From: Candidatus Omnitrophota bacterium
GTDB lineage: Bacteria > Omnitrophota > Gorgyraeia > Zapsychrales > Zapsychraceae
NCBI GenBank assembly: GCA_029261065.1
Contig: JAJDCB010000024.1
Span: 102,364-166,363 of the forward strand
Direction: 5' to 3'
DNA length: 64,000 nt
In this document: in pieces, positions 1 through 64,000 of the stretch
How positions within the stretch are numbered: the first letter of the stretch is position 1
Layout of the letters: each line of letters starts with the position of its first letter
The notes under the pieces: generated by a model
The model's input: only the letters and a program-made list of their open reading frames with translations
Told to the model about the DNA's origin: nothing
Database searches by the model: none
Position numbers and translations under genes: made by a program

Positions 1-1370
1 ATCTGCAACGTATCTCCCTCAGCACTAAACTTTCCCCCTATGGCCAAAAAGACATATCCACAAACGGCAGCAATAATAAATCCCAATCCATTTTTTTGAA
101 TACGTTCAATAATAAGGCCTGTTAACACACAAATAAAACTCACAAATATAAATGTTTCATAGAGGTTTGAGACGGGCGGTCTTTGCAAAATGATAATGCG
201 CATGACAATGGATACGGCATGTAAAACAAAGCCGGAGATAAGTAAGGTGTACAATATTTTATAAAGCCAATTTTTGGAAAAAATTAAGAAAATAAAAAAC
301 AATAAAAATACAACAAAATACAATATTTGGGCATAAAAGAAACCTTTAATACGGTTGTAGATTAGCTCAAGTTCAACGAGATTCGCTAATCTAGGATGAT
401 TGAGTGTTAATCTTTCATAGATGGATTGTTTAAAGAGTCTTGCATTTAAATCAAATTCTAATTGTTGATCATTCCAGTAGTTGATAAGCAATTCTCTTAA
501 TGCCTTATATTCTTGACGCCCTTCTTCTCTCGTTACAGCCGCTCCAATAGCATCCCAAGGGCTAATCCATTTTTCATCATTTTGATACGTAGGAATAATG
601 GTAAAGCTCAAATCACGGTACAAAAGAGACCAATCAAACAAACTTGAAATAACACGAAACGTTTGCCGTTCTGTCTCACTCCATTGATCTTCGGGTAATG
701 TCTCTAGTGGCTTTGATAACACTTGTAATTCATCGGCTTTCTGAGCAACTTCTAAAAAACTAAACTGATGGACCTTCTCTTTAAAACCTAACGCTTCTTT
801 TAGATGAGGATCGGTTATGGCAAAATCCGGATGAGGAAAAGCAAATGAAAAACAAATACTTAAATGCGCGTAACTTTCCATATTCTGATAAAGGCGAATA
901 ATTTCATTTTCTACAATATCCCTTTCTTTGGGGTCAATATTTAAAGCAGCATTAGATAGTTCACGCAACTTTTCAAATTTAGGCTGTAATTGAGAAAAAC
1001 TGTACCTTCTTTTCTTCTCAGGCAATATGCCAAGAGAAGTAGCGATTCCAGGATGATTAATCAAAAACACCTTATCGTATCGTGCTGACTCTGGAGCAAA
1101 AATTAACTTAGATAACCAATTTATAGCCTCTTTCTTTTCAAATCGTGATCGTCCTGAAAATTGAATTAACGTGTTTTTTGCATAAGTTTCAAGCGGCTTA
1201 ATCCGACCATTATCTAAAATTGGAATCGCTTTTAATTCATCAACGTTAGCCACCGTTTTTGGTTTTATTTGACTAAAATTGAAAAAAGCATCCGTCTGTG
1301 CTAAGCAATATGTAGAAATATTTAGTAAAATAAAAACCAAAATTGTCGTTATTAATTTCTTCATCATCAT
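1..1370 (-). CDS. ccsA: Cytochrome c-type biogenesis protein CcsA/ResC-like (System II). 5'-partial: the C-terminus lies beyond the window start. Signal peptide, about 300-aa periplasmic domain, then TM helices.
   Basis: Reverse-strand hand translation from ATG at 1368-1370 (MMMKKLITTILVFILLNISTYCLAQT...) stays open to position 1. The TM region ...SGFVLHAVSIVMRIIILQRPPVSNLYETFIFVSF... matches the conserved CcsA/ResC N-terminal His / P-x-SNLYE motif. ATGA start/stop overlap with the upstream ccsB-like gene. Not in the ORF track because it is truncated. Confidence 0.55.
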   Translation of the reverse strand, partial: MMMKKLITTILVFILLNISTYCLAQTDAFFNFSQIKPKTVANVDELKAIPILDNGRIKPLETYAKNTLIQFSGRSRFEKKEAINWLSKLIFAPESARYDKVFLINHPGIATSLGILPEKKRRYSFSQLQPKFEKLRELSNAALNIDPKERDIVENEIIRLYQNMESYAHLSICFSFAFPHPDFAITDPHLKEALGFKEKVHQFSFLEVAQKADELQVLSKPLETLPEDQWSETERQTFRVISSLFDWSLLYRDLSFTIIPTYQNDEKWISPWDAIGAAVTREEGRQEYKALRELLINYWNDQQLEFDLNARLFKQSIYERLTLNHPRLANLVELELIYNRIKGFFYAQILYFVVFLLFFIFLIFSKNWLYKILYTLLISGFVLHAVSIVMRIIILQRPPVSNLYETFIFVSFICVLTGLIIERIQKNGLGFIIAAVCGYVFLAIGGKFSAEGDTLQ

Positions 1371-2491
1371 CTTTTTCTCTTAAAGGCCATAAACATAAAA
1401 TGAATAACTAAACCCAAAAATGTAATAAGACTCGAGATGTAGGGTAATAAATGCCCTCGATTTTTGACAACTGCGAGCGTTGAATACTTATCCCCATTTT
1501 GTCCTAAACTATATGAGGCTTGGTATAGGGCAAAGCTTTTATATCTTAAGGGTTCATTCATATAAATGAGGACTTCCCGTTTAAGTCCTTGATGCTCAAC
1601 TTCAACAAAACTTTGAAAATGTCTTGGGATCTCTGTTCCGGGGTGAACGGACATATCAAACTTATTTAAATGTATCGTAAAGGGCAATTCATATTTTTTT
1701 CTTCTTAACATCAAGAAATACTCATCCCTCTCAACAATAAAAGACGTTCCTTGAATCTCTCCGCCATACAACATAATGGTGTGTAATTTTTTTCCTTTAT
1801 GAAATATCTCAAATAAGCCACCTGCTATGTTTTTCTCAGGTTCTTTATCTTTGGCAATAGCTTGCAAGGATTGAATGCCTGAAGCATTGAGATACTCGTT
1901 GTTTCCCTCTTGATTAACATAGGCTTGCGCATTGGGATAATAAGATTTAACTTGAACATCTATATTAAACGGTAAAAAGGGATACATCTCTAAAGCTTTA
2001 AAATGATTACTATCAAATGCCAATACCTCTCTTTTATCCTCCTTTGTCTTTTTCCACAAAGCCAATTCCCACTCATGATACGAAACAGAAACATTACTTG
2101 ATTGATTCTCTTTTAGCATTAAATAAGATTCTTGTACTTCATGAAAGGTAACAAAAGCGGCAAAAAAGTAAGTCATTAATCCAAAGTGGATGATCAAAAT
2201 ACCTATTTGAGACATTTTATACACAAAACGCTTTATTGTATTTGCAGTTAAGTTTATAAATAAAACCCAAAGAACTAATCTTGCTCCGGGAAAAGGCAAA
2301 TATCCTAACACAAGAAAATACCAGGAGTAGAAAAACCGCTGCTGAGCTTCATAGAGCCCCGCCTCAACCTGCGCAATCGTTCCCCAAAGCGTGAGTATAA
2401 ATAATAAAATGAGACACACGACTGTAATCTTAATCGATGCTAAAAATTTAATAATTGGATTAGCTTTTAAGCTTTTTCTAAGTTGCGACAT
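1367..2491 (-). CDS. ccsB: Cytochrome c biogenesis protein CcsB/ResB-like (short form)
   Basis: N-terminus MSQLRKSLKANPIIKFLASIKITVVCLILLFILTLWGTIAQ resembles the ResB signature (L-x-S-x-K-x-AI-x-LL...GT). Large periplasmic region, C-terminal TM helices. Translationally coupled (ATGA) to the ccsA-like gene. Confidence 0.5.
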   Translation of the reverse strand: MSQLRKSLKANPIIKFLASIKITVVCLILLFILTLWGTIAQVEAGLYEAQQRFFYSWYFLVLGYLPFPGARLVLWVLFINLTANTIKRFVYKMSQIGILIIHFGLMTYFFAAFVTFHEVQESYLMLKENQSSNVSVSYHEWELALWKKTKEDKREVLAFDSNHFKALEMYPFLPFNIDVQVKSYYPNAQAYVNQEGNNEYLNASGIQSLQAIAKDKEPEKNIAGGLFEIFHKGKKLHTIMLYGGEIQGTSFIVERDEYFLMLRRKKYELPFTIHLNKFDMSVHPGTEIPRHFQSFVEVEHQGLKREVLIYMNEPLRYKSFALYQASYSLGQNGDKYSTLAVVKNRGHLLPYISSLITFLGLVIHFMFMAFKRKR

Positions 2492-2496
2492 AATCT

Positions 2497-3138
2497 TTAT
2501 TTAATGGATTGGCATAATTTGCGAAAGGAATTTTTAAAAACAGACATATCTGATTTTGTACCTTTCATCTTAATAAATATTGATTTTTGTTCGAGTGACA
2601 AAATCGTGGCCATCATTGAAGGTGTTTCTGGAGATTGATTGATTTGTAATTTCGAAAAATCATAAATCGTTACTTCATACCCACCTTTGGATGTTATTTT
2701 TTCCTGGGTTTTTACAAAATTGAGTAACTCTTTTGAAGTTAAATTAATATCAATTTGACGCATCCAACGCATGAGATTGGCTTGCTCCCCTCCAGCATTA
2801 CCAGCTAAAGAAACAATAGAACACTCCATACTTGAACTTACGGATGGGGCCGTAAGTGAGGCCACGCGCATACCACTGCCCTTCTTCTCAACCCAACCTT
2901 CTGGTGTTTGCCATTTAATGTCGGTCTTAACAACAGAATCTTTTAAAGCTTTTTGAATATTAGGATCATCACTTTGCATAGAAGCTTTTAAAGGAACTTC
3001 AGGATCCTTTGGGCTCCTTGTTTCTTCTAAATTGTCATTTAGCTCATGATAGACCCGCATCTTGCCTTTGTCATCGCAAGAAATGATAGTTACTATCAAA
3101 AGAATTAATATACAATATGTTACTGTTCTATTTTTCAT
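2497..3138 (-). CDS. Hypothetical lipoprotein (signal peptide plus lipobox IISC), function unknown
   Basis: MKNRTVTYCILILLIVTIISCDD. No CxxC motif, so not a ResA-type thiol-disulfide oxidoreductase. Tightly packed between hemY and ccsB. Confidence 0.55.
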   Translation of the reverse strand: MKNRTVTYCILILLIVTIISCDDKGKMRVYHELNDNLEETRSPKDPEVPLKASMQSDDPNIQKALKDSVVKTDIKWQTPEGWVEKKGSGMRVASLTAPSVSSSMECSIVSLAGNAGGEQANLMRWMRQIDINLTSKELLNFVKTQEKITSKGGYEVTIYDFSKLQINQSPETPSMMATILSLEQKSIFIKMKGTKSDMSVFKNSFRKLCQSIK

Positions 3139-4514
3139 ATCGTAACGCCTGTGGGTTCATTTTTAAGTTGTAATTCATTAACTCTCAAATACGCTTGTTC
3201 GATACAATCATTAAATGAAATCCCATTAAAATAATTGGAAACAAAATGCAGATGAGGATTTTGGCTTAAGACTTTAATAATCTTGGATTTGGCTTCTTTG
3301 CATTGAGCATTATATTGCGGTATCGCATGCTCAAATCTAACATAATGAATAGCGTAAGGCTTAGCCTTAATATTAAGAGTCCTTTGTAATTCCTGCTTAA
3401 CGAGATCACTCATTTCATCTTTATTATGGGTTAAAACAGAATTTTTCTGAGATTTTCCTAACATGACTCTTAATAAAACGTCATCCGATTGACAACGATT
3501 CTCAAAAATATTACTTTCAAAAAGAACACCTAATACATCTGTTTTCTCACGCGTTGTATTAAGATACCCAAATCCTTTAGGTAAATTTTCTAAATCTTTC
3601 CTTTTATAGACAAAACCCAAAACAGCGATGGGGGCATAAGATATTGATTTTAAAATAGATGATAACTCTGGTAAACATTCTTTTAATAATAGCTCTGTCA
3701 CATAAGCTGGCGTAGATAAAAAAAGTTCGTCAGCGACTATTTCTCGATCTTTTTCATGAATAACATACTGATCATCTTGAGAAGTAATATTTGTAATAGT
3801 TTGATTACAAAAAATAAATTTTTGATATTTCATTTTTAACGCATGGATAAGCGTTCCCATGCCATTTTTAAAAGTGGTTAAATGCCCCTTTGGCATACCT
3901 GCAGATGATTTGCCCTTTAAAGCTATCATGGCCTTAATTAAGGAGCCATACTGCTCTTCTAACGTTTTTATTCTAGGAAAAGCTTCTTTTAGAATAATCT
4001 CTCTGGCATCCCCTCCATAAATACCACGAACCATGGGATCCAAAAAATATTGCGCAAATTCTTCTCCTAACCTACGTTTTCCAAAGTCATATACGCTTTC
4101 TTGATCAATATCTTCTTTTCTCTTAAATGGTTCAGCTAATAAACGAAATTTTGCTTTCGTTGATAATAATGGCGTTGCTATGAGTGATTGGGGTGATGTG
4201 GGAAGCGCATAAAGTTTATTATTTTTGCAGACATAACGTAACTGGGATTCTCTATTGGCTTTAATCAATTCATCTTTTAACCCAAGCTCTTCAATAAATT
4301 CTAGCGTTCTTGGTTTTGAGTTAAGAAATCCATTAGGCCCCGTTTCAAATCTCGCATCCCCATCGATTAATGTCTGAATCGTACCACCAAGATGACCTTT
4401 TTTTTCAAGCAAGCTGACATTTATATCATTATTAAAATCATATTTTCCATTCAAATAATGTAAAACGCTAAGCCCACTAATGCCCCCACCTATTATGACA
4501 ATATTTTTTTTCAT
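3135..4514 (-). CDS. hemY: Protoporphyrinogen oxidase (oxygen-dependent, FAD, HemY-type)
   Basis: N-terminal dinucleotide-binding motif IVIIGGGISGLS. 459 aa. Sits between hemE and the ccs genes. Confidence 0.85.
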   Translation of the reverse strand: MKKNIVIIGGGISGLSVLHYLNGKYDFNNDINVSLLEKKGHLGGTIQTLIDGDARFETGPNGFLNSKPRTLEFIEELGLKDELIKANRESQLRYVCKNNKLYALPTSPQSLIATPLLSTKAKFRLLAEPFKRKEDIDQESVYDFGKRRLGEEFAQYFLDPMVRGIYGGDAREIILKEAFPRIKTLEEQYGSLIKAMIALKGKSSAGMPKGHLTTFKNGMGTLIHALKMKYQKFIFCNQTITNITSQDDQYVIHEKDREIVADELFLSTPAYVTELLLKECLPELSSILKSISYAPIAVLGFVYKRKDLENLPKGFGYLNTTREKTDVLGVLFESNIFENRCQSDDVLLRVMLGKSQKNSVLTHNKDEMSDLVKQELQRTLNIKAKPYAIHYVRFEHAIPQYNAQCKEAKSKIIKVLSQNPHLHFVSNYFNGISFNDCIEQAYLRVNELQLKNEPTGVTI

Positions 4515-4520
4515 GGGAAA

Positions 4521-5513
4521 TTACCGAAAGTCGTGTACTTGCTTGACAATTCTTTTTAAGGTTTCCACTTTGATATCGGGAAATACGCCATGGCTAAGAT
4601 TAAATATGTAACGTTTATATTTTTGGGCTGCTGTCAAAATCCTATTGACTTCAGCTTCGACTTGTTTTTCGTCAGCATATAATAGACCATTGTATAAATT
4701 TCCTTGAATACCCTTTTTTGAATTTAAAAGGATTTGATTATCTTCTATGTTGACATTATGCCCCACTGATAAAAAATCACTCCCCGATTGATCCATGAAT
4801 GCAAGTAAATGATGACAGTTACGCACATAATAAATAGAAGGTAAATCTATATGTTGAAAAATGTCTTGAACGTAAGGTAACACCCATTTCGCATAATCAT
4901 CTGGACGCAATATCTCAGCCCACGAATCAAATAATTGAAAAGCTTTAATGCCTGCTTGTTTTTGAAATTGTAAATAAGAGATGGTATTTTGAGTTATTTT
5001 CTTCATTAAGCGATGAAACATCTCTTGTTCTGTGTGAATAAACTTAAGCGTCTTTGTAAACTGAACGGAACTTCCTCCCTCAATCAAATATGTTAAAACC
5101 GTAAAGGGAGATCCTGCAAAGCCAATTAAAGGAACGTGGGAAGGTAATCGTTTGTTAATAAGCGCAATTGTCTCCCCTAAATATGGTAACTCATTAAATT
5201 CTTTTATTTTTTCTATTTGAAATTCTGTATTGATGAGAGGTCCCTTTTTGTTATCAAATCTTATTTCAAATCCCATAGCAATGGGAAGTGTTAAGATATC
5301 GGCAAAAAGAATGGCCGCATCAACACCTAAAATATCAATAGGCATACAGGTGATTTCAGCGGCAAGTGAAGGGGTTTGAAACATAGCTTCTAAACTATGA
5401 TTTTTTTTGAGCGCTTGATATTCAGGCAAATAACGACCCGCTTGGCGCATAAACCATAGCGGTATCTTGGTATTTGTTCCTTTAAAGGCTTCTAGAAGAT
5501 GTGATTCTTGCAT
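4521..5513 (-). CDS. hemE: Uroporphyrinogen decarboxylase
   Basis: Hallmark N-terminal PLWFMRQAGRYLPEY motif. 330 aa. Confidence 0.93.
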   Translation of the reverse strand: MQESHLLEAFKGTNTKIPLWFMRQAGRYLPEYQALKKNHSLEAMFQTPSLAAEITCMPIDILGVDAAILFADILTLPIAMGFEIRFDNKKGPLINTEFQIEKIKEFNELPYLGETIALINKRLPSHVPLIGFAGSPFTVLTYLIEGGSSVQFTKTLKFIHTEQEMFHRLMKKITQNTISYLQFQKQAGIKAFQLFDSWAEILRPDDYAKWVLPYVQDIFQHIDLPSIYYVRNCHHLLAFMDQSGSDFLSVGHNVNIEDNQILLNSKKGIQGNLYNGLLYADEKQVEAEVNRILTAAQKYKRYIFNLSHGVFPDIKVETLKRIVKQVHDFR

Positions 5514-6883
5514 TAGACTGTCTTGGAAAATTGTTGTTTGGTTTGTTGTTTTTGAAAATATTGATCAAATCCCATACAAATATTGCGCACAAAGATTTTG
5601 CCCATTTCGGTTACTTTTAGACCCTTGTCGTCTTCCAGAAGTAACCCTTCCTCTATACACCACACAATATGATCTCGCTCATCTCTAAAATACTCATCAA
5701 AAGGAATGTGAAACGTTTTATAAAAAACATCCCTTCTAAGCTGAAATTGACACATCAAAGCTCTGATAACCCATTGACGTATTTCATCATCTTCATTCAG
5801 TATCTTTCCGCGCTCAACCGCCAATCGATTTTCACTTAACATTTTGTAATATTCGGGCAATACTTTTACATTTTGAATAAAAGTTTTTCCGATAAAACCA
5901 ATAGAGGTCAGACCTAATCCAATATATTCATCTGCTGGCTTAACGGTATAGCCCATAAAATTACGATAAAGCTCACCCTCATTATAAGCTTGAGCTAATT
6001 CATCGTCTTTCCGTGCAAAATGATCCATTGCAATGGATAGATAATTATTCTCAATAAACGCATCTCTTGCTAATAAAAATAAATCTAATTTCAATTCATT
6101 ATCAGGCAAAGTGATTTGTGACAATTTATTTTGATGTTTTTTCAACCACGGGACATAAGCAAAACTGTATAATGCAATACGATCGGGTGTTAACTTGATA
6201 ACATCTTTAATTGTCTGAGAAAAACTTGCTTGTGTTTGGTAGGGTAAACCATAAATCAAATCAAAATTAATCGAATGAAATTTAAGGTCCCGACACCACT
6301 GATTCACTTCTTTGACCATAGCAAGAGGTTGAATCCGATTGATAGCTTCTTGAACTTTTTGATCAAAATCTTGAACACCAAAGGATATGCGATTAAAACC
6401 AATTTCCTTTAGCGTCACTAATTTTTCATAATCAATGGTTCTTGGATCAATTTCTATGGCTACTTCACTGGATAAATCAACATCGAAATGCTCTTGAACT
6501 TTTTTAAAAAGGGATCTTAATTGTTGGGTATTTAGGTAAGTCGGTGTTCCCCCTCCAAAATGAAGTTGCTTAATAGAGGGCTTTCGTCCGATTTCTTTAG
6601 AAATCAGCTCAATTTCTGTAAAAAGATATTTAAGATATTCATCTCCATATTTGTTTTCCTGCCTACGAATGACAACATTACAAGCGCAAAAAGTGCATAA
6701 CGATTGGCAAAAGGGAATATGGATATATAAAGATAACGTCTTATTAGATTGCCCGAATGAGCGTAATTTCTCACCATAAACAGATTCATTAACCTCATCA
6801 CTCCAAACAGGCGCTGTTGGATAGCTGGTATAACGTGGCCCAGGGATATTATATTTTTTTATGGATTCTCGAGATATGGACAT
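5513..6883 (-). CDS. hemN: Oxygen-independent coproporphyrinogen III oxidase (radical SAM)
   Basis: CxxxCxxC radical-SAM cluster motif (CQSLCTFCAC). 456 aa is HemN length rather than HemW. Shares one nucleotide with hemE. Confidence 0.85.
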   Translation of the reverse strand: MSISRESIKKYNIPGPRYTSYPTAPVWSDEVNESVYGEKLRSFGQSNKTLSLYIHIPFCQSLCTFCACNVVIRRQENKYGDEYLKYLFTEIELISKEIGRKPSIKQLHFGGGTPTYLNTQQLRSLFKKVQEHFDVDLSSEVAIEIDPRTIDYEKLVTLKEIGFNRISFGVQDFDQKVQEAINRIQPLAMVKEVNQWCRDLKFHSINFDLIYGLPYQTQASFSQTIKDVIKLTPDRIALYSFAYVPWLKKHQNKLSQITLPDNELKLDLFLLARDAFIENNYLSIAMDHFARKDDELAQAYNEGELYRNFMGYTVKPADEYIGLGLTSIGFIGKTFIQNVKVLPEYYKMLSENRLAVERGKILNEDDEIRQWVIRALMCQFQLRRDVFYKTFHIPFDEYFRDERDHIVWCIEEGLLLEDDKGLKVTEMGKIFVRNICMGFDQYFQKQQTKQQFSKTV

Positions 6884-6939
6884 AATGACGGTAAATGACT
6901 ATTAATAATAAAGGTAGGATAACAAACATCATTGAGAAT

Positions 6940-7695
6940 TTAAACAGAAAACTTGGCATCTCTGTATTCTCGATTCATGCGAGCAATATTTGAGACGCTT
7001 ATCTCTTTGGGGCAGGCTGCTTCACATTCATATTCATTCGAACAGTTTCCAAATCCTTCTTCATCCATTTTCTCTACCATTTGAACCACACGCTCTTTTG
7101 CCTCCAATTGGCCTTGAGGTAACAAGTTTAAATGGCTTATCTTAGCGGATGTAAATAACATCGCAGATGCATTAGGACAGGCCGCTACACAAGCCCCACA
7201 TCCAATACAAGCAGCAGCGTCAAAAGCTAATTCAGCGTTTTCATGTTTGATAGGTTGATTATTCGCCTCAGGCGCAGAGCCTGTTTTAACAGAAATGTAA
7301 CCACCTGCTGCAATAATACGATCAAAAGAACCTCGATCAACAACTAAATCTTTGATAACGGGAAATCCTTTAGCTCGCCAAGGTTCAATAACAACAGTAT
7401 CTTTATTCTTAAACTTTCGCATATGCAACTGACATAGCGTAGTTGCTTTCTGTGGACCATGCGCCTCTCCATTAACAATGGCCCCACACATGCCACAAAC
7501 ACCTTCACGACAATCGTGATCAAAGGCAATAGGCTCATCCCCCTCAAGGGTTAGCTTTTCATTTAGCACATCAAGCATCTCTAAAAAAGACATACTCGTA
7601 TCGATATCTTTCACTTCATAAGTTTCAAATTTACCCTTATCTTCTGAAATTTTTTGTCGCCAGACTTTTAACGTGAGTTCAATAGTATTTTTCAT
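6940..7695 (-). CDS. sdhB: Succinate dehydrogenase/fumarate reductase iron-sulfur subunit
   Basis: Three Cys clusters (CREGVCGMC; [12 protein letters not shown]; [12 protein letters not shown]). 251 aa. Confidence 0.9.
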
Positions 7696-7696
7696 A

Positions 7697-9607
7697 TTAT
7701 TTATAGCTTCTTTGACTTAAAGGGACTTCTTCAAAGGTTAAAGGTTCTTTGATAAGATTTGGAATTTTTCCAACGCCTTGATATTGCCAGGCCGCTACAT
7801 AAGCAAAATTGTCATCATCCCTTAGGGCCTCGCCCTCCTCCGTTTGAGATTCTTCACGGAAATGTCCTCCACAGGATTCCTTACGGTGTAAGGCATCATA
7901 AATAAGGGTTTCACCAAATTCTAGAAAATCTGACACACGACCAGCACGCTCTAAAGCCTGATTGAGATCTGCATCTGATCCGGGGACATTCACATTCTTG
8001 GAAAACTCATCGCGAATTTCAGGGATTTTCTCCAACGCTTCTTTTAATCCTTTTTCATTACGCGACATCCCACAGTTATTCCAAAGTAACTTTCCTAATT
8101 CTCTATGAAAATCATCAACCGTTTTTTTACCTTCAATTTTTAATATTTTTTGTGTCTTATCTTTGATTTTTTGTTCGGACTCTTTAAATTCAGGAAGATT
8201 CGCATCAATTTGACCAGAAGGGTTTTGCGCTAAATAATCCCCAATTGTATAGGGAATAATAAAATAGCCATCCGCTAATCCCTGCATCAATGCACTTGCG
8301 CCTAAACGATTGGCTCCGTGATCAGAAAAATTGGCCTCCCCTAATACAAAAAGCCCGGGTAAGTTACTCATCAAATTATAGTCAACCCATAACCCGCCCA
8401 TGGTGTAATGAAGGGCAGGATAAATCATCATCGGATCTTGGTAAGGACTAGAATTTGTAATCCGATCATACATCTCAAAAAGATTGCCATAGCGCGCTTT
8501 TATAACATCTTTACCTAATCGATTAATAGCATCAGCGAAATCTAGATAAACAGCTTCCCCTGTTGCTCCAACCCCGAAGCCATCATCACACACATATTTG
8601 GCATTACGCGAGGCTAGATCTCTTGGTACCAAATTCCCAAAGCTTGGATATTTACGTTCTAAATAATAATCTCTTTCATTTTCTGGAATATCTTTAGGTG
8701 ATCGGTCATCTTTGGCTTGTTTCGGTACCCAAACGCGCCCATCATTTCTTAAACTTTCACTCATTAATGTTAATTTCGATTGATAATCACCATGAACAGG
8801 AATGCAGGTTGGATGAATTTGGGTATAACAAGGATTGGCCAGTAACGCGCCTCTTTTGTGAGCTCTCCAAGAAGCCGTTACATTACAAGCTTTGGCGTTG
8901 GTTGATAAATAAAAAGCATTAGAGTAGCCACCCGTCGCTAAAATTACGGCATCCGCTGAATGAGATGTAACCTCTCCTGTTAAAAGATTACGAACAACAA
9001 TTCCGCGAGCAACACCCTTAACAACAACAATATCTAAAACTTCACAACGCGTATGAAGATCAATAGCCCCCTTACCAACTTCTTTCATTAAAGCGCTATA
9101 GGCACCAAGTAAAAGTTGCTGACCTGTTTGACCTCTAGCATAAAAAGTTCTTGAGACTTGTGCGCCTCCAAAGGAACGATTATCTAAGTAACCGGCATAT
9201 TCACGCGCAAAGGGAACGCCTTGAGCGACACATTGATCAATAATGTTATTACTAACCTCAGCCAATCGATGCACATTCGCTTCTCTTGAGCGATAATCAC
9301 CACCTTTAACGGTATCATAAAATAATCTATGAATGCTATCGCCATCATTTGGATAATTCTTAGCTGCATTAATTCCGCCTTGAGCAGCAATACTGTGAGC
9401 GCGCCTTGGACTATCCTGAATACAAAATACTTTGACATTGTAACCTAATTCAGAAAGAGTGGCGGCAGCCGCACTTCCCGCTAAACCTGTGCCAACAACA
9501 ATTACATGATATTTTCTTTTATTCGCTGGATTAACCAATTTGATTTTGGACTTATGATTTGTCCATTTATCTTTCATAGGTCCTTCAGGAATTTTGGAAT
9601 CTAGCAT
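7697..9607 (-). CDS. sdhA: Succinate dehydrogenase/fumarate reductase flavoprotein subunit
   Basis: FAD-binding [12 protein letters not shown]; covalent-FAD/active-site region HYTMGG. 636 aa. Confidence 0.95.
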
Positions 9608-9620
9608 AAGATATACCTTT

Positions 9621-10301
9621 TTAAGATGACAAAAATTGAATTAAGACATACACAGGAATTGAACTAAACGATAATGTAATAACAATAGCTGTCCACTGAC
9701 TTATATTTTTTATAAGCGGTGTATACGTTGGACTACTAAATCCAAAGGTTTGTGCAAAACTTTGTATACCATGATTAAGATGAAAACCTAAAGAAAACAT
9801 CGCGATGATGTAGAGTCCACTATGAATGGGATCCGTAAAAGCATTATAAACAACACCATAAAGACCATAACTCATGCCATCTTGCAAAACGCTTGCATCT
9901 CCATGTTTATCGGTAAACGTGAAATCAAGTAAATGCCATACGACAAATGCAATTAAGATAGTACCCGTAAAAGGCATTAATCGTGTGGATAATGAGCGCT
10001 GATTAGAAGATTTTTTTACGTTATAATTTACCGTACGTGATTTTATGTTTTCTAAAACTATAGAGGCTGTCAACGTCATATGAACAACAAAGACAACTAA
10101 TAATCCAAATTCAACCACATAGAATCCAGGACGTAAATCACTCAACTTTTTAGCATATTTATTAAAGGCTTCAGGCCCTAGGTAGAAAATTAAATTGCCA
10201 GCTAAATGCCCAACGATAAATAAAATAAGCATAAGACCTGTGACAGCAACAATTTGCTTTTTTCCGATAGAAGATTTGAAATAAGATAATAAATTGGACA
10301 T
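9621..10301 (-). CDS. sdhC: Succinate dehydrogenase/fumarate reductase cytochrome b membrane anchor (single 5-TM subunit, type-B enzyme)
   Basis: 226-aa polytopic protein with His-bearing helices, directly upstream of sdhA-sdhB. Single anchor gives a three-subunit architecture. Confidence 0.7.
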
Positions 10302-10371
10302 AACTTTACTCTTTCATTTATGAATAGAAATATTATATCATAAGGCTAATAGAATCTTAAGATAAACATCA

Positions 10372-11487
10372 TTATTTTTCTATTGGATCATACCAAATCC
10401 TATAAATGGCATTGGCATAATCATCTGAAATAAGTAACGCCCCATCAGGCATAACTAAAACATCAACTGGGCGTCCCCAAGGCTTTTCTCCTTCTAACCA
10501 ACCTTCAGCAAAAACTTCGTAATTTACGGGCTTGTTGTTTTGAAGTGTTACTAATGTAATGCGATATCCAATCTTTTTACTTCTATTCCATGATCCATGT
10601 TCTGCTATAAAAATTTGATTGTGATAATTCTCTGGAAACATCTCTCCTGTATAAAATCTCATTCCTAAACTAGCAACATGTGGGCCCAATTCTTGGGCTG
10701 CAGGAGTAAATTCATCACATTTTTCTTTTTTTCCAAACTTTGGATCCGCAATATTTTTACCATGACAATAAGGAAAACCAAAATGCATCCCCTTCTTCGG
10801 CGCATGGTTTAGTTCATCTGGTGGGAGCTCATCTCCTAGCCTATCGCGACCATTGTCCGTAAACCACAACTCATTATTTTTGGGATGCCAGTCAAATCCA
10901 ACAGAATTACGAATTCCTTTTGCATATATTTCCTGATTTTGACCCGTTTTATCCATTCGCATAATCGAAGCAAAACGATCATCCTTTTTTTCACAAACGT
11001 TGCAAGGGGCCCCCACAGGAACATAAAGTTTTTCATCAGGTCCAAAACGAATAAATTTCCATCCATGCCATTTTTCTTTTGGGAGTTGATCATAAACAAC
11101 TATAGGTTTAGGCGGTGCTGACAGATGTTCTTCAATATTGACTAATTTCGTTATTCGACTAATTTCGCTTATATATAAATCTCCATTTTTATAAGCCACA
11201 CCATTTGGAGAATTTAGGCCTTCGGCCAAAATATATATTTGATCCGCTTTGTTATCCTTATTTCTATCAACAATGGCATAAACTTTATCTAGTTTTCGTG
11301 TTCCTACAAAAACGACACCGGAATCGCTCAAACTTAGACTTCTTGCATTAAAAACATTTTTAGCGTAAAAATCTATATGAAAACCATGGGGAAGTTTAAT
11401 TTTATCTAAGGGTGACGCATAAGTGAGGCTTACAAATGGAAGAGTATAGATAAGGAAGATGAAACTAGATCTTAGAAACACATTCAT
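10372..11487 (-). CDS. Secreted PQQ-dependent sugar dehydrogenase family protein (soluble aldose/sorbosone dehydrogenase-like beta-propeller)
   Basis: Signal peptide. Family-typical blocks (GPDGKLYV, PDGALLISDD, YGFPYCHG). Assignment by similarity recall only. Confidence 0.55.
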   Translation of the reverse strand: MNVFLRSSFIFLIYTLPFVSLTYASPLDKIKLPHGFHIDFYAKNVFNARSLSLSDSGVVFVGTRKLDKVYAIVDRNKDNKADQIYILAEGLNSPNGVAYKNGDLYISEISRITKLVNIEEHLSAPPKPIVVYDQLPKEKWHGWKFIRFGPDEKLYVPVGAPCNVCEKKDDRFASIMRMDKTGQNQEIYAKGIRNSVGFDWHPKNNELWFTDNGRDRLGDELPPDELNHAPKKGMHFGFPYCHGKNIADPKFGKKEKCDEFTPAAQELGPHVASLGMRFYTGEMFPENYHNQIFIAEHGSWNRSKKIGYRITLVTLQNNKPVNYEVFAEGWLEGEKPWGRPVDVLVMPDGALLISDDYANAIYRIWYDPIEK

Positions 11488-11494
11488 AGCAAGA

Positions 11495-11905
11495 TCATAT
11501 ATTTTTAGTTTTAGCTTTCAATTTAGGAATATTATTGTAGATAGCTTCTTTCATTTTCATAAGTTCAATGGGTTTATTAATAAAATCATTCATCCCAACA
11601 TCAAAACATTTTTCTTTAACGCCTCTTTCTGTAGAAGCTGTTAGGGCAACAATTGGCAAATCTTTACTTAATTCTTTACGAATAAATCGGGTAGTCTCTA
11701 ATCCGCTCATTTCCGGCATAAGCAAATCCATAAAACAAATATCATAATTATTTTCTTTAATTTTTTTAATGGCCTCCATCCCACTATTGGCTAAATCACA
11801 TTGACATCCTAAAACATCGATGTAGGCACTGATAACTTCACAGTTTGCGATCACATCATCTACAGCAAGTATTTTAATTTTTTTTAGTGCTTTATCTTTT
11901 TCCAT
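11495..11905 (-). CDS. Single-domain response regulator (CheY-like receiver)
   Basis: ILAVDD ... CFMDLLMPEMSG ... VALTA ... INKPI: all canonical receiver positions present. Confidence 0.85.
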   Translation of the reverse strand: MEKDKALKKIKILAVDDVIANCEVISAYIDVLGCQCDLANSGMEAIKKIKENNYDICFMDLLMPEMSGLETTRFIRKELSKDLPIVALTASTERGVKEKCFDVGMNDFINKPIELMKMKEAIYNNIPKLKAKTKNI

Positions 11906-11925
11906 TAAGTCTCCTAAAACAGCAA

Positions 11926-13065
11926 TTAATGTTTAACGAGTGTTTGTTCAATCATTCCAACAAGCTTATTACTTTCTTTTAGTAAGGGCATATTAAAAAC
12001 ATCCACATAAGTCATCTCAAAACGGGTAATACCGCCTTTACCCATAATAGAGATATTTTCTATTGTCGGTAAGAAAAAATCCCAAACCATCTGGATCGTA
12101 TTAATTTGTTTTAAATGATTCTCGTCTGTTAGAGGCGTTAAATCTAGATCCTTACTTCCCTTTTGAAAACCAAACAAAGTATCAGAAAACAAATCTTTGG
12201 AAGCATTTAATGACTTTTGGTTTTTTTCAATATCAATTGAGAGGTAAACCAATAGAATTTCTTTAGAAATTTTCTGAGCCAGCATGCGTTGTTTTCCAGC
12301 TAAATTGAGTTTACTTGAATCTTTTGTGTTACCTTCCTCAGATAACGATTGCGAATCTTTTTCATACATTAAAACTGCTTTATTCATATTTTTAAGTAGG
12401 GTAACACTTTCGATACTTATACGAACTAATTCATCTTGGGTTAATTTATTGTTTTGAACAATTTTTAAATAAATGGGTTCAATCTTTTGAAAAAGTCCAT
12501 CAACAACCTCCAACTGTTGCTTAATCTCTTTACTATAACATTCTTCAAGGGCAAGGGAATCATCCCCCTCTTTTAAAGCCGCAAGCGTTTTCTTAAAGGC
12601 CTTTAAAGTTTTATCTAATTGATCACGATTAGATTGGATATCAATGTTTGATTGAACAAATAACGCTTCTTTAGCCATTTTCTGAGATAACATGCGTTGT
12701 CGACCAGCAAGATTAAGGGTGTGAGCAAATTGTTCTTTGGAAAACATTTTAATCTCCAGGACGGGCGCTGGAGGGGCAACAACAATGGGTGCAACAGCTT
12801 CTGGAATTGTCGCCAGCTCTTCAGCTTTAGGTTCAATAACCTCTGGGGATGGAGGTGTAACCGTTGCTTCAGATATTTCTTCTGGTACTATTTCAATTAC
12901 TGCTTCAGGTATTTCTTCAGGCGTTTTTTCAACAACAACCTTTAACTCCACAGCTTGTGGCTGAACTTCTTCTGCAGCAAGCTGTGATACAAAACAATAT
13001 TGAAAAAGTATTAAACAGATAATATATTTTAATAAATCTATATTTTTTAGTTCCTTAATTTTCAT
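11926..13065 (-). CDS. Periplasmic protein with a Glu/Pro-rich repeat region and two NarX/PilJ-type P-box four-helix-bundle sensor modules; no transmitter domain
   Basis: Signal peptide. EP-rich low-complexity segment. Two copies of the nitrate-sensor P-box: LNLAGRQRMLSQKMAKEALFV and LNLAGKQRMLAQKISKEILLV. Confidence 0.6.
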   Translation of the reverse strand: MKIKELKNIDLLKYIICLILFQYCFVSQLAAEEVQPQAVELKVVVEKTPEEIPEAVIEIVPEEISEATVTPPSPEVIEPKAEELATIPEAVAPIVVAPPAPVLEIKMFSKEQFAHTLNLAGRQRMLSQKMAKEALFVQSNIDIQSNRDQLDKTLKAFKKTLAALKEGDDSLALEECYSKEIKQQLEVVDGLFQKIEPIYLKIVQNNKLTQDELVRISIESVTLLKNMNKAVLMYEKDSQSLSEEGNTKDSSKLNLAGKQRMLAQKISKEILLVYLSIDIEKNQKSLNASKDLFSDTLFGFQKGSKDLDLTPLTDENHLKQINTIQMVWDFFLPTIENISIMGKGGITRFEMTYVDVFNMPLLKESNKLVGMIEQTLVKH

Positions 13066-13187
13066 TTTCTTCTCCCTCTGTCAGATTTTTTTCATGTTTA
13101 TAATTATAGTAACGGAAATACTATTAAATAAAAGTAAAATTCATAATATTACCAGAAGTAGAAAAAAGCTATTTCATTGTATACCAA

Positions 13188-15158
13188 TTACTTATCTTCA
13201 TATTTTTGTTTTAAAGCCTGAATAACATTTGGATCTGCAAGAGTCGTTACATCGCCTAATGCGCGACCTTCTGCAACATCACGTAATAATCGTCTCATAA
13301 TTTTTCCACTTCTTGTTTTAGGAAGTTCAGGGGTAAAAATAATAATTTTAGGACGAGCTATGGCACCAATTTTTTTTGCAACGTGTTCTTTTAGTTCTGA
13401 CTCCAGACTTTCTTCCGCTGAAATTTCTTCTTTTAGAATAACAAAAGCAGCAATCGCTTGGCCCTTTATTTCGTCTGTTATCCCCACCACAGCCGCCTCA
13501 GCTACAGATGAATGATCAACCAAAGCACTTTCAACCTCCATAGTTCCAATATTATGTCCAGCCACATTCATGACATCATCAACTCTTCCTAACAACCAAA
13601 AATACCCTTCTTTATCTTTGTTAGCCCCATCTCCTGGAAAATAAGTACCATCCCATTTGCTCCAATAAGTATCCTTAAACCTTTGATCATCTCCATAAAT
13701 CCCACGCAACATCGAAGGCCATGGCCGCGTAATGGCTAAATAGCCTCCTCCTTCTGTAAGCTCTTCACCGGTTTCATTTAATACGACAGCCTTGATGCCA
13801 GGTAAAGGTCTTGTAGCTGAACCGGGTTTGGTAGCTGTTAAACCAGGCAGTGGTGAAATCATAATACTTCCTGTTTCCGTTTGCCACCACGTATCAACAA
13901 TCGGAATTTTTTCCTTACCAATCTCCTTATGATACCAAATCCAAGCCTCAGGATTAATCGGTTCGCCCACGGTTCCTAATAACTTTAATGAAGACAAGTC
14001 AATATTGTCAATCCATTGGACACCCCATTTCATAAAAGCACGAATGGCTGTTGGTGCCGTATAAAAAACAGAGGCCTTATGTCGTTCAATAATTTTCCAG
14101 AAGCGATTTTTTTCAGGATAATCCGGCGTTCCTTCATAAATCACCTGTGTGACACCATTAGCCATAGGCCCGTATACGATGTAACTATGACCTGTGATCC
14201 AACCCACATCTGCCGTACACCAAAAAATGTCATCATCCGTTAAATCAAACACCATCTTTGATGTGGCTAAAACAGATGTCATGTATCCACCTGTTGTATG
14301 AATAATTCCTTTTGGTTTCCCTGTTGTACCAGAGGTATATAAAATAAATAAGATATCTTCCGAATCCATCTCCTCAGGCGGGCAGAAGTCATCAACGTTA
14401 GTCACTAAGTCATGATACCAATAATCTCTATTTGATTTCATTTCTATAGAATTGTCACATCGCTTCACAACAACAACATTTTCAATAGAAGGGCAGTCTA
14501 AAACAGCTTCATCGCACGTGCTCTTAAGCGGTATAATTTTTCCTCGACGGAAGCCACCGTCTGCCGTTATTAATAATTTTGCTTGTGCATCATTAATTCT
14601 ACCTTTAAGAGAATCAACACTAAACCCGCCAAAAACAACCGTGTGAATTGCGCCAATCCGTGCAGCTGCCAACATCGCATAGATAGCCTCAGGAATCATA
14701 GGCATATAAATAGCAATGCGATCTCCTTTTTTAATACCCAAAGATTTATAGACATTAGCCAACTTGTTAACCGCAAGATAAACATCATCATATGTTATCG
14801 TTAATACATCTTTAGGTTTTCCTTGGTCATTGGTCGGTTCCCCCTCCCAAACCAGGGCCGTTTTAGAACCCTTTCCATTTTTGACGTGACGATCCACACA
14901 GTTATAACAAGCATTTAATTTTCCCTTTATAAACCATTTGGCATACGGCGCCTTCCATTCTAAAATTTTCTCCCATGGAGATATCCAATCTAATTTTTTT
15001 GCCCATTGAGCCCAGTATTCTTCATAATTTGAATCCGCATCTTTATAAACCGAATCGTTATTATAAAAAGCCTGAGCCTGAAAATTTTTTGATGGTACAA
15101 ATTTTCGATTTTCTTCTAATAACACATCAACTGTTTGTTTGGTTTTAGAATCAGACAT
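13188..15158 (-). CDS. acs: Acetyl-coenzyme A synthetase (AMP-forming)
   Basis: AMP-binding motif YTSGTTGKPKG. 656 aa with the typical Acs N- and C-terminal blocks. Confidence 0.95.
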   Translation of the reverse strand: MSDSKTKQTVDVLLEENRKFVPSKNFQAQAFYNNDSVYKDADSNYEEYWAQWAKKLDWISPWEKILEWKAPYAKWFIKGKLNACYNCVDRHVKNGKGSKTALVWEGEPTNDQGKPKDVLTITYDDVYLAVNKLANVYKSLGIKKGDRIAIYMPMIPEAIYAMLAAARIGAIHTVVFGGFSVDSLKGRINDAQAKLLITADGGFRRGKIIPLKSTCDEAVLDCPSIENVVVVKRCDNSIEMKSNRDYWYHDLVTNVDDFCPPEEMDSEDILFILYTSGTTGKPKGIIHTTGGYMTSVLATSKMVFDLTDDDIFWCTADVGWITGHSYIVYGPMANGVTQVIYEGTPDYPEKNRFWKIIERHKASVFYTAPTAIRAFMKWGVQWIDNIDLSSLKLLGTVGEPINPEAWIWYHKEIGKEKIPIVDTWWQTETGSIMISPLPGLTATKPGSATRPLPGIKAVVLNETGEELTEGGGYLAITRPWPSMLRGIYGDDQRFKDTYWSKWDGTYFPGDGANKDKEGYFWLLGRVDDVMNVAGHNIGTMEVESALVDHSSVAEAAVVGITDEIKGQAIAAFVILKEEISAEESLESELKEHVAKKIGAIARPKIIIFTPELPKTRSGKIMRRLLRDVAEGRALGDVTTLADPNVIQALKQKYEDK

Positions 15159-15200
15159 ATCGACTCCTATTTTTTAAAAATATCAAACTACAAATTTAAT

Positions 15201-15740
15201 CTAACGAATGAGACTTAAAACTTTCTTAAAATGTTTATGTTCGGAACTTCGTAATAACTCACATATAATCATTTCGGTGTTTGTTAGGCCAGCGCCTATT
15301 GATTTCATACGGTTGATGGCACTTTTTTTGTTAAATATTGATCTAGAAGAAACGGCATCTTCAACAACTGCAACATTATATTTTGCATTTAATAAATCGA
15401 AGGCCGTTTGATAAACACATACATGTGTTTCAATACCACATACGATAATATCTTTACGTTTCAGAGCTTCTAATCTAGCTTTAAAAGTATCATTTAAATA
15501 GCAACTAAAAGATGTCTTGCTGATAGGTTCATCCTCATCAAAATAATGTGAAATGTGATCAATGGTTTTGCCGATCTTCTCTGGTACTTGTTCTGTAAAA
15601 ATGATTGGTATCTTCAGGATACGGGCCGACTTTACAAGATTAATAATATTGTTGTAGAGCTCGCCCTTTTCAATCATTAACGAAGCAAGCTTACCTTGTA
15701 CATCAATAACCACTAATATACTGTTTTCAATTTTAAACAT
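15201..15740 (-). CDS. Isochorismatase-family cysteine hydrolase
   Basis: Family blocks ILVVIDVQ and the catalytic Cys region IIVCGIETHVCV. 179 aa. Confidence 0.8.
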   Translation of the reverse strand: MFKIENSILVVIDVQGKLASLMIEKGELYNNIINLVKSARILKIPIIFTEQVPEKIGKTIDHISHYFDEDEPISKTSFSCYLNDTFKARLEALKRKDIIVCGIETHVCVYQTAFDLLNAKYNVAVVEDAVSSRSIFNKKSAINRMKSIGAGLTNTEMIICELLRSSEHKHFKKVLSLIR

Positions 15741-15753
15741 TTTTATTAAAAAA

Positions 15754-15781
15754 GGATAACTCTAATGAAATGAAGTTATCC
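15754..15781 (-). terminator. Candidate intrinsic terminator after the upstream cheY: 8-bp stem, 12-nt loop, followed by a T6 run on the minus strand
   Basis: GGATAACT-ctaatgaaatga-AGTTATCC is a perfect inverted repeat. The minus-strand transcript then reads TTTTTTAATAAAA just before the isochorismatase ATG. Stem is AT-rich (3 GC pairs). Confidence 0.3.
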
Positions 15782-15885
15782 GATTAATACCTTAATTGTA
15801 TGTAAATAACATATTTATTTGATTTTTTTAAGCATCTGCATTTTCTTCTATTTTAATGACGTAATATCATAAAAAAATGTTCCAA

Positions 15886-16248
15886 TCAAGTTAACGCCTT
15901 AGAAATCGCCTCAAGAACTCTTGCATCATCAAATGGTTTAACAACATAATCAACAGCCCCTAAACGAATTGCTTTCATTAAGGATTCTCTTTGGTCAATG
16001 GCTGTAACCATTATAATTTTTGCAGCCTTGTCAAAGGCAAGAATTTCTTCTAAAGCTTCAATACCAGTTTTCTCAGGCATAACTATATCCATTGTAACTA
16101 AATCAGGCTTTAGATCCTTGTATAACTTCACAGCTTCTTCACCGTTGTTCGCCTCACCTACAACCTCATAACCCTGTTCTGTCACAATATTCTTTAACTT
16201 TAAACGAATGATTGGCGCATCATCAGTTAATAATAATTTTTTTGACAT
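15886..16248 (-). CDS. cheY: Chemotaxis response regulator CheY
   Basis: LLLTDD ... VTMDIVMPEKTG ... IIMVTA ... YVVKPF. 120 aa, single domain. Confidence 0.85.
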   Translation of the reverse strand: MSKKLLLTDDAPIIRLKLKNIVTEQGYEVVGEANNGEEAVKLYKDLKPDLVTMDIVMPEKTGIEALEEILAFDKAAKIIMVTAIDQRESLMKAIRLGAVDYVVKPFDDARVLEAISKALT

Positions 16249-16265
16249 AACTATGCTCCATTTTT

Positions 16266-16916
16266 CTACTTTTCTTGCGCATAAAATTTAGTGGTAGATA
16301 TCCCCAATAATCGAATTTGTTCTATAATTTTTGCCATTTCATTGACGGATAACTGAAGATTTTTTACAAGAGGCTTTAAATCCTCCCTCTCCTCATCAGA
16401 TTTGAATTGATTTAATTTAGCTTCCAAAACGTCCAAAGACCCCATTAAGACTGCTAAGGGCTGACTTATTTTATTCGTATGCTCACCTGCCACATCTAAA
16501 ATTGACTTTGCAGATGTCATTTCAATGGCAATAAGATGCGTATTGACACGAGCTATTAATTCTTCAGAAGATGTCCCCTTTTGAACAAAATCATTTGCTC
16601 CGGTTTTTAATAACATCACTCTCACATCATGTGATTCATTAGCCGTAATCATAATAACAACAATATGTTGTAACTCTGGGTTCGAACGTACCTTTTTTAA
16701 AAGTTTTTCACCATTTATATCAGGCATTTCATAGTCGCATAAAACGAGATCTACCTTATTATTTTCTAAATATTTTAACCCCTCACTACCAGAACCAGCA
16801 ACTGAAACCGTATACCCAGCCCCATCTAACATCGCTTTGTAAAGATCTCGTGAAGCCTGGGCATCATCAACAACTAATATTTTGTAATCTTTCTTTTTTC
16901 TTTTTAGAATGACCAT
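16266..16916 (-). CDS. Response regulator: N-terminal receiver plus about 90-aa C-terminal helical domain of unknown type (contains a His in ...AGEHTNKISQPLAVLMGSLDVLEAKL...)
   Basis: Receiver hallmarks ILVVDD, LVLCDYEMPDING, IMITA, FVQKG. The C-terminal region is helical/coiled-coil with no recognisable DNA-binding or enzymatic motif. Confidence 0.75.
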   Translation of the reverse strand: MVILKRKKKDYKILVVDDAQASRDLYKAMLDGAGYTVSVAGSGSEGLKYLENNKVDLVLCDYEMPDINGEKLLKKVRSNPELQHIVVIMITANESHDVRVMLLKTGANDFVQKGTSSEELIARVNTHLIAIEMTSAKSILDVAGEHTNKISQPLAVLMGSLDVLEAKLNQFKSDEEREDLKPLVKNLQLSVNEMAKIIEQIRLLGISTTKFYAQEK

Positions 16917-16943
16917 AGGTTCCTATTTTTGTTAGTAGCTCAA

Positions 16944-17351
16944 TTACACTAATTGAATATCTGATTCATTAAGCCTTGAATTTCTCAATTTTATTATTTC
17001 AATTATCTGTTTAAACATCTCCATATGAAAGGGTTTAAATATAAAATCTAGAGCCCCACTGCTTAATACTTCTTTAACTTGTGATTCTGTTGCATAACCA
17101 GCCATCATAACGGTAGTTAACAATGGATTACGCATGTGTATTGTTTTCATCAATGACATACCATTGATCATAGGAAGTCTCAGCTCTATTAAAACAACTT
17201 GATATTTCTTTTTACTCATTATTAGCATAGCTTCATCAGCATTAGAAGCAAAATCTGCACTAATATTATTAAGATTTAAATAATCAACAACGCACTTTGC
17301 AAATAATACATTGTTATCTACAACTAAAACATTGAAATCATTTGTTTTCAA
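16944..17351 (-). CDS. Atypical receiver-domain protein with Glu in place of the phospho-acceptor Asp
   Basis: Receiver fold positions VLVVDNN ... VVLIELRLPMINGMS ... TTVMMAGYAT ... IFKPF. The position equivalent to CheY Asp57 is Glu (LIELRLP). 4-bp overlap with the downstream gene. Confidence 0.7.
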   Translation of the reverse strand: MKTNDFNVLVVDNNVLFAKCVVDYLNLNNISADFASNADEAMLIMSKKKYQVVLIELRLPMINGMSLMKTIHMRNPLLTTVMMAGYATESQVKEVLSSGALDFIFKPFHMEMFKQIIEIIKLRNSRLNESDIQLV

Positions 17352-17947
17352 ATTCCAGCCCCAAAACCTAGAATGCGTTCACTCCCATCAATTGGCAGTA
17401 AATACATATGACAGTTTAATTCTGTTTCAACAATCTCAAATAAACTTTCTATTAATAAAATTTTATCTTCCTGCAAAGCCATATCCATTATTAACTCAGA
17501 GAAAAGTGTTCCAGAGAAATCACGTATAACAGAAGGTGGCTCAGGTAACATCTTTATCTGAAAGTCTGATGCAAAAACATTAGAGATGGCACTTGATAAT
17601 ATATTACCAATTTCCTGAACAGTACTTGAAACATATTCATCATATGCTTTTGTTGTACCAACCTTTTGTCCTATAAATAGATCTGTTAATATGAAAGCAT
17701 CTTCTAGTTGAACATAAAATAAAAATTTAAAGGGCGCATCGCCCGACAACAAAATAAATGATCCAATGGCCTCGAAGTCAGATTGATTTACGCTAGCCGT
17801 TATCTCTGTAATATCTACAAAATTGACATTCTTTAATTCAATTTTTGCAGTTGTGTTAAGCATCTTAGTCAATACTTCTGAGGATTTTTCAATGCTGTGT
17901 TCAGCGACTAGCTGTACCGCACGATTTACATTTTCATTTGATTCCAT
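17348..17947 (-). CDS. cheC: CheC/CheX-family CheY-P phosphatase (single recognisable active-site motif)
   Basis: S-x3-E-x2-N motif (STVQEIGN) followed by a Pro about 19-20 residues later. 199 aa. Position immediately upstream of cheD as in cheC-cheD operons. First-half motif degenerate. Confidence 0.55.
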   Translation of the reverse strand: MESNENVNRAVQLVAEHSIEKSSEVLTKMLNTTAKIELKNVNFVDITEITASVNQSDFEAIGSFILLSGDAPFKFLFYVQLEDAFILTDLFIGQKVGTTKAYDEYVSSTVQEIGNILSSAISNVFASDFQIKMLPEPPSVIRDFSGTLFSELIMDMALQEDKILLIESLFEIVETELNCHMYLLPIDGSERILGFGAGI

Positions 17948-17951
17948 TTAA

Positions 17952-18437
17952 TTAAAATTCCTCTGGTTCTTCACCAAAAACACGACAATGAACCTTACCA
18001 GTATCCAAAAAAAAATCAACTTGAACACCCTTATCTCCACCCGTTTTTGAGTTTATGATACGAATGTTGTGTTGTTTTAGAATAATTTTTGTAGCATCAA
18101 TGTTTTGTTCACCTATATTACTAGTTACCATCCTCAAAACTTTTCCTCCACCAAAAATCTTTGCCGTCAAAGAGTCTTTAGGGATTGTGTATTGTTTTTT
18201 CATTGATTCTAGTAAATCATGGATGCCTGTATCTGCAAACTTAGCACGTTTAAAAGTGGGTTTTTCATGATGACCGGATGAGTCCGGTAACATTATGTGC
18301 AGCATACCACCAATTTTTTTACTATCATCATATAAACATATGGCTATACACGAACCTAATGTTGTACGAATAACATATGGAGCTTCACCAATTTTATAGT
18401 CTCCTATACCAACGACTAACTTATTATTTTCTGTCAT
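17952..18437 (-). CDS. cheD: Chemoreceptor glutamine deamidase CheD
   Basis: VVGIGDYKIG ... LGSCIAICLYD ... GGMLHIMLPDS; catalytic Cys and His blocks present. 161 aa. Confidence 0.85.
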   Translation of the reverse strand: MTENNKLVVGIGDYKIGEAPYVIRTTLGSCIAICLYDDSKKIGGMLHIMLPDSSGHHEKPTFKRAKFADTGIHDLLESMKKQYTIPKDSLTAKIFGGGKVLRMVTSNIGEQNIDATKIILKQHNIRIINSKTGGDKGVQVDFFLDTGKVHCRVFGEEPEEF

Positions 18438-18490
18438 GTCTTAATTAGTAGTTTTGAATTTGAGATAGAATTTCGATAAGATAAACTTGT

Positions 18491-21286
18491 TTAGCGAACA
18501 TTAACTTTTTGCTGCGCTTCACGGATAATTGATGTTGCATCTAAAATAAGAGCTATACTTCCATCTCCTAAAATCGACGCACCACTTATGCCTTGGACAT
18601 CTGAAAAATGGTCCGGCAAAGATTTAATAACAATTTCGTCTTCTCCAATTAACCGATCAACTTCCACTCCAATTGTTTCATCCCCATCTGTAAGAACCAC
18701 GATTTTCCTTGAATTTTTATTTTCATTACTTTTGGTATTCATCCTTAAAATTGTTTCTAGATCAACTAGGCTTAAGGCATGACCTCTTAATTTTACTGTT
18801 GTATTTCCCTCTACTGAGAAAATGGAGTCGTCTTCAACTTTAATAATTTCAGAAACACATTCTAATGGCATAGCAAAAACTTGATTATTGATAACCACTA
18901 AAAGAGCTTGAATAATGGCTAAAGTAAGAGGAATCTTAATGCTAAAATTTGTTCCTCGACCAAGTTCAGTATCGATTTCTACCGTTCCATTTAATTCTTC
19001 AATAGTTCTACGCACAACATCCATACCAACACCACGACCTGAAATACCGGTAATTTGTGCAGCTGTACTAAAACCTGGCATAAATATGATTTGAAATTTT
19101 TCTTTCTCTGTCATTTGATCTAGCTTTTCTTGTGTCAGTATTCCTTTTTCTAAAGCTTTTTCAGATAGTTTGTTTGAGTCCAACCCTTTACCATCATCAT
19201 TAATTTGGATACATATATTATTTCCTTCATAAGATGCTGACAATTTAACTGTTCCCGCTGCTGGTTTATCTGTTAGAGCTCTATCTTCGGTTGTTTCTAT
19301 ACCGTGATCAACAGAATTTCTAATCATATGTGTTAAAGGGTCCCCCAATTCATCAACAATTTTTTTATCAAGCTCTGTTTCTTCACCATAAATCTCTAAA
19401 TTAATATCTTTTTTTAATTCTTTAGCAATATCGCGAACCAACCTTTTAAAACGAGTAAAAACGCCCTCAATAGGAACCATCCTCGTTGACATCACACCTG
19501 ATTGGATGTCGCTTGATAATTTACTCAAAGCGCTGGTCGCCTCATCGAGACTATAAAGTTTTGTGTTAACCTCTTTCATTGAAAGTTTGTTCGATAAATT
19601 AAACATCTCAGATTCCAGTAAGCCAAAAATTTTATTCAATCTATTTGCATTTGCATTCTCATCCCCGAGTGATTGGGATGAATTTTTTCTTAACGCCATC
19701 TTTAATTCAGCAATTTTTCCACCAACTTGACTTAAACGCGTAACATTTTCCTTTGATTGTGAAACTTCATGTTTAACCTCACTAACCAACTGTGCAAATT
19801 TTGCTCTCGTAATTACAAGTTCTCCTGCTAAATTCATAAGGCTATCTAGCCTCCTAGTATCGATACGCATTGTTGTCACTTCAACGCCAGCAGTTTTGGT
19901 TGTTGATGGTGTTTCTTTTTCTTTCATAGCAACCTCTTTTTTTACAGTTTTTGTTGGATTTGCCGTTTTTGTCGTAGGAGCAACTTCTTGAACTAAAGAG
20001 ACTTCTTCTTTTTCAATATTAATTACTTCAATTTGATCAATGCTAATGGCAATATCAATGTCCTTTAACAATTTTGAGGTTGTCAAAATGACACCAACGT
20101 ATACGGCCGTTTCTACATTATCATCGATTAATTCGACATCAGGTTTACAATGAATAATTTCTCCTAGCATGGCTAATTTTTCATTACAAACATTTGCTTT
20201 AATGTTTTTTGTTACACAATTTGCATCAACAGCATAACTGACTCGAAACACATTTAATCCATCTTTTGTTGCATTCTCTTTTAAAGCTGTCAAGTTTTCA
20301 GGCAAATCACTAAATAATTGTGAAACATCAACAGAGTCACCTGTCGTTTCATTAAGAGATTTAGTTGATTTTTCAAGTTTTAATTTATCAATACATTTTT
20401 GAAGCTTTTGAATGACATCAGTATTATTCAAAAGGGCATAGTTTGTTTCGCGAATTTGAGCTGCGGAGTTTTTTATCCAATCAATCCCTATAAATAATGT
20501 AGAAACTATATCCGATTCAGGAACTAGCTTTTCTTCCCTGTATTTTGACAACAAATCTTCCATTTTATGCGCAACAAGTTCAATATCGTTTCTTTTAATT
20601 ATGCCAGATGAGCCTTTGATGGTATGTGAAATTCGAAATAATTCATTAACAGCTTCAATAGGATCAACTTTATTTTCTTCAAGTTGAATCATAACTTCAT
20701 TAAAACGATCAATATTTTGAAATGTATCATCTAAATAAGCTCCCACATATTTTAAAAAATCCTCGCTAGGGGCAGCTACTTCAGTCGCGGCTTCTACAGG
20801 CGGCGTTATTTTTTCTTGAGAAACACCAGCTTCTTCACTTGTCGTTTTAGCAGAATCTGTTTTCCCTGATGTTCCATCTAAAACGGCTTTTATTTCAGTA
20901 ACAACATCAGTGGTGTCCCCTTCATCCGTACCATCCGATTTTAAACGGTCCAATAAAGAACTCAATGTATCAAAAGCGTTGAATAAAACATCTATAATAT
21001 CAATTGTAAGCACAAGTTCACTATTTCGAACACGATCAAGAATGGTTTCCATCTCATGCGTTAATCCTGAAATATTTGAAAAATCAAGAAAACTTGCGGT
21101 GCCCTTAATCGTATGTGCCGCCCGAAACATTGTGTTTATCATATCTACAGAGACTTCTTCATCATTCTTAAGAATTTCTTCAGCTTTAAGAAGATTATCA
21201 TTTAACTCTTGTAGATATTGTTCACTTTCTGAGAGGAATTCAGCAATAATTTCGCTTCTATCATCGTCTATCTCTGAGTCACTCAT
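18491..21286 (-). CDS. cheA: Chemotaxis histidine kinase CheA with two N-terminal Hpt (P1) domains
   Basis: Two H-x-x-K-G phospho-His motifs (AAHTIKGTASFL; ISHTIKGSSGII) separated by a Ser/Thr/Glu-rich linker. HATPase_c blocks (HGIE..., GRGVGMDVVR) and a C-terminal CheW-like P5 domain. 931 aa. Confidence 0.95.
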   Translation of the reverse strand: MSDSEIDDDRSEIIAEFLSESEQYLQELNDNLLKAEEILKNDEEVSVDMINTMFRAAHTIKGTASFLDFSNISGLTHEMETILDRVRNSELVLTIDIIDVLFNAFDTLSSLLDRLKSDGTDEGDTTDVVTEIKAVLDGTSGKTDSAKTTSEEAGVSQEKITPPVEAATEVAAPSEDFLKYVGAYLDDTFQNIDRFNEVMIQLEENKVDPIEAVNELFRISHTIKGSSGIIKRNDIELVAHKMEDLLSKYREEKLVPESDIVSTLFIGIDWIKNSAAQIRETNYALLNNTDVIQKLQKCIDKLKLEKSTKSLNETTGDSVDVSQLFSDLPENLTALKENATKDGLNVFRVSYAVDANCVTKNIKANVCNEKLAMLGEIIHCKPDVELIDDNVETAVYVGVILTTSKLLKDIDIAISIDQIEVINIEKEEVSLVQEVAPTTKTANPTKTVKKEVAMKEKETPSTTKTAGVEVTTMRIDTRRLDSLMNLAGELVITRAKFAQLVSEVKHEVSQSKENVTRLSQVGGKIAELKMALRKNSSQSLGDENANANRLNKIFGLLESEMFNLSNKLSMKEVNTKLYSLDEATSALSKLSSDIQSGVMSTRMVPIEGVFTRFKRLVRDIAKELKKDINLEIYGEETELDKKIVDELGDPLTHMIRNSVDHGIETTEDRALTDKPAAGTVKLSASYEGNNICIQINDDGKGLDSNKLSEKALEKGILTQEKLDQMTEKEKFQIIFMPGFSTAAQITGISGRGVGMDVVRRTIEELNGTVEIDTELGRGTNFSIKIPLTLAIIQALLVVINNQVFAMPLECVSEIIKVEDDSIFSVEGNTTVKLRGHALSLVDLETILRMNTKSNENKNSRKIVVLTDGDETIGVEVDRLIGEDEIVIKSLPDHFSDVQGISGASILGDGSIALILDATSIIREAQQKVNVR

Positions 21287-21307
21287 ATTTTAGTCCTTCC
21301 TTAACCT

Positions 21308-22357
21308 TTAGTTTAGGTTACAGATTTTTGAGATGGCTTTACTAAAATTTTGAATATCTAATTCTAAATCAACAGCACCAGCGTTGTTAGCAGCTTTTGG
21401 CATTCCGTAAACAACACAGCTTTCTTCATCTTGCCCAAGAACATAGGCACCTTTTTCATGTAATTTGACCAGCCCTTTTGTTCCATCATCACCCATACCT
21501 GTTAATATCAATCCTAATATACTCCCTTTAAAATTTTCACTTACAGAGTCAAATAGCACATTACACGATGGACAAAAACCAGAAACTTTTTCTTCTCCAG
21601 CTAAAGATAAATAAGGACCCGTGGAACCAGATTTAAGTCTCATTTGAACTCCTCCACGCGCTAGATAACACCAACCTTTTTTTATTTTGTCTCCCTCTTC
21701 TGCTTCTTTGACATTAATTTTTGATAATTTGTCTAATCTTTCAGCAAAACTTTTTGTAAATTTTTCAGGCATATGTTGAACCCAAACGATCGGAGGACAT
21801 TCTTCTGCTAAATGTGGTAAAAATGCAGTTGATGCCTGAACCCCTCCTGTTGACGATCCTAGTGCAATTAGATCAATTTTTCTCTTAGGTAGTACGCTTA
21901 AATCAAATATCTTCTTTTTCGTTATGTTGCCATCTGGTGCTGTTTTATTAATAAGCTTAAACTTATTACGTAAAATAATACCCTCTATTTTACGAACAAG
22001 AGTATGAATTATCTCATCAATGCCTAAGGCATCCGATGCTGGTTTGACAAGATAATCAACAGCCCCATATTCTAAGGCTTTAATAGTTACTCTAGAGCCT
22101 TCATTCGTCAAAGAACTAAACATAAAAACAGGTAGTGGACAATCCTTCATGATACATCTCAAGGCTTCAAGACCATTCATGACAGGCATTTCGCAATCTA
22201 ATATTAACAAATCAGGCTTTTTTAATTTAACTAAATCAATAGCTTCTTTGCCATTTTTGGCCTGACCAACAACCGAAACTTTTCCTGTAGCTTCTAATTT
22301 TTCTTTTAAAACACTTCTTAAAAAAGCAGAATCATCTGCTAAAAGTACATTAGTCAT
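21308..22357 (-). CDS. cheB: Chemotaxis methylesterase/deamidase CheB (receiver plus methylesterase)
   Basis: N-terminal REC (VLLADDSAFLR ... LLILDCEMPVMNG). C-terminal catalytic triad blocks GSSTGG, VQHMP, GMGDDG. Confidence 0.95.
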   Translation of the reverse strand: MTNVLLADDSAFLRSVLKEKLEATGKVSVVGQAKNGKEAIDLVKLKKPDLLILDCEMPVMNGLEALRCIMKDCPLPVFMFSSLTNEGSRVTIKALEYGAVDYLVKPASDALGIDEIIHTLVRKIEGIILRNKFKLINKTAPDGNITKKKIFDLSVLPKRKIDLIALGSSTGGVQASTAFLPHLAEECPPIVWVQHMPEKFTKSFAERLDKLSKINVKEAEEGDKIKKGWCYLARGGVQMRLKSGSTGPYLSLAGEEKVSGFCPSCNVLFDSVSENFKGSILGLILTGMGDDGTKGLVKLHEKGAYVLGQDEESCVVYGMPKAANNAGAVDLELDIQNFSKAISKICNLN

Positions 22358-22363
22358 ACAATA

Positions 22364-23179
22364 TTAAGTTGATTTCTGAAACATACTCGAACGAATGAGT
22401 GTAAAATTTGAATTTATATCATTGATAGTTTCCGACAAACTTATAAACAAATAACCGTTCGATGCAACATTTTTTTCAACATTTGAAACAATTTCTTGTT
22501 TTGCTGGTTGATCGAAATAGATAAGAACATTTCTCATAAATATAATATCAAATTCTTTTTCAGAAAAGGCCTTTTTTAAATTGTGATTTGAAAATTGAAC
22601 CTTATTTTTTATAGAGTCAATAACTTTATATTCTGGTTTCGAGCCTTTAGATGCTTCTTCAATAGTAAAATATTTTGACACAAGAGAGTCCGGTGTTTGT
22701 CTTAAGCTTCTTTCATCATAGACGGCATTTCTAGCAAAGCTAACAACAGACGTATTGATATCTGAGGCAAAAATAGAATAGGTTATGCGTGAATTTTTTT
22801 TTGTAAATTCTTTTAAAAGAATAGAAAGGGAATAGGGCTCTTCGCCTGTCGAACAGGCAGCACACCAAATTTTAATTTTTGACTTTTTTTCAGCAAGAGT
22901 AGGAAGAACGACATCATACAAATAATTCATTTGAACAGAATGTCTAAAAAAATATGTTTCATTTGTCGTTATAGCATTTATAAATTCTTCAGTTTCTTCA
23001 CTATTAGGTTTCTTAACAACATCAATATACTCAGCAAAATCTTTTAAACTTAGTTCATTAACACGTTTGCCTATACGAGCACTCACCAAATGCTTTTTTG
23101 AGTCTCGTAACATGACCCCTGTTTTTTGATACATCAAATCTCGAATTTTTTTAAAATCAATATCTGAAATATCTTCCAT
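22364..23179 (-). CDS. cheR: Chemotaxis protein methyltransferase CheR
   Basis: CheR N-terminal helical domain plus SAM-MTase core (IWCAACSTGEEPYSL). 271 aa. Confidence 0.9.
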   Translation of the reverse strand: MEDISDIDFKKIRDLMYQKTGVMLRDSKKHLVSARIGKRVNELSLKDFAEYIDVVKKPNSEETEEFINAITTNETYFFRHSVQMNYLYDVVLPTLAEKKSKIKIWCAACSTGEEPYSLSILLKEFTKKNSRITYSIFASDINTSVVSFARNAVYDERSLRQTPDSLVSKYFTIEEASKGSKPEYKVIDSIKNKVQFSNHNLKKAFSEKEFDIIFMRNVLIYFDQPAKQEIVSNVEKNVASNGYLFISLSETINDINSNFTLIRSSMFQKST

Positions 23180-23184
23180 TGGTT

Positions 23185-23697
23185 TTATTTAGTATTACCT
23201 ACTCCTATTTCTCTAATGACATCTTCTTGTAACTTGCCTAAATCAATAATTGTCACCATTCTCCCTTCAAGTTCGCCAATACCAACAACGCAATCTTTAT
23301 CAATATTTGAGGCAACAGATGGGGCTGGGTCTATTTTTGATTTTGACAATTTAATGTTTTCTAATATTTCATCAACAATAAAACTAAAAGAAACACTACC
23401 GACCTCAGCGACAACAATTTTTGTTTTTTCACTAAAGGCAACATCCGCCAAATTAAACTTAATTCTTAAATCAAAAACACTGATTACGCTACCTCGAATA
23501 TTTATAACGCCTAAGACAAACTTAGGCATTTGAGGAATGTGCGTAATCATTTGAACACGATTGACTTCTTGAATATCAATAATCCTAACGGCATATTCTT
23601 CGTTTGCAAGTTTAAAACAAACGAATTGCTCCACATCATCAGAATCTTCCACATTTTGAATGTCTAACATATTGTCAACTGTTAAGTCTTCTACCAT
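23185..23697 (-). CDS. cheW: Chemotaxis coupling protein CheW
   Basis: 170-aa CheW-like domain (FVCFKLANEEYAVRIIDIQEV...VINIRGSVISVFDLR). Confidence 0.9.
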   Translation of the reverse strand: MVEDLTVDNMLDIQNVEDSDDVEQFVCFKLANEEYAVRIIDIQEVNRVQMITHIPQMPKFVLGVINIRGSVISVFDLRIKFNLADVAFSEKTKIVVAEVGSVSFSFIVDEILENIKLSKSKIDPAPSVASNIDKDCVVGIGELEGRMVTIIDLGKLQEDVIREIGVGNTK

Positions 23698-23721
23698 TGT
23701 TAATCCTTATCTAGAAGGTTT

Positions 23722-25980
23722 TTAACCAAAACTTAATTTTTCTTCATCATTATTATCTTTGGCTCTTGCTTTAGTTTGTGTGTTTCCTTTTTTAGCAGTA
23801 ATTGTTACAGGTTTTGAAGGCAGCTCTGTTGTATCGTTAGATTTTGTTTGAGTGGACTCTCTAGATTCTCCACCATCTTCCGATACACGAAACCGACCAA
23901 CAAGGTCAATAAGTGTTGCCGATTGTGCTGCCATTTGTTCTGAAGAGGATGCCAATGACTCAGAAGCGGTAGCATTCCCCTCGGTAATGGCTGTATTTTC
24001 TTCCATGGTAGCTGCTTGTTCAGATGTTGCATTAGAAATACTTTTTAACTGCTCTGCAACACTAGTAATATCCACAAGCATTTCTTTTAAACTATCACCA
24101 GCTTCTTTGGATAGATTAACACCTTGTTCAACTTGGTTAGAACTCTCAACGATAAGATTCTTAATATCTTTAGCAGACTCAGCACTTCTTTCTGCTAACT
24201 TTCTTACCTCATCAGCAACCACAGCAAAGCCCTTACCATGCTCACCAGCCCGAGCAGCTTCAATGGCCGCATTTAAAGCAAGTAAATTTGTTTGATCTGC
24301 AATGTCTGTTATTATTTCTACGGCTTCCGTTATCTGCTTTGAGCTTTTTTCTATTGAGCCTATAGCTTCAATAGTATTATCCATACCTTCAGCCGTTTTT
24401 TCCGCTTTCTTGGACACACTTTGAGCCGAATCATCAGCAGATGATGCACTGGTTGAGTTAGATTGGACTGAACTTGATAATTCTTCAAAACTTGCAGATT
24501 GCTGTTGCGCACCATCTGAAATTTTACTAGCACTTGTAGCAATCTCGTCAGTTCCTAAATTTAATTGTTGAGATGAAGATTTCACTTGTATTATGATATC
24601 TTCAATTTTAGTTACAAATTTGTTAAAATTATTAGCCAAGTCTCCTAATTCATCTTTATTCGCTATCTGTATTCTTTTTGTTAAATCCCCTTCGCCTTCT
24701 GCAATATCCTGCATATTTTTATTTATATAATTAATTGGTTGCGTAATCGATTTACTAACAAAAATACCTGTTACAGCAACAATACCAGCAATGATAAGTG
24801 CGACAAGAAGAACTTGCCAGGTTAAACTTTTTATAGGCGCCATAATTTCACTTAATTCAACCTCGGAAATTAAAAACCAATCTAGCCCTTCAATATCTAT
24901 TGTTGAATATGAAGATACAACTTTTTTTCCTTTATAATTTACATCTTCTATTGTACCGGTTTCTCCAGCCACAGCATTTTTACTAGACTCATTTTCAACC
25001 TTAATTTTTTGAATGGTTGATTCTTCTGAAAATCTGGAATCCGATTTAAAAAATTTATCAGAACCAATTATGAAACTTTCACCTGTTTCACCCATACCAG
25101 AGTGCTCTTGAACTACTTCATTAATCCCATCAACAGGCATTTGAAAAACTAAAGCTCCTAGTAGCGTGTCTCCATCATATATTGGTGAAGCTGTAAAAGA
25201 GGCGGGTGCATTGTAAGAGGGCTCATAAAAATCAAAATCGACAATATTAACAAAATCTTTTTGTCCACTTAACAACGCCTCTTTCGCCGCTCTTGCAAAA
25301 TTTGTATTGCTATATGGTCCATTAAACAATGAAGTTGCATAATCAACTTCCTTAAAAACAGAATATACAATGGCCCCATTTACAGGTTCAACCAAAAAGA
25401 TATCGTAATAACCAAATTCTTGCAAATAAGAACGAATTATAGCGTGATATTGTTCATGCAATTTAGAATATATTGTACTATCATTGGCTTTTTCTAAGGC
25501 TTCTTTGGCACCAATAGGATGTGAATTATTTGCAATGTAGTGATATTGCAAGACTTTTGCTGCAACTGTTTTTGGCATCCAACGATCAACAGCACTGGTG
25601 TCTGAACCATCTGTGTTAGCCTGTTGATATGTATATCGGTCTCTTAGTTTCCCATCGATCGTAGATTTATTTTCCTTATAAAAGTCACCTTCTGAATCTT
25701 CAATTTTTGAATAAGCATACGAAAATTGTTTCATTGCCTGAACTATCATACCATTCTGTGAAAAAGTTTTTACCTGGCCCTTATATGAAGCCATATTATC
25801 TTCCAAAGATTTTTTCTTAATGGCACTAACAGCTTCTAATTTTTTTTGTAAAACGTCCGAAGTCATTTTTGAAGCCGATTTAATACTTAAAATTGAAACA
25901 ATTAGCAAAGGAATCAAACCCAATGCCATAAAAAAGAAAATCAATTTTGTTTTAATTTTGAATTTTTTAAAAATGTTCAT
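23722..25980 (-). CDS. mcp: Methyl-accepting chemotaxis protein with about 350-aa periplasmic double-Cache-like sensor, HAMP and MCP signalling domains; Ser/Thr-rich C-terminal tail
   Basis: TM1 [21 protein letters not shown] and TM2 [19 protein letters not shown]. Highly conserved hairpin tip region ...[35 protein letters not shown].... No C-terminal NWETF-like pentapeptide. Confidence 0.95.
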
Positions 25981-26379
25981 TTAAGAACCTCCAATTGTGT
26001 TTGTAGATTTAATATATTTTGTAAGCGTCCATTGATCAGTATCATCAATGCCGTCAAAGGAAACAGCAACGTCATATAAATTGCCTGGTTGCTCCTTTTG
26101 GCAACGTTTAACACAAGCAATTAATTCTAAAGGCTTTTCATAAGAAAGCTCCTCGGGTTTATAAAAAGTAGAGCTATATTTTTTAAAATGTGGTATATAA
26201 ATTTTTAAATTCAAAATTTCTTTTTTAGAATAGCTTTTTTTTGAATAAAACAAAAGACCACCAACACTAATATTTTTTGTCTTAGAATTTTCTTGAGTGC
26301 TAAAATTATTTCGCCTTTGACAATCTAAGGAAAAATGTTTATTCAATCGGCTGTATTTTCTTTTCTCACTTATAGACAT
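25981..26379 (-). CDS. Single-domain PilZ (c-di-GMP-binding) protein embedded in the che operon
   Basis: Canonical PilZ motifs RxxxR (RKYSR) and D/NxSxGG (NISVGG). 132 aa. 10-nt overlap with cheV upstream and abuts the MCP gene downstream. Confidence 0.75.
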   Translation of the reverse strand: MSISEKRKYSRLNKHFSLDCQRRNNFSTQENSKTKNISVGGLLFYSKKSYSKKEILNLKIYIPHFKKYSSTFYKPEELSYEKPLELIACVKRCQKEQPGNLYDVAVSFDGIDDTDQWTLTKYIKSTNTIGGS

Positions 26380-27296
26380 AATTTATCAACAGTTTCAACA
26401 AGCAAATCGATTTCTGGTTTTGTTAATTGCCCATTAGCACCAACTTTTCTACACTTATCGGCCAACTCATCCGTTATCATAGAAGAAAAGACAACGCACG
26501 GTAAATCCTTTAAGTCTTTCTCTGCGCGAACCTTACTAATTAAATGCAATCCATCCATCTGCGGCATTTCTATATCTGTAATAAGTAAATTGCAAAAATC
26601 ACTTACATCTTTAAAACCTTCTGATTTTACCTCGTCTTGAAAGGCATTCCATGCCTTTTCACCATCTGTAAAAGCCTTAACTTTGTATCCAGCTGTTGAA
26701 ACATAATCAACCAATAATTGACGTATATATGCAGAATCTTCTGCTATAAAAATTTGTTTAGTTGATCTATCGACTTGATTTGTTGATTTTGGCTTAGCAT
26801 CGGCAACGCCTTCTAATCCAGCTTCGGGATTGATGATAGAAGCAATTTTTTCAAAATCTAGCAGAAATAGTATTCGATCTTCTATTTTGATAACTCCAAC
26901 AGCATATCCCATTTTAGAATTAACTAATCCCGACGGGGCACCAACATCCTTCCAAGAAATACGATGAATGCGGGTTACTTCATTAACCCAAAAACCTGCT
27001 TGAAGTTTATTGAATTCAGTAACAATAATACGACTGGCTTTTGGGTCGTAATCAACATCAATTTTTAATTGTTTAGCAAGTGTAACAACAGGCGTAATTC
27101 TACCACGTAAATTAACGACGCCAGCTACGGATTCATGAGAATCAGGAACAGGAACAATACCAATATTTGCCCGAATAATCTCTCTTACCTTGGCAACATT
27201 AATTCCATAATATTCATTTCCGATTTTAAACTCAATAATTTCTAACTCATTCGTTCCTGCCTCTAACAGAATTTGCTGCTTATTATTTTCGCTCAT
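26370..27296 (-). CDS. cheV: Chemotaxis protein CheV (CheW-like domain plus C-terminal receiver)
   Basis: N-terminal CheW-like (LEIIEFKIGNEYYGINVAKVREI). C-terminal REC (IFIAEDSAYIRQ ... LLITDIEMPQMDG ... VVFSS ... LTKPE). Confidence 0.9.
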   Translation of the reverse strand: MSENNKQQILLEAGTNELEIIEFKIGNEYYGINVAKVREIIRANIGIVPVPDSHESVAGVVNLRGRITPVVTLAKQLKIDVDYDPKASRIIVTEFNKLQAGFWVNEVTRIHRISWKDVGAPSGLVNSKMGYAVGVIKIEDRILFLLDFEKIASIINPEAGLEGVADAKPKSTNQVDRSTKQIFIAEDSAYIRQLLVDYVSTAGYKVKAFTDGEKAWNAFQDEVKSEGFKDVSDFCNLLITDIEMPQMDGLHLISKVRAEKDLKDLPCVVFSSMITDELADKCRKVGANGQLTKPEIDLLVETVDKLCL

Positions 27297-27417
27297 TTTA
27301 TGATCCTTATTTACTATTTGATTATGTTATTAATATAATCTACTGTTGATGTAAGTCAATAAAAAAGCAATATTTTTCACATCTTATACAAAACAACTAG
27401 GGAACCAATAGGTGGTG

Positions 27418-27771
27418 CTATAACGAATCTAAAATTTTTTTTGCTATCTCAACTGTTATTGGTTTTTTAATTAAAGAGATTGCGCCATTATCCTGTAATA
27501 TTTTCTCTCTCTCGTCGGTAGCTTCTACAGTAGTTACGATTAATTTTTGGTTTGGAAATTTAGCTTTAATATTTTTTAAAATTGTCAATCCATCTTCTGC
27601 GCCTAAATTATCATCAAGGATAATCAAATCAAAATTTTCTTGTTTATCTAATAAAGCATAAAGCCCGTCAGGATCTAATGTTGTTTTGACATCAGCACCA
27701 CACTCTAAAAAAAGATTTTTATGCTTGTTTAGTGCGAACTCGCCATTATCCAATAAACAAATTTTTGCCAA
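27418..27771 (-). CDS. Single-domain receiver protein
   Basis: ICLLDNGEF ... LIILDDNLGAEDG ... LIVTTVEA ... LIKKPI. Confidence 0.75.
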   Translation of the reverse strand: MAKICLLDNGEFALNKHKNLFLECGADVKTTLDPDGLYALLDKQENFDLIILDDNLGAEDGLTILKNIKAKFPNQKLIVTTVEATDEREKILQDNGAISLIKKPITVEIAKKILDSL

Positions 27772-27786
27772 TTTGATATCCTTTTT

Positions 27787-28143
27787 TTAAGCTATCTTTG
27801 ATTTAAAATCCAAATATGCACTTTTTAACTGTGGGCAGAGTTTACTTATTTCTGCAATATCACTTTCCGCTTTTGAAAGTTCATCAATACTAGCAGCAAT
27901 TTTTGAAACATGATCTATTCTTAAATTTGCATACACACCCTTTATTCTGTGCGCTATCGCTTGTATATCTTCATGATTTTGTTGTTCAATTCCTTTTTCT
28001 AAAGCTATTAAGTCAGTATCACATTGCGTAAATGAAGAAATTAATATACTCTTATAAACATCTACAGGAATACTTAACTCACCACTTTTTTCTTTAAGAA
28101 AACTATCTAGATCAAAGTCATTGTTTTCATTTTCATTTGACAT
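27787..28143 (-). CDS. Stand-alone histidine phosphotransfer (Hpt) protein
   Basis: Hpt H-x-x-K-G motif (IAHRIKGVYANL) in a 118-aa all-helical protein. Confidence 0.7.
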   Translation of the reverse strand: MSNENENNDFDLDSFLKEKSGELSIPVDVYKSILISSFTQCDTDLIALEKGIEQQNHEDIQAIAHRIKGVYANLRIDHVSKIAASIDELSKAESDIAEISKLCPQLKSAYLDFKSKIA

Positions 28144-28163
28144 AAATTTGTCCTAATTTTAAA

Positions 28164-28331
28164 TTAAAATAAATTTAAACTTTTTTGCGTATCATCTTCT
28201 TGGATGTTATTTTTATTGAAATTTTTTGCCAAGATTATAACAAGAGAAACGATAACTATGGCTATAATCACAAATGATATAACCACCCATAATTGTGTTC
28301 TTTTCTTTTTTGGATCATAAAATATTGACAT
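28164..28331 (-). CDS. Possible small single-TM membrane peptide (55 aa), absent from the ORF track (below 60 aa)
   Basis: Hand translation: MSIFYDPKKKRTQLWVVISFVIIAIVIVSLVIILAKNFNKNNIQEDDTQKSLNLF. Fills the otherwise empty 196-bp gap between the Hpt gene and the tandem-CheX gene. No clear SD. Confidence 0.2.
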   Translation of the reverse strand: MSIFYDPKKKRTQLWVVISFVIIAIVIVSLVIILAKNFNKNNIQEDDTQKSLNLF

Positions 28332-28340
28332 ATCTAAAAT

Positions 28341-30014
28341 TTAAGCTTCAAAGGTCTTGATTTTTTTCATCGCATCGTCTAATTTTTTTGCCGCATCCTT
28401 AGCAGATACAGTTACAATCTTCAATGTGATTTTAGACTCTTTTTTTTCTTCCTCTTCATTATTTGCTTTTTGAGCAACAGAATCATTGACTGTTTTTAAC
28501 TCATCTAATCTATTAACTTCATTACTCTTATCTTCTAAACTTGTATCATTAGAATCAGATTTTTCTGGTTGAGCAGCTTCTACTGCTTTATTTAAGGCTT
28601 CAAGAGGGTCTCTATCCTCATCGCTCTTATTTAAAGGTTCATCATCAGATTTTGTTTTTGATTCATCAAGCGCGTTTTGAAGTGCTGTTAAAGGATCAGA
28701 TTTTTCTTCTTTAGAGTCTTCAGTAGAATTACCAGGTGCCTTATTGGAATCATTAACAGCATTTTGAAGCATCGCTAAAGGATCTGCATTAGCTTCCTTC
28801 GCTTGTACACTCTTTTCGTCAGTTGGAGCAATTTTACTCAAAGCATCTAGCGCTTGTAACTTAGAGTCATTGACTGGTGTTTGGGCTGCAGAACCTTCAC
28901 TACTTTCCATAACTTTGTAAGTAAATATTATTAGAAATTGAAAATCCTCACATTTAAAATTCATTTCTAAATTGGATGTTTTTTCGGTATCACCAGAAAA
29001 TTCTAGATCAACGCCCATTACAGTAGATGGAATACTTATGTCAAAACCATAAGCTCCTTCAGCCCCCCCTAATTTCGTTTTAGCACCTCCGGCAATCATA
29101 TTAATTAATTCACCAACTCCATCCGTAACATCGGAATCAACTTCCTCAATGTCCATATATAACATTTTTGAAACAATGAGGCACGCTGCTTTTGAAGATA
29201 AACAAGCAGCGATATTTCCTTCAACCTTACCAGTCACACCAATAGAACTGACAATCCCTTCATCAGCAGAAGGCAGTATTTTCTCGTCAGTTTCTTCGAC
29301 ACTCAAAGTAAGCGTGGCTGAAAATGTATCAACGACAGCTTCTCTTAAAGCGTCTTTTAATGCCTCTTGAATTTCCATATCAGAAAATTTCCTTTCACTA
29401 GATACATTTTGATTATTGCTGATAATTGGCGTATCAACAATATTTTTTTCATCTTTTTTCAATTCAAGAGAAGAGCTATCCCCTGAAGCATCCAAAGCCG
29501 TTAATTTGTCTAATGCAGAAGTGGACGCTTCATCAACTTTAGCTGTATTTAGTTTATAATCTAAAATAGCAAGTATTTCTATATTATCTACTTTGTACTT
29601 TTTTAATATTTCGATTGTTTTGCCTTGACTATTTGACTTAACAATTTTTTTACCTCGAACGGTAGTTGGAATACTAATATCAAAAGGATGTTCTTTATCT
29701 GGTCCACCGATCCGATTTTTCATCCCACCAGCAATCATGTTAAGCAACTCGCCTATACCGTCTTTGACATCACTGTTAAGTTCCTCAATTTCCATATACA
29801 ACATTTTAGACACAATCTCACAGGCAATTTTTTCTGACATATAAATAGAAACAGTGCCTTCAAGAGATCCCGCTATTCCAATAGAACATATAAGGCTCTC
29901 CTCTACAGGTGAGATTGTGTCATCTAGGACTTCGGCTGATAACGCCATAGTTGTTTGAAAGACATCCAGAACAGATTCATTCAAAGTTACAATTAAATCA
30001 TCATGATAGGACAT
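28341..30014 (-). CDS. Tandem CheX-domain protein (two CheC/CheX-type phosphatase domains) with a long acidic C-terminal tail carrying repeated DPLxALQNA motifs
   Basis: Two D-x3-E-x2-N motifs each followed by Pro about 23 residues later (DGIGELLN...P and DGVGELIN...P) within two clearly paralogous ~150-aa halves. Tail has DPLAMLQNAV, DPLTALQNAL, DPLEALNKAV. Confidence 0.75.
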   Translation of the reverse strand: MSYHDDLIVTLNESVLDVFQTTMALSAEVLDDTISPVEESLICSIGIAGSLEGTVSIYMSEKIACEIVSKMLYMEIEELNSDVKDGIGELLNMIAGGMKNRIGGPDKEHPFDISIPTTVRGKKIVKSNSQGKTIEILKKYKVDNIEILAILDYKLNTAKVDEASTSALDKLTALDASGDSSSLELKKDEKNIVDTPIISNNQNVSSERKFSDMEIQEALKDALREAVVDTFSATLTLSVEETDEKILPSADEGIVSSIGVTGKVEGNIAACLSSKAACLIVSKMLYMDIEEVDSDVTDGVGELINMIAGGAKTKLGGAEGAYGFDISIPSTVMGVDLEFSGDTEKTSNLEMNFKCEDFQFLIIFTYKVMESSEGSAAQTPVNDSKLQALDALSKIAPTDEKSVQAKEANADPLAMLQNAVNDSNKAPGNSTEDSKEEKSDPLTALQNALDESKTKSDDEPLNKSDEDRDPLEALNKAVEAAQPEKSDSNDTSLEDKSNEVNRLDELKTVNDSVAQKANNEEEEKKESKITLKIVTVSAKDAAKKLDDAMKKIKTFEA

Positions 30015-30030
30015 AGCCTATATCCTTATG

Positions 30031-30420
30031 TTAACCCGCTGCGTTTAAAATTGGATCAATAGCTGCTTTTAATTGATCTGGTGTAAAGGGTTTTGGTATA
30101 TAACCAGCCAAATTTGGATTAGCTGCTTTTGCCTCTGCAATTTTATCATCTGTTCCCTCAGTTGTAACCATAATGACAGGTATTTCGGCAACGGCAGGCA
30201 CTTTAGCCACAGCACCGACAAATTCAATACCAGACATATTAGGCATGTTCCAATCGCACAAAACTAGGGCAACATCTTGGAAATTACCTGCTAAGGTTTC
30301 TATACCTACCGCCCCATCAGGTGCTTCTAAGATTTCATTTTCAAACCCAGCTTTTTTAATAATTTGAACAATCATTTTTCTTTGGACTCCTGAATCATCA
30401 ATAACTAGAATTTTTTTCAT
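30031..30420 (-). CDS. cheY: Chemotaxis response regulator CheY (second copy)
   Basis: ILVIDDSGVQRKMI ... LVLCDWNMPNMSG ... VIMVTT ... YIPKPF. Confidence 0.85.
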   Translation of the reverse strand: MKKILVIDDSGVQRKMIVQIIKKAGFENEILEAPDGAVGIETLAGNFQDVALVLCDWNMPNMSGIEFVGAVAKVPAVAEIPVIMVTTEGTDDKIAEAKAANPNLAGYIPKPFTPDQLKAAIDPILNAAG

Positions 30421-30458
30421 TTCTTAACTCCCTTTTATTTGGATAATTATAAAAGTTA

Positions 30459-31040
30459 TTAGCTCTTAATTTTGTCTATCGGTAACAAAACAAAATCAAC
30501 AACTAAAACCTTCTTTTTCTTTATGAAGAAACTCATTTCTGTTAACTTTTCTTCATTATAATTAAATTCCACACCCTCAGGCACATCATTTCTATATTTT
30601 AAAGGGGCAGAAATAATTAACTCACCATAACCTTCATTTTTGATATCATTTTTAGTTTTTCCAGAAATAACATTATGAATTTCACCGCAATTATCCATAA
30701 CAAACTCTTCATCTTCATCATCAAACCCAGTTTGCCCCAAGGCTTTTAATAGCTCCCGAGCATAAACCTCTTCTACATAAAAAACCATAGTTCCACAGGT
30801 ATCTTTACTGTCAAATTTTGATTTATCAGCATAAAAATTAATAACTGAAATAAAACAGGGTCCATTAAATTTCTGAAGACCAAAAACTCTCATGCGGCTT
30901 TCATATTCAATGATATCTTTTTCCTCAAATTCAGGATCCTGGGAGAAAATAGCGCTAGCCATTGTTTCGCAGGTTTCTTCAACGGCTTTCATAACAATTT
31001 TAATTATTGGGTCATTTTGAATAACATCTTCTTCACTCAT
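30459..31040 (-). CDS. cheX: CheX-type CheY-P phosphatase
   Basis: Exact CheC/CheX/FliY consensus D-x3-E-x2-N-x22-P present once: DNCGEIHN followed by 22 residues then P. 193 aa. Confidence 0.7.
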   Translation of the reverse strand: MSEEDVIQNDPIIKIVMKAVEETCETMASAIFSQDPEFEEKDIIEYESRMRVFGLQKFNGPCFISVINFYADKSKFDSKDTCGTMVFYVEEVYARELLKALGQTGFDDEDEEFVMDNCGEIHNVISGKTKNDIKNEGYGELIISAPLKYRNDVPEGVEFNYNEEKLTEMSFFIKKKKVLVVDFVLLPIDKIKS

Positions 31041-31064
31041 TTATTTAAACAACTCCTTATTTAG

Positions 31065-32933
31065 TTAATCATTCAAAACATTACTTACATCGAAACGTAA
31101 ATTATCTCTTAAAGTGTTTCTCTTAGTCTCAACAGCTTCTTCTTCCTCTTGGCTTGATTCAAACGTTTCAATATCTGATTGCGTTGATAAAAGATTATCA
31201 AAATATTTATCCATTTGCGTATTAAGCAATCTTTCTACTTTTTCACCTCTTAAAACTTCATCTTTTTTAGTTTTTTGAATTTCCCCTTTGTTGATATTTG
31301 CAAAATCAAATGCCAATTTGTTTAGTACAAAGATAGAATCTTTAAGGTAATGAGAAATTTTCATACTATTATTAAAGTTGACAACATCTTTCGAAGGATC
31401 TGTGGCATTTTGCTTTAATTTATCTAAAACATTATTAAGTTGATCAATTTGTTTTAAATTTCTCAAATATATCTCTTCGATAAACTGAAAATTATTTTGC
31501 GACCTCTCTACATATTGTGACAAATCCTGCAAATTATTTAATGATGAACTTTTGTAATGGTTAAAGTGCTTTACCCCTTTTAATATTCCCTCATTTGTCA
31601 TATTAACGGCTTTAGTCATTTTCTGAGAGAGAATAAGCAAGTCTTTTACGTCCGAGGTAGAGTCAGTACCTTTTTTTGCTTTGGTCCGTTTAGGAGCTTG
31701 TTTATCTTTTCTTTCAATTTTTCTAATAATTTTCTCAATCTGTTTTGAAACGCCTTGCATGGTCTGCGTTAAATCATTTAAGTTATTGGAATGAGCATAA
31801 TAACCAACGATGCTCTTATTGACATCTTGAACTTGTTGGTGTTGATCTTTTATTATCTGTTTATTCTTTTGATATTGAATGTAGACCTCTTTAATCTTAG
31901 TTTGATTCCCCTCCATTTGTGCTGTCAATTTTGTAATTTCGTTCTCAACGTTTTTTGTTAAAACATTTCTATCGTGATAGGATGTTAATGCCATGTAAAA
32001 AGACTCGATAAATTCTTTAACATATTGCGTTAATCTTCTCGTTTCACCCTGTAATTCCGTTGTTGATTCTTTATAACTGCCTAAAATGTTGCGTACATAG
32101 TAAGCAATGAGTAGCAAGAATATAAAAATTGATCCAAGAATTAATATTTGAAATGTTTTGCTTCCGTTATTTTTTAATACTGTAGAATAGACTTTAGCAT
32201 CATAATTTTGTCGATTTTTGCTATCTAATCGTCTTAACCCTAAATGCAAACTTAAAAATGTAGTCTCGAGAATCTTTTTAGAATTATTTATTGACCTTTC
32301 ATATTCACTATTTAATTTTGTGGCATAAACCTCAAGCTTGTCTAACCTGTCTATAAGTTCAAGTTTTATAGCTCCGATCTCTTCTATTCCGTTTACGGCA
32401 TTAACAACTAGAGAAAGTTCATTTAACGCATACCCCAACAAACGATCTTTTTGGGCCAAACTTTCGTTTTGTTCAACAAATAAATTCACAGCATCTAACA
32501 TCTTTTGTGTTTCCCCACCTTCACCTTCTGGATTAGGAAACTTTAGATTAAGTTGATTGATTTGAAACTCTAAAACTGCTTTTCTTTTATTATCGAGATA
32601 ACCAATATTTCTTATCTCACTTTTTATTTTTAATAATTTCTTTGAGTCAATTTCAGGAAAGCCGTTGAGATGAGAAATCAAAAGATTAATTTTTTTATCA
32701 ATTACTTTTTCGTGAGACCCAGAGTGAGGAGAATTTTCAAATACCTGATCTGTTAGGGATTGGACACCATTTAATTGCTGAGTTGAGAAATCTAATCGTG
32801 CTCGAATACGATCAAATTTTTGATGGCTTGAGTTTAATTCGATGAGTGATTGAGGACGTGTCAACATGTACGTGACACCAATCATAAATATAAATACAAA
32901 ATATAGTAAAAATCGAAGAATAGTTTTATTCAT
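31065..32933 (-). CDS. Two-TM membrane protein with about 225-aa periplasmic helical region and about 350-aa cytoplasmic coiled coil; no recognisable MCP signalling, HAMP or kinase motifs
   Basis: TM1 ILRFLLYFVFIFMIGVTYML, TM2 FQILILGSIFIFLLLIAYYV. Cytoplasmic part is heptad-rich with an acidic C-terminus. Sits inside the che supra-locus. Confidence 0.6.
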   Translation of the reverse strand: MNKTILRFLLYFVFIFMIGVTYMLTRPQSLIELNSSHQKFDRIRARLDFSTQQLNGVQSLTDQVFENSPHSGSHEKVIDKKINLLISHLNGFPEIDSKKLLKIKSEIRNIGYLDNKRKAVLEFQINQLNLKFPNPEGEGGETQKMLDAVNLFVEQNESLAQKDRLLGYALNELSLVVNAVNGIEEIGAIKLELIDRLDKLEVYATKLNSEYERSINNSKKILETTFLSLHLGLRRLDSKNRQNYDAKVYSTVLKNNGSKTFQILILGSIFIFLLLIAYYVRNILGSYKESTTELQGETRRLTQYVKEFIESFYMALTSYHDRNVLTKNVENEITKLTAQMEGNQTKIKEVYIQYQKNKQIIKDQHQQVQDVNKSIVGYYAHSNNLNDLTQTMQGVSKQIEKIIRKIERKDKQAPKRTKAKKGTDSTSDVKDLLILSQKMTKAVNMTNEGILKGVKHFNHYKSSSLNNLQDLSQYVERSQNNFQFIEEIYLRNLKQIDQLNNVLDKLKQNATDPSKDVVNFNNSMKISHYLKDSIFVLNKLAFDFANINKGEIQKTKKDEVLRGEKVERLLNTQMDKYFDNLLSTQSDIETFESSQEEEEAVETKRNTLRDNLRFDVSNVLND

Positions 32934-33077
32934 AATTTATTTAGTTAGTTAATAATAATTAATTATACCGTAACTAAATGGTTATGAAACAATTATTGTG
33001 TTTATTTTTTGTTTAAGAAAAGAAAGCAATGAGTGGATTTTAAGTAGGTAATTCCTAGTCTTATTTGTCTTTTTAAA

Positions 33078-33485
33078 TTAGACGAATCGAAAATCAGACA
33101 TTTTACTTTTTGCTTCAAGAATAACATTAACAATGTCTGCTCTACTAACAATACCAACTAATTTCCCATCCTTCGTAATCGGAACACGACGAATATGATT
33201 TCTTATAAAAAACTTACAAATATCAATGGCATCATCATTTTCGTTAAAAGAGATAACATCTACAGTCATGTAATCTTCTACGTTGTTTTTAATATCGAGA
33301 TTTTTGTCGAGTAAAATACGTAACACATCTTTTTCTGTAAGAATACCTACAATAGATTCATGTTCGTCAACCACGGGTAAACCGCTGACTTTATTTTTAG
33401 AAAGCAAATCTAGAGCCTCATAAATCGGTGTTTTTGCTGATACCGTGTGGATATTTGTACTCATGATAGACTGAATTGAAAGCAT
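33078..33485 (-). CDS. CBS-domain pair protein
   Basis: Two CBS motifs (VSGLPVVDEHESIVGILTEKDVLR; IRRVPITKDGKLVGIVSRADIV). Strong SD AAAGGAGG about 7 nt upstream of the ATG. Confidence 0.85.
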   Translation of the reverse strand: MLSIQSIMSTNIHTVSAKTPIYEALDLLSKNKVSGLPVVDEHESIVGILTEKDVLRILLDKNLDIKNNVEDYMTVDVISFNENDDAIDICKFFIRNHIRRVPITKDGKLVGIVSRADIVNVILEAKSKMSDFRFV

Positions 33486-33684
33486 TTTTGCCTCCTTTAA
33501 AATTGGTTTGATTTCAAGTCTGAAAATAAAAAAGTCCGAGAATGAAACCCTTAATGCAGACTATATAAGTATAATACGTATTTAACACATGCGAAAGGCA
33601 AAATAGCAATTCAATTATTACTTCATAAGTTGTTGAAATTAAAAGGCTTACAAAGTAAAAATTATCTAAAACATGAGATTTATC

Positions 33685-34158
33685 CTAATATAACAATTTT
33701 TCGATGGCAGAAAGCAATTCTGGCGTCTGAAACGGCTTTTTCATATAAAAATCAACCCCCGCATCCATCGCCTTTTCCTTCGATTCATCGTCCACCGAAC
33801 CTGTAAGCATTATGACCGGAATTAAAGGTTCCTTAAATTGATCCTTGATTCTAGCTGTTAACGCGGATCCATCCATATCTAATAATTGTCCATCTGTAAT
33901 CACCAAATCAGGCTTATTCATTTGCAGGACATCAAGTGCCTCTTGGCCAGACAAGGCCGTTAAAACTTCAAAATTTTTTGATCGAAGGATGTATGCCAAT
34001 AATTTAATAAGATCTGGGGCATCATCGATAATGAGAATTTGAAAAGATTGTTTCTTCACAACTTCACTAACTTTTTGTAGAAGGCAATAAAAAGAAGAAT
34101 GTTGAACCTTTACCAAGTTCTGACTCAACCCACATTTTGCCACCATGACGTTCAACAA
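33685..34158 (-). CDS. Receiver-domain response regulator. Real start probably GTG at 34059 (about 124 aa) rather than the track start, which overlaps the kinase gene by 92 nt.
   Basis: ILIIDDAPDLIKLL ... LVITDGQLLDMDG ... VIMLTG ... YMKKPF. In-frame GTG 7 nt after the kinase stop codon gives MKKQSFQILIIDD. Confidence 0.8.
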   Translation of the reverse strand: MLNVMVAKCGLSQNLVKVQHSSFYCLLQKVSEVVKKQSFQILIIDDAPDLIKLLAYILRSKNFEVLTALSGQEALDVLQMNKPDLVITDGQLLDMDGSALTARIKDQFKEPLIPVIMLTGSVDDESKEKAMDAGVDFYMKKPFQTPELLSAIEKLLY

Positions 34159-35893
34159 TAATTTTTGATATTACCAAACCTAAACCGGTATTTCCCGACT
34201 CTCTTCTCGCACCCGTCGTTAACTGTCCGAATATTCTAAATAATTTTGAAATATCTTCTTTTTTAATCCCAACGCCTGTATCTTTAATTGCAATACAGAT
34301 AATGCCTTGCTGCACACTAGAAATAATGGAAACTCCACCCTTTTTTGTAAATTTTGTTGAATTTTCAATCAAATTTAACAAAACCTTCTCAATTTTTTCT
34401 TCATCAAACATGCAAACTGGTAACTCTTTATCTAATTTCAGAGTGATTTCAAGTCCTTTCTCTACAATTGCTGGCTCGCATTTATCTTTAACGCTTTTAA
34501 TTAAATCATTAATATTTCCTTGAGCTAATTTAAAATTTGTTTTTCCCATTTCAAGCTTTTGATAATCAACAACATCATTGATGAGACAGTCCAATCTATC
34601 TAAATTTCTTTTTGCTGTATTTAAAAAGTCTTGTTGCTCTTCGCTAATATCACCGGCCGAACCATCCAAAATTATACCTATACTCCCTTGAACAGCTGTT
34701 ATTGGACTTTTTAATTCATGGGCAACCATATTTAAAAAATCATCTTGCATCTTTGATGCCTTTTCAATACCTTTTTCAGCAATTTTTCGCTTACTTACAT
34801 CATTAAGGACCCCGATAGATCCCGTCACAACACCTTCTTCATTCTTTAATATACTTAAAGTTAATCCAACATCAATTATCTTATTATCTTTTCTTTTTAT
34901 TTTTGTTTCAATATTATGCCGACTTCCTGATTTACGAAAATCCGCTGATCTAATTTTCTTCCATTCCTCAGGTGGATAGAGCAAACTCACTTGTTGCAAG
35001 TACAACTCTTTTTTTCCCATACCTAAAAGCTCTTCCGTATTTTTATTCCAAGAAACAATCCTTTCTTGATCATCAACAAACATAATCGAGACGCCGGAAT
35101 TTTCAAATATTAATTTGTAGCGCTCCTCAGCTTCTTTTGCATCAACTTCCACTTGATTTAGTTCTCTGTCTCGATTAGAAAAATTTGTAATATCCGTAAT
35201 GACAACCAGTATTCTCGAAGGCTTACCATTTTCATCTCTAATTAAATTTTCAGACACCAAACCAATCTTGATGGAGTTATCTTTTGTTCGCAATTCTATT
35301 TCATAAGGTTCTAAATCTTCGCCTTCGAGTCGATCGGAAAATTTTTCTAATATTCTCATTTTGCTATCTTTTGGAATAAAGGGTAACATTAAAATATTTC
35401 TCCCCACATATTCCTGTATATCATATTGCAACCAGTCTGATAATTTATTATTTAACTTCACAATCTTTCCGTTTATGTCCACCACAACAATTGCTTGTGG
35501 GGATAGGTTAAATATCATTTGATAATCGAGAGGCTGTGGCAAACTTTGTCCTTTGAGACTAAGGTTTTCTTCAATAAGAAGTCTCGCGACATTGACACTA
35601 TTACTCCCTAAAATATCAGCATGAGCAGGCTTCTTCTCTTTTAATTCTTCATGAATATCTAATTTTCCAGAAACATCAAAAACGATATTTAAGGTTGGAT
35701 CTTTAAGAAAAGGATTAAAATCGGAAGCTATTTGAAGACCTAATCGATTGGCCAATTCAATGGCGGGGGTATCCAATTCGGAGGCAACAACAGCAAGGAT
35801 ACGCACGGTTGTTGTGTTACTTAAAATTTCAAGCAGAGACTTACAATCATCGCCTGATCCAATAATAAGAGCGCTATATCCGCTATTTGACAT
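34067..35893 (-). CDS. Cytoplasmic sensor histidine kinase (N-terminal unknown domain, PAS, PAS, HisKA, HATPase_c)
   Basis: H-box MVAHELKSPITAV. ATP-lid blocks (LIENSTKFTKKGG; DTGVGI; GNTGLGL). Two PAS-like segments. No TM helices seen. Confidence 0.9.
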   Translation of the reverse strand: MSNSGYSALIIGSGDDCKSLLEILSNTTTVRILAVVASELDTPAIELANRLGLQIASDFNPFLKDPTLNIVFDVSGKLDIHEELKEKKPAHADILGSNSVNVARLLIEENLSLKGQSLPQPLDYQMIFNLSPQAIVVVDINGKIVKLNNKLSDWLQYDIQEYVGRNILMLPFIPKDSKMRILEKFSDRLEGEDLEPYEIELRTKDNSIKIGLVSENLIRDENGKPSRILVVITDITNFSNRDRELNQVEVDAKEAEERYKLIFENSGVSIMFVDDQERIVSWNKNTEELLGMGKKELYLQQVSLLYPPEEWKKIRSADFRKSGSRHNIETKIKRKDNKIIDVGLTLSILKNEEGVVTGSIGVLNDVSKRKIAEKGIEKASKMQDDFLNMVAHELKSPITAVQGSIGIILDGSAGDISEEQQDFLNTAKRNLDRLDCLINDVVDYQKLEMGKTNFKLAQGNINDLIKSVKDKCEPAIVEKGLEITLKLDKELPVCMFDEEKIEKVLLNLIENSTKFTKKGGVSIISSVQQGIICIAIKDTGVGIKKEDISKLFRIFGQLTTGARRESGNTGLGLVISKIIVERHGGKMWVESELGKGSTFFFLLPSTKS

Positions 35894-35900
35894 TCTTAAT

Positions 35901-38645
35901 TTAGTCCGTTTTAAGATTTGCTTGTTTTAATAATTTAGAAACGCAGGATAATAATCCATCACGATTAAATGGTTTGGAAAGATGTTCATCTGCACCAGCT
36001 TTTTTAGCAGAATTAATAAGACTTAACGATGTATGTGATGTTAGTAATATTATGGGAATAATAGCTGTCTCTAGGCGAGATTTCAAAATGTTGATTGCTT
36101 CAACTCCATTCATTCCCGGCATATCATAATCAATGACAATCAAATCAGGCTTTTCTTTAAAAGTAGTCACCACACCTTCTTTACCATTACTTGCCTTTAT
36201 AACACTGTATCCTGAAAATTCCAAGATTTTTACAATAATCTTTTGGACATCTTCATCATCTTCAACAACCAAGATTCGAGACCCACTACTTTTTGGTTTC
36301 TCACGCACTTGGGGCTTGATTATTTTCTTTTTCTTTTCGACAATTATTTCTTCTTTTGGTGCACTCTCCTCCGAAATAATATCTTTAACAATATTTTCTT
36401 CTGGTTCTTGAGTTTCAAAAACAATAGGTTCTTTTTCAGCTTCAACAAAAGGCACATCTTCCGAAACAATCGGTACTTCTGAAACTTCTATTTTTGACTC
36501 AAGGGCAGCCTCAAGAGCTAATTGCTCTTCATCCAAATCTATAGCATCTTCTTCATCTAACTCAACCTCATTGCTTGTTTCATTTGTTTCGATTTCCTTA
36601 TCTTCCTCTTGATTTTCAACGGCTTCTTCAGGTTCTATGGTTTGATCTTCTTTTAATATTTCAACAGGTTCTATTTTTTTTACTTTTTTAACAACTTTAG
36701 CTTTCTTTACTTCTTTGACTTCCTCAACAGCTTCCTGCGCCTCTATTTCCTCCAACTCCGCTACAGGTTCTGTTCTTTTTGGCACTTTTTTCTTTTTAAC
36801 CACTTCAATTTCTTCAGATAACTCATCGTCAATATCGTCGTTAACCTCCATAGTTCTATGTGACAGTTCAGAATCATCCTCCTCCACAGGCGGCAATGTC
36901 TCGGCCCCCTTGGTTAATGTCCCTACAGATTTTGTAACCTCTTCAAAAGTTGTAATCCCTTGAGCAATTTTCTCTATCGCAGAAATTTTTATCGCTTTAA
37001 ATCCACCCCTTATAGCTGTTTTTCTAATTAAAGCTTCATTCGATCCTTTTGCAATAATGTCTTTTAATTCTTGTGTAATTTTTAAAACCTCAAATACGGC
37101 TGTTCGTCCAAAATAACCTGAATAACCACACTGTTGACATCCATCCCCTTTATAAAATTTTGTAATATTATACTCATCGATCAAATCTTGATATTCTTCT
37201 AAATAATCAGCATCAGGCGTATATTCAACCTTACATTTGCTACAAATAACTTTTACTAACCGTTGACTAACAATTAAAATAACAGCTGAACCAATCATAT
37301 AAGGATCAATACCAATATCAGCCAATCTTGAAATTGTAGCAATGGTGCTATTGGTATGCAGAGTGGATAATACAAGATGACCTGTAATAGAAGCTTTTAA
37401 TGCTATTTCAGCCGTTTCTAAATCCCTAATTTCTCCAATAAGAATAACGTTAGGGTCTTGACGTAAAATACTTCTTAATCCAGAAGCAAACGTGACACCT
37501 CGAGCAGGATTAACTTGAATTTGATTAATCCCCTCATTAACAAATTCAACAGGATCTTCAATCGTAACAATATTGGTTGTTTCACTTTTTACATAATTTA
37601 GAGCAGCGTATAACGTAGACGTTTTACCAGATCCTGTTGGTCCTGTTACAAGAACCATGCCTTGCGGCTGAGTAATCGCTTTTTGAAAAGCATTCGCCTC
37701 TTTTTCATTAAATCCAATTTTTTCCATATCCGTCTTAGCTTCAGCAGCATCAAGAATTCTCGCTACAACTTTTTCACCGTAATACGTTGGAATCGTTGAG
37801 ATACGAAAATCCACCTTTCGTCCCTGGACAAGCAAATTAATGCGACCATCTTGAGGTTTCACATCTTGAGCGATATCTAAATTTGCCAATATTTTAATAC
37901 GCGCAATCATCTTTGAATGCACGTTTTTAGGAACCTTCATAATATTTTTTAAATCACCATCAACACGATACCTAACATCAACATTTCCTTCTCGTGGTTC
38001 TAAATGAATATCACTGGCCCTTACTTTAATCGCATCACTTAATATTAAATTGATTAATTTTACGGTGGGACTACTATTTTCTTCTGTTTCAGCAATATCA
38101 ACCGTCTGACCGCCAGACATTTCAATATGAATACCACTAGGATCTTCTTCTTGAACAGCAGCTTCAGCTTCTTCCTCAGCACTCTCATCAACAACATCAT
38201 TCATCGCATCAAATAATTTATCATTAGATTGATAATACTCTTCAATATGTGTGTTAATTTCGCTTCTTGGAGCCAAGACGGGTTTTATAGGGACATCGTA
38301 AATATATCTTAAATCATCAAGAGCAACTACATCGTGAGGATTGCTCATGGCCAAAATTAAATTATCATCTTCTAAACAAATAGGAAATACGCCATGACGT
38401 TTGGCTAATTCGTAATTCATTTTTTTAACAACTTCAGGATCCAGATTCCCATTTTCAATATGATAAACTTGCATCTTAAACAAATCAACAGAAATGTCTA
38501 ACAGCTGTTTTTCCTTAACATAGCCTAACTCTATTAAAGCTTCATGAACTGGCACTTTTAAAACTAAATGTTTTGCTTTAGCTTCTTTAAGTTGCTCTTC
38601 GCTTATTAATTGGTTTTTTAATAGTTTATCAACTAAAGATGCCAC
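35901..38645 (-). CDS. GspE/PilB-family type II secretion / type IV pilus assembly ATPase fused to a C-terminal receiver domain through an about 215-aa Glu/Lys-rich linker
   Basis: N-terminal T2SE_N/MshEN-like domain. Walker A GPTGSGKT. Tetracysteine CSKC...CQQC. C-terminal REC: RILVVEDDEDV ... LIVIDYDMPGMNG ... IILLTS ... LSKPF. Start is GTG (38643-38645) with strong SD AAGGGAG 5 nt upstream. Confidence 0.9.
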   Translation of the reverse strand: MASLVDKLLKNQLISEEQLKEAKAKHLVLKVPVHEALIELGYVKEKQLLDISVDLFKMQVYHIENGNLDPEVVKKMNYELAKRHGVFPICLEDDNLILAMSNPHDVVALDDLRYIYDVPIKPVLAPRSEINTHIEEYYQSNDKLFDAMNDVVDESAEEEAEAAVQEEDPSGIHIEMSGGQTVDIAETEENSSPTVKLINLILSDAIKVRASDIHLEPREGNVDVRYRVDGDLKNIMKVPKNVHSKMIARIKILANLDIAQDVKPQDGRINLLVQGRKVDFRISTIPTYYGEKVVARILDAAEAKTDMEKIGFNEKEANAFQKAITQPQGMVLVTGPTGSGKTSTLYAALNYVKSETTNIVTIEDPVEFVNEGINQIQVNPARGVTFASGLRSILRQDPNVILIGEIRDLETAEIALKASITGHLVLSTLHTNSTIATISRLADIGIDPYMIGSAVILIVSQRLVKVICSKCKVEYTPDADYLEEYQDLIDEYNITKFYKGDGCQQCGYSGYFGRTAVFEVLKITQELKDIIAKGSNEALIRKTAIRGGFKAIKISAIEKIAQGITTFEEVTKSVGTLTKGAETLPPVEEDDSELSHRTMEVNDDIDDELSEEIEVVKKKKVPKRTEPVAELEEIEAQEAVEEVKEVKKAKVVKKVKKIEPVEILKEDQTIEPEEAVENQEEDKEIETNETSNEVELDEEDAIDLDEEQLALEAALESKIEVSEVPIVSEDVPFVEAEKEPIVFETQEPEENIVKDIISEESAPKEEIIVEKKKKIIKPQVREKPKSSGSRILVVEDDEDVQKIIVKILEFSGYSVIKASNGKEGVVTTFKEKPDLIVIDYDMPGMNGVEAINILKSRLETAIIPIILLTSHTSLSLINSAKKAGADEHLSKPFNRDGLLSCVSKLLKQANLKTD
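35904..36281 (-). other. Receiver (REC) domain portion of the GspE-REC fusion protein (approximate coordinates)
   Basis: Last about 126 residues contain all receiver signature positions (DD, D, T/S, K). Confidence 0.8.
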
Positions 38646-38738
38646 AACATCTCCCTTGGGTGTAGTAACACTTATATTATGACTACAGAATATACACTCT
38701 TACTTAGTTTAGCATTCGAAGTATATTTATTGTAACTC

Positions 38739-38766
38739 ATTATACTTCATAATATTTAGCGGGCAA
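38739..38766 (-). promoter_or_regulatory. Candidate sigma70-like promoter for the GspE-REC / kinase / receiver transcription unit
   Basis: Minus strand reads TTGCCC-N16-TATAAT (perfect -10). About 90 nt upstream of the GTG start. By eye only. Confidence 0.2.
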
Positions 38767-38833
38767 ATGTTAAATCAGTTTTTTTATAATTTGATTTAAA
38801 ACTATTAGGTAGGATTAATAACATGTGGACAAA

Positions 38834-40219
38834 TTAATCTAAAAAATCTAACATATCTTTAACATGCACAAATTTCTCACGCGGTTTGCCTTTAGGTTGA
38901 CCACGTTTTATTTCTTCATCATCAATTTTCTTCCATTCTTCAAAATTAACGTAACGAACATTATTCTCTTTTAGTAATTCTTCAAGCATTTTATTATCAG
39001 GATTTTTACAAGGATTCAATTCTTTGAGATCATCCAATAAATGCTTTATGGTTTCTTCAGAATCTGGTTTATTCGTACCAATAATGCCAGAAGGCCCTCT
39101 TTTAATCCAACCAACAGTGTATAAACCTGGATAAATCTGCTCTGAATCAGATACGCGTCCTTCTGTATTCGGTATAATCCCAGCCTGCTCTTGAAAAGGC
39201 AAACCTGTTATCGGCACACCTCTATAACCAATACTTCTAAAAATAATGCCACACTTTAATTCTTCCTTTTCACCCGTCCCTTTTGATTTTTGATGATTAG
39301 GCTCTCCAACTAACACATTTTTCTCCAAATAAATCTTCCCAACTTTATTCTCATCATCTATTCCATAAATCGCAGCAGGACTCTTTTTAAAATGCAGAAC
39401 AAACCGTTTATTCTTTTTAGGCTCTTCTCTTTGAGCAAAATCTTCTAAAATCGAACAATTTTTCTTCTTCGGTGCATTTTTGGGATCTTCTAATTCAATT
39501 TGACTCGGATAACTTAATTCCATATCTTCTTTTCTTACGATGGGATCACAATTGGCTAGCTCGCCAAATTCTCTTAATTCGACAGGAGTAAAGGCTGCTT
39601 GCGCTGGGCCCCTTCGCCCAACGACATGAACGGTCTTGACTTTACTTTTAGATAACACATCTAAAGCATTTTGAGTGATATCCGTTTCTTTAAGTTCATC
39701 TATTGTTTTCGTCAATATTCTTGCCACATCCAACGCCACATTCCCTTGACCGATAATAACGGCTGTTTCGCAAGATAAATCAAAAACGTTTTCTTGAAAA
39801 TCTGGATGACCATTGTACCAAGCCACAAATTCTGTTGCCGTATGATTTCCCTTAAGTTCTGAGCCATGAATACCCAATTTACGATCGGTCTCAGCTCCAT
39901 TTGCAAAAACCAAAGCGTCAAAATACTTCCTTAGTTGGTGAACCGTTAAATCTACTCCAATTTCAACATTACCATAATAAAAAAATTGATCGTGAGCTGC
40001 AGTCTTTTCATATACTTTTATGACATTTTTAATCTTACTATGGTCTGGAGCGACTCCGAAACGGACAAGACCATAAGGCGTAGGTAAACGTTCAAACATG
40101 GACACAGAAATGGTTAAATCAGATTTATAAAGGGAATCTGCCGCATAGAATCCACTTGGACCACTTCCTATTATAGCAACTCTTAAAGGACGCTCTGGCG
40201 TTCCTAAATTATTTGGCAT
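38834..40219 (-). CDS. fpr: Ferredoxin--NADP(+) reductase, adrenodoxin-reductase/FprA-like
   Basis: VAIIGSGPSGFYAA dinucleotide-binding motif; second NADP site IIGQGNVALDVARIL. 461 aa. Confidence 0.8.
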   Translation of the reverse strand: MPNNLGTPERPLRVAIIGSGPSGFYAADSLYKSDLTISVSMFERLPTPYGLVRFGVAPDHSKIKNVIKVYEKTAAHDQFFYYGNVEIGVDLTVHQLRKYFDALVFANGAETDRKLGIHGSELKGNHTATEFVAWYNGHPDFQENVFDLSCETAVIIGQGNVALDVARILTKTIDELKETDITQNALDVLSKSKVKTVHVVGRRGPAQAAFTPVELREFGELANCDPIVRKEDMELSYPSQIELEDPKNAPKKKNCSILEDFAQREEPKKNKRFVLHFKKSPAAIYGIDDENKVGKIYLEKNVLVGEPNHQKSKGTGEKEELKCGIIFRSIGYRGVPITGLPFQEQAGIIPNTEGRVSDSEQIYPGLYTVGWIKRGPSGIIGTNKPDSEETIKHLLDDLKELNPCKNPDNKMLEELLKENNVRYVNFEEWKKIDDEEIKRGQPKGKPREKFVHVKDMLDFLD

Positions 40220-40343
40220 GTATTACTCCAACGTTTTATTTGTTTGTTGATAGGCCCCTAAAATATAAGAATTTTTCGATAACAGCTTTTCTATCCTCCC
40301 ACCCCAAATCTTTATTGTCAACACACAATTATAGTTTTATTCC

Positions 40344-40371
40344 TTGACATTAAAGAGTGTTTTGTTAATCT
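40344..40371 (+). promoter_or_regulatory. Candidate sigma70 promoter for pntAA-pntAB-pntB in the 200-bp divergent region
   Basis: TTGACA (40344-40349) - 16 nt - TAATCT (40366-40371), about 48 nt upstream of the pntAA ATG. Confidence 0.3.
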
Positions 40372-40419
40372 GAATCTAATTAAATTTTACTAAATGTTTA
40401 ACTTTCTGGACGTCACATT

Positions 40420-41553
40420 ATGCTTATTGGAGTACCCAAAGAGACACAACCAGGTGAAAAAAGGGTTGCCTTAGTCCCAACACAAGCTGAAAAATTAATC
40501 AAAAAAGGTTTTGATATTCAAGTTGAATCAGGCCTTGCAAGTAGTATTGGTGTTGATGATACAGCTTTTACTAAAGTTGGGGTGAAGCTCACTGATAGAA
40601 AAAATCTCTTAAAAACATCAGAACTTCTTATTCGATTACGTAAACCCGCCCTTGATGAAGTTAGTCAAATAAAAACCAATGTCCTACACATCAGCTTTCT
40701 CGATCCTTTTAACGAAAGAAAGCTTGTAGAAGAATTTGCAAAACATAACATCAGCGCCATTAGTATGGAAATGATTCCTCGGACAACTATTGCACAAAAA
40801 ATGGATGCGTTAAGCTCACAAGCTAATCTAGCAGGTTATGTCGCTGTAATTTTAGCCACTGAAAGACTAAATAAAATTTTACCCATGATGATGACACCAT
40901 CAGGGACAATCACCCCCTCTCGCGTTTTCATTATTGGGGCCGGTGTTGCTGGTTTACAGGCCATTGCTACAGCTAAAAGACTTGGAGCTCGCGTTGAAGC
41001 TTTTGACACACGCCCTGTTGTCGAAGAACAAGTACAATCTCTTGGAGCCAAATTTGTTAAAATCGATTTAGGCGATACGGGTCAAACAAAAGATGGTTAT
41101 GCGAAAGCCTTGAGTCCTGAACAAATTGAAAAACAACGTCAAGGCATGGCCAAAGTATGTGCGAATTCCGATATCGTTATAACAACGGCCCAACTATTTG
41201 GACGTAAAGCTCCTGTCATCTTATCAAAAGATATGGTGGCTCAAATGAAACCTGGAAGTATTATTATTGATATGGCTGTTGAAACAGGCGGAAACGTTGA
41301 AGGATCTAAACTAGATGAAGAGGTTGATGTCAATGGGGTTCGCATCATTGGATTAGGAAACTTACCAGGCCGCGTTGCAATCAATGCCAGTCAAATGTAT
41401 TCAAGTAATCTTTCCAATCTTATTGAAAGCTACTGGGACACAGATAAAAAGACTTTTAATCTGGATGTAACGAATGAAATAATTAAAGGTTGTCTCATTA
41501 CCCATGAAGGACAAATCATAAACGAGATGATAAAAAATCATTATAGCAAATAA
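40420..41553 (+). CDS. pntAA: NAD(P) transhydrogenase subunit alpha part 1 (dI, NAD(H)-binding)
   Basis: Alanine-dehydrogenase/PNT fold. GAGVAGLQAIATAKRLGA Rossmann motif. 377 aa. Confidence 0.9.
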   Translation: MLIGVPKETQPGEKRVALVPTQAEKLIKKGFDIQVESGLASSIGVDDTAFTKVGVKLTDRKNLLKTSELLIRLRKPALDEVSQIKTNVLHISFLDPFNERKLVEEFAKHNISAISMEMIPRTTIAQKMDALSSQANLAGYVAVILATERLNKILPMMMTPSGTITPSRVFIIGAGVAGLQAIATAKRLGARVEAFDTRPVVEEQVQSLGAKFVKIDLGDTGQTKDGYAKALSPEQIEKQRQGMAKVCANSDIVITTAQLFGRKAPVILSKDMVAQMKPGSIIIDMAVETGGNVEGSKLDEEVDVNGVRIIGLGNLPGRVAINASQMYSSNLSNLIESYWDTDKKTFNLDVTNEIIKGCLITHEGQIINEMIKNHYSK

Positions 41554-41567
41554 TTAAGGATTTCTTT

Positions 41568-41876
41568 ATGGATGCAAATACCCTTATTTTTCTCTTCTTT
41601 ATTTTAGCCCTTTCCATTTTTCTAGGCTTTGAACTCATCTCGAAAGTACCAGCAACGTTACACACACCTCTTATGTCAGGATCGAATGCCATTTCTGGAA
41701 TAACCCTAGTTGGTGCAATCACATCAGCTGGTGGTGAAGGAAACCAGATCAGCATTCTTTTAGGCACGTTGGCCGTTTGTTTTGCTACGATTAATGTCGT
41801 TGGAGGCTATATGGTGACTGATCGGATGTTGGCTATGTTTAAGAAAAAAGATTCATCCACGGGAGATAAGAAATAA
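41568..41876 (+). CDS. pntAB: NAD(P) transhydrogenase subunit alpha part 2 (membrane)
   Basis: 102-aa 3-4 TM protein between pntAA and pntB. Confidence 0.85.
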   Translation: MDANTLIFLFFILALSIFLGFELISKVPATLHTPLMSGSNAISGITLVGAITSAGGEGNQISILLGTLAVCFATINVVGGYMVTDRMLAMFKKKDSSTGDKK

Positions 41877-41877
41877 C

Positions 41878-43242
41878 ATGGATATTTATATCAACATCAC
41901 CTATATCATTGCAGCCGTCCTTTTCATTTTTGGTTTAAAAAAATTAGGATCACCCGCCTCTGCTCGCCAAGGAAATTTAATTTCAGCTGTAGGCATGTTA
42001 TTAGCTGTGATGGCAACATTACTCACTCAAGGTTTAAGTTTTCAATGGATTGCTATTGGCTTTGGTGTTGGTGCCCTCCTAGGTATTTTTTCAGCAAGAC
42101 TTATAGCAATGACAGCGATGCCTGAGATGGTAGCTCTCCTTAATGGGACAGGCGGCATTGCAAGTTTATGTGTTGGTTGGTCCGTTTATCATTACATGCC
42201 TGATAACGATTTATTTACAAGTGTTACTATTTTTCTTTCTGTATTAATTGGTGGGGTCACCTTTACAGGGAGTATTGTTGCTTGGGGAAAATTGAGTGAA
42301 AAATTACCAGGAAAACCTATACTTTATGCAGGACAAAAATTTGTTAATATCATTATCCTTCTGGGAATTTTAAGCTGTGGCGTTTTATATTCTTTAAATC
42401 CAGCGAGCAGCTATACCCTCTTTATTATTGCCGTAATCCTATCATTACTCTTAGGGATATTAGTTGTCATCCCTATTGGTGGCGCTGATATGCCCGTCGT
42501 TATTTCTCTTTTAAATAGTTATTCTGGCATTGCCGCTTGTGCCGCTGGTTTTGTTATTCAAAATAATATTCTTATCGTCGCCGGTTCTTTAGTTGGAGCG
42601 AGTGGTATCATCTTAACGCAAATCATGTGTAAAGCCATGAATCGTTCCATAACGAATGTTTTATTTAGCGGTTTTGGATCCACGGGTTCGAAACAATCAA
42701 CGGGAATTGAAGGTGAAGTTAAACCTATTACTGTTGAAGATGCTTTTTTTATTCTGGAAGCCGCATCAAGTGTTGTTTTCATTCCAGGCTACGGTATGGC
42801 TGTTGCTCAAGCACAACATACTGTGAGAGAATTAGCTGAACTTCTTGAAAGTAATGGTGCTGAGGTTCGCTTTGCGATTCATCCTGTGGCAGGTCGAATG
42901 CCTGGACATATGAATGTTTTATTAGCTGAAGCTAACGTTTCCTATGATCAACTATTTGAAATGGATGATATTAACCCCATAATGGAAACTATGGATGTTG
43001 CTGTAGTTATTGGCGCCAATGACGTTGTCAATCCTGCCGCACGCCATGATGAAAACTCCCCTATCTATGGCATGCCCATCATTAATGCCGACAATGCCAA
43101 AACTGTTTTCGTTTTAAAACGATCCATGAATACAGGTTTTGCTGGTGTTCAAAATGAACTTTTCTTTTATGAGAATACGCGGATGTTATTTGGGGATGCT
43201 AAAGCTTCTATTCAAGGGTTGGTGGCAGAGTTTAAAGATTAG
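41878..43242 (+). CDS. pntB: NAD(P) transhydrogenase subunit beta
   Basis: N-terminal membrane domain plus C-terminal NADP(H)-binding dIII (GYGMAVAQAQH ... VIGANDVVNPAA). 454 aa. Confidence 0.95.
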   Translation: MDIYINITYIIAAVLFIFGLKKLGSPASARQGNLISAVGMLLAVMATLLTQGLSFQWIAIGFGVGALLGIFSARLIAMTAMPEMVALLNGTGGIASLCVGWSVYHYMPDNDLFTSVTIFLSVLIGGVTFTGSIVAWGKLSEKLPGKPILYAGQKFVNIIILLGILSCGVLYSLNPASSYTLFIIAVILSLLLGILVVIPIGGADMPVVISLLNSYSGIAACAAGFVIQNNILIVAGSLVGASGIILTQIMCKAMNRSITNVLFSGFGSTGSKQSTGIEGEVKPITVEDAFFILEAASSVVFIPGYGMAVAQAQHTVRELAELLESNGAEVRFAIHPVAGRMPGHMNVLLAEANVSYDQLFEMDDINPIMETMDVAVVIGANDVVNPAARHDENSPIYGMPIINADNAKTVFVLKRSMNTGFAGVQNELFFYENTRMLFGDAKASIQGLVAEFKD

Positions 43243-43634
43243 ACGCGTTTAAGACTTCTTCGTTTGGTGGTTGCATTCTTTCTCGTTGTAGCTGTATAAT
43301 TTTTGGCCGTTCTTTTTCGTTTGTAATCGGGGAAATTAATTGCGATGAGATTATGTGAGGATCGAGTTTTTTCTTCTATACGAATTATTTTGCCCATACC
43401 TTTAAAAATTTGTAAAACTCCAGACATTACAACAATTACTTCTAACGTCTCACCCGCCTTATAGTCAATTTCGGAATAAAACGACAAACCACTTAAACTC
43501 ATATCATGTGTAGTTGAAAGATGCCAAGATTTGTCAATTTTTTTTCGTCGAGATTTTGACAGACGATATTGGATACTTAAGACACGTTTGGCCCTAATTG
43601 TTGCTCTTCTTTCTTCGTTTGATGATTTAACCAT
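43239..43634 (-). CDS. Single-domain PilZ (c-di-GMP-binding) protein with basic C-terminal tail
   Basis: RxxxR (RATIR) and DxSxxG (DMSLSG) motifs. Its stop overlaps the convergent pntB stop. Confidence 0.7.
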   Translation of the reverse strand: MVKSSNEERRATIRAKRVLSIQYRLSKSRRKKIDKSWHLSTTHDMSLSGLSFYSEIDYKAGETLEVIVVMSGVLQIFKGMGKIIRIEEKTRSSHNLIAINFPDYKRKRTAKNYTATTRKNATTKRRSLKRV

Positions 43635-43710
43635 AATGATAGAATATAGGTATCTCTAAGTTTCGTCAAGGTTTATGTAGGGCTTTAATGCAATTTTAAA
43701 ATAGCCTTTG

Positions 43711-44211
43711 TTAGATATCATTTAATTCTTTAATGTCATAACGAATATCAATTTCCCTTAATTGAGAATTTTCTTTAAGAGGAATTTCATAAAGGATATG
43801 GTCAAATAAACAAATACCGAACTCTCCTTCTCGACAATAAAATAAACTAATATGGGCAAAAACTTTATTTCCAGTAAAAGACCGCTTTATACGAAAACTC
43901 TGTTTCTTTTTTTTAATGATAAACTTCTTATAAAACCGCCCCTTATCATCATAAATTTCGATATGTGGTGAGGCCTCATATAAGGGTTTATAATTTTGAG
44001 GATACGAAAATTGAAGATTTAGTTGATTAACTCGTGCTGAAATTGGGTGCGAAAAAGAAATTTTTTCACCCAAAAAATTTTCAAAATCAAAAACGAATTC
44101 TTCTTTTATATCACTTCCTTCATCGTTTGTCTTAGCTTGCACGCATGTAGTTATACATACTATGCTTAAAACAAACAAAATAATACGTGAATATGTAAAT
44201 ATTGTTTTCAT
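43711..44211 (-). CDS. Secreted hypothetical protein (signal peptide)
   Basis: MKTIFTYSRIILFVLSIVCITTCVQA. No recognisable motif. Confidence 0.5.
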   Translation of the reverse strand: MKTIFTYSRIILFVLSIVCITTCVQAKTNDEGSDIKEEFVFDFENFLGEKISFSHPISARVNQLNLQFSYPQNYKPLYEASPHIEIYDDKGRFYKKFIIKKKKQSFRIKRSFTGNKVFAHISLFYCREGEFGICLFDHILYEIPLKENSQLREIDIRYDIKELNDI

Positions 44212-44222
44212 GATGTAGAAAA

Positions 44223-45617
44223 TTATTGTTTTTTAGGCCTTATCATATCTTTAGGTTCTACATACTTATCAAAATCAGCTTCGCTGATATAACCTAAAGT
44301 GACTGCAGCTTCTTTGAGTGTCGTGTTTTCCTTATAGGCTTTTTTAGCAACTTCTGCGGCCTTATCATAACCAATATGGGGATTAAGAGCCGTAACGAGC
44401 ATTAAAGAGTTTCTTAAGTTTTTCTCTATATTTGCAATATTCGCCTCAATCCCTTCAACACAATTTTCTCGAAAACTATCAGAGCCATCGGCAAGCAATC
44501 GAATCGATTGTAATAAATTATAAATCATCACAGGCTTGTAAACATTTAATTCAAAATTTCCGCTAGCTCCTGCAATGCCAATGGTTGTATCATTTCCCAT
44601 GACTTGCGCACACACCATCGTTAACGCTTCGCATTGTGTGGGATTCACTTTTCCTGGCATAATGGAGCTACCAGGTTCATTTGCTGGTAATGTAATTTCT
44701 CCAATTCCACATCGTGGCCCTGATCCCAACCAGCGCACATCATTAGCGATCTTCATAAGAGATACAGCAATTGTTTTTAACGTTCCGCTAAATTCAACTA
44801 TGGCATCATGCGCCGCCAACGATTCGAATTTATTGGGAGCCGTTATAAAAGGTCTATTTGTTAACTCCGCAATTTTTTGAGCAACTGTTTGAGCAAAGTC
44901 AGGGTGCGAATTTAACCCCGTTCCTACAGCCGTTCCCCCAAGAGCTAATTCACACAAGCTTGGCAAACTTGACTCAATGCGCTTAAGAGCATTCTCTAAC
45001 TGAGTAGCATAACCAGAAAATTCGTCTCCAAGTGTTAAGGGAGTAGCATCCATTAAATGCGTACGTCCAATCTTTATAATATCTTTAAAATCGTGACTCT
45101 TTGTCTCAAAGACATCTTTTAAAGCAGACACACAAGGAATAAGGCGCGCGAATACTTCTTCTACAGCTGCAATATGCATTGCTGTTGGAAAGGTATCATT
45201 GGAGGATTGCCCTTTATTCACATCATCGTTGGGATGAATAGGATCTTTGCTTCCTAATTTTCCACCAGCTAATTCAATAGCACGATTAGCAATGACCTCA
45301 TTAGAATTCATGTTACTTTGGGTACCACTACCCGTCTGCCACACAACTAAAGGAAAATGATCATTTAGCTTTCCCTCAATCACTTCATCAGCTGCTTTTA
45401 CAATAAGATCCGCCTTCTCTTTAGAAAGAACTCCTAATTGAGCATTAACTAAAGCGGATGCTTTCTTGACAATTCCAAAGGCTTTTATCAATTCAGGAGG
45501 AAATGTTTCGCCTCCAATTTTAAAGTTTTTAAGTGAACGAGCCGTCTGTGCCCCGAAGTACATATCATTGGGAACACTAAGCTCACCCATACTATCTGTT
45601 TCAATTCGAGAATCCAT
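44223..45617 (-). CDS. fumC: Fumarate hydratase class II
   Basis: Signature [16 protein letters not shown]. 464 aa. Confidence 0.95.
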
Positions 45618-45625
45618 GGTTACTC

Positions 45626-46402
45626 CTATTTAGTTAATTTAGAGCTCATCGCACTGAAAATATCTATCGGAATAGGAAAAAGTGTTGTTGTGTTATTTTC
45701 ACTTCCTATTTCAACCAACGTTTGCAAATAACGTAATTGTAAAGCCATCGGATACTTTTGCATTAAATCAGCAGCCTGACAAATTTTCTCCGCAGCCTGA
45801 AACTCACCTTCTGCTGCAATAATTTTAGCACGACGTTCCCGCTCAGCCTCTGCTTGACGAGCCATCGCACGCCTTAAATCTTCGGAAATATCAACATGTT
45901 TAATTTCAACATTATGAACCTTTACACCCCAAGGATCTGTTTGCTTATCAAGAATAACCTGCAACTTTGCATTAATAGCTTCCCTTTGACTTAAAAGATC
46001 ATCTAATTCAACTTCACCTAAAACACTTCTAAGGGAAGTTTGCGCCATTTGATTGGTTGCATATTGAAAATCTTGAACCTCATTAATCGCTTTTATGGGA
46101 TCCATAACACGAAAGTAAGCAACTGCATTAACCTTAGCTGAGATATTGTCTTTCGTTATAATATCCTGTGGAGGCACATCAAGTGTTATAATTCTCAAAC
46201 TTACCTTAACAGCTTGTTCAAAAGGCCAAGCCACAATCGTTAAACCTGGTCCACGAGGTGCAGGAACAACGCGCCCTAAAAAATAAACCACCAAACGCTC
46301 ATATTCTCTTGGGAACTTAACCCAGTTATATAATAAAGTAAAAATAAGACCTGCAATAATTAAAAAAACTGGCATATCACTTCTCCTTGTTTTGAGAATC
46401 AA
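45626..46402 (-). CDS. SPFH/band-7 (stomatin/prohibitin-like) membrane protein
   Basis: N-terminal TM. SPFH core. C-terminal coiled coil with Ala/Glu-rich [22 protein letters not shown]. Confidence 0.85.
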
Positions 46403-47882
46403 TTTTAGAAATTGTTAAGTTAAGTCCCTCGATGCTTTTAACGACAACGGCCATTCCTTTTTTAATGTCACCGTCATCGGCAATAGCATTCCAAATAGTG
46501 CCATGAACAAATACCTTTCCATATTGGGAGGCTGAGAATTGAGTTAAAGCCTCACCTTTCTTGCCAACGATTCCCGCTTCACCTGTTTGAACTTTTAATT
46601 TTCTAAATTTGACAAAGATACGAAGAAAATAAAAAGCAACACATCCTGAGATGACTACGACACTAAAAATAGCTGATTGTGAAACACGCATAATAGGATC
46701 AACAGATTCAAATAAAAGCATAGAACCTAATACAAGACAGACTAATCCCCCTAACGTCAATAGACCAAATCCTGGGATAAAGGCCTCTGAAACTAATAAC
46801 ACTAAACCCAAAACCATTAAAGAAAGGCCTGCATAATTAGTAGGTAATGTCTGCATACTATAAAAAGCCAAAATTAAAAATATCGATCCTAATATTCCAG
46901 GAACCCCAACGCCAGGATGTGTAATTTCATAGAGCAGACCATAAAAACCAAAAATCATCAAAAAATATGCGATATTAGGACTTGCCAATATATTAAAAAA
47001 TTGCTGACGCATATCCATTTTAGACTCTTTTATCTCAGCATATTTCGTTTCCAATGTGATCAGCTCACCGTTAACCTTTAATTGATATCCATCTAACTGT
47101 TCTAATAAATCATTTCGATTTGCGGCTAAAATTTCAATAACACCTTTTTCGTGAGCTTCATCTGCCGTAATCGAATCACTTTTTGTAACACTTTGAACCG
47201 CCCACTCTACATTTCGATTTCTTTCATTTGCAATTGATTTAATAAAGGCAACCGTATCATTTAAGATTTTACTAGCCATGGGATTCTCATCCTCGATGAA
47301 AGTTTCATCTTCTTTATCGTCTGAAATGTTCTTTGTTTCGGAATTTTCTTCTTCCTCCAAATGTTCAACATCTTCTTTTAAACCCTGACGTTGGTTTTTA
47401 AGTTCATCAATCAATTCTTTAAGCTCTGACCAATCTCCTCTGCCCTTAGGTGCTTTTCCTCCTCCTAATTGAACAGGATGTGCAGCTCCAATATTGGTTG
47501 ATGGAGCCATTGCTGCTATGTGGCTTGCATATGTTATGAAAACTCCGGCTGATCCAGCCCGAGATCCGTTAGGAGCTATGTAGACTATAATAGGAACCTT
47601 GGCTCTCAGCATCCTTTTAACAATCAAACGCGTTGATGAGAGAAGTCCTCCGGGAGTATCTAACTCGATGATAAGGGCTTTTGCATTATCACTTTCAGCA
47701 TATGTAATCGCATCTGTAATATACTCAGCTGTGACAGGATTAATCGAATCATCTTCTAAGCTAATGAGATGAAAGATGTTTTGGGGTAAACTTTGTGTTT
47801 GCTTTGAAAGAAAAATTAAAAATAAACCAACGCATAGGATAAGAAGATACGGAAAACAACGTTGGCTTTTAGTTTTTGTCAT
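46377..47882 (-). CDS. NfeD-family membrane-bound ClpP-class serine protease (long form, C-terminal OB-fold)
   Basis: N-terminal ClpP-like domain. Acidic insert. Multi-TM segment. C-terminal NfeD beta-barrel ([27 protein letters not shown]). Overlaps the SPFH gene by 26 nt. Confidence 0.8.
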
Positions 47883-47900
47883 AAAATATTTAACGATTGA

Positions 47901-49355
47901 CTACGCATGATGTTGAAGATAGTGGGTAAGAAGTCGCACCCCCGCTCCTGTAGCGCCATGAGAGAAATACCATCTCTCTGCGCCATCAACAAAAGAAGTC
48001 CCTGCAATATCCAAATGAGCCCAAGGGGTAGCTTCTGTAAATTGTCTTAAAAACTCTGCAGCCGTTAACGTACCTGCTGCTCCTCTGGGGGTACCTAAAT
48101 TTTTAATATCGGCAATCTCGGATTTTACGGAATCTTTAAGTTCTGGATAAGTAGGTAATCGCCATACCCGATCATTCGTTTCGTTGGAGCTATAAACTAA
48201 ATCTCTTGAAAGATTATCATCTGTAGTAATGAGTCCGGTATAATCATGACCCAAGGCCACAACACAGGCGCCTGTTAGTGTAGCAATATCAATAATTCGT
48301 TTTGGTTTATAATTTTTAACCGTGTAACTAATAGCATCCGCTAAAACAAGCCTTCCCTCAGCATCTGTATTGGCAACTTCAACAGATTTTCCAGCATATC
48401 CTATGATGACATCCCCTGGCTTATACGCCTTAGATCCTGTCACGTTTTCAGCTACACCAAGAACAAAAATAGCGTTCTTTTTTAATTTTAGATCCAATGT
48501 ATTTTTCAAAGCACCCACGACAGCGGCCGCACCACTCATATCAATACGCATCGATTCAATACCGCCTGTAGGTTTTAAATTTAATCCCCCTGTATCAAAT
48601 GTTAATCCCTTTCCAACTAAGGCTGTAAAATCTCCTTTTTTGGCTGACCCTTGATATTTAACAATGATTAATTTCGGTTCATTGACACTACCTTGATTAA
48701 CAGCTAAATGAAAGCCCAATCCCTTTTGCTTCATTTCCTTCTTATTTAAAATTTCAAGAGAAATATTTTTCTTTCCCTTAATAAGCGCCCGAACAACTTT
48801 TTCAAAATGAGTTGATGTAACACTATCGGCATTATCATTGACTAAATCACGAGCAAGATTATTTCCTTCACAAATAGTAACCGCATCTTGATAAAGCTTT
48901 TTCTTAAGAGCAATAAGAAACACATTTTTTTGTTCCTCTTTTTCTTTTTTTGATTTTTTCGAAAAATATTTATTCCACTTATAGCTCCCTATCATGATGG
49001 ATTCTATTAGGGGAACGATAATAGAATCTTTTTGTTGATGAGCAATTAACTCTAATGTATTACAATGAGTTAAGAATGATGAGATTAGGGCATTTTTTAC
49101 AGAAATCTTTAAAGATGTCTGTGTTCTTTCATTGTCTTTACCTACACCAACAAATAATAACGTTTGTTTCTTATGGACCGCAGGACATAGCTGCCCATTT
49201 TCTGCTTTAAATAATTTATTATCAACTAAAGGTTTTAGGAGAGATCGTATCTGTGCGGGCAGATGTGTTAACGTATTCTTTTTTATCTGTTCTTCACTTA
49301 ATAAAATAATACAGGCCTGCTTATCATACAGAGCTTTGGAACGAAAAGTAATCAC
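47901..49355 (-). CDS. pepA: Leucyl (cytosol) aminopeptidase, M17 family
   Basis: M17 signature NTDAEGRLVLADAI. Metal-binding residues present. 484 aa. Confidence 0.9.
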   Translation of the reverse strand: MITFRSKALYDKQACIILLSEEQIKKNTLTHLPAQIRSLLKPLVDNKLFKAENGQLCPAVHKKQTLLFVGVGKDNERTQTSLKISVKNALISSFLTHCNTLELIAHQQKDSIIVPLIESIMIGSYKWNKYFSKKSKKEKEEQKNVFLIALKKKLYQDAVTICEGNNLARDLVNDNADSVTSTHFEKVVRALIKGKKNISLEILNKKEMKQKGLGFHLAVNQGSVNEPKLIIVKYQGSAKKGDFTALVGKGLTFDTGGLNLKPTGGIESMRIDMSGAAAVVGALKNTLDLKLKKNAIFVLGVAENVTGSKAYKPGDVIIGYAGKSVEVANTDAEGRLVLADAISYTVKNYKPKRIIDIATLTGACVVALGHDYTGLITTDDNLSRDLVYSSNETNDRVWRLPTYPELKDSVKSEIADIKNLGTPRGAAGTLTAAEFLRQFTEATPWAHLDIAGTSFVDGAERWYFSHGATGAGVRLLTHYLQHHA

Positions 49356-49393
49356 GTCTTTATATCCTCTCTCTTTTTTAATTATTTATTAAA

Positions 49394-50683
49394 TTAACGT
49401 TGATCTATAGGAACAAACGGACGTTCCGTCGCCCCAGTATAAATTTGTCGTGGTCGACCAATTTTTGACTTTGGATTTTCTTTCATTTCTTTCCAATGAG
49501 CAATCCATCCTGGCATACGTCCAATCGCAAACATGACTGTAAACATATCTGTTGGAATTCCTATAGCCTTATAAATGAGACCACTATAAAAATCGACATT
49601 CGGATAAAGTTTGCGTTTAACAAAATATTCGTCTTTAAGTGTTGCCTCCTCCAGTTTGAGGGCAATTTCCAAAAGTGGATCATGGATTCCTAATTTATCG
49701 AATAGTTCATGCGTTCTCTTTTTAATAATGATACTTCGTGGATCAAAATTTTTATAAACCCTATGACCAAATCCCATCAATCTATAGGAATCATCAGGGT
49801 CCTTGGCTTTATCAATAAATTTTTGAACATCACCGCCGGCTTGATGAATTTCCTCCAACATCTCAAGAACCTTTTGATTAGCGCCACCATGTAATGGCCC
49901 CCACAACGCACACACTCCCGCCGAAATGGAAGCAAACATATTCGCCCAAGAACTCCCCACCAATCGTACTGTTGAAGTACTACAATTTTGTTCATGATCA
50001 GCATGTAATATTAAAATTGAACGTAAAGCGCTAACAATAATATCATCAATAGGAAATTCTTTTTCTTTTGTTGAAAACATCATATGTAAAAAATTAGCAA
50101 TATATGATAAATCACTACGTGGTGGGACAAAATCTTGATTAAGACTTTGTTTATATGTATAGGCAGTTATTGTACGCACCTTTGATAACAATTGTGCAGC
50201 TGTTTTTTTCATCTCTTCCTGACTGGGTTCAGGCGCTAATAGTTCTGGATAGTAACCTGATAGGGAACAAATCATAGCAGATAAAAGCCCCATAGGGTGC
50301 CCCCCTTGAGGATAACCGCTAAAGGAGCTTATCATATCTTTATGCAAGTCAGCGTGGGCTGTAAAAGACTGTGAAAATTGTGATAATTCATCCTTTTTAG
50401 GTAACTCACCTTCAATAAGCAGGTAGGCTGTTTCGACAAAACTCGATTGTTCAGCAATTTGTTCTATAGGATAACCTCTATAGCGTAGAATACCCTTCTC
50501 TCCATCCAAATATGTAATGGCACTGGTGCATGAGCCAGTATTACCAAACCCATTATCAACTGTGATATAAGAAGTCTCGCCACGTAACTTCGTTATATCA
50601 ATACCCTTTTCATTCTCTGTACCAATAATCACAGGAAAGTCGTAACTTTTTCCATCAATAACAATTTGAACTTTTTCATCCAT
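49394..50683 (-). CDS. gltA: Citrate synthase
   Basis: GFGHRVYKNFDPR signature and catalytic His/Asp blocks. 429 aa. Confidence 0.95.
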   Translation of the reverse strand: MDEKVQIVIDGKSYDFPVIIGTENEKGIDITKLRGETSYITVDNGFGNTGSCTSAITYLDGEKGILRYRGYPIEQIAEQSSFVETAYLLIEGELPKKDELSQFSQSFTAHADLHKDMISSFSGYPQGGHPMGLLSAMICSLSGYYPELLAPEPSQEEMKKTAAQLLSKVRTITAYTYKQSLNQDFVPPRSDLSYIANFLHMMFSTKEKEFPIDDIIVSALRSILILHADHEQNCSTSTVRLVGSSWANMFASISAGVCALWGPLHGGANQKVLEMLEEIHQAGGDVQKFIDKAKDPDDSYRLMGFGHRVYKNFDPRSIIIKKRTHELFDKLGIHDPLLEIALKLEEATLKDEYFVKRKLYPNVDFYSGLIYKAIGIPTDMFTVMFAIGRMPGWIAHWKEMKENPKSKIGRPRQIYTGATERPFVPIDQR

Positions 50684-50889
50684 AAATATACTCCATTTAA
50701 TTTTGAGAGGTTGATCTGGGTTTATTTCTTGTGATAAGGATCAATCGGTTTTGTTCTTCACAGTTAACTTTTTTGTTCTATCACATAGATTTGAAACAGA
50801 ATAACAATAAATCAAAACACATTCCGCTGATTCCTATTACCATTATATTATGAAAAAGCATTTATTCAAGATGATTCACACAGGAGTCA

Positions 50890-52146
50890 TTATTTTTTTA
50901 ATTTTATTACATTTTTTAGCTTAAAAAATACAAAAATGAATGCAATTGCGGCAATACTTGAAATCAAATGTAAAACTAGCTTCTCCCATCTATTGTTTAC
51001 AGGTGTAATATTCGGTTTTTCTATTGTAAACATATTACTCATCATAGTTGATATTTGCGATGATTCAAACTTATATTCTTCTAATTCCTTTAAATAAGTA
51101 TCAACTAACTTATTGGTTTCCTTTTTTATTTTTATATAGCTATTATCATTTAAAGATGCCGTAACATCATCTATATAATAATGATTCATTATAGATAAAA
51201 GCATGCGTTTTCTATTTTCGAGAAACAACTTTCTTATAGCTAGAGAAAAATCAAGTTCTAACTCCATTGTTAGCTTATTTTTAAGTTGTTCTTTTAACTG
51301 ATCAATAATAAGAGTTTTATACTTGTTAATTTTTTTTGTTTTTTCTTGCGACTCCACATTTCTTGAACTTAAAATCGCGCTTACCTTTTGTTCGAATTCA
51401 AGCTCTAGAATACGACGTTCTAAATTAAAATATAAAAAATTGTCTTTAGAAACTTCTTTTATTAAACTCTCAAAAAGTTGATGGGTATTATGAGAAAGAA
51501 GTACATTTTTGTATTTATTAATGTCACGTATAACCTTATTGATTTCTGTCTCTATTTTCATAGATGCTAATAACAAAATCGTATCCAAAGTTTCTTTATC
51601 CTCTTTATTAAGGACTAAGACCTTTTTATTAAAAGGAAACATATAAAGCGTTTGTTCGTTGAGGATAATGTCATCAATTTTTTTAGAAAATTTATGTTGA
51701 AGGCGATCCAATTTATCCACGGTGTATTGGTTAATATCATCCATTTTCTGTTCGACAAACACGTCTCCAAAAGCAGCCGCCATCAAAGCCGCTTTTTTAG
51801 GATTATCGGAAATGACACTTATTGCAACTTTATTGCTCGCAATTTTTTCAACATTAACATTAGATTGCAAGGATATAGAGGAATCATAGACAAAATCCTG
51901 TGTATTCCTCTCATCCACGGGCATCACATGTGTTTTGGTTATAATTCGATTGACTACAGGTAAACTTCTAATAAACTGTATTTCCTTATTGATATCAAGA
52001 TCTCTACCTTCAAAGTTTTTAAGTGATAAAAAGATTTTAGCCTCATAAACATTTTTGTGGAATAACTGATAACAAAACACAATAATATTAACGATAAGTA
52101 GGATTTTTAAAATTGTAAATTTTTTATTCTTTAACAGTTGAAGCAT
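50890..52146 (-). CDS. Membrane-anchored coiled-coil protein (N- and C-terminal TM helices), unknown function
   Basis: TM FTILKILLIVNIIVFCYQLF near the N-terminus and LVLHLISSIAAIAFIFVFFKL at the C-terminus. 6-nt gap to the upstream gene. Confidence 0.55.
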   Translation of the reverse strand: MLQLLKNKKFTILKILLIVNIIVFCYQLFHKNVYEAKIFLSLKNFEGRDLDINKEIQFIRSLPVVNRIITKTHVMPVDERNTQDFVYDSSISLQSNVNVEKIASNKVAISVISDNPKKAALMAAAFGDVFVEQKMDDINQYTVDKLDRLQHKFSKKIDDIILNEQTLYMFPFNKKVLVLNKEDKETLDTILLLASMKIETEINKVIRDINKYKNVLLSHNTHQLFESLIKEVSKDNFLYFNLERRILELEFEQKVSAILSSRNVESQEKTKKINKYKTLIIDQLKEQLKNKLTMELELDFSLAIRKLFLENRKRMLLSIMNHYYIDDVTASLNDNSYIKIKKETNKLVDTYLKELEEYKFESSQISTMMSNMFTIEKPNITPVNNRWEKLVLHLISSIAAIAFIFVFFKLKNVIKLKK

Positions 52147-52152
52147 TTAAAT

Positions 52153-53340
52153 TTAATCCTCTTTCATTTCATCAAGCATCTTCTTTAATTGTTCTGAATC
52201 CAAATCATCCTGTGACTTCTCAGCTAAGTCTTCTTCATCGCTCGGCTCTTTAACACTCCCCTTATCCTCACTCAATTCTGCTGCAACTTCAGTTTCCTCA
52301 GGTTTAACTATTTGTTCAAAATAAGCCTCCACACTAGCATTTGGAAAATTTTCGTCATTAACCAAAGACTCTTCATTATTCTGCTCGTTTTGTTCTTTAG
52401 TTGTAAAGGCTTGGCCAATTATCGTATCTGATGATGTATTAAAAAGAGGAGCATCATTCTCTGAAGCAACAGACTCTTCATCTCCAGTAGGTAATAGTAG
52501 CTTTTCTTCATCTGAATCTATTGATACTTCAGGCAAATTTTCACTTTGATCTATTTCATCATCAACGGGCTTTGGGGAGGTTTTCCCTTTTTCGATATCA
52601 TCTACTATTTGTAGAATATTGGCGTCACTATCATCAGGTATTTCCAATTCCATAATTTCTGCTGTAGCCTCTTTATCAACTGTCTTTTTAGTTTCATTTA
52701 TTTTCGTATTCTCTTTTGGTTTTTTTTCTACAGTAGTTTGCGTTGGTTTCTCTTCCTTAGGCCTATTAAATAAATAATAAAATTTTTTAAGCAAAATATA
52801 ATTAACGATAAAACCAAGGACTATTAGAACCAAAAATTGAAGTAAAAATCTAATACTAACCATCTCTTTAAGTTGATAAAAATAGCCAGGCATTAGACTT
52901 TCAACGGCAATAATACTTTTCAGTTGGCGATTATACAGAAATCGAATATGTCTTACTGATTCAAAATTTTGCTCATAAGTATTTTCTGGGTATGAAATCC
53001 AGCCCTCTTTAAACTTTTGCATTTCAAAAACAATTTTGCTCTTATACATCCGCCAATAATTGTCCTTTTTCTCTCTATCAAGAATCATAGCCCCTGTCGC
53101 TTGATCAGTAATATATACCAAAACATTTTTTGAATACAATTCTTTTAAATCAATGTCTGGCGAATCTAATTTAGAATTTAAATAAACGGCGAGATTATCT
53201 AAGTTTTTTTTCTCAAGCAGGGTAGTTTTTTGAAGATGAATAAAGAGTTGATGAATTGTAATGGAAGAAAAGGCACAAATAAAAAAGAAACAGTATATTA
53301 TGAAAAGAAATTTAAATGTATTATTTTTTTTATTTGGCAT
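52153..53340 (-). CDS. Two-TM membrane protein with about 140-aa extracytoplasmic domain and long acidic disordered C-terminal tail
   Basis: TM1 FKFLFIIYCFFFICAFSSITI, TM2 FLLQFLVLIVLGFIVNYILL. Tail rich in E/D/K/S/T. 46 nt downstream of the giant gene. Confidence 0.55.
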   Translation of the reverse strand: MPNKKNNTFKFLFIIYCFFFICAFSSITIHQLFIHLQKTTLLEKKNLDNLAVYLNSKLDSPDIDLKELYSKNVLVYITDQATGAMILDREKKDNYWRMYKSKIVFEMQKFKEGWISYPENTYEQNFESVRHIRFLYNRQLKSIIAVESLMPGYFYQLKEMVSIRFLLQFLVLIVLGFIVNYILLKKFYYLFNRPKEEKPTQTTVEKKPKENTKINETKKTVDKEATAEIMELEIPDDSDANILQIVDDIEKGKTSPKPVDDEIDQSENLPEVSIDSDEEKLLLPTGDEESVASENDAPLFNTSSDTIIGQAFTTKEQNEQNNEESLVNDENFPNASVEAYFEQIVKPEETEVAAELSEDKGSVKEPSDEEDLAEKSQDDLDSEQLKKMLDEMKED

Positions 53341-53386
53341 TGCAATATACTGTTTTGACGATACATATGCATTTGGTTAACAAGTA

Positions 53387-56300
53387 TTATTCGTAAGCTT
53401 CTATAAGATCCAAAGCATTATTAATTTCACTTTGTAATTCTTGAAAAACTGGATTTTGATCCCTGGGCTTATCAAATATGGTTGTTTTATCACGTTCTTG
53501 AGAAAGCAATTCTTCATACTTCTTTTTTGAATCATCTAAATCTTTAGTTAGATTGTGAATCGCTTCCTGTAAGGAGGATCTTTCCTTCATTAAAGAAAAA
53601 AGCTCACTATCTAATACTCTTTTCTGGTTTTTCAACTCATCATTAACAGACTTTTGCTCTGATAAGAGACCTTCTGTATCATTAATCTTCTTTTTAAACT
53701 CTTCAATATCTTTCTGTAGTGGACGCACATTAGTTAAAACCTTACTTTTAAAGGCTTCATCCATATTACTCATTTTGTCTTCAAGTTCATTTACCTGTTT
53801 TTGTAAAGGCACTCGAGCCTCCATAACTTTATTTTTAATCTCCCCTTCATGCGCATCTACTTCTTTTGTCAAATCATCCACTTTATATTTAAGGCTCTTT
53901 TTTTCAGACTCTTCTTGAGCCAATTCTGTTTCTAAAACATTTAACTTTTGCTTCATACGAGACAAAATTTCATCTTTCTCAGAAAGCAATTCTTTAGACT
54001 TTTCCAATTTTTTGTTAATTTTACTCATTTCTTCATTTAAGCTTAAGGCTCCAGAGCTCTCAATTTCTCTAACTTCATTCTCTTTTTCGATTAACTTTGC
54101 GGTTAAATTCTCAATTTCTTTTCTTAAAACTGATTCAGCAGCTTTAATTTTTGAAGGTAAAGCCTCTTCTGTATTTTTTAATTTTGATATCGTTGACTGA
54201 AGGAGACCTTCTGTATTCTCTCTTTCCGATTGAATATCTATTAATTGTTTCTTAATATTATCGAGGTTTCGATCCTTTTCAGCTATCAAAGCTTCCCGAT
54301 CCATAAGAGATTGTTTTAAGGATCGCACTTTCTGATCAACATCACCCTTACTTTGTTCCTTGATTTTTATAAAATCAAGGCGAACGTTTTCAATTTCACT
54401 TTTAAGAGAAGCAACTTCTGTATTCTTCTCATTTTCTAAGTTTTGATATTTTACTAATACTTCATCCCTCTCTTTAAGAGCTAATTTATAATCAGACTCT
54501 AATCCCGTCTTTAATTTTGTTTGACCAGTTTTTAATTCTGCAACAACCTTCTGATTTTCAATAACTTCTTGCTGGGCTAACTTAAGTCTACTTTCTAAAT
54601 CCAACATCTCCTTATAATATTCCTCCTTCTCTGCCTTAACCAATTTATAGTCTGTCTCCAAAGTCTTGTTTAATTTTGATTGATTTCTTTTTAACTCATC
54701 AACTATTTCTTTATTCCTAAAATTTTCTTTTTCAAACAACGCAGCTTGATCTTTTAACTCTACAATCTTTTGCAAATACTGATCTTTTTCTCTGTTAAAG
54801 ATAGACACCTTCATATCAGATTGATCATTCAATACGCTAATTTTGTTCTCAAGCTCTGTTGTCTTTTTCTGATATTCAGCAATTTTATTTCTTAATTCCT
54901 TAAAATCACTATCCTTAGTCTCAAGTTCTTTTTTAACCTTCGACATATTGCCATCAATCCCATTAAGTTGTTTTTGCAACTTATCATTTTCAATAACAGA
55001 TAAATTGAATTCTTCCTCTAATCGTTGTTTTTGTAATACAAGCTTATCTGTGTGTTGTTTTTGTTCAAGATTAATTTGATTAGAAGCCTTTAGCCGCTCA
55101 TTTAGACTCTCTTGTTGATATATTAAATCTTTTCTTAATGCCGCAATTTCTTGATCAAATTTGTCTTGAATTTGATTATTCTGTGTTTCTAATTGACTAT
55201 TAGTCCTTTTAAGGTCATTACTTTGATTTTCAGCCTCTCTAATTTTTCGCATTAAATCTTGTTTCTCATTATCAAAATTTTTTAACTGTACAGAGTTTAA
55301 TTTCTCACCCTCTTTTAAAACATCAAGACTCCTCTTTAGACCATTGATTCTTTCTAATAATGGTTTTTCAATAAGAGTTATTTTATCTGCAAACCCAATC
55401 TTCAAATTATTGACATCCTTTTGTAAATTAGAAGCACTGTTATTTAAGTTTTCATTCTCTTTTGTCAAGGACGAGACCTGGTTAATTAAATTCGAATTTT
55501 TTGATTTATAATCTGTCAAATTCGCTAACTGATTGTTAACAATATTTTGAAGATCTTTATTTTCATCAGCAGATTTAAGAAGCTTCTTATCCAAACTCAA
55601 TTTAAGATTAGAAAGAGTTTCTCGGTACTTTTCTTCAATTTCTTTTCTTTGCTCAGAAAGATCATTACGTAAGTTTTCATTTTTACTCATTACGAGATTA
55701 TTGGATCTATTTAATTCTTCAAATTTATCAGAAGCTTCCTTAAGACTTGCCTGATATCTTCTATTTTCTTCTTTTTCTACTGCCAAATTTTGAGATAATT
55801 CTGTTAATTCTGTCGTTTTAGAAACTAATTGTTTGTTCAACTTATCCAATTTCCCACCAAATTCTACCGTAGATGTATTATTTTTAGATTCCAACTGTTT
55901 AAGACGCGCGAGTAAACTTGTTTTTTCATTCTCTAAAGCAGAAAATCGGTTACTTGTCTCCTTTAATTGAGAGTTTAAATCTTGATTTTTGTTTTCTAGC
56001 TCCTGATTAACAGCCATATGATCGTTTAATTTAAGCTTTCCAGCCTCTATTTCTTTGAGTAACGGTGCCTTTTCCTCATTAATGCGTTGAGGTATAACAC
56101 TAGTGACATCACGCAACTTTATTTCTAACTTTGAGTTCTCTGTTTGCCATTTGGAATTCGTTTCCTTTTCGTTATTTAATCGAGTAAGAAGATCGTTGTT
56201 CTCATCATTAAGCAGTGACATTTCTTGAGAATTTGTTTTAATTTGGTTCGAAAGATTCGTTTTCTGCTTTTTAAAATCTTCAATTTCTTTTCTTAAAGGA

Positions 56301-59300
56301 GCTTGGGCCATCTCAACTAAACTTGGGATATCACTTTCCCTTTGTTTAAGCTGCTCTTCTAATAGAGATATATTATTACTTTTCTTGACAAGATCTTCTT
56401 CAAATGTGCTAACAAGTCCCTGCAGCTCCTTTTTTTCGACTACTAGTTGTTCTTCGGTAATTTTTAACGTGCTATATGAATTTTGAATTTCTTGATTTTT
56501 ATTCTTTAATTCTTGAATTTGACTATTTAATTGAGAAGTTTCACCTGCAAACTTCTCACTAGAGGCCTTTATCTGATTTAATAGATTCTTTTTTAATTGA
56601 GCAATTTCTTCATTTAACGCCTCTTTAGATTGTTTACTTTTTAAATTCAAACCCACAATAGACTCTTGTGCTTTTTGTAATTTATTAGATAATTGAGATA
56701 TTTCAGACTCAAAATCTCTATTTTTGCCATTTAATGAAGCAATTTCATTTACAAGTTTAGAATTATTACTTTTAAGTTCATTTTTCTGCGCACTAAAAAC
56801 TTGGATTTCTTCTTCTTTTTCTCTTATAAATTTTTGCTTAATATTCTTTATACGGGCCTCCATTTCATTTTTTTCATTAAACAAGGCTGTATATTCAATA
56901 CTCTTATCTTTAAATTGTTTTAATAACGTTTCTTTTTCCTTTAAATTCTGAGATATTACAAGCTCTTTATTTTTTAATTGCGAACTTATATCTGTTATTT
57001 TTTTTTCTAAAATGGATTCTTGTAATTCTAAAGGCTTTCGAGCTTCAGCCAATTGTTTGGGAATGTTATTTTCAATTTCTTGTTTAACTTTGGCCAAATT
57101 TTCTAATTTTTCATTTAACTGAATAACGTTTTGACCTAATTTTTCTAAATCCGTTTTGTATTTATTATTTGAATTGGTGAGTCTTTGTATTGTCTTTACT
57201 TGAGCTGAATTTTGCTGATCTTTCTTTTGAAAGGTAAGTTGCAGCTCTTTATATTTTTCATTTAACTGAATTAGCCTCTGATCAACTTTTCCTAAGTCCG
57301 CTTTATATTTATTGTTTGAACTGGTGAATGCATCTATTGTCTTTTCTTGAGCTAAGTTTTGCTGATCTTTCTTTTGAAAGGTAAGTTGCAGCTCTTTATA
57401 TTTTTCATTTAACTTCTCAAGTGTCACATTTAATTTCTTAAAATTTAATTGAGAGCTGTTCACTTGATTCGAAGCCTTCTTAACATCTGACTCTAACTGC
57501 GCAATAATCTTTGTTTTATCTAAAAGGTTTGCATTTAATTCACTTTTCTGAGTATTAATATTACCCAATTTTTTCTCAAATTCCGATTTTGCTGAATCTA
57601 GAAGCTGCTGATTTTTTAAAACAATTTGATCCACTTTCGCCTTTAAGGCATCTACTTGAGCTAATAAATTTGTTTCTTTTTGTGATTTTACTTCTAGACT
57701 ATTTGATAAGCCCTTTATTTGCTTCTCTAAAGACGCAACATGAGCTTCTTTATCTTTAGTAATGTTTTCAGCATTTTTTAGTTTCATCTCATTTTGACTT
57801 ATATTATCTCTAAGGGTTTGCTTTTGAACTTCATGTTTATCGGTTAATGCTTCAAAAGCCTTTACATTTTCTTTCTTCAAAGTTTCAATTCTTGTGTTTA
57901 ATTGCGCAACAGCATCATTTGCCTTGCCTAATTTTGTGATAATATCTGTTTTGTTTTCTTCTAAATTTCTTGAGTTCTTAATTTCATTGTTTAAATTTTC
58001 ATTAACACCCCTTAAATGCCCTTCTAACGTTTTAATTTCATTTAACAAAGGTGTGGTCTCTTTCGATATTAGAGCAGGCATAGCTTCTTTGGTTGCTTTC
58101 AAGGTGGTCTCTACAGCTACTTTTTGCTTAACTAAATCCTCTTGTTGAACTTTTAAATTTGTTAAATTCGACTGTAAAGAAGCATAAGACTTCGTTAACT
58201 CTTGAAATTTTTGTGTATTTTGTTTAATAGCACCTTTTTTTTCCTCTAATAAATTCTTAAAAGACAACAACTGCTCATTTAATGGCTTTTTAACCAATTC
58301 GATCGTTTTTGGAATTTCATTTTTTATCTTAACAATTTTATTTTCTAAATCATTAATAACATTTGCTTGATTTTTCAACTCTTTGGCTTGTGCCTTATTC
58401 ACAACTTCTTTTTTTGTAACTGTATCCCTTAAATTGGCTACATCTTTAGATTTACTCTTTATAGTCTTAGTTATTTGCTCATTACTATCCTTTAAACTTT
58501 TAATTTGAAGCTGATAATCTTTTTCTAATTTCGATAACTTTAAATTTGCAGCTGTTTTATCTTTTTTCCAATCTGCGTTTGCTTTAACCCATCTGTTGTC
58601 TTTTTCACTAATCGCACCAGATAAATCTTTTATTTTGTTATTAAGATCGGCATTTTTATTATTTAATACTAAAAATGTTTTTTCCTGTTCCTTTATAAAT
58701 ACATTTTTTTGCTTAAAACCTTCTGTTAATTGAGCAATTTCGCTTAATAAGGGAGCCTTTTGTGCATCAATCATTCCAGGAATATTTGCCTTTGTCGTAT
58801 TTAAATTTTCAGTTAATTTTGCTACGTTCTCATTAGACGTTGATAGCTGACTGTCCGTGTCGTTAAGCTTGTTAACTAATTCTTTGCTTTGAGCATTTAA
58901 AGAATCATACGCCCCATTACGCTCATAAAGCTCATTTTTTATTTTTACAATTTGATCCTTAAGAACCCCCATCTCTTTAAAAAGCGGTTCTTTAGCCTTC
59001 TTTATCTGAGCAGGGATAGTCTGCTTTACAGAGGTTAATTCTTCACCCTTTTGATTTAACAAATCTTGTAATTTCTTTCGATTTGCCGCATCTAATTTTT
59101 GTTGACTTAATAACCGCCCTTTTTGTTTCTCCATTTCAGAGACGGAGTTCTGATAACTCTCCAAAGCCTTTGTTAACTCAACTATTTTGTTATCTGATTC
59201 CTTTAATTTAAATTGTAATGGATCACGAACCTTAGCAATCTGTTGTGGAACACTCATTTTCAGATTATTAAAATTTTCCGTTAATTTATTAATATCGCTA

Positions 59301-62300
59301 ATTTTCTTTTTATTCTGAATGCTTAACGTTTCTATAGCCGTATTATTCTTTGATAATTCATCCCTTTGCTTCTCTATAAGAGCATCTTTGGTCTTTCCAG
59401 ATGTAGCAAATTGATTTATCTTCTGATTTAAGCCATTAATCTTATTCTCTAATGGCTTCTTGGCTTGCGCAATTTGTGATGGATAAGCCGCTTCTTTTTC
59501 TTTGATGATATTCGCATAATTCTTCACTTTCTTCTCTAGATTAGTCTTTACTGATGAAACCTTCATCACGGATTCTTCAGAGTCTTGTAGAAGTTTATTT
59601 AATTCAGAGATTGAAATACTCTTATCTTCTATATCATCAGTTAGAACACTTAATTGTTTTTGTTGTGCAGCAATCTTCTCATTTAAAGGCTTTAAGGATG
59701 CAAGAAGATCACGATTATATTTTTTATTGGCAACAACTAGGGCGTTATCTAATTCAGAGGCCTTAGTTTGAAAGTGATCGGACTGCTCTTTTAAAGCATC
59801 CATTTTTTGCTTTAAACTATTGCGTTGTAGCTCAGCATTGCGGATTGATTTATCTTTGTTTTCTACACTTTGAGTAAGTTGTTTCACCTGCCTATTTAGA
59901 GATGAATTTTCCTTCTCTAAAGGTGTCTTTGCCAAAGAAATCTGTTGAGGGATGCTTTTCTTTAATCGATCAGAACTTGCTAGCTGGGCATCTAACTTTT
60001 TTTGATATTCGCTAATAACTTCCGTTTGCGTTAAGACTTTTTGAGTTAACGTTTCTTTTTCTTTATTTAAAAAGACTAACGACTTCTCCCTTGCTTTATT
60101 TGCATTATCTAGAGTATTTACTTTGTTAAGTAACTGTGAGGCTTTCTCCTCTAACGGTCGCGTGGCTTCACTAAGTTGCTGGGGAATCGATTTAACAGTA
60201 TCATCCAATTTCTTCTCAAGAGCTGTCTTTGCTTTAGATAGAAAAGATTCGCTTTCTTGTAATTTCGTATAGCTTTCTTTTAAACGTAATTGATCTGCGT
60301 TTAATTTTTGTAAAAGCGATGCCTTTTCAGATAAATTCACAGTTAATTGCTGAAGTTTTTCTTCCAATGGTTTTTTGGCTTGTTGTATTTCAAGCGGTTT
60401 ATTCTTTAAAGTATTGCTTAGTTTTGCTTGCGAGAGATTTAAATTTTGCTCATACTTTTTTATCTCAACACTTGACTTTTGTAATTGGCTTATTAAACTT
60501 TCCTTCTCTAAATTTAAATTTTTTAATAGTTTTTTGTTTTCTTCATTAATTTTTAAATATTCGGATTCCATAGATTTGGCATTTGCTTTGCTTTGCTTCA
60601 AAGCATCAGCTAAGCGCGAACTATTGCCTTCATAAGTCCTCTTCTCTTCAGCTAAAGATTTTTGCAAATCAGAGACTTTAGAATTTAAAGGATCTCTCAC
60701 CGCATTTACTTTTAGAGGAATACTTGCTTCTAACTGTTCGAACTTCTTAGCCAACTGATATAATTGCTTCTCCGTATTATCTTTGGCCACCTTTAAAGAT
60801 TTAAAGCTATTCGTCATAGTCTTATTTTCATTTACAATTTCTTGAACACTTACTTGACTGCTCTTTAAATTTTCCGTTGTTGTTATAAGACTCTTTGTTA
60901 ATTCTTTAATCCTGGCTTCTAATGGCTGCTTTACTTTTTCAATTTCTGTAGGAATGCTCGAGATAAGCTCAGCATTCTTTTGTTCCAAACCGCCCTTTGA
61001 TTTTGACAATAAAAGATTTTGTTCTTTTAATTTTTGAAGTTCTGTGATCTTTTGCTTATTCCCTTTATCCAGCTCAACAATGAGTCCATCCTTTTTATTT
61101 AATTGCGCATCGCTTAAAGATAATTTCTTATTTAATTCAGCCATTTGAGCTTTAAGCGGCTCTTTCGCTAATTCAACTTTTGAAGGTAAAGATTTTTTTA
61201 GTGCATCCAATTCTTTACTCAGTTGATTAACCTCAGCATTTAAATTATTCCTCAAAGTAAAAAGTTTTTCTTTATCAGAATTTAACGAATTAACTTTATT
61301 GCTATAATTTTTTAAATTTAGATTTCTTTGTGACAGAGTCTCTTTTAGATCAGCAACAGTGTTTTCAAGCGGCAATTTGGCTTCTTTTAGTTTTGCTGGC
61401 CAAGCTTGATTTTGTTTTGAGAGTTCTGAAGCGAGCTTTTTTCTCTCTGACTCTACTTTGATGAGCGTATCTTTAAGCTCTAGAAGACTATTTTCTTTTG
61501 CAGTATTTAGTTGTTTAAGTTTCTCCTCAGAGCTTTTAAAACTTACTTCTTTCAATTGTAACGTTTTATTTTGCTCCGCTATTCTTTTCTCTAAAGGTAA
61601 CGTTGCTTTTCTTATCTCTACAGGTAATTTTTTCTTAAACAGATCAAATTCTTTAACAATTGCTTTTCTTTGATTCTCAGAATTACGGAAGGCTGTATTT
61701 CTATTATCAAGATTATTTTGAAGATCTGAAATTGTTTTCACTAAAGGCGTACGCACAGATTGAATTTGATTAGGCAACGCTGCATTTAATTGTTTAATTT
61801 CATCTTTAAGAACTACAACCTCTTTATTACTTGCATCTAAGGCTTGTTTTCTCTGATTTGAAATAGCCGCTAATTTACTCTTTTCAGCTGAACTAGAAAG
61901 TTCTTTCTCTTTTGAAACAAGTAATTGTTTTTGGAAGCTTTGTAATTGTTCTTCTAAAGGTTTCTTAACACGACTTATTTCAGCAGGAATAGAGGCTTGT
62001 AACTTTTTAACTTCAGAAGTTAAAGCAGCAACCTTTGAATCTTTTGTTTCAAGAGCACCACCCTGTACTTTTAATTGAGTCACTAAAACAGAGATCTTGC
62101 TAAGTAGAGGCTCTTTGCTATCTTTAATTTGCTTTGGAATATTCCCTTTTAGAGCTCTTAATTGAGAATCTTTGGTTTTAATCTCTTTTGAAAGGGCTGT
62201 AAAATTAGCTTGGATGTTACTGTATTTGCTGAGAGTCTCTTTTCTGGATTGCGATTCTTTGGACAATTGCGATTCTTTTAAAGCAAGCTGCTTCTCTAAT

Positions 62301-64000
62301 TCCTTCATAGATGCTTGAATGAGTTTTAATTGTTCTTCTAGAGGAGCTTTAGCCTCTTTCACTAGTTGAGGAACAGCTTGTTCTTTACTTTTCAGTTGAC
62401 TCTTTATCTGAATATTTTCATTTTTTAAATTTTTAAGTGCGGTATTTGATACTTGCAATGTTTTTTGAGTATCACCTTCTAATGTTTGAAATTGCTTTTT
62501 AGAATTTTCTAATTCTGCGTTTAATGTTGATAATTTGCTTTTTTGTGCGTCACTATCCTTACCTAAACGTTGAATTTTTTCATTTGCAGCTTTCAATTTT
62601 ACCTGCGTCGCTTCATAATCGTTGCTTATCGATGTCGTTTCAAGCTTATGTTTTTTTTGTTCTTCTACCACTAATTTTTTTAAATTTTCAAGTGCGGTAT
62701 TTGATACTTTCAATTTTTTCTGAGCATCACTTTCTAATATTTGAAATTGCTTTTTAGAATTTTCTAATTCTGCGTTTAGTGTTGATAATTTGCTTTTTTG
62801 TGCATCACTATCCTTACCTAAACGTTGAATTTTTTCATTTGCAGCTTTTAATTTTGCCTGAGACGAATCATAATCTTTACCTTTTGAAGTCGTTTCAAGC
62901 TTATGTTTTTCTTGTTGTTGTGCCACTGATTTTTTCAAATTTTCTAATTCTTTTTTTAAGAAAATCTCACTTTTTGTAAATTCGCCGCTTACCCTTTCTT
63001 TTTCCGTATTTGCCGTTAGAAGTTGCTTATTTAATTCTTTAAGGTCATTGCTTAACTCAACTATCTGGTTATTAAGTTGGGCATTGACTTGCTTATCTCT
63101 TTTACTTATAGCTTTTTGATTAGTTAATGTCGTTTTTAATTCTTTAAGGGATGCTTCTAAAGGTTTTTTAACCAGCTCGATTTTTTGGGGAATTTCGTCA
63201 GTCTTTGTTTTTAGCTGTATTTTTAAGTTTTTAACTTCTTTTTCTGAAGAATCATTTTGTGCTAGAAGATTATTTTTTTCTTGCCTTAGTTGATCAATAA
63301 CTTTTTGATCATTTTCCATCAAAGCTTCTTTGGATTGCAGCGACTTCTTTTTCTCTTTTAATTTCTTAGACAATTCAGAGATTTGAAAATTTAAAGGCGC
63401 TACAACTTCTTTCTTTTGCTGCACCATACTGGCATTGAGCTCAACCAATTGGGATGTAAGACTTTCCTTTTTGGCCATTAGTAAGGCTTGCTTTTCTTCA
63501 GACGATTTCTTTACTGATAAAAGTTCGCTAGAAAATTTATTCCCCAAACTATCTACCTCTTTAAAATGGGCTTGCTGTTGCCTTGCAAGTTTATCATTTA
63601 GATTTTTCAAATCAGCTTCTAAAACTTGAGTCATGGACTTTTTGCGTGCCATTTCTTTTTTTAATTTATCAATTTGTTTTTGATAGTCGCTTACTTCACT
63701 CGATTTTTTGGAAATATTTTCATTTAATTTGGTAATATCCGTTTTATATTTACTCTCATTTTGTTCAAGCAACTTTTTATTTGAAACTTTTAGCGTTGTT
63801 AAATCCTTATTTAACAACTTTACCTTTTCTTCTAATGGCGTTTTAGCTGATGCAATCTTTTTAGGTAAATTTATTTCTAAATTTTTAATTTTTGATGTTA
63901 ATTTCGCAACCTCTGCATCTAATCGCTCATTATTGACCCGTTCGCCTTTTATCTGTTTATCCAACAACTCTTTATCCTTCTTAATGTCATGTAATGTTTT
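53387..64000 (-). CDS. Giant coiled-coil repeat protein, more than 3,530 aa. The ORF is open at the window end, so the real N-terminus lies beyond 64000.
   Basis: One uninterrupted minus-strand ORF of more than 10.6 kb. The in-frame sequence upstream of the track's TTG start (63965-63967) has no stop up to 64000. Composition K/E/Q/L/N/S-rich with heptads. A recurring motif appears at least 25 times: [IL]P-x-[QK]-[IL]-x-x-[AV][KR]-x-PL-[EL]. Confidence 0.85.
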   Translation of the reverse strand, partial: KTLHDIKKDKELLDKQIKGERVNNERLDAEVAKLTSKIKNLEINLPKKIASAKTPLEEKVKLLNKDLTTLKVSNKKLLEQNESKYKTDITKLNENISKKSSEVSDYQKQIDKLKKEMARKKSMTQVLEADLKNLNDKLARQQQAHFKEVDSLGNKFSSELLSVKKSSEEKQALLMAKKESLTSQLVELNASMVQQKKEVVAPLNFQISELSKKLKEKKKSLQSKEALMENDQKVIDQLRQEKNNLLAQNDSSEKEVKNLKIQLKTKTDEIPQKIELVKKPLEASLKELKTTLTNQKAISKRDKQVNAQLNNQIVELSNDLKELNKQLLTANTEKERVSGEFTKSEIFLKKELENLKKSVAQQQEKHKLETTSKGKDYDSSQAKLKAANEKIQRLGKDSDAQKSKLSTLNAELENSKKQFQILESDAQKKLKVSNTALENLKKLVVEEQKKHKLETTSISNDYEATQVKLKAANEKIQRLGKDSDAQKSKLSTLNAELENSKKQFQTLEGDTQKTLQVSNTALKNLKNENIQIKSQLKSKEQAVPQLVKEAKAPLEEQLKLIQASMKELEKQLALKESQLSKESQSRKETLSKYSNIQANFTALSKEIKTKDSQLRALKGNIPKQIKDSKEPLLSKISVLVTQLKVQGGALETKDSKVAALTSEVKKLQASIPAEISRVKKPLEEQLQSFQKQLLVSKEKELSSSAEKSKLAAISNQRKQALDASNKEVVVLKDEIKQLNAALPNQIQSVRTPLVKTISDLQNNLDNRNTAFRNSENQRKAIVKEFDLFKKKLPVEIRKATLPLEKRIAEQNKTLQLKEVSFKSSEEKLKQLNTAKENSLLELKDTLIKVESERKKLASELSKQNQAWPAKLKEAKLPLENTVADLKETLSQRNLNLKNYSNKVNSLNSDKEKLFTLRNNLNAEVNQLSKELDALKKSLPSKVELAKEPLKAQMAELNKKLSLSDAQLNKKDGLIVELDKGNKQKITELQKLKEQNLLLSKSKGGLEQKNAELISSIPTEIEKVKQPLEARIKELTKSLITTTENLKSSQVSVQEIVNENKTMTNSFKSLKVAKDNTEKQLYQLAKKFEQLEASIPLKVNAVRDPLNSKVSDLQKSLAEEKRTYEGNSSRLADALKQSKANAKSMESEYLKINEENKKLLKNLNLEKESLISQLQKSSVEIKKYEQNLNLSQAKLSNTLKNKPLEIQQAKKPLEEKLQQLTVNLSEKASLLQKLNADQLRLKESYTKLQESESFLSKAKTALEKKLDDTVKSIPQQLSEATRPLEEKASQLLNKVNTLDNANKAREKSLVFLNKEKETLTQKVLTQTEVISEYQKKLDAQLASSDRLKKSIPQQISLAKTPLEKENSSLNRQVKQLTQSVENKDKSIRNAELQRNSLKQKMDALKEQSDHFQTKASELDNALVVANKKYNRDLLASLKPLNEKIAAQQKQLSVLTDDIEDKSISISELNKLLQDSEESVMKVSSVKTNLEKKVKNYANIIKEKEAAYPSQIAQAKKPLENKINGLNQKINQFATSGKTKDALIEKQRDELSKNNTAIETLSIQNKKKISDINKLTENFNNLKMSVPQQIAKVRDPLQFKLKESDNKIVELTKALESYQNSVSEMEKQKGRLLSQQKLDAANRKKLQDLLNQKGEELTSVKQTIPAQIKKAKEPLFKEMGVLKDQIVKIKNELYERNGAYDSLNAQSKELVNKLNDTDSQLSTSNENVAKLTENLNTTKANIPGMIDAQKAPLLSEIAQLTEGFKQKNVFIKEQEKTFLVLNNKNADLNNKIKDLSGAISEKDNRWVKANADWKKDKTAANLKLSKLEKDYQLQIKSLKDSNEQITKTIKSKSKDVANLRDTVTKKEVVNKAQAKELKNQANVINDLENKIVKIKNEIPKTIELVKKPLNEQLLSFKNLLEEKKGAIKQNTQKFQELTKSYASLQSNLTNLKVQQEDLVKQKVAVETTLKATKEAMPALISKETTPLLNEIKTLEGHLRGVNENLNNEIKNSRNLEENKTDIITKLGKANDAVAQLNTRIETLKKENVKAFEALTDKHEVQKQTLRDNISQNEMKLKNAENITKDKEAHVASLEKQIKGLSNSLEVKSQKETNLLAQVDALKAKVDQIVLKNQQLLDSAKSEFEKKLGNINTQKSELNANLLDKTKIIAQLESDVKKASNQVNSSQLNFKKLNVTLEKLNEKYKELQLTFQKKDQQNLAQEKTIDAFTSSNNKYKADLGKVDQRLIQLNEKYKELQLTFQKKDQQNSAQVKTIQRLTNSNNKYKTDLEKLGQNVIQLNEKLENLAKVKQEIENNIPKQLAEARKPLELQESILEKKITDISSQLKNKELVISQNLKEKETLLKQFKDKSIEYTALFNEKNEMEARIKNIKQKFIREKEEEIQVFSAQKNELKSNNSKLVNEIASLNGKNRDFESEISQLSNKLQKAQESIVGLNLKSKQSKEALNEEIAQLKKNLLNQIKASSEKFAGETSQLNSQIQELKNKNQEIQNSYSTLKITEEQLVVEKKELQGLVSTFEEDLVKKSNNISLLEEQLKQRESDIPSLVEMAQAPLRKEIEDFKKQKTNLSNQIKTNSQEMSLLNDENNDLLTRLNNEKETNSKWQTENSKLEIKLRDVTSVIPQRINEEKAPLLKEIEAGKLKLNDHMAVNQELENKNQDLNSQLKETSNRFSALENEKTSLLARLKQLESKNNTSTVEFGGKLDKLNKQLVSKTTELTELSQNLAVEKEENRRYQASLKEASDKFEELNRSNNLVMSKNENLRNDLSEQRKEIEEKYRETLSNLKLSLDKKLLKSADENKDLQNIVNNQLANLTDYKSKNSNLINQVSSLTKENENLNNSASNLQKDVNNLKIGFADKITLIEKPLLERINGLKRSLDVLKEGEKLNSVQLKNFDNEKQDLMRKIREAENQSNDLKRTNSQLETQNNQIQDKFDQEIAALRKDLIYQQESLNERLKASNQINLEQKQHTDKLVLQKQRLEEEFNLSVIENDKLQKQLNGIDGNMSKVKKELETKDSDFKELRNKIAEYQKKTTELENKISVLNDQSDMKVSIFNREKDQYLQKIVELKDQAALFEKENFRNKEIVDELKRNQSKLNKTLETDYKLVKAEKEEYYKEMLDLESRLKLAQQEVIENQKVVAELKTGQTKLKTGLESDYKLALKERDEVLVKYQNLENEKNTEVASLKSEIENVRLDFIKIKEQSKGDVDQKVRSLKQSLMDREALIAEKDRNLDNIKKQLIDIQSERENTEGLLQSTISKLKNTEEALPSKIKAAESVLRKEIENLTAKLIEKENEVREIESSGALSLNEEMSKINKKLEKSKELLSEKDEILSRMKQKLNVLETELAQEESEKKSLKYKVDDLTKEVDAHEGEIKNKVMEARVPLQKQVNELEDKMSNMDEAFKSKVLTNVRPLQKDIEEFKKKINDTEGLLSEQKSVNDELKNQKRVLDSELFSLMKERSSLQEAIHNLTKDLDDSKKKYEELLSQERDKTTIFDKPRDQNPVFQELQSEINNALDLIEAYE
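57111..57420. repeat. About 2.1 tandem copies of a 147-bp (49-codon) unit inside the giant gene
   Basis: tgctgatctttcttttgaaaggtaagttgcagctctttatatttttcatttaac occurs at 57213 and 57360. tcatttaac anchors at 57111, 57258 and 57405. Protein LNEKYKELQLTFQKKDQQN(L/S)AQ...IQLNEK is repeated. Confidence 0.75.
62430..62940. repeat. Two tandem copies of a 255-bp (85-codon) unit inside the giant gene, about 90% identical (coordinates +/- a few bp)
   Basis: Anchors aagtgcggtatttgatact at 62435 and about 62690. Protein copies ...KLKAANEKIQRLGKDSDAQKSKLSTLNAELENSKKQFQ(I/T)LE(S/G)D(A/T)QK... are near-identical. Confidence 0.8.

Follow-up and report, generated by a model that had tools for sequence, protein, structure and literature searches.

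A putative composite locus in Candidatus Omnitrophota: a PilB-type ATPase module beside a receiver-rich chemosensory cluster

Within the window, i.e. the whole 64-kb stretch of DNA that was analysed, positions 15886-38645 encode a genuine, complete Che-type pathway that is unusually rich in receivers and phosphatases, together with an ATPase-receiver fusion and a histidine kinase. This arrangement raises the question whether the 23 kb form a single chemosensory "supra-locus", as the original prediction proposed, or whether separate systems adjoin each other.

Gene content of the 23-kb stretch

The stretch contains 23 ORFs, all of which are on the minus strand and transcribed from 38645 to 15886. 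The coding density is 96.7%, and just three intergenic gaps exceed 100 nt (199, 144, and 121 nt), in agreement with the earlier description as one-stranded and nearly gap-free. HMM searches recovered every gene that had been named at its expected position, and the Che assignments were confirmed by Pfam. With Pfam E-values between 1e-7 and 1e-131, the gene content is far beyond chance. In the order of transcription, the features are:

35901..38645, minus: PilB-type pilus/secretion ATPase with receiver (Pfam MshEN, T2SSE at 439 bits, REC)
34067..35893, minus: cytoplasmic PAS-PAS histidine kinase (Pfam PAS twice, HisKA, HATPase_c)
33685..34059, minus: single-domain receiver, acceptor D56 (Pfam REC, 92.7 bits)
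33078..33485, minus: CBS-pair protein (Pfam CBS twice)
31065..32933, minus: ORFan of 622 aa with two hydrophobic segments (N-terminal; near aa 255-278)
30459..31040, minus: CheX-type CheY-P phosphatase (Pfam CheX; motif GEIHN)
30031..30420, minus: CheY-a, canonical receiver (Pfam REC; D56, DWNMPNM motif)
28341..30014, minus: tandem CheX-CheX (Pfam CheX in two stretches; PDB CheX matches over both halves)
28164..28331, minus: predicted 55-aa ORF with one hydrophobic helix (ORF list)
27787..28143, minus: free Hpt protein, H65 in HRIKG (Pfam Hpt, 32.9 bits)
27418..27771, minus: divergent receiver, D53 kept, D13N (Pfam REC, 45 bits; alignment)
26370..27296, minus: CheV, CheW plus REC, acceptor D241 (Pfam); opens the core che operon
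25981..26379, minus: PilZ-domain protein, predicted c-di-GMP receptor (Pfam PilZ)
23722..25980, minus: transmembrane chemoreceptor, MCP (Pfam HAMP and MCPsignal; dCache_1)
23185..23697, minus: CheW (Pfam CheW, 112.8 bits)
22364..23179, minus: CheR methyltransferase (Pfam CheR, CheR_N)
21308..22357, minus: CheB methylesterase, REC acceptor D54 (Pfam; alignment)
18491..21286, minus: CheA, P1a(H58)-P1b(H221)-P2-P3-P4-P5 (Pfam: two Hpt, P2, dimerisation, HATPase, CheW)
17952..18437, minus: CheD (Pfam CheD, 91.5 bits)
17348..17947, minus: CheC-type phosphatase (Pfam CheC)
16944..17351, minus: pseudo-receiver (Pfam REC, 73.7 bits; alignment)
16266..16916, minus: REC-X, canonical receiver (D61) with a C-terminal helix pair (Pfam REC)
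15886..16248, minus: CheY-b, Thermotoga-type, D54 (Pfam REC, 100 bits)

Nine receiver domains lie within the interval, not the predicted ten or more; one further domain is located outside, at 11495-11905. According to alignments seven of the nine are canonical, the exceptions being the receiver at 27418 and the pseudo-receiver at 16944-17351, whose substitutions D13N, D57E, and T87A bear out its earlier designation. The counts of four CheC/CheX phosphatase domains and three Hpt domains were correct, and the catalytic residues are retained (ExxN in the former, H58/H221/H65 in the latter). No CheZ is encoded in the window, as had been stated. Promoter and terminator scans yielded site counts at chance level overall; each of the three largest gaps holds a promoter-like site, the strongest on the minus strand being at 27359-27332 (10 of 12 matches), in the 121-nt gap before cheV.

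Separability of two units in related contigs

We compared the stretch with related contigs, in which the named homologues are mostly from Candidatus Omnitrophota, with about six informative contexts per unit. Two units emerged. Unit 1 comprises the genes for PilB-REC, the PAS kinase, and a receiver, in this order; unit 2 is cheV-pilZ-mcp-cheW-cheR-cheB-cheA-cheD-cheC, followed by one or more receiver genes and cheY, and often has cheX-cheY-cheX in front.

The ATPase of unit 1 had been described as a GspE-REC fusion, but it fits PilB better by both available scores. The top PDB matches are the PilB proteins of Geobacter and Myxococcus (about 440 bits, residues 4-572), compared with 377 bits for GspE, and the NCBIfam values are 615 bits for PilB (TIGR02538, below the cutoff of 675.65) and 544 bits for GspE. 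The protein has an MshEN-fold N-terminus without a conserved 24-residue c-di-GMP motif, a Walker A motif at aa 335, CxxC motifs at 468 and 503, and an acidic linker of about 215 aa that leads to a C-terminal receiver with the acceptor D839. All 120 top homologues share the three-domain MshEN-T2SSE-REC architecture, and the receiver residues D13/D57/T87/K109 are 100% conserved among them. The receiver is PhoB/MtrA-like and not CheY-like, with 22% identity to E. coli CheY versus 33-35% for CheY-a and CheY-b.

The gene of the PAS kinase (H-box His392) begins 7 nt past the end of the ATPase gene, and in all six contigs that could be read downstream of ATPase-REC (L086, L088, L170 (partial kinase), L171, L172, and L173) the next gene likewise encodes a PAS/HisKA kinase. 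The kinase of the window is likely the cognate kinase of the ATPase receiver and a likelier phosphodonor than CheA; with a tightly coupled kinase of its own, this receiver would not need CheA as its donor. A small receiver gene comes after the kinase gene in L086 and L088. In the window the respective ORF was listed as 33685-34158; its true start is likely the GTG at 34059, 7 nt downstream of the stop codon of the kinase gene. Pilus structural genes (PilC, PilM-Q, pilins, PilT) were not found within the 64 kb.

The upstream part of unit 2 starts with a cheX gene, orthologues of which precede a cheY gene in L005, L006, and L174. CheY-a is 69-70% identical in L005, L006, L086, and L174, compared with 48% for CheA. 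The tandem CheX has an acidic tail of about 190 aa with repeated [DES]xLxxLxx[AVL] motifs, and this form seems to be rare, as a word-indexed protein search returned two matches. Homologues of the 55-aa ORF are absent from the related loci. A free Hpt beside a CheY is also present in L175.

In the core operon, CheV is 55-62% identical in L005, L006, L086, and L175, and in L006 and L175 a porin gene (OprB) lies directly upstream of cheV. The pilZ gene shares 10 nt with cheV and directly adjoins mcp; the RxxxR and [DN]xSxxG motifs of PilZ are intact here and in five syntenic relatives (6/6 loci). The single MCP had been predicted to be double-Cache-like, and a dCache_1 domain was indeed found when the sensor region was scanned alone (46.3 bits, cutoff 45). 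Relative to E. coli Tsr (36H), the MCP lacks 7 residues at each of two symmetric positions, about 80 residues before and after the hairpin tip, which assigns it to heptad class 34H. CheA contains P2 and lacks a receiver domain according to Pfam. Two HTIKG-type His motifs occur in 72 of 73 CheA homologues, and the mean identities (52% among P1a orthologues, 40% among P1b orthologues, 28% between P1a and P1b) suggest that the two P1 domains diverged anciently and have been conserved separately.

The distal genes are also shared. CheD and CheY-b are 58-62% and 74-76% identical, respectively, in L174 and L175, again compared with 48% for CheA. CheC has kept its second active site (QEIGN) and has a degenerate first one; the protein can be aligned with T. 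maritima CheC (2f9z/1xkr) and reaches 70.7 bits, under the cutoff, with the NCBIfam model CheC_Thtogales. CheX is also nearest to Thermotogales models. The pseudo-receiver gene overlaps cheC by 4 nt. The tail of REC-X contains His146, matches HisKA weakly (21.9 bits, under the cutoff), and forms a DHp-like two-helix hairpin in the AF2 model (helices 136-168 and 174-214, pLDDT about 70-79); in L175 the REC-X orthologue is fused to CheC. Several CheX/CheC genes as well as CheC::REC and REC::CheX fusions occur in L174 and L175. The rich receiver and phosphatase set, the dual-P1 CheA, and the PilZ protein with intact motifs are typical of this Che type.

Four of six contigs (L088, L171, L172, and L173) carry unit 1 with no Che genes nearby. 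In L174 and L175 unit 2 is present but the ATPase is not, and the assembly GCA_028280285.1 has each unit on a contig of its own. Apart from the window, the units adjoin in a single lineage, L086, where the genes for ATPase-REC, kinase, and receiver run into CheY-CheX-CheV with no genes between, at about 50% protein identity. Adjacency at this level of divergence makes a coupling of the units conceivable, and functional coupling, including transfer from CheA to PilB-REC, may exist.

In the window, the units are separated by the CBS gene and the ORFan. The largest gaps, of 199 and 144 nt, lie on either side of the CBS gene, which is probably a separate transcription unit; tblastn gave no match in any related locus, so that its presence at this position appears to be specific to this lineage. 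The ORFan has no Pfam or NCBIfam match and no similarity to the MCP of the same stretch, a phmmer search against 1.84 billion representatives returned the query alone, and the AF2 model is all-helical with a pLDDT of 42.8. Four features have no counterpart in the related contigs, namely the CBS gene, the membrane-protein ORFan, the 55-aa TM ORF, and the tandem CheX; the first two could be lineage-specific fillers between the units. Taken as one system, the supra-locus is therefore not supported by the Che-free and ATPase-free contexts; the 23 kb are very probably a composite of two separable modules.

Two circuits and the alternative readings

The explanation that we favour, with moderate confidence, is that a PilB-REC/PAS-kinase module lies beside a complete chemosensory pathway, both of a kind that is common in Candidatus Omnitrophota. 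In unit 1 (38645-33685), the PAS kinase would sense a cytoplasmic cue and phosphorylate D839 of the ATPase, with the effect that an extension motor resembling that of type IV pili would change its activity or its binding to partners; the small receiver at 33685 could be a co-target or a sink of the kinase. In unit 2 (31040-15886), the dCache/34H receptor would control the dual-P1 CheA together with CheW and CheV, and P1a and P1b might serve different receivers among CheY-a, CheY-b, CheB, CheV, and REC-X. CheR, CheB, and CheD would adapt the receptor, and CheC and the three CheX domains would dephosphorylate the receivers. The free Hpt, the divergent receiver, and the pseudo-receiver may act as relay, sink, or scaffold, and the PilZ protein between cheV and mcp could provide a c-di-GMP input to the array.

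The original prediction instead saw the whole 23 kb as one branched phosphorelay that carries one chemoreceptor signal to several outputs. On such a reading, the single receptor would control CheA, and many receivers, including that of the ATPase, would obtain phosphoryl groups by way of the second P1, the free Hpt, or both; the outputs would be the pilus motor, c-di-GMP-linked functions, and others. The single strand, the high coding density, and the direct junction in L086 are compatible with this, the second P1 and the free Hpt are plausible branch points, and multi-Hpt CheAs of Tfp systems do serve several receivers (PMC10782961; PMC11181946). However, the ATPase-REC is always accompanied by its own kinase, often in a Che-free neighbourhood, and the Che cluster is found without it. 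The receiver of the ATPase is not CheY-like, the intervening genes are not conserved, and the three largest gaps with their promoter-like sites are exactly at the module borders. We regard such a relay as unlikely, and the idea that one chemoreceptor signal feeds several outputs as speculation.

The separability of the units is also in line with an ordinary flagellar chemotaxis operon of the Thermotoga/Bacillus type that lies by chance beside an unrelated two-component-regulated ATPase, its surplus receivers and phosphatases merely tuning the CheY-P lifetime. The best PDB match of CheY-b is the flagellar CheY of T. maritima (1tmy, 133 bits), those of CheY-a are the CheYs of H. pylori and E. 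coli, the CheC and CheX proteins point to Thermotogales, and the next-best group of homologues of CheA and CheV comes from Bacillota. A CheA with a P2 docking domain and without a receiver is likewise a flagellar F-class trait, as opposed to Tfp/ACF. On the other side, there are no flagellar genes in the 64-kb window or in the related loci examined, the 34H receptor is atypical for such systems, and a PilZ gene is invariant within the operon. About 93% of multi-Hpt CheAs are of the ACF or Tfp class, and a dual P1 is rare elsewhere (PMC10782961). A survey of Omnitrophota reports type IVa pili as near-universal and never mentions flagella or chemotaxis in its main text (PMC10066038), and in a groundwater study Omnitrophica bins were devoid of flagellar and chemotaxis pathways (PMC5383146). 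This alternative is possible, though less probable than the two-circuit reading.

For the two-circuit reading, we infer a common target of both circuits, namely behaviour based on pili. A link to pili is suggested by the PilB-like ATPase and by a T2SSF/PilC-like gene downstream of the ATPase-kinase module in L088, and there is a precedent in the dual-Hpt kinase PixL, which phosphorylates PixG, whereupon PixG binds PilB1 (PMC11181946). The Thermotoga-like CheY-b, the domain composition of CheA, and the absence of pilus structural genes from the window speak against it. Pili or another non-flagellar target, in line with the alternative cellular function of the original prediction, have roughly an even chance of being the Che output, and a flagellar output is given a slightly smaller one.

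Comparison with known chemosensory systems

The chemotaxis systems of Thermotoga maritima and Bacillus subtilis belong to class F1 of the Wuichet-Zhulin scheme. They resemble unit 2 in having a CheA with P2, CheW, CheR, CheB, and the CheD-CheC pair, and in lacking CheZ. Thermotoga has CheX and Bacillus has CheV, both of which are also encoded in the window; its CheY-b, CheC, and CheX are closest to Thermotoga proteins. The predicted "firmicute/spirochaete type" is only partly right. It does not extend to the 34H receptor or to CheA, which has two His-bearing P1 domains in contrast to the single P1 of the model CheAs. The four CheC/X domains, the nine receivers, the embedded PilZ, and the lack of flagellar genes nearby are further differences. 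Receptors of class 34H form a minor class that has been assigned to F8 (PMC11253619; PMC9321776). F8 systems, e.g. cluster II of Pseudomonas syringae, share the 34H receptor with the window, with membership being defined by CheA/CheW phylogenetic profiles.

A CheA with more than one Hpt is also found in Synechocystis Tax1 (PixJ/PixL/PixG/PixH) and in Pseudomonas Pil-Chp (ChpA/PilG/PilH). In these systems a phosphorylated receiver acts on PilB, as PixG-P does with PilB1, and a second receiver serves as antagonist or sink (PMC11181946; PMC10782961). PixL and ChpA have a C-terminal receiver and neither P2 nor dedicated phosphatases, whereas the window combines a P2-containing, receiver-free CheA with four phosphatase domains. 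In addition, its ATPase-fused receiver has its own non-CheA kinase, and its receptor is not PilJ-type. The ATPase has the MshEN N-terminus, the Walker A motif, and the tetracysteine motif in common with MshEN-type PilB/MshE ATPases of Myxococcus, Chloracidobacterium, and Vibrio, and its alignment to PilB structures is full-length; it differs by the additional C-terminal receiver with its long acidic linker, the lack of conservation in the c-di-GMP motif, and a score under the NCBIfam PilB cutoff.

Control of chemotaxis by c-di-GMP via PilZ domains is exemplified by MapZ-CheR1 in P. aeruginosa and the PilZ-containing receptor Tlp1 in Azospirillum. The PilZ protein of the window, with its intact binding motifs, is similarly associated with a receptor and the methylation machinery, but it is a stand-alone protein with an invariant place in the che operon. 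In the cheA-cheW-cheX-cheY operons of Borrelia and Treponema, CheX is the CheY-P phosphatase and its gene lies beside that of its CheY. In the window, by comparison, CheX is encoded on both sides of CheY, one copy being tandem-duplicated with a repeat-bearing tail, and CheC and CheD are present in addition.

Gene content and modular layout of the locus

The interval 15886-38645 contains 22 ORFs of at least 117 aa and one ORF of 55 aa, all on the minus strand, with a coding density of 96.7% and only three intergenic gaps of more than 100 nt (199 nt at 33486-33684, 144 nt at 32934-33077, and 121 nt at 27297-27417). A Pfam profile search recovered the Che, receiver (REC), Hpt, PilZ, CBS, and PAS kinase domains that the original prediction had named.

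Genes of the locus in transcription order (assigned by Pfam unless stated otherwise)
35901-38645, minus: MshEN and T2SSE ATPase with a C-terminal receiver (PilB-REC), first in transcription order
34067-35893, minus: PAS-PAS-HisKA-HATPase kinase
33685-34059, minus: receiver, directly past the PAS kinase
after this receiver, minus: CBS pair
31065-32933, minus: helical membrane ORFan of 622 aa, no Pfam family
next, minus: CheX, then CheY-like receiver (CheY-a, 30031-30420), then tandem CheX-CheX (28341-30014)
between tandem CheX and free Hpt, minus: small hydrophobic ORF, 55 aa (ORF list)
next, minus: free Hpt, then divergent receiver (27418-27771)
next, minus: CheV, PilZ, MCP, CheW, CheR, CheB, in this order
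next, minus: CheA, 931 aa, with two Hpt, P2, dimerisation, ATPase, and CheW-like domains
past CheA, minus: CheD, then CheC
last three genes, minus: receiver (16944-17351), receiver with a weak HisKA-like tail (REC-X, 16266-16916), CheY (CheY-b, 15886-16248)

The receiver past the PAS kinase most likely starts with a GTG at 34059, 7 nt past the stop codon of the kinase gene; the TTG listed further upstream is a less likely start. The locus is flanked by housekeeping genes, i.e. a pyridine-nucleotide oxidoreductase and a transhydrogenase on one side, and an isochorismatase and an acetyl-CoA synthetase on the other. Horizontal transfer was rejected because the GC content is uniform between the locus and its flanks. 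Searches for tRNAs and Rfam families gave zero matches. Promoter and terminator scans yielded site counts at the level of shuffled sequences, and the sites within gaps are suggestive at most; this includes the top promoter-like match on the minus strand, in the 121-nt gap that precedes cheV, since the whole scan is at chance level.

The great majority of the nearest named homologues of ATPase-REC, CheA, and CheV carry the label Candidatus Omnitrophota or Omnitrophica. Identical proteins are recorded only on one NCBI contig and in a Logan assembly of SRR15505515. A scan of a genome collection with CheV, in which the source genome is absent from the scanned species representatives, returned mainly CheV loci of Bacillota, with two useful relatives (L005 and L006). 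In total, orthologous Che clusters were found in five related loci.

Gene orders of the orthologous Che clusters
L005: CheX-CheY-CheX-...-CheW-CheV-PilZ-MCP-MCP-CheR-CheB-REC-REC-CheA
L006: CheX-CheY-CheX, four unrelated genes, then OprB, CheV-PilZ-MCP
L086: ATPase-REC, PAS kinase, REC, CheY, CheX, CheV, PilZ, MCP, MCP, CheW, CheR, CheB, CheA
L174: MCP-CheX-CheY-CheX-CheW-PilZ-MCP-CheW-CheR-CheB-CheA-CheD-CheC-CheY-CheX-...-REC::CheX
L175: OprB, CheV-PilZ-MCPx3-CheW-CheR-CheB-CheA-CheD-CheC::REC-CheY-Hpt

A porin gene (OprB) is located upstream of cheV in L006 and L175. By these gene orders, the core operon starts at cheV.

In the window, the ATPase block (PilB-REC, PAS kinase, and receiver) and the Che cluster are separated by the CBS gene and the ORFan, and the two largest gaps fall within this stretch. 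Neither gene has a counterpart in any related locus compared. A phmmer search with the ORFan against 1.84 billion representative proteins found only the ORFan itself, and it has neither a family match nor similarity to the MCP; its single-sequence AF2 model (pLDDT 42.8) is too poor for a fold search. In the related locus L086, the ATPase block runs into the Che cluster without intervening genes, and the proteins are ~50% identical to those of the window, so that the adjacency of the two units recurs in a second, well-diverged lineage. In assembly GCA_028280285.1, the units are on different contigs, the ATPase module on JANQMA010000020 (L171) and the Che genes on JANQMA010000044 (L174). Because the units are adjacent in the window and in L086, but separate elsewhere, they represent a recurrent, non-obligate neighbourhood of separable modules. 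The proposed 23-kb "supra-locus" is therefore a contiguous array with a recurring adjacency, but also a mosaic of modules, each of which is found independently in other loci. A single branched relay reaching from the Che pathway to the ATPase may exist, but is not supported by the comparative evidence, and the ATPase block has its own kinase. For annotation, the case is a caution that an extended row of signalling genes on one strand may be a patchwork of independent modules.

Receptor, kinase, receivers, and phosphatases of the Che cluster

The MCP signalling domain, CheW, and CheA (Hpt, dimerisation, HATPase, and CheW-like domains) are encoded together and score above the Pfam gathering cutoffs, as part of a domain set that also includes CheR (180 bits), CheB (CheB_methylest, 190 bits, plus REC), and CheD (91.5 bits). 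Judged by this domain set, all parts for receptor-controlled CheA signalling with methylation-based adaptation are present, which bears out the view of a genuine, unusually elaborate Che-type pathway. When the sensor region of the MCP was scanned separately, dCache_1 matched slightly above the cutoff, in support of the "double-Cache-like" receptor that had been proposed. The heptad class, for which the original prediction had suggested a check, is 34H, because alignment with E. coli Tsr (36H) revealed two symmetric 7-residue deletions, ~80 residues on each side of the hairpin tip.

CheA contains two Hpt (P1) stretches with His58 and His221, respectively, a P2 domain (30 bits), and no REC domain in the Pfam search. 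Two His-bearing P1 domains are present in 72 of the 73 homologues of this ~900-aa form of CheA. Mean identities are 52% among orthologues of the first domain (P1a) and 40% among those of the second (P1b), versus only 28% between P1a and P1b, within as well as between proteins. The two copies have hence been maintained separately since an old duplication. The two P1 domains would serve different sets of receivers. The third predicted Hpt domain is the free protein, and the phospho-accepting histidine is conserved in all three (H58 and H221 of CheA, and H65 of the free Hpt).

All receivers were aligned to E. coli CheY. The locus contains nine receiver domains rather than the ten or more that had been claimed. 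The tenth is outside the interval, at 11495-11905, past the isochorismatase and acetyl-CoA synthetase genes; it is a canonical single-domain receiver next to a 379-aa protein (11926-13065) that has two PilJ-N (type IV pilus transducer N-terminal) domains and no MCP signalling domain. Seven of the nine are fully canonical at D12/D13, D57, T/S87, and K109, and the acceptor aspartate is retained in eight. The receiver at 27418-27771 carries D13N. That at 16944-17351 carries D13N, D57E, and T87A and is thus a pseudo-receiver, as had been proposed. The free Hpt and the D13N receiver would form a side relay or a sink. CheY-a and CheY-b belong to families with 69-76% identity among related loci, compared with 48% for CheA.

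The predicted number of four CheC/CheX domains was confirmed, and all have the E-x2-N catalytic motif, i.e. GELLN and GELIN in the tandem CheX, GEIHN in CheX, and QEIGN in CheC, the N-terminal active site of which is degenerate. CheC and CheD would act as in Thermotoga. Several CheX/CheC genes are a common trait of the Omnitrophota Che type in the related loci; these clusters are likewise rich in receivers and phosphatases, and the high density thus characterises the class rather than the window locus alone. In addition, a CheC::REC-X fusion in L175 (13223-14389) and a REC::CheX fusion in L174 (15167-16123) suggest that the CheC/CheX phosphatases of this Che type act on, or together with, receivers other than the two CheYs. 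In a low-confidence structure model, REC-X consists of a receiver and a predicted two-helix, DHp-like hairpin. A role of REC-X as a kinase was rejected because an ATPase domain is absent and the score of the HisKA-like tail is below the cutoff. REC-X would be a CheC partner or a phosphate relay.

For the tandem CheX protein, exact look-ups found no record, and a word-indexed search retrieved only the protein itself and one single-CheX protein encoded outside any Che cluster. Residues 166-480 (linker and acidic tail) contain five copies of an amphipathic repeat, [DES]xLxxLxx[AVL], e.g. DPLAMLQNAV, DPLTALQNAL, and DPLEALNKAV, and comparable repeats, DAKQLLNDLIGA and DAKNLLSSLINA, occur in P0002, a distant protein with one CheX domain. 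The repeats look like the FliM-N and CheZ-C peptides that dock CheY-P, which would make the tandem CheX a putative tethered phosphatase.

The PilZ gene is located between cheV/cheW and mcp. The motifs RxxxR and [D/N]xSxxG, present in the window as RKYSR and NISVGG, are intact in all six loci (the window and the five related loci), and PilZ is thus a predicted c-di-GMP receptor with intact binding motifs, which would couple c-di-GMP to the chemoreceptor array. A second, stand-alone PilZ protein is encoded at 43239-43634, adjoining a 166-aa protein without a family match (region 43239-44211).

The PilB-like ATPase-receiver fusion and its neighbouring kinase

The original prediction had named the first gene GspE-REC. 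The fusion of an ATPase and a receiver was confirmed, but the ATPase scores higher against PilB than against GspE. Among the NCBIfam models, PilB is the highest-scoring family (TIGR02538, 615.4 bits, under the equivalog cutoff of 675.65), compared with 544 for the GspE model, and the PilB structures 5zfr, 3jc8, and 5tsg score ~440 bits over residues 4-572, compared with 377 for GspE. Because both the structures and the model of PilB outscore GspE, the protein is better called PilB-like. It has a Walker A motif (GPTGSGKT) at residue 335 and a tetracysteine motif made up of CxxC at residues 468 and 503. The MshEN c-di-GMP motif is a tandem 24-residue repeat, RLGx2(L/V/I)2x2G(L/V/I)2x4Lx3Lx2Q (PMC6957770). 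Read by eye, the corresponding stretches of the ATPase, SLVDKLLKNQLISEEQLKEAKAKH and PVHEALIELGYVKEKQLLDISVDL, both lack the R, the first G, and the final Q, and repeat I also lacks the second G. The published motif is thus absent from the MshEN-fold N-terminus.

The 120 best ATPase homologues all have the MshEN-T2SSE-REC architecture, and D13, D57, T87, and K109 of the receiver are invariant, indicating at the level of sequence conservation that this domain is under strong purifying selection. It is closer to PhoB/MtrA-type receivers than to CheY. The linker between the ATPase and the receiver (residues 573-790) comprises ~215 aa and is highly acidic, Lys/Glu-rich, and of low complexity; most members of the family have ~700 aa and a short linker, and the other long ones have an extra N-terminal domain instead.

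A PAS/HisKA kinase gene is located directly past the ATPase gene, often overlapping it, in every related contig with readable downstream DNA (L086/L087, L088/L089, L171, L172, L173, and the partial L170); in most cases, one or several small receivers come next. Four of the six contexts do not contain any Che gene. In L088, the module runs into a T2SSF (PilC-like) gene, and L088/L089 are the only related contigs with T2SSF past the homologous ATPase module; the 64-kb window contains neither PilC nor other pilus genes. In L172 and L173 (JGI contigs), a receiver precedes the pair, and additional kinases come after it, along with three to six single-domain receivers; these regions form dense multi-receiver relays without Che genes. 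A metagenome scan with ATPase-REC found the partial locus L090 as the sole relevant locus, the patterns having matched generic receivers. On the simplest reading of this conserved gene order, the adjacent PAS kinase is the cognate donor of the ATPase receiver. It would phosphorylate D839 of this receiver as well as the small receiver and thereby modulate a pilus-type extension motor.

Large ORFs were observed near several of these modules. In the window, a coiled-coil ORF of 3526 aa (53387-63967; weak Filament and Tup_N matches), 15 kb upstream of the ATPase-REC gene, is ~25% identical over >2000 aa to a giant ORF of L171 (1-6864), which is ~3 kb upstream of its ATPase-REC gene with four small ORFs in between. 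Large ORFs also directly precede ATPase-REC in L086 (479-3253, 924 aa, weak coiled-coil-type Pfam matches) and L088 (2-4201, at least 1399 aa), together with an uncharacterised protein of ~420-445 aa in both loci. The occurrence of large ORFs near ATPase-REC may be a recurrent association.

Signalling output and comparison with known systems

The uncultivated phylum Omnitrophota consists mostly of ultra-small cells, which are thought to be predatory or parasitic, and pili have been proposed to serve in host attachment. In the literature searched, we found no description of how they sense and steer, no account of a PilB-REC fusion or of an Omnitrophota Che type or chemotaxis, and no description of flagella in the main surveys of the phylum.

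The output of the Che cluster may be non-flagellar, e.g. a pilus, or it may be flagellar. For a non-flagellar output, the window and the related loci contain no flagellar genes, and the neighbouring ATPase is PilB-like. Nearly all Omnitrophota have type IVa pili, and the respective survey mentions neither flagella nor chemotaxis in its main text (PMC10066038). The dual-Hpt kinase PixL of Synechocystis provides a direct precedent: it phosphorylates PixG, which then binds PilB1 (PMC11181946). In favour of a flagellar output, CheY-b closely resembles the CheY of T. maritima, the accessory proteins are those of flagellar systems, and CheA has P2 and no receiver, unlike >90% of multi-Hpt CheAs (PMC10782961). 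We regard it as rather unlikely that the findings reflect, in full, an undescribed Omnitrophota Che class (34H, CheV, PilZ, dual-P1 and P2 CheA, CheD, CheC, and multiple CheX), the output of which would be a receiver-bearing type IV pilus motor that integrates PAS kinase and, where adjacent, Che signals, with the tandem CheX as a tethered multi-site phosphatase scaffold.

Two parts of the locus stand out as most interesting: the PilB-receiver fusion, which is widespread but uncharacterised and has a dedicated PAS kinase, and the Omnitrophota Che type with its dual-P1 CheA and PilZ. The latter is an uncommon design, with two separately conserved P1 domains, a receiver-free kinase, many phosphatases, and an in-built predicted c-di-GMP receptor, and it lends itself to testing how phosphate from a single kinase is divided between many receivers.

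The proposed "firmicute/spirochaete type" fits in part. The window shares the accessory set CheC and CheD, with CheX and CheV, with the F1-type systems of Thermotoga and Bacillus, and no CheZ was found among the window ORFs of at least 100 aa. In contrast, F1-type CheA has five domains with a single P1, and the usual, although not exclusive, F1-type receptors are of the long 44H class, whereas the window has two P1 domains and a 34H receptor. Receptors of the 34H class have been assigned to the F8 class (PMC11253619, PMC9321776), which the window receptor fits, membership itself being defined by the MiST class profiles of CheA, CheW, and CheB. In Tfp-class systems (Pil-Chp/Tax), CheA has multiple Hpt domains and a C-terminal receiver but lacks P2 (PMC10782961), and the receptor is of the PilJ type; the window CheA also has two Hpt domains, yet it contains P2 and no receiver, and the receptor combines dCache and 34H, so that, by its predicted architecture, the system is not of the Tfp class. 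The ATPase is PilB-like, but with an added receiver. In known pilus systems, a separate CheY-like protein binds PilB, whereas in the window the receiver is covalently attached to the ATPase, and a PilB with such a strictly conserved, attached receiver would represent a direct phospho-switch on the pilus motor.

Follow-up and report, generated by a model that had tools for sequence, protein, structure and literature searches.

A small gene inside a chemosensory (che) operon of an Omnitrophota bacterium encodes a stand-alone receiver domain, here called PsR, in which the phospho-acceptor aspartate and two further catalytic residues are replaced. Judging from its sequence and those of its relatives, we conclude that PsR is probably a phosphorylation-incompetent single-domain pseudo-receiver. 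Its ancestor would have been a canonical accessory receiver, to whose partner PsR most likely still binds. Because sister lineages have kept the canonical state, the transition can be polarised and appears to be recent.

The PsR reading frame and its product

The gene was found in a 64-kb stretch of DNA (the whole stretch that was analysed, hereafter the window), on the minus strand and within a long operon whose genes, in the order of transcription, encode a 557-aa CheX-domain protein, Hpt, a 117-aa receiver, CheV, a PilZ protein, MCP, CheW, CheR, CheB, CheA, CheD, a CheC-like protein, PsR, a 216-aa REC+DHp-like protein, and CheY (Table 1). The placement of the gene inside a Che operon in the first-pass annotation is therefore confirmed by the flanking che genes. 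The start codon of PsR and the stop codon of the CheC-like gene upstream share a 4-nt overlap (TTGA), and the frame is unbroken over 135 codons in a gene of 29% GC.

Table 1. Positions in the window of the PsR gene, its active-site codons, and the adjoining che genes
Feature	Position	Strand	Description
PsR ORF	16944..17351	minus	Single-domain pseudo-receiver, 135 aa, TTG start; pattern D12-N13-E56-A84-K106
Asp12 Asn13 codons (GAT AAC)	17313..17318	minus	First acidic position (DD1) kept; second, metal-binding position (DD2) replaced by Asn
Glu56 codon (GAG)	17184..17186	minus	Phospho-acceptor (CheY Asp57) column; C-terminal end of predicted strand beta3
Ala84 codon (GCT)	17100..17102	minus	Conserved Thr/Ser (CheY Thr87) column; end of strand beta4
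Lys106 codon (AAA)	17034..17036	minus	Active-site Lys (CheY Lys109 column), conserved; Pro107 and Phe108 come next
CheC-like phosphatase homologue	17348..17947	minus	199 aa, upstream of PsR; stop overlaps PsR start
REC+DHp-like protein	16266..16916	minus	216 aa, downstream of PsR; canonical DD/D/T/K; conserved neighbour of the small receiver family
Canonical CheY	15886..16248	minus	120 aa, last gene of the module
CheA and CheD	17952..21286	minus	CheA 18491-21286, CheD 17952-18437; immediately upstream of the module

The 135-aa product matched the Pfam profile PF00072 (Response_reg) with a score of 73.7 bits (E 1.7e-20; GA 30.2), and the match extended over profile positions 1-110 of 111. Matches to 142 distinct PDB sequences were also obtained, the best of them being Aquifex NtrC1. 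In an AF2 model prepared from 14 sequences (pLDDT 88.5, pTM 0.83), PsR adopted the canonical (beta-alpha)5 fold, with strands predicted at residues 7-11, 31-35, 52-56, 79-84, and 102-105 and the active-site positions lying C-terminally on beta1, beta3, beta4, and beta5, and comparison of the model with solved receivers by Foldseek yielded TM scores of 0.8-0.88. We conclude that the PsR ORF encodes a true receiver domain, well beyond what could be expected by chance.

Active-site residues

The canonical receiver set of five residues (DD, D, T/S, K) reads D-N-E-A-K in PsR, i.e., three of the five catalytic residues are replaced. Glu56, which lies in the motif 'VVLIELRLP', occupied the acceptor column in HMMER alignments to NtrC1 and PmrA, in a MAFFT alignment with E. 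coli CheY, Spo0F, and two neighbouring receivers, and in a phmmer alignment with E. coli CheY as a query. The assignment of a Glu to the Asp57-equivalent position by the first-pass annotation, which had called for a check of this column against receiver alignments, is thus borne out: every alignment places Glu (codon GAG), and not Asp, there. Across 406 alignments of similar receiver domains (query counted), the acceptor column contained Asp in 388 cases and Glu in nine, and PsR was the only one of the ten receiver domains in the window that lacked the acceptor Asp.

The rest of the active site had been described as a set of clean receiver landmarks, a description that does not hold. The Lys of 'IFKPF' was correctly recognised, since Lys106 is the conserved Lys in the alignments. 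The acidic pocket assigned to 'VVDNN' is half right: Asp12 is the first acidic residue, but Asn13 stands where the second, metal-binding one would be expected. The Thr/Ser column, which was sought among the Thr residues of 'TTVMMAGYAT', corresponds to none of them but to Ala84 of 'MMAGY'; this residue is aligned with the T of the NtrC1 motif 'ITGHG', and T or S is present in the same column in 369 of the 406 similar domains. The DD2 and T/S columns are therefore replaced as well, so that there are three losses and not one, and the correction strengthens the reading of PsR as a pseudo-receiver. Residues kept in PsR include DD1, K, the aromatic residue at K-3 (Phe103), Pro at D+4, and Gly at both D+8 and T+1.

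Comparison with CheY models gave no indication that PsR could be counted as one. No CheY model was present among the best 25 of the 91 NCBIfam families matching PsR; the best matches were of the NtrC type (AtoC, LuxO, ZraR, NtrX), all of them far below the cut-offs. In the phmmer comparison with E. coli CheY, PsR was the weakest of the ten window receivers (20.6 bits). The 120-aa neighbour scored 123 bits against CheY_Halo, which is below the curated cut-off of 200. As far as profile matches can tell, PsR is not a CheY, and the CheY candidates of the region are the 120-aa and 129-aa neighbours.

Relatives of PsR and gene order

When 5.8 billion proteins were searched by a word index with the 135-aa PsR as a query, PsR itself was the only match. 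From 1.84 billion representatives, a full search with HMMER recovered 79,962 receiver matches, none with more than 34% identity to PsR. The ranking of these matches was dominated by multi-receiver proteins with summed domain scores, and the matches were re-ranked per domain. In the per-domain ranking, the best single-domain matches, with 84-63 bits and above generic receivers, belonged to a family of small receivers. A profile search seeded with the receivers of two Omnitrophota che loci, L003 and L006, recovered about a dozen members of this family, which consists of single-domain Omnitrophota receivers of 131-140 aa (P0273-P0283 and P0124). Against an HMM constructed from the relatives alone, PsR scored 113 bits over its full length; no other receiver in the window exceeded 66 bits. 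The family motifs 'MM-x-G-Y-A' and 'G-A-x-D-F-x-F-K-P-F' ('DF-x-FKPF') are present in PsR, as is an R-x-x-R tail that lies C-terminally, beyond the Pfam domain, and whose residues R123 and R126 are invariant in the family. With 28-37% identity to its relatives, PsR is the outlier of the family. A search of the rest of the 64-kb window with the family HMM found no canonical paralogue. A separate peculiarity of the core family is that it lacks the near-universal Pro at D+4 ('DVRLKQFSG'), so that the beta3-alpha3 loop of the canonical relatives is atypical; the Pro is kept in PsR ('ELRLPMING') and in P0124 ('DVNMPGITG').

CheA and CheD were used to find orthologous operons. CheA homologues with a named source came mostly from Candidatus Omnitrophota, the best being 46-49% identical, and nine comparable Omnitrophota che loci (the window and L002-L009) were compared. 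In L003 (11817-12218) and L006, the gene after the CheC-like one encodes a 133-aa receiver; the two genes again overlap by 4 nt, and genes for the REC+DHp-like protein and CheY come next. The order CheC-like, small receiver, REC+DHp-like, CheY is common to the window, L003, L006, and L009; L008 begins at a contig end, and only the small receiver and then the REC+DHp-like gene are visible. The remaining four loci have no small receiver: a direct fusion joins the CheC-like and REC+DHp-like genes in L004 and L005, and CheY comes straight after the CheC-like gene in L002 and L007. In L007, the slot of the REC+DHp-like protein is taken by a full REC-HisKA-HATPase kinase.

Taken by its profile score, motifs, and gene order, PsR is a member of this CheC-adjacent small receiver family of Omnitrophota. 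Xenologous replacement by an NtrC-type receiver, which the best PDB match (NtrC1) could have brought to mind, was rejected, since gene order, the C-terminal tail, and the HMM of relatives alone all assign PsR to the Omnitrophota family.

Loss of catalytic residues in the window lineage

All 10 full-length relatives of PsR carry DD/D/S/K, as do further copies from metagenomes; PsR alone has D-N/E/A/K. Conservation of the Glu in orthologues, which the first-pass annotation had proposed as a check, was thus not found, Asp being present in every one of them. A metagenome scan with a single pattern, DFLFKPF[HR], returned known members and unrelated receivers, all with Asp, and revealed neither a closer relative nor a second Glu variant. 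We therefore conclude that the D-N/E/A/K set is derived and, so far, specific to the window lineage.

The relative P0124 provides a measure of how much of the loss could be due to divergence as such. P0124 keeps 22 of 41 non-catalytic conserved columns and PsR keeps 20 of 41, i.e., the two proteins are equally divergent, yet P0124 has all five catalytic residues versus two of five in PsR. The triple loss is thus not simply a by-product of overall divergence. When the family-conserved columns were divided by region, those kept in PsR amounted to 10 of 14 in residues 89-108 (alpha4-beta5-alpha5) versus 12 of 32 elsewhere, a marginal difference (Fisher p=0.054). Constraint outside the catalytic site appears, from this conservation pattern, to be retained in PsR.

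Possible function of PsR

We propose that the ancestor of PsR was a canonical accessory receiver, encoded between the CheC-like and REC+DHp-like genes in the main che operon of some Omnitrophota, and that in the window lineage the acceptor Asp changed to Glu, the metal-binding Asp to Asn, and the phosphoryl-contacting Ser to Ala. Devoid of the acceptor Asp, the metal ligand, and the phosphoryl-binding hydroxyl, PsR would carry out no phosphotransfer: it would take up no phosphate from CheA-P, Hpt, or small-molecule donors, and would be cut off from CheA/Hpt input. The claim of the first-pass annotation that a receiver with Glu at this site would be unable to undergo normal Asp phosphorylation is thus supported by the D-N-E-A-K pattern. 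The idea that the protein is a permanent sink is not tenable, because a protein unable to accept phosphate is no phosphate sink.

PsR keeps its receiver fold together with the Asp12/Lys106 pair, apparently also the alpha4-beta5-alpha5 face, the R-x-x-R tail, and translational coupling to the CheC-like gene. Within the CheC-like / REC-DHp-like / CheY module, PsR has most likely kept its ability to bind the partner of the ancestral receiver, and such binding would be set by the abundance of the protein and not by kinase input. That this module is the functional neighbourhood of PsR is suggested by the CheC-like::REC-DHp fusions of L004 and L005. A bolder version, which we put forward tentatively, is that a recent conversion from a canonical to a phosphorylation-independent receiver allowed PsR to bind the CheC-like or the REC-DHp-like protein constitutively, so fixing a bias in CheY-P turnover. 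If that were true, PsR and its canonical orthologues would constitute a matched pair for learning how pseudo-receivers become active without phosphate.

Alternative explanations

The main rival to a binding protein is a decaying relic: phospho-signalling via the accessory receiver would have become dispensable, and the gene would be drifting under relaxed selection towards loss, with no remaining function. We regard this as possible, though rather unlikely. Absence of the gene from four of nine loci and its weak TTG start are in line with decay, as are the rates of evolution. The small receiver is the fastest-evolving gene of the operon, being 52.6% identical between L003 and L006, and PsR is 30% identical to its counterparts versus 48-69% for CheA, CheB, CheW, and CheY, i.e., its identity is the lowest of all operon genes. 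The window-to-reference identity ratio is 0.57 for the small receiver versus 0.66-0.91 for other operon genes, which indicates a further acceleration in the window lineage, and 24 of 46 core-conserved family columns are lost in PsR. The absence from four loci, together with the fast evolution, indicates that the small receiver is an accessory, evolutionarily labile component. Both the dispensability of the gene in other lineages and its fast evolution with lineage-specific acceleration, which is equally expected from relaxed selection, count against the reading that we prefer. Decay is, on the other hand, difficult to reconcile with the intact frame, since stop codons arise easily at 29% GC, with the 73.7-bit Pfam and 113-bit full-length family scores, with the confident prediction of the fold, and with the preserved 4-nt overlap, an arrangement for translational coupling. 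Nor is overall divergence alone a sign of decay, given that the equally divergent P0124, with a similar number of non-catalytic changes, is clearly canonical.

An improbable alternative is that Glu56 mimics the phosphorylated residue and locks PsR in an activated conformation, so that it constitutively engages the target of its phosphorylated ancestor. Substitution of Glu for Asp partially activates several response regulators (PMC12632262), Glu is the commonest residue at the acceptor position of natural aspartate-less receivers (ALRs; PMC12632262; PMC4395418), and the retained Lys106 and Asp12 could pair with Glu56. The proposed mimicry works, however, via contacts to the conserved T and K (PMC12632262), and the T is Ala84 in PsR. 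The substitution alone is often insufficient, as in CheY, PhoB, and Spo0A, and in ChxR the Glu is not what confers activity (PMC12632262; PMC4395418). In addition, the residue at K+2 in PsR is Phe108, and Phe at this position is reported to bias CheY towards inactive conformations (PMC12632262). With T changed to Ala, DD2 to Asn, and Phe at K+2, an ON state has no specific support in the sequence.

That PsR is really a canonical receiver, and its replacements an artefact of sequencing or assembly or a rare strain polymorphism, is very improbable. All orthologues do carry Asp, a finding that had been taken in advance as a sign of error or polymorphism, and GAG is one base away from GAT or GAC. 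This inference is rejected because three separate catalytic codons are changed (AAC, GAG, and GCT), because the protein as a whole is only 28-37% identical to its relatives, and because over 10,567 nt the window is matched with 100% identity by a separate assembly, that of SRR15505515 in Logan, although both assemblies may share the same reads.

Non-canonical covalent regulation of PsR, either by methylation of Glu56 or by phosphorylation at another residue, is hardly credible: no example of it is known, nothing in the PsR sequence resembles a receptor methylation site, and Ser56, the alternative phosphorylation site described in CheY D57N, has no equivalent here, since Ile precedes Glu56. In its favour are the CheR, CheB, and CheD genes of the same operon, and the suggestion that Glu methylation is a conceivable post-translational modification of ALRs with Glu at the acceptor site (PMC4395418).

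Comparison with known pseudo-receivers

PsR matches PF00072 and lacks DD2, D, and T, which makes it a pseudo-receiver as defined in PMC12632262, and the replacement of the acceptor Asp by Glu56 makes it an ALR (PMC4395418). About 6% of bacterial receivers are pseudo-receivers, ca. 4% of all receivers are ALRs, and DD2 to Asn, D to Glu, and T to Ala are the commonest replacements in bacterial pseudo-receivers (PMC12632262). In ALRs, the D position is most often taken by Glu (26%), DD1 and K are usually preserved, and an acidic residue occurs at DD2 in only 29% (PMC4395418). PsR resembles the class described by Maule et al. (2015, PMC4395418) and in a 2025 J Bacteriol review (PMC12632262) both in carrying the commonest replacements and in keeping DD1 and Lys. 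The replacements seen in the PsR alignments are exactly the commonest published pattern; there is little new in kind here, and a specialist would not be surprised. The window protein differs from the class in being a stand-alone domain inside a che operon. An extra output or coiled-coil domain is carried by the best-characterised examples, ChxR, FrzS, and RitR.

In ChxR of Chlamydia trachomatis (PMC3960148), too, a natural Glu stands in place of the Asp that would be phosphorylated, and the protein needs no phosphorylation to act. ChxR binds DNA as a regulator of the OmpR/PhoB type and carries an effector domain, whereas PsR lacks an output domain and resembles NtrC-type receivers more closely. 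FrzS of Myxococcus xanthus is a receiver without the acceptor Asp that operates in a chemosensory/motility pathway; it binds neither Mg2+ nor a phosphoryl analogue, and acts by protein-protein interaction (PMC1974792). FrzS differs from PsR in having Ala at the site and a long coiled-coil domain, and in not being a che-operon single-domain protein; the sequence relationship seen between them is that of the receiver fold. Among engineered mutants with the same substitution in the same column, NtrC D54E is active and CheY D57E is not activated. These mutants keep the DD pocket and T; since DD2 and T are lost in PsR, their behaviour is not transferable to it. The closest comparison is with the Omnitrophota CheC-adjacent family itself, whose members share length, synteny, motifs, and the R-x-x-R tail with PsR, and differ from it in having DD/D/S/K.

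How bacterial pseudo-receivers, which account for several percent of receiver domains, are switched on and off is largely unknown (PMC12632262). The D-N/E/A/K lineage and the DD/D/S/K orthologues in the same operon slot form a polarised natural pair, in which an ancestral and a degenerate receiver can be compared directly. Our literature search on pseudo-receivers inside che operons and on Omnitrophota chemotaxis found nothing specific. For annotation, PsR should be treated as neither a working CheY nor a phosphate sink in any reconstruction of chemotaxis in this Omnitrophota genome.

Other features of the operon and the window

The 216-aa REC+DHp-like protein has a sub-threshold HisKA match only and lacks an ATPase domain. 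Its homologues are encoded in L003 (12215-12859), L006 (10307-10954), L008 (1149-1787), L009 (978-1676), L004 (11223-12389), and L005 (9294-10466). The H-box column of these proteins is canonical in L009 ('AHELNNPL'), and contains Asn in the window and L003, and Asp in L006 and L008; the phospho-His of the REC+DHp-like protein thus also seems to be degenerating.

Several other genes of the operon region on the minus strand deserve mention. The second small receiver (27418-27771; 117 aa, TTG start) has Asn at DD2 ('LLDNGE') and keeps the acceptor Asp and Lys; its Thr column is ambiguous in one alignment, and under a strict definition it would be a pseudo-receiver too. A 129-aa receiver with DD/D/T/K (30031-30420) is the best match to E. 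coli CheY in the window (72 bits), and the operon region thus has at least two CheY-type proteins beside the accessory receivers. The 557-aa protein at the head of the che operon (28341-30014), with two CheX phosphatase-domain matches, is unusually long, CheX proteins in relatives being ca. 185 aa. A small PilZ-domain protein is encoded inside the operon (25981-26379), and the same is true of L002, L003, L005, L006, and L007. Across the Omnitrophota loci, the PilZ gene usually lies beside a gene for CheV or CheW, and most loci have MCP genes next to it as well; its conservation suggests an input of c-di-GMP into the chemotaxis pathway. In L003, CheD was called as two overlapping pieces of 87 aa and 79 aa (10727-11219), which suggests a frameshift or a pseudogene. 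Elsewhere in the window, a giant ORF with a TTG start (53387-63967, minus strand) encodes 3,526 aa.

What the first reader, a model, noticed from the sequence alone, without database searches (positions are those of the whole stretch)
18491..21286. CheA with duplicated Hpt (P1) domains and a non-canonical region in place of P2
Two full H-x-x-K-G phosphorylation motifs (HTIKGTASFL and HTIKGSSGII) lie about 170 residues apart, separated by an S/T/E-rich linker. Between the second P1 and the dimerisation/kinase core is an about 150-aa segment that I cannot match to a CheY-binding P2 domain. Multi-P1 CheAs occur in systems that phosphorylate several distinct receivers. That fits the many receivers in this locus.
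Basis: partly seen in the sequence, partly recalled or inferred. Interest (0 to 1): 0.5.

Follow-up and report, generated by a model that had tools for sequence, protein, structure and literature searches.

The report
CheA kinase with two phosphotransfer domains

Summary
The ORF 18491-21286 (minus strand, 931 aa) is a complete CheA with the layout P1a - disordered linker - P1b - P2 - long P3 - P4 - P5.

Confirmed:
- There are two Hpt (P1) domains. Each is a five-helix bundle with its own H-T-I-K-G site (H58 and H221).
- The His/Lys/His/Glu network is kept in both domains across 52 aligned homologues.
- His and Lys+3 are kept in both domains of all 82 dual-Hpt proteins examined.

Refuted: the segment before the kinase core is not "non-canonical". 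Residues 345-426 are a standard Thermotoga/Bacillus-type P2, on three lines of evidence:
- Pfam PF07194 scores above its curated cut-off.
- A family profile finds T. maritima CheA P2 (1U0S_A).
- An AlphaFold model (pLDDT 93.7) has 1U0S_A as its only significant fold match.

The layout is the rule in a family that is mostly Candidatus Omnitrophota, with members in Planctomycetota, Aureabacteria and an Oligoflexia MAG. The family shares the operon (CheW/CheV)-PilZ-(MCP)-CheW-CheR-CheB-CheA-CheD-CheC-CheY.

The two P1s are old paralogues (29% identity), not a recent duplication. The number of nearby receiver domains ranges from 0 to 10, so the link to "many receivers" is weak.

Multi-Hpt CheAs are well known, and this exact architecture appears in a published survey table. 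Verdict: new member of a known kind, modest interest. What each P1 does is untested.

The parts
18491..21286 (-). cheA gene, 931 aa plus stop codon. Layout: P1a-P1b-P2-P3(long)-P4-P5.
   Evidence: ORF listing. Pfam finds Hpt x2, P2, H-kinase_dim, HATPase_c and CheW. The NCBIfam CheA models are the best hits but score below their equivalog cut-offs. Full-length AlphaFold model has mean pLDDT 82.
20879..21274 (-). P1a, the first Hpt domain (aa 5-136). A five-helix bundle with the phospho-acceptor His58 (codon 21113-21115).
   Evidence: Pfam Hpt scores 59.6 bits when scanned alone. Helices 5-40, 47-66, 70-87, 95-118 and 126-136 have pLDDT about 95. H58, K61, G62 and H77 are invariant and E80 is kept in >=90% of 52 homologues. 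Coordinates checked.
20765..20878 (-). Linker A (aa 137-174), rich in T/A/S/E and predicted disordered.
   Evidence: Composition. pLDDT <50 over 141-170. In the family its length varies from 16 to 90 aa and identity is only 18%.
20351..20764 (-). P1b, the second Hpt domain (aa 175-312). A five-helix bundle with the phospho-acceptor His221 (codon 20624-20626).
   Evidence: Pfam Hpt scores 41.7 bits when scanned alone. Helices 175-203, 209-229, 233-251, 258-279 and 289-312. H221, K224, H240 and E243 are invariant in 52 homologues.
20009..20254 (-). P2, the response-regulator docking domain (aa 345-426), of the Thermotoga/Bacillus type.
   Evidence: Pfam PF07194 scores 30-33 bits against a cut-off of 23. 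The family profile hits 1U0S_A at E = 1.7e-5. AlphaFold model has pLDDT 93.7 with a beta-alpha-beta-beta-alpha-beta order. Foldseek top hit is 1U0S_A with TM 0.67/0.76. The family P2 HMM also hits the P2 of classical Firmicute CheAs at up to 46 bits.
19472..19873 (-). P3, an extended dimerisation hairpin (aa 472-605). Two helices of about 60 residues, roughly twice the canonical length.
   Evidence: Pfam H-kinase_dim matches in two split stretches. Query 472-501 and 573-600 align to the two P3 helices of T. maritima CheA, with about 70 extra residues in between. There is a match to 6Y1Y_A over 473-605. Helices 477-538 and 544-602.
18917..19471 (-). P4, the ATP-binding kinase domain (aa 606-790).
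   Evidence: Pfam HATPase_c scores 63 bits. It aligns at 324 bits to T. maritima CheA P3-P5. The N, G1, F and G2 box residues are invariant in the family: H653, N657, D697-D698-G699, G701, F735, G750-G754.
18494..18916 (-). P5, the CheW-like receptor-coupling domain (aa 791-931).
   Evidence: Pfam CheW scores 91.8 bits.
15886..18437 (-). Downstream operon partners: CheD (17952-18437), CheC (17348-17947), REC 135 aa (16944-17351), REC plus a DHp-like segment 216 aa (16266-16916), and a CheY-like REC 120 aa (15886-16248).
   Evidence: Pfam and NCBIfam. The order CheA-CheD-CheC-REC is conserved in L082-L088.
21308..27296 (-). Upstream operon partners: CheB (21308-22357), CheR (22364-23179), CheW (23185-23697), MCP (23722-25980), PilZ (25981-26379) and CheV (26370-27296).
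   Evidence: Pfam. The same order is found in related loci.

Best explanation
The gene encodes a working CheA histidine kinase with one more phosphotransfer domain than the textbook protein: P1a, a flexible linker, P1b, P2, an extra-long P3, P4 and P5.

Shown:
- Both P1 domains are complete five-helix Hpt bundles that keep the phospho-accepting His and its Lys/His/Glu partners.
- The domain after P1b is a canonical P2 docking domain.
- The kinase core is intact.
- The layout is conserved as a unit across a family that is mostly Candidatus Omnitrophota.

Inferred mechanism:
- P4 phosphorylates both His58 and His221. Each P1 sits on a flexible tether long enough to reach the active site.
- P1b, tethered next to P2, serves the receivers that dock on P2. 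These are the CheY encoded after CheC, and probably CheB.
- P1a, the more conserved of the two, acts as a second phosphodonor that does not depend on P2. Its targets would be receivers that do not use P2, such as CheV or the extra stand-alone receivers.
- One kinase would therefore feed two output branches.

The split of labour between the two P1s is a hypothesis. The existence and integrity of the two P1s and of P2 is not.
For: - **Architecture.** Pfam finds two Hpt matches, P2, a split H-kinase_dim, HATPase_c and CheW. The full-length AlphaFold model shows two five-helix bundles, a beta-alpha-beta-beta-alpha-beta P2, and three disordered linkers at 141-170, 308-318 and 430-471.
- **Integrity of both sites.** H58/K61/G62/H77 and H221/K224/H240/E243 are invariant in 52 homologues, and E80 is kept in >=90%. 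His and Lys+3 are present in both domains of all 82 dual-Hpt proteins among the top 120 hits.
- **Folded domains on flexible tethers.** Domain lengths are constant (127-129, 121-128 and 82-87 aa). Linker lengths vary from 16 to 90 aa with 14-18% identity.
- **P2 is canonical**.
- **Non-redundancy.**
  - 73 of the 74 best hits have two Hpt domains. The one exception is truncated at its N-terminus.
  - Each P1 keeps its own signature across phyla: T63/S226, S65/G228, T76/A239, A104/G267 and E12/K179.
  - P1a and P1b separate in 76 of 100 bootstrap trees.
- **Precedent for Hpt domains of one CheA behaving differently.** In P. aeruginosa ChpA only some of the Xpt domains are phosphorylated (PMC10782961, PMC12632253).
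Against: - There is no experimental or structural evidence here for which receiver each P1 serves.
- The residues that differ consistently between P1a and P1b are few.
- The dual-P1 layout is kept even where few receivers are encoded nearby. The Oligoflexia locus L085 has only CheB and one CheY, and the Thermogutta locus L089 has none within reach. Many receivers are therefore not required. Those contigs are short, however, and other receivers may lie elsewhere in those genomes.
- The locus is rich in CheC and CheX phosphatases. This neither supports nor excludes a two-branch model.
- Tree support for the origin of each P1 is weak. The exact P1a clade appears in 41 of 100 bootstraps.
Confidence: 0.55

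Rival explanations
1. The two P1 domains are redundant. Both donate to the same receivers, and the second copy simply raises the local concentration of substrate and donor, increasing flux or phosphoryl storage.
For: Both domains have the full catalytic set. Single-P1 CheAs score almost equally against the P1a and P1b profiles, within about 10 bits. The layout persists where only CheB and one CheY are seen nearby.
Against: Truly redundant copies are usually lost or decay in some lineages. In the Desulfovibrionaceae CheAs, for example, the second Hpt-like domain lacks the His motif. Here none of the 82 proteins has lost either His. In addition, each copy keeps its own conserved residues next to the phospho-His.
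Confidence: 0.25
2. One P1 acts mainly as a phosphate sink or relay. It takes phosphoryl groups back from CheY~P by reverse transfer rather than receiving them from P4, standing in for the C-terminal receiver domain that most multi-Hpt CheAs carry.
For: More than 90% of multi-Hpt CheAs carry a C-terminal REC that is thought to act as a sink (PMC10782961, PMC11181946). This family has none.
Against: The operon already encodes dedicated phosphatases, CheC and several CheX, which makes a sink less necessary. Nothing in the sequence tells a reverse acceptor from a forward acceptor.
Confidence: 0.1
3. One of the Hpt-like domains is a degenerate or purely regulatory module that is not phosphorylated. 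Examples are the extra Hpt-like domains of R. sphaeroides CheA3 and the non-His Xpt domains of ChpA.
For: Such degenerate domains exist in other CheAs (PMC10782961). Seven Desulfovibrionaceae CheAs fetched here, plus one Proteobacteria MAG, have a second Hpt-like domain without the His motif.
Against: In both domains the His, Lys+3 and second His are invariant, and the Glu is invariant (P1b) or kept in at least 90% (P1a), across 52 homologues. His and Lys+3 are kept in both domains of all 82 dual-Hpt proteins. Both domains are confidently modelled five-helix bundles.
Confidence: 0.05
4. One reading: the segment between P1b and P3 is a novel domain that replaces P2.
For: Only weak evidence. P2 is the least conserved domain in the family (29% mean pairwise identity), and precomputed Pfam annotation misses it in many homologues.
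Against: Pfam P2 scores above its cut-off. The family profile hits 1U0S_A. The fold search returns 1U0S_A as its only significant match. The family P2 HMM finds the P2 of classical Firmicute CheAs.
Confidence: 0.02

Closest known systems
Five-domain CheA of Thermotoga maritima / Bacillus-type systems (P1-P2-P3-P4-P5)
   Same: The order of domains from P1b onward is the same. P2 is of the T. maritima type (1U0S_A by sequence profile and by fold). P3-P5 align at 324 bits to T. maritima CheA. The operon carries CheC, CheD, CheV and CheX, as these systems do.
   Different: There is an extra, fully intact P1 at the N-terminus. P3 helices are about twice as long. The adjacent MCP aligns best to E. 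coli Tsr, with one heptad fewer on each arm. That is not the long receptor I recall for Thermotoga/Bacillus systems, which is my own knowledge and was not tested here.
Multi-Hpt CheAs of the Tfp and ACF classes (P. aeruginosa ChpA, Synechocystis PixL)
   Same: More than one Hpt domain lies N-terminal to the kinase core. PixL has exactly two, and their roles are still unknown (PMC11181946). A pilus ATPase gene sits next to the cluster here.
   Different: Those proteins carry a C-terminal receiver domain and lack P2. In the survey, more than 90% of multi-Hpt CheAs have a REC and 93% are Tfp or ACF class (PMC10782961). Some ChpA Xpt domains lack the His. This protein has P2, has no REC, and both of its His sites are intact.
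[quoted passage not shown] 2023
   Same: The architecture is identical, including the long dimerisation domain. Planctomycete proteins of 971-1032 aa belong to the same family in my searches: P0068-P0071 and P0079, which have dual Hpt plus P2.
   Different: Sequence identity is only about 33%. I did not retrieve the Blastopirellula sequences themselves. Their ACF class label may not carry over to the window's protein.
Rhodobacter sphaeroides CheA3
   Same: It also has additional Hpt-like domains and a P2-like domain after the first P1 (PMC10782961).
   Different: In CheA3 the extra Hpt domains lack the His, the kinase domain is defective, and the protein works only together with CheA4. Here everything is intact in a single polypeptide.
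Treponema denticola CheA with extended P3 (PDB 6Y1Y)
   Same: The dimerisation hairpin is about twice the usual length. Query 473-605 matches 6Y1Y_A over residues 3-129 (PMC10782961).
   Different: The match is weak (E = 1e-4). The survey reports extended P3 in many lineages, so this does not define a relationship.

Membership tests
CheA histidine kinase | An Hpt (P1) domain with a phospho-accepting His in an H-x-x-K-G context | tested here: met
   Two such domains are present, each above the Pfam cut-off. The His and Lys are invariant.
CheA histidine kinase | A CheA-type dimerisation domain followed by HATPase_c with N/G1/F/G2 boxes | tested here: met
   Pfam H-kinase_dim scores 55-61 bits and HATPase_c 63 bits. 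The box residues are invariant in the family. It aligns at 324 bits to T. maritima CheA.
CheA histidine kinase | A C-terminal CheW-like (P5) domain | tested here: met
   Pfam CheW scores 91.8 bits over residues 793-924.
CheA histidine kinase | ATP-dependent autophosphorylation and transfer to CheY/CheB | not testable with these tools
   This needs biochemistry.
P2 / CheY-binding domain (Pfam PF07194, clan with CheY-binding) | A sequence match above the curated threshold | tested here: met
   30.0 bits in the whole protein and 33.4 bits for the segment, against a cut-off of 23.
P2 / CheY-binding domain (Pfam PF07194, clan with CheY-binding) | The fold of the solved P2 domain | tested here: met
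   The AlphaFold model has pLDDT 93.7. Foldseek against the PDB gives 1U0S_A as top hit at E = 1.7e-4 and TM 0.67/0.76, the only hit with E <= 1e-3.
P2 / CheY-binding domain (Pfam PF07194, clan with CheY-binding) | Binds CheY and/or CheB | not testable with these tools
   No binding assay or complex prediction was available.
Tfp/ACF-type multi-Hpt CheA (ChpA/PixL-like) | Two or more Hpt domains | tested here: met
   Two Hpt domains.
Tfp/ACF-type multi-Hpt CheA (ChpA/PixL-like) | A C-terminal receiver (REC) domain | tested here: not met
   The protein has no Response_reg match and ends with the CheW domain. This is also the precomputed Pfam pattern of the full-length homologues.
Tfp/ACF-type multi-Hpt CheA (ChpA/PixL-like) | Absence of P2 | tested here: not met
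   P2 is present.
Chemosensory class assignment (F1-F17, Tfp, ACF of Wuichet and Zhulin / MiST) | Best match to the class-specific CheA/CheW/CheB/CheR profile HMMs | not tested
   Those HMMs were not available. Indirect hints conflict:
- The accessory genes CheC/D/V/X resemble F1/F2 systems.
- The MCP looks about 34H.
- The only catalogued proteins with this architecture are labelled ACF.

The most novel reading that the evidence does not exclude
The two P1 domains are dedicated, non-interchangeable phosphodonors, so a single REC-less, P2-bearing CheA splits its signal into two branches. P1b-P2 would drive the docked CheY/CheB pair. P1a would drive a second set of receivers: CheV, the REC-DHp protein, or the PilB-type pilus ATPase with a fused receiver at 35901-38645. 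The same receptor array would then control type IV pilus activity directly, in a lineage with no cultured model.
Probability: 0.2. Interest if true: 0.55.

Novelty: new member of a known kind. Interest (0 to 1): 0.3.

Why it matters
Why CheAs carry several phosphotransfer domains is an open question. The well-studied cases are hard to dissect: ChpA has at least nine such domains plus a fused receiver, and PixL has two plus a fused receiver.

This family offers about the simplest natural case. It has exactly two intact P1 domains, a normal P2 and no fused receiver, and it is conserved across several phyla. That makes it a clean system for asking whether separate P1 domains give one kinase separate outputs.

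For the genome scan, the practical result is a correction. The "missing P2" is an ordinary P2 that is simply too divergent to recognise by eye.

Tried and rejected
- **Genome collection scan.** The scan with the family alignment chose patterns from the universally conserved kinase core (SGRGVGMD, IPLTLAIIQ). It was still useful as a contrast set: 64 of 88 CheA-like ORFs from all loci held at that point had a single Hpt, and in seven Desulfovibrionaceae loci plus one Proteobacteria MAG the second Hpt-like domain lacks the His motif.\n- **Naming the organism.** The cluster look-up for ten family members returned no names or accessions. The Omnitrophota attribution rests on 9 of the 14 named homologues.\n- **Origin of the two P1s.**\n - I tested whether P1b descends from P2-bearing CheAs and P1a from P2-less CheAs.\n - HMM score differences go that way: -5.3 versus +5.0 bits, Mann-Whitney p = 4e-4.\n - A first NJ tree agreed.\n - Bootstrap support is only 42 of 100.\n - P1a is closer than P1b to every kind of single P1, which points to a rate difference. 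I therefore do not claim separate origins.\n - The distance matrix contained NaNs, so its tree counts are discarded. One search replaces them.\n- **Survey supplement.** Text search for the architecture string failed because commas cannot be searched. Reading parts 36-37 directly worked. The stored table is cut off soon after the start of class F1, so I cannot say how often the architecture occurs in classes F1-F17 or Tfp.\n- **Literature.** Searches for Omnitrophota chemotaxis and for PilB-receiver fusions found nothing relevant.\n- **Artefact readings.** I considered a frameshift or fusion artefact and rejected it. The ORF is uninterrupted, and the layout is shared by 73 of the 74 best homologues. 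The antisense ORF 20910-21293 (+) lies inside cheA and was ignored.
Full report
**Observation.** The coordinates hold one uninterrupted ORF, 18491..21286 on the minus strand, encoding 931 aa (re-translated).
HTIKGTASFL carries His58 and HTIKGSSGII carries His221, 163 residues apart.
- The stretch between the two domains (aa 137-174) has 6 T, 6 A, 5 S and 5 E among its 38 residues.
- The two surrounding segments are homologous to each other: 29% identity over 124 aa, E = 3e-16.

**Anatomy.** Pfam finds two Hpt matches, a P2 domain, an H-kinase_dim match split in two, HATPase_c and CheW.
- Scanned separately, the two N-terminal segments score 59.6 and 41.7 bits for Hpt (cut-off 24.6). The third segment scores 33.4 bits for P2 (cut-off 23).
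- A full-length AlphaFold model built on 52 homologues has mean pLDDT 82. It shows:
  - a five-helix bundle at 5-136;
  - disorder at 141-170;
  - a second five-helix bundle at 175-312;
  - a beta-alpha-beta-beta-alpha-beta domain at 345-426;
  - disorder at 430-471;
  - two helices of about 60 residues (477-538 and 544-602);
  - then the P4 and P5 folds.
- His58 and His221 each sit in the second helix of their bundle.
- The long P3 arises because query 472-501 and 573-600 align to the two P3 helices of T. maritima CheA, with about 70 extra residues in between. The whole segment also matches the extended P3 of PDB 6Y1Y. Berry et al. describe 6Y1Y as the Treponema denticola dimerisation domain (PMC10782961).

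**The supposed non-P2 region.** Three independent tests show that residues 345-426 are a normal P2.
- Pfam PF07194 scores above its curated threshold.
- A profile of this segment from 38 family members finds the T. maritima CheA P2 chain 1U0S_A over its whole length, E = 1.7e-5.
- An AlphaFold model of residues 338-436 has pLDDT 93.7. Searched against the PDB, it returns 1U0S_A as its top hit and its only hit with E <= 1e-3, with TM-scores 0.67/0.76.
- In addition, an HMM of the family's segment detects the P2 of classical single-P1 Firmicute CheAs at up to 46 bits.

The segment is hard to recognise by eye because P2 is the least conserved domain: 29% mean pairwise identity in the family, against 67% for P4. 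Berry et al. make the same general point about P2 (PMC10782961).

**Are both P1 domains functional?** The sequence evidence says yes.
- In an alignment of 52 full-length homologues, H58, K61, G62 and H77 are invariant in P1a and E80 is kept in >=90%. H221, K224, H240 and E243 are invariant in P1b.
- From my own knowledge of E. coli and T. maritima P1, these positions correspond to the phospho-His and its Lys/His/Glu hydrogen-bond network (E. coli H48, K51, H67, E70). The alignment of P1a to E. coli CheA is consistent with this.
- All 82 dual-Hpt proteins among the 120 best database hits keep His and Lys+3 in both domains. This includes the planctomycete members, whose second site reads HRIKGSAA.
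- Domain lengths are nearly fixed (127-129, 121-128 and 82-87 aa). The three linkers vary from 16 to 90 aa and are 14-18% identical. This is the signature of folded domains on flexible tethers.

**Family and context.** The protein itself is already in public data but unnamed (P0001; no names).
- 73 of the 74 best hits have two Hpt domains. The exception is truncated at its N-terminus. 72 of the 74 also match the family P2 HMM.
- Named members are mostly Candidatus Omnitrophota (9 of 14). There are single examples from Aureabacteria, Thermodesulfobacteriota, an Oligoflexia MAG and Thermogutta.
- I searched 1.84 billion cluster representatives with residues 1-430. This gave 112 proteins at E <= 1e-30 out of 4,071 at 1e-10. 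At least 35 of the best 150 match colinearly across P1a-P1b-P2. The others are ChpA-like giants with many Hpt repeats. The family is real but small.
- Seven related loci share the operon (CheW/CheV)-PilZ-(MCP)-CheW-CheR-CheB-CheA-CheD-CheC-REC. The Thermogutta locus keeps only CheA and CheD.
- In the window the cluster runs from 15886 to 38645. Besides the operon above, it includes three CheX-domain genes, a stand-alone Hpt, a PAS histidine kinase and a PilB-type ATPase with a fused receiver. No flagellar gene lies in the window.
- Receiver domains within about 10 kb of the cheA gene number 8 here. In the other loci they number 9, 5, 5, 2, 5, 4, 10 and 0. The dual-P1 layout therefore does not track the number of receivers.

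**History of the two P1 domains.** They are old paralogues.
- Their mean distance from each other (1.97) exceeds the distance of either from the P1 of single-P1 CheAs (1.37-1.88). They separate in 76 of 100 bootstrap NJ trees.
- By contrast, the 749-aa Sericytochromatia-type CheAs have two Hpt domains that cluster with each other in 99 of 100 trees. That is a separate, recent duplication.
- P1a is more conserved than P1b: 50% versus 37% mean pairwise identity.
- A few positions are fixed differently in the two copies: T63/S226, S65/G228, T76/A239, A104/G267 and E12/K179.
- A hint that P1b is related to the P1 of P2-bearing CheAs, and P1a to that of P2-less CheAs, is not robust (42 of 100). I do not rely on it.

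**Comparison with what is known.** Berry et al. (2023, PMC10782961) surveyed CheA architectures.
- 18% of CheAs have two or more Hpt domains. About 93% of those belong to the Tfp and ACF classes, and more than 90% also carry a C-terminal receiver. Class F4 always has three Hpt domains.
- Extended P3 domains occur in many lineages.
[quoted passage not shown] Both entries are in Blastopirellula and labelled ACF. The stored table is cut off after the first F1 rows, so other classes could not be checked.
- Synechocystis PixL has two N-terminal Hpt domains whose roles are still unexplored (PMC11181946).
- In ChpA only some of the Xpt domains are phosphorylated (PMC12632253).
- The window's protein is thus a member of the known category "multi-Hpt CheA", in an uncommon sub-architecture: P2 present, no receiver, both sites intact. 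That sub-architecture has been tabulated, but the survey's text does not discuss it, and my literature searches found no study of it.

**Mechanism.**
- Shown: an intact kinase core, two intact P1 domains on flexible tethers, and a canonical P2 next to P1b.
- Inferred: P4 phosphorylates both His residues.
- Inferred: P1b, next to P2, serves P2-docked receivers. These are the CheY after CheC, and probably CheB.
- Inferred: P1a is a second donor for receivers that do not use P2.
- The strict retention of both sites, and the copy-specific conserved residues, argue against simple redundancy or decay. They do not show which receiver each site serves.
- My confidence by step is about 0.95 for the architecture, about 0.8 that both sites are used, and about 0.35 for division of labour between them.
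- The rival readings are redundancy for flux, a sink or relay role for one P1, and a degenerate regulatory P1. The last is disfavoured by the invariant catalytic residues.

**Verdict.**
- The duplicated P1 is confirmed and conserved.
- The "non-canonical region in place of P2" is refuted.
- The link to many receivers is weak.
- This is a new member of a known kind and of modest interest. Its main value is as a minimal natural system for asking why some CheAs carry more than one P1.

Noticed in passing
window 35901-38645 (-): A 914-aa protein combines an MshEN domain, a PilB-type pilus assembly ATPase (NCBIfam TIGR02538, 615 bits, just under its cut-off of 676) and a C-terminal receiver domain. 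An 896-aa protein with the same three Pfam domains (cut by the locus end) sits upstream of the che cluster in L082. A literature search found no description of PilB-receiver fusions. It could be a direct phosphorylation target of the chemosensory system.
   Followed up: partly
window 25981-26379 (-); also 43239-43634 (-): A small PilZ-domain gene lies inside the che operon, between CheV and the MCP. A PilZ gene sits inside the che cluster in seven related loci, upstream of CheR in L082-L087 and downstream of the CheY-like REC in L088. It therefore looks like a conserved, possibly c-di-GMP-responsive, member of the system. A second PilZ gene lies elsewhere in the window.
   Followed up: partly
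window 16266-16916 (-): A 216-aa protein has a receiver domain followed by a DHp-like segment with an H-box-like 'EHTNKISQPL'. The HisKA match is 21.9 bits, below the cut-off, and there is no ATPase domain. L082 has a 214-aa REC protein at the equivalent position, for which only Response_reg is on record. L083 (REC-HATPase_c, 398 aa) and L088 (REC-HisKA-HATPase_c, 395 aa) have larger REC-kinase proteins in the same downstream cluster.
   Followed up: partly
window 28341-30014 (-) and 30459-31040 (-): A 557-aa protein has two CheX phosphatase domains, and a second CheX gene follows, with a stand-alone receiver between them. The cluster is unusually rich in CheY-P phosphatases: CheC plus three CheX domains.
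   Followed up: no
window 27418-28143 (-): A stand-alone 118-aa Hpt protein lies next to a 117-aa receiver. Stand-alone Hpt genes also occur in L082, L087 and L088, in L082 and L088 together with PAS histidine kinases. This suggests a separate phosphorelay embedded in the chemosensory cluster.
   Followed up: no
window 23722-25980 (-): The MCP signalling domain aligns to E. coli Tsr with two symmetric 7-residue gaps, one on each arm of the hairpin. It is therefore about one heptad shorter per arm than Tsr. It matches T. maritima receptors less well.
   Followed up: partly
window 19472-19873 (-): The CheA dimerisation domain is about twice the canonical length, with two helices of about 60 residues. 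This resembles the extended P3 of PDB 6Y1Y. The median P3 length in the family is 135 aa.
   Followed up: yes
window 53387-63967 (-): A giant ORF of 3526 aa lies near the end of the window. It was not analysed.
   Followed up: no
window 11495-13065 (-): A 379-aa protein has two PilJ N-terminal sensor domains but no MCP signalling domain match. It is followed by a 136-aa receiver that resembles hybrid-kinase receivers.
   Followed up: no
L016, L022, L029, L032, L034, L036, L037: Desulfovibrionaceae CheAs of about 940-1060 aa have a second Hpt-like domain that lacks the H-x-x-K-G motif, and they have no P2. This is a different, degenerate kind of double-Hpt CheA.
   Followed up: partly

Follow-up and report, generated by a model that had tools for sequence, protein, structure and literature searches.

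A single-domain PilZ subfamily resident in chemosensory clusters of Omnitrophota-like bacteria as a probable c-di-GMP input into the chemosensory pathway

Introduction

To our knowledge, few mechanisms of cross-talk between c-di-GMP and chemotaxis have been described, and almost all of these are in Proteobacteria. They comprise the action of MapZ on CheR1, PilZ domains fused to receptors, YcgR and MotI at the motor, the Cle proteins, and PlzC acting through CheX. That a PilZ adaptor can couple chemotaxis to c-di-GMP is an established concept.

MapZ (PA4608) of Pseudomonas aeruginosa is a single-domain PilZ protein that inhibits CheR1. The interface with CheR1 is formed by two helices of MapZ, α1 (residues 92–106) and α2 (residues 109–121), and R99 is essential (bioRxiv 10.1101/2020.02.11.943704). 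A second PilZ protein of P. aeruginosa, HapZ (PA2799), is a stand-alone adaptor that, when loaded with c-di-GMP, binds the receiver domain of SagS and modulates phosphotransfer. A PilZ sequence-network study described the MapZ and HapZ clusters, the former as proteobacterial, and left most other clusters uncharacterized (bioRxiv 10.1101/2020.02.11.943704). In chemoreceptors that contain PilZ, such as Tlp1 and Aer of Azospirillum brasilense and Cbp1 of Azorhizobium, c-di-GMP is sensed by the receptor-associated PilZ domain (PMC3604760, PMC6406031, PMC6454048). In Vibrio cholerae, the PilZ protein PlzC tunes chemotactic behaviour via an accessory che protein, CheX (PMC12799141).

Here we describe a PilZ protein encoded within a che cluster in a stretch of 64,000 nucleotides of Candidatus Omnitrophota DNA, referred to as the window. 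We delimit the subfamily to which this protein belongs and propose that it serves as an accessory of the chemosensory cluster.

Results

A canonical PilZ protein encoded between cheV and an MCP gene

The pilZ gene (25981..26379, minus strand) starts with ATG and encodes a protein of 132 aa. Pfam assigns residues 5–123 to PF07238 (E = 1e-7; 32.7 bits, gathering threshold 22.5), so that a further domain of the PilZN/YcgR type would not fit. The original prediction, made from the sequence alone, held that the protein carries canonical PilZ motifs, and the translation bears this out: an RxxxR motif is present as R7-K-Y-S-R11 (26347..26361, minus strand) and a [D/N]hSxxG motif as N36-I-S-V-G-G41 (26257..26274, minus strand). 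In addition, the last strand (residues 101–108) ends with F108 of the segment AVSFDGID, as judged from the translation and the structural model. With its modelled fold, both motifs and the conserved Phe that closes the last strand, the protein has the features by which canonical c-di-GMP-binding PilZ domains, and the [D/N]hSxxG motif itself, have been defined (Galperin & Chou, bioRxiv 10.1101/814665). From the conservation of the motifs, we predict with good confidence that the protein binds c-di-GMP. The reading frame is a real gene and not a chance ORF, since it has homologues with E-values down to 5e-17 and its AlphaFold2 model has a mean pLDDT of 90.2.

The window contains a second PilZ gene (43239..43634, minus strand), as had also been predicted. 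Its 131-aa product matches PF07238 with E = 6e-6 and carries the motifs RATIR and DMSLSG, so the gene is real. Nevertheless, it falls outside the subfamily described below: it scored 30.6 bits against the family HMM, versus 149 bits for the protein encoded at 25981..26379.

A distinct PilZ subfamily with a characteristic insertion

We searched 1.84 billion representative proteins (representatives at 50% identity) exhaustively with phmmer at a cutoff of E ≤ 1e-3. This yielded 117 relatives, nearly all of 127–150 aa and alignable end to end, with identities of 26–41% to the query. When the window PilZ alone served as the query, a word-indexed search for homologues retrieved nothing but itself. 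We built two alignments (A2 and A3) from 39 to 51 relatives and a tighter alignment (A4). In the alignments, R7, R11 and G41 were invariant and S38 was nearly so, and this across 51 members that share only 27–38% identity. Among the 115 family-size proteins, RxxxR occurred in 112 and [DN]xSxxG in 99; in about 14% of the members, the second motif is a variant such as NIGAGG.

The conservation of the motifs bears on whether the family senses c-di-GMP at all. PilZ proteins that do not bind the nucleotide exist (bioRxiv 10.1101/814665; bioRxiv 10.1101/2020.02.11.943704), and the PilZ fold might have been retained here as a structural accessory of the array. The variant second motifs would be compatible with such a role, as would the domain annotation of the 64-kb window, which revealed no GGDEF, EAL or HD-GYP genes for the turnover of c-di-GMP. 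However, both motifs are intact in the window PilZ, and the invariance of R7, R11 and G41 at such low identity is hard to explain without ligand binding. We therefore consider a purely structural role very improbable.

The hallmark of the family is an insertion between the strands formed by residues 55–61 and 84–96 (26131..26196, minus strand), with the consensus IPGWEKYKxEFYKPxxLSxxxPL, hence our designation 'PGWEKY' subfamily. In alignments A2 and A4, the G, W and F of the insertion were invariant in the core set of 18 sequences. In the window protein, the insertion reads IPHFKKYSSTFYKPEELSYEKPL. It has the length and position seen in the family and retains K-Y, F-Y-K-P, L-S and P-L, but, read as PH-FKKYSSTFYKPEELSYEKPL, it has H and F in place of the otherwise invariant G and W. 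This divergence of the window protein in the hallmark insertion (G to H and W to F) counts against the role that we propose below. The insertion is a candidate partner-binding surface. A second family feature is a single C-terminal α-helix (residues 113–130; 25990..26043, minus strand; located in the AlphaFold2 model), for which the family consensus is GIDEGHQxALxKYI with a nearly invariant L119.

In the family HMM, members scored between 101 and 191 bits, a range that includes the window PilZ. On this sequence evidence, we assign the protein, as a divergent member, to a separate subfamily of single-domain PilZ proteins of about 130–145 aa, which has been delimited in this analysis and does not correspond to a curated family. 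NCBIfam contains no specific model for it, and a literature search found no description of a single-domain PilZ family encoded in che operons. The members are named in databases only as 'PilZ domain-containing protein [Candidatus Omnitrophica/Omnitrophota]' or carry the automatic label 'YcgR'; those that bear an organism name are from Omnitrophota MAGs. For the citrate synthase encoded in the window, the best named matches (69–79% identity) are all in Omnitrophota MAGs, which by itself makes an origin of the window in this phylum very probable.

We also looked for fusions of the family to other domains. A Rosetta-stone search returned no fusion to any che domain, the longer matches being PilZ–PilZ tandems or a TPR false positive, and no fused form of the family occurred among the 1.8 billion representative proteins. 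The lack of a che-domain fusion in this search, together with the lack of GGDEF, EAL and HD-GYP genes in the 64-kb window, counts against the proposed role. We rejected the possibility that pilZ and the adjacent MCP gene are the halves of a split PilZ–MCP fusion: pilZ lies upstream of the MCP gene, PilZ is C-terminal in the known fusions (bioRxiv 10.1101/814665), and no fused relative was found.

The modelled fold is a PilZ barrel with one C-terminal helix

We generated an AlphaFold2 model from alignment A3 (mean pLDDT 90.2, pTM 0.81). The model comprises a six-stranded barrel and one C-terminal helix of residues 113–130, and the protein ends two residues later. The insertion contains two short helices (residues 65–68 and 75–77), with pLDDT values of 71–91 across the block.

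A sequence search of the PDB with the single protein gave chance matches only. In a profile search, MotI/YpfA was the sole match, and MapZ was absent at E ≤ 1. Structural comparison with solved PilZ domains ranked MotI best and MapZ weakest; the PilZ domain of the window protein is structurally close to the MotI/YcgR type. That the best structural match is a motor clutch and not an array-binding protein also counts against the role we favour.

We then compared the family directly with MapZ, having confirmed the MapZ query sequence against PDB entry 5XLY. According to hhalign, the two share only 48 N-terminal, ligand-binding columns, with a probability of 21.6%. In structural alignments, the window PilZ and MapZ are 9–10% identical. 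The C-terminal region of the family does not align with MapZ and was misplaced by MAFFT. Finally, the model has one C-terminal helix where MapZ has α1 and α2.

pilZ is embedded in a che operon

The pilZ gene is located in a large cluster of che genes, all on the minus strand and annotated using Pfam. In the direction of transcription, the order is CheX-like (one CheX unit, 30459-31040), cheY (30031-30420), CheX-CheX (two CheX units, 28341-30014), Hpt (27787-28143), REC (27418-27771), cheV (26370..27296), pilZ, mcp (23722..25980), cheW (23185-23697), cheR (22364-23179), cheB (21308-22357), cheA (18491-21286, with two Hpt domains), cheD (17952-18437), cheC (17348-17947), REC (16944-17351), REC-HisKA (16266-16916) and REC (15886-16248). 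The cheV product has a CheW domain (4.4e-31) and a Response_reg domain (1.9e-18), and the MCP has an MCPsignal domain (6.2e-44) and a HAMP domain (7.9e-13). The cheR gene is thus three genes downstream of pilZ.

The contacts of pilZ with its neighbours are as originally described. The 3′ end of cheV overlaps pilZ by 10 nt, and the TAA stop codon of pilZ (25981-25983) directly precedes the ATG of the MCP gene at 25980, so that the spacer is 0 nt. Moreover, reading the sequence revealed a GGAGG Shine–Dalgarno sequence of the MCP gene (25988..25992, minus strand) 7 nt before its ATG and within the last codons of pilZ, which suggests that the translation of pilZ and mcp is coupled. The gaps before cheW, cheR, cheB and cheA are 24, 5, 6 and 21 nt, respectively, and no gap from cheV to cheA exceeds 24 nt. 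The prediction that pilZ shares an operon with cheR, cheB and the MCP gene accords with this common strand, the short gaps and the overlapping or abutting frames.

Terminator-like hairpins on the minus strand were found only at 25350-25331, 22340-22325 and 22079-22061, all of them inside the coding sequence of the MCP gene or cheB and outside the spacers. Shuffled sequence contained no fewer, which makes the terminator scan statistically powerless. A consensus scan detected a sigma-70-like promoter match, TTGACT-16-TATATT (10/12), at 27332..27359 (minus strand) in the 121-nt gap upstream of cheV. This is a possible internal promoter for cheV-pilZ-mcp and the following genes, the evidence for it being weak: the number of promoter-like sites in the region was not above that in shuffles. 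Without enrichment over shuffles, such scans do not define the limits of the operon.

Inspection of the MCP revealed an extreme C-terminal tail, EEKLSFG (23725..23745, minus strand), that follows a Lys-rich linker and corresponds to the family consensus [DE]E[KS]L[RKS][IFL]G. As a regular expression, this tail matched only MCPs from PilZ-bearing che loci (9 loci and the window) and had no match in 78 other cheV loci. The tail is a candidate tether or docking peptide.

Outside the che cluster and ~10 kb upstream of pilZ, the window encodes a PilB-like ATPase fused to a receiver domain (35901-38645). PilB-like ATPases are also close to the che cluster in three related loci (L081, L095 and L109), and this recurrence is a hint of a type IV pilus output. 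We inspected the N-terminal MshEN-type region of the PilB-REC ATPase by eye as a potential second c-di-GMP sensor. It lacks the Arg and Gly positions of the c-di-GMP motif RLGxxLLxxG and is therefore probably not a second sensor.

One alternative is that the c-di-GMP-bound PilZ acts at the level of the output, either on a flagellar stator or rotor in the manner of MotI and YcgR or on the PilB-like type IV pilus ATPase, and that its location in the che cluster serves co-expression only. The nearby PilB-like ATPase with its receiver domain and the similar arrangement in L081, L095 and L109 are consistent with this possibility. However, the N-terminal PilZN/YcgR domain that MotI and YcgR possess is missing from the window PilZ, which resembles MotI in the generic PilZ barrel only. 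Domain annotation of the 64-kb window revealed no flagellar, motor or stator genes, and the genes that the family accompanies are those of the cheV/cheW/MCP core, not output genes. An action as a brake or clutch on the output is therefore improbable.

Family members reside in che clusters

To establish the genomic context of the family, we combined a genome scan seeded with CheV, look-ups of exact proteins and a metagenome scan with alignment A4. The loci were annotated using phmmer with the window's own Che domains as queries. All 30 distinct loci that contain a family member, counting the window, were che clusters, and the commonest gene order was cheV-pilZ-MCP-cheW-cheR-cheB-cheA. By contrast, as a negative control, the family HMM detected no members in 78 other cheV-centred loci (~1.4 Mb). 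The CheV-seeded scan yielded mostly CheV loci of Firmicutes, and a family PilZ was present only with the two closest CheVs (L001 and L002). These CheVs, from an Omnitrophota MAG (62% identity) and a MAG labelled Planctomycetales (55%), are each encoded in a locus with a family PilZ between cheV and the MCP gene. In L001, L084 and L088, cheV and pilZ share 4 nt, compared with 10 nt in the window.

Directly upstream of pilZ, the 30 loci have CheV (15), REC only (6, three of them cut by the contig end), CheW (4), MCP (1), CheX (1), CheA (1) or the contig end (2). Downstream, an MCP gene follows directly in 11 loci and after one intervening ORF in 4, with CheW (5), REC only (3), CheR (2) or the contig end (5) in the remainder. 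One locus (L081) encodes two family paralogues, on either side of cheW, and one PilZ of this locus directly follows a CheX gene. The location in a che cluster in 30 of 30 loci makes a functional link between c-di-GMP and the chemosensory pathway very likely. Because the neighbour varies (CheV, CheW, REC, CheX, CheA, MCP or CheR), the arrangement of the genes points to no one partner in particular.

The original prediction had proposed a MapZ-like c-di-GMP input into this pathway, and the residence of all 30 loci in che clusters sustains the link to the pathway. The MapZ-type mechanism fared less well. In that mechanism, the c-di-GMP-loaded PilZ would bind CheR and inhibit receptor methylation, thereby slowing adaptation. 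In its favour, pilZ is in one operon with cheR and cheB, cheR is directly downstream of pilZ in L096 and L101, and MapZ itself provides the precedent (bioRxiv 10.1101/2020.02.11.943704). Moreover, Omnitrophota possess proteins in which ComFB, a cyclic-dinucleotide receptor domain, is fused to CheR (PMC12448109), and dinucleotide control of CheR therefore exists in the phylum. By contrast, cheR was the direct downstream neighbour in only these 2 of 30 loci, versus 15 loci for cheV and 11 for MCP, homology to MapZ does not extend beyond the ligand motifs, MapZ is not among the PDB profile matches, and the MapZ cluster has been described as proteobacterial. We rejected orthology to MapZ, or membership in its family, based on the 48-column hhalign match, the lack of a second C-terminal helix, the extra insertion and the weakest structural match. 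Taken together with the rarity of cheR as a neighbour, the partial match, the single helix and the insertion place the protein outside the MapZ family. CheR is a possible target that is not favoured, and a MapZ-like inhibition of CheR is unlikely.

A further possibility is that PilZ modulates a CheY-P phosphatase of the CheX or CheC type and would thus affect the lifetime of CheY-P, not the activity of the array. The cluster encodes three CheX-domain units (two at 28341-30014 and one at 30459-31040) and CheC, and a PilZ gene immediately follows the CheX gene of L081. Against this, CheX is adjacent in 1 of the 30 loci only. In addition, PlzC is a two-domain YcgR-like protein. The V. cholerae report has PlzC controlling motility through CheX, as such a mechanism would require, but sets the c-di-GMP-dependent role of PlzC in biofilms apart from this CheX-dependent control (PMC12799141). 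The effect on CheX may therefore be c-di-GMP-independent. An action of the window PilZ on CheX or CheC is thus quite improbable.

Discussion

The synteny of the family strongly supports the proposal that it is probably a dedicated c-di-GMP input into the chemosensory pathway, and it is likely that the window PilZ acts on this pathway. We propose that the subfamily, in which every member with an organism name comes from Omnitrophota, is lineage-specific and constitutes a built-in accessory of the chemosensory cluster that functions as outlined below. Overall, we consider this reading to have a better than even chance of being correct.

In the proposed mechanism, translational coupling would ensure that PilZ is produced together with CheV and the receptor and in stoichiometric amounts. 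As the concentration of c-di-GMP rises, PilZ would bind the nucleotide with its RxxxR loop and its [D/N]hSxxG strand. In this c-di-GMP-bound form, it would then dock on a core component of the array, via the conserved insertion PGWEKYKxEFYK and/or the C-terminal helix, and alter kinase coupling or adaptation. In the case of CheV, the contact could involve the receiver domain, in a HapZ-like manner, or the CheW-like domain, and binding would change receptor–kinase coupling or CheV-mediated adaptation. We infer that, as a result, chemosensory output would be biased by the c-di-GMP state of the cell.

With respect to the partner, both the arrangement of the genes and the coupling of their translation point to CheV or the receptor array in preference to CheR, and HapZ with SagS provides a precedent for a receiver domain as the target of a single-domain PilZ adaptor. 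CheV is the most likely single candidate, followed by the adjacent receptor. That the direct partner is CheV or the array is nevertheless a tentative assignment, which may well prove wrong. In a stronger and more doubtful form of the proposal, the family would represent a new class of accessory chemotaxis protein intrinsic to the array, with a status like that of CheV, CheC, CheD and CheX. The loaded adaptor would dock on CheV and/or the conserved, non-aromatic C-terminal tail [DE]E[KS]LR[IFL]G of the receptor encoded with it, and c-di-GMP would gate kinase coupling or the access of adaptation enzymes at the array, by a route distinct from those of MapZ, YcgR and PilZ-fused receptors.

The novel elements are the family and its hallmark insertion, together with its strict residence in che clusters by cheV and MCP genes and its taxonomic home. 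A separate PilZ family built into the che operon across many uncultured lineages suggests that input from a second messenger can belong to the standard, stoichiometric make-up of the array. If CheV or the receptor tail is the partner, the family would be a new class of accessory protein in chemotaxis systems, and CheV would gain a regulatory input beyond phosphorylation. Because PilZ proteins are small and soluble and the candidate partners are encoded alongside, these proposals can be tested in vitro despite the hosts being uncultured.

Among known systems, MapZ resembles the window PilZ in being a single-domain canonical PilZ protein of ~125–130 aa with RxxxR and [D/N]hSxxG motifs. MapZ links c-di-GMP to the chemosensory pathway, a property that we infer for the window PilZ. 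Unlike MapZ, the family has a conserved insertion of 20 residues, which is absent from MapZ in the alignment, and the window PilZ is encoded within the che operon beside cheV and an MCP gene. All members with an organism name belong to Omnitrophota; the MapZ cluster has been described as proteobacterial (bioRxiv 10.1101/2020.02.11.943704). The family is reminiscent of HapZ in that pilZ mostly follows directly after a region coding for a receiver domain, either in cheV or as a stand-alone REC. The target of HapZ is a hybrid histidine kinase and not a chemotaxis protein, and binding to a receiver domain would be the corresponding step here; the analogy drawn is a functional one.

PlzC shares with the proposed adaptor the tuning of chemotactic behaviour by a PilZ protein, with c-di-GMP binding assigned to its biofilm role (PMC12799141). 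In Tlp1, Aer and Cbp1, PilZ forms the C-terminal domain of the receptor polypeptide. By contrast, the window PilZ is a polypeptide of its own, with a gene that precedes that of the MCP, and the two are joined in expression only, through the 0-nt spacer and the Shine–Dalgarno sequence inside pilZ. Finally, MotI/DgrA (YpfA) of Bacillus subtilis and YcgR/FlgZ have two domains, PilZN and PilZ, and act on the motor, whereas the window PilZ is a single-domain protein encoded in the receptor-array part of the che cluster.

The MCP C-terminal tail motif

In the window and in nine relatives' loci bearing the che-cluster PilZ family, one MCP each ends in a conserved motif, [DE]E[KS]L[RKS][IFL]G, located at the extreme C-terminus after a Lys-rich linker. 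The MCP of the window terminates in EEKLSFG (23725-23745, reverse strand), and the variants in the relatives' MCPs are EEKLRIG, DEKLRIG or EESLRIG. The motif was sought using a regular expression over every ORF of 150 aa or more across the 109 loci, and matches were confined to these MCPs. The matching genes in the relatives are L001 9117-10874, L002 9213-10937, L084 12090-14129, L088 4001-5722, L093 7363-9453, L094 2392-3024, L103 4113-5897, L106 251-1927 and L109 8955-10631. The same expression yielded no match in the 78 cheV loci lacking a family PilZ. The motif was also not found in eight PilZ loci (L081, L082, L087, L095, L096, L101, L104 and L105).

PilZ proteins in other contexts

The original prediction of a second single-domain PilZ in the window was borne out: the gene at 43239-43634 (reverse strand) encodes 131 aa with RATIR and DMSLSG motifs, and its C-terminal tail is rich in Lys/Arg and very basic. 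The gene sits between pntB and a hypothetical gene, with no linkage to che genes. Scoring 30.6 bits on the HMM of the che-cluster family, the protein is a generic PilZ rather than a paralogue of that family.

Paralogues within the family occur in L081, a locus of the Omnitrophica MAG GCA_015233115.1, in which two members (6974-7414 and 7900-8352) lie on either side of cheW, giving the gene order CheX-PilZ-CheW-PilZ-CheV-CheR-CheB. This che cluster is immediately preceded by genes for two MshEN-T2SSE ATPases and by a T2SSF gene. The family also has an alternative conserved context, cheA-cheD-cheC-REC-pilZ-REC-(REC-histidine kinase), found in L082 (7001-9788), L086 (2948-5036) and L089 (263-3167); in L082 and L089, a further PilZ from outside the family comes next, along with a CBS protein. 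The counterpart in the window, cheC-REC-(REC-HisKA)-REC (15886-17947), is without a PilZ.

Genes flanking the che cluster

Directly upstream of the window's che cluster is a PilB/GspE-like ATPase of 914 aa (35901-38645, reverse strand) with MshEN and T2SSE domains, a low-complexity acidic linker and, at its C-terminus, a receiver domain. Its neighbours there encode a histidine kinase with a PAS domain (34067-35893), a REC protein (33685-34158) and a CBS protein (33078-33485). The ATPase scored 615 bits against the NCBIfam PilB model, slightly below the cutoff. Inspection of its N-terminal region by eye did not reveal the c-di-GMP-binding MshEN motif. The che clusters of L081, L095 and L109 also have similar T2SSE or T2SSE-REC genes nearby. 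A type IV pilus-like machine may be a target driven by the chemosensory system.

Immediately before the CheX-like gene, the first of the cluster, lies a gene (31065-32933, reverse strand) for a protein of 622 aa that has a membrane segment at its N-terminus as well as coiled-coil-like sequence; this protein had no Pfam or NCBIfam match. Within the cluster, a 557-aa protein (28341-30014, reverse strand) contains two CheX phosphatase domains, joined and trailed by long acidic, Ser/Lys-rich low-complexity segments. The same position in related clusters is occupied by a single-domain CheX of ∼190 aa (L001 2681-3244; L002 1259-1834).

A few kb past the end of the cluster, a stand-alone receiver (11495-11905, reverse strand) adjoins the gene for a 379-aa protein (11926-13065, reverse strand) that has two PilJ N-terminal sensor domains and lacks an MCP signalling domain. 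A giant ORF (53387-63967, reverse strand) encoding 3526 aa or more fills the window's final 10.6 kb; its Pfam matches were weak and of coiled-coil or filament type only. Very large ORFs have been reported as typical of Omnitrophota genomes.

Comparison with a known tether

Candidate binding partners of the MCP tail motif are CheR, CheB and the PilZ. The motif resembles tether peptides such as NWETF but is non-aromatic.
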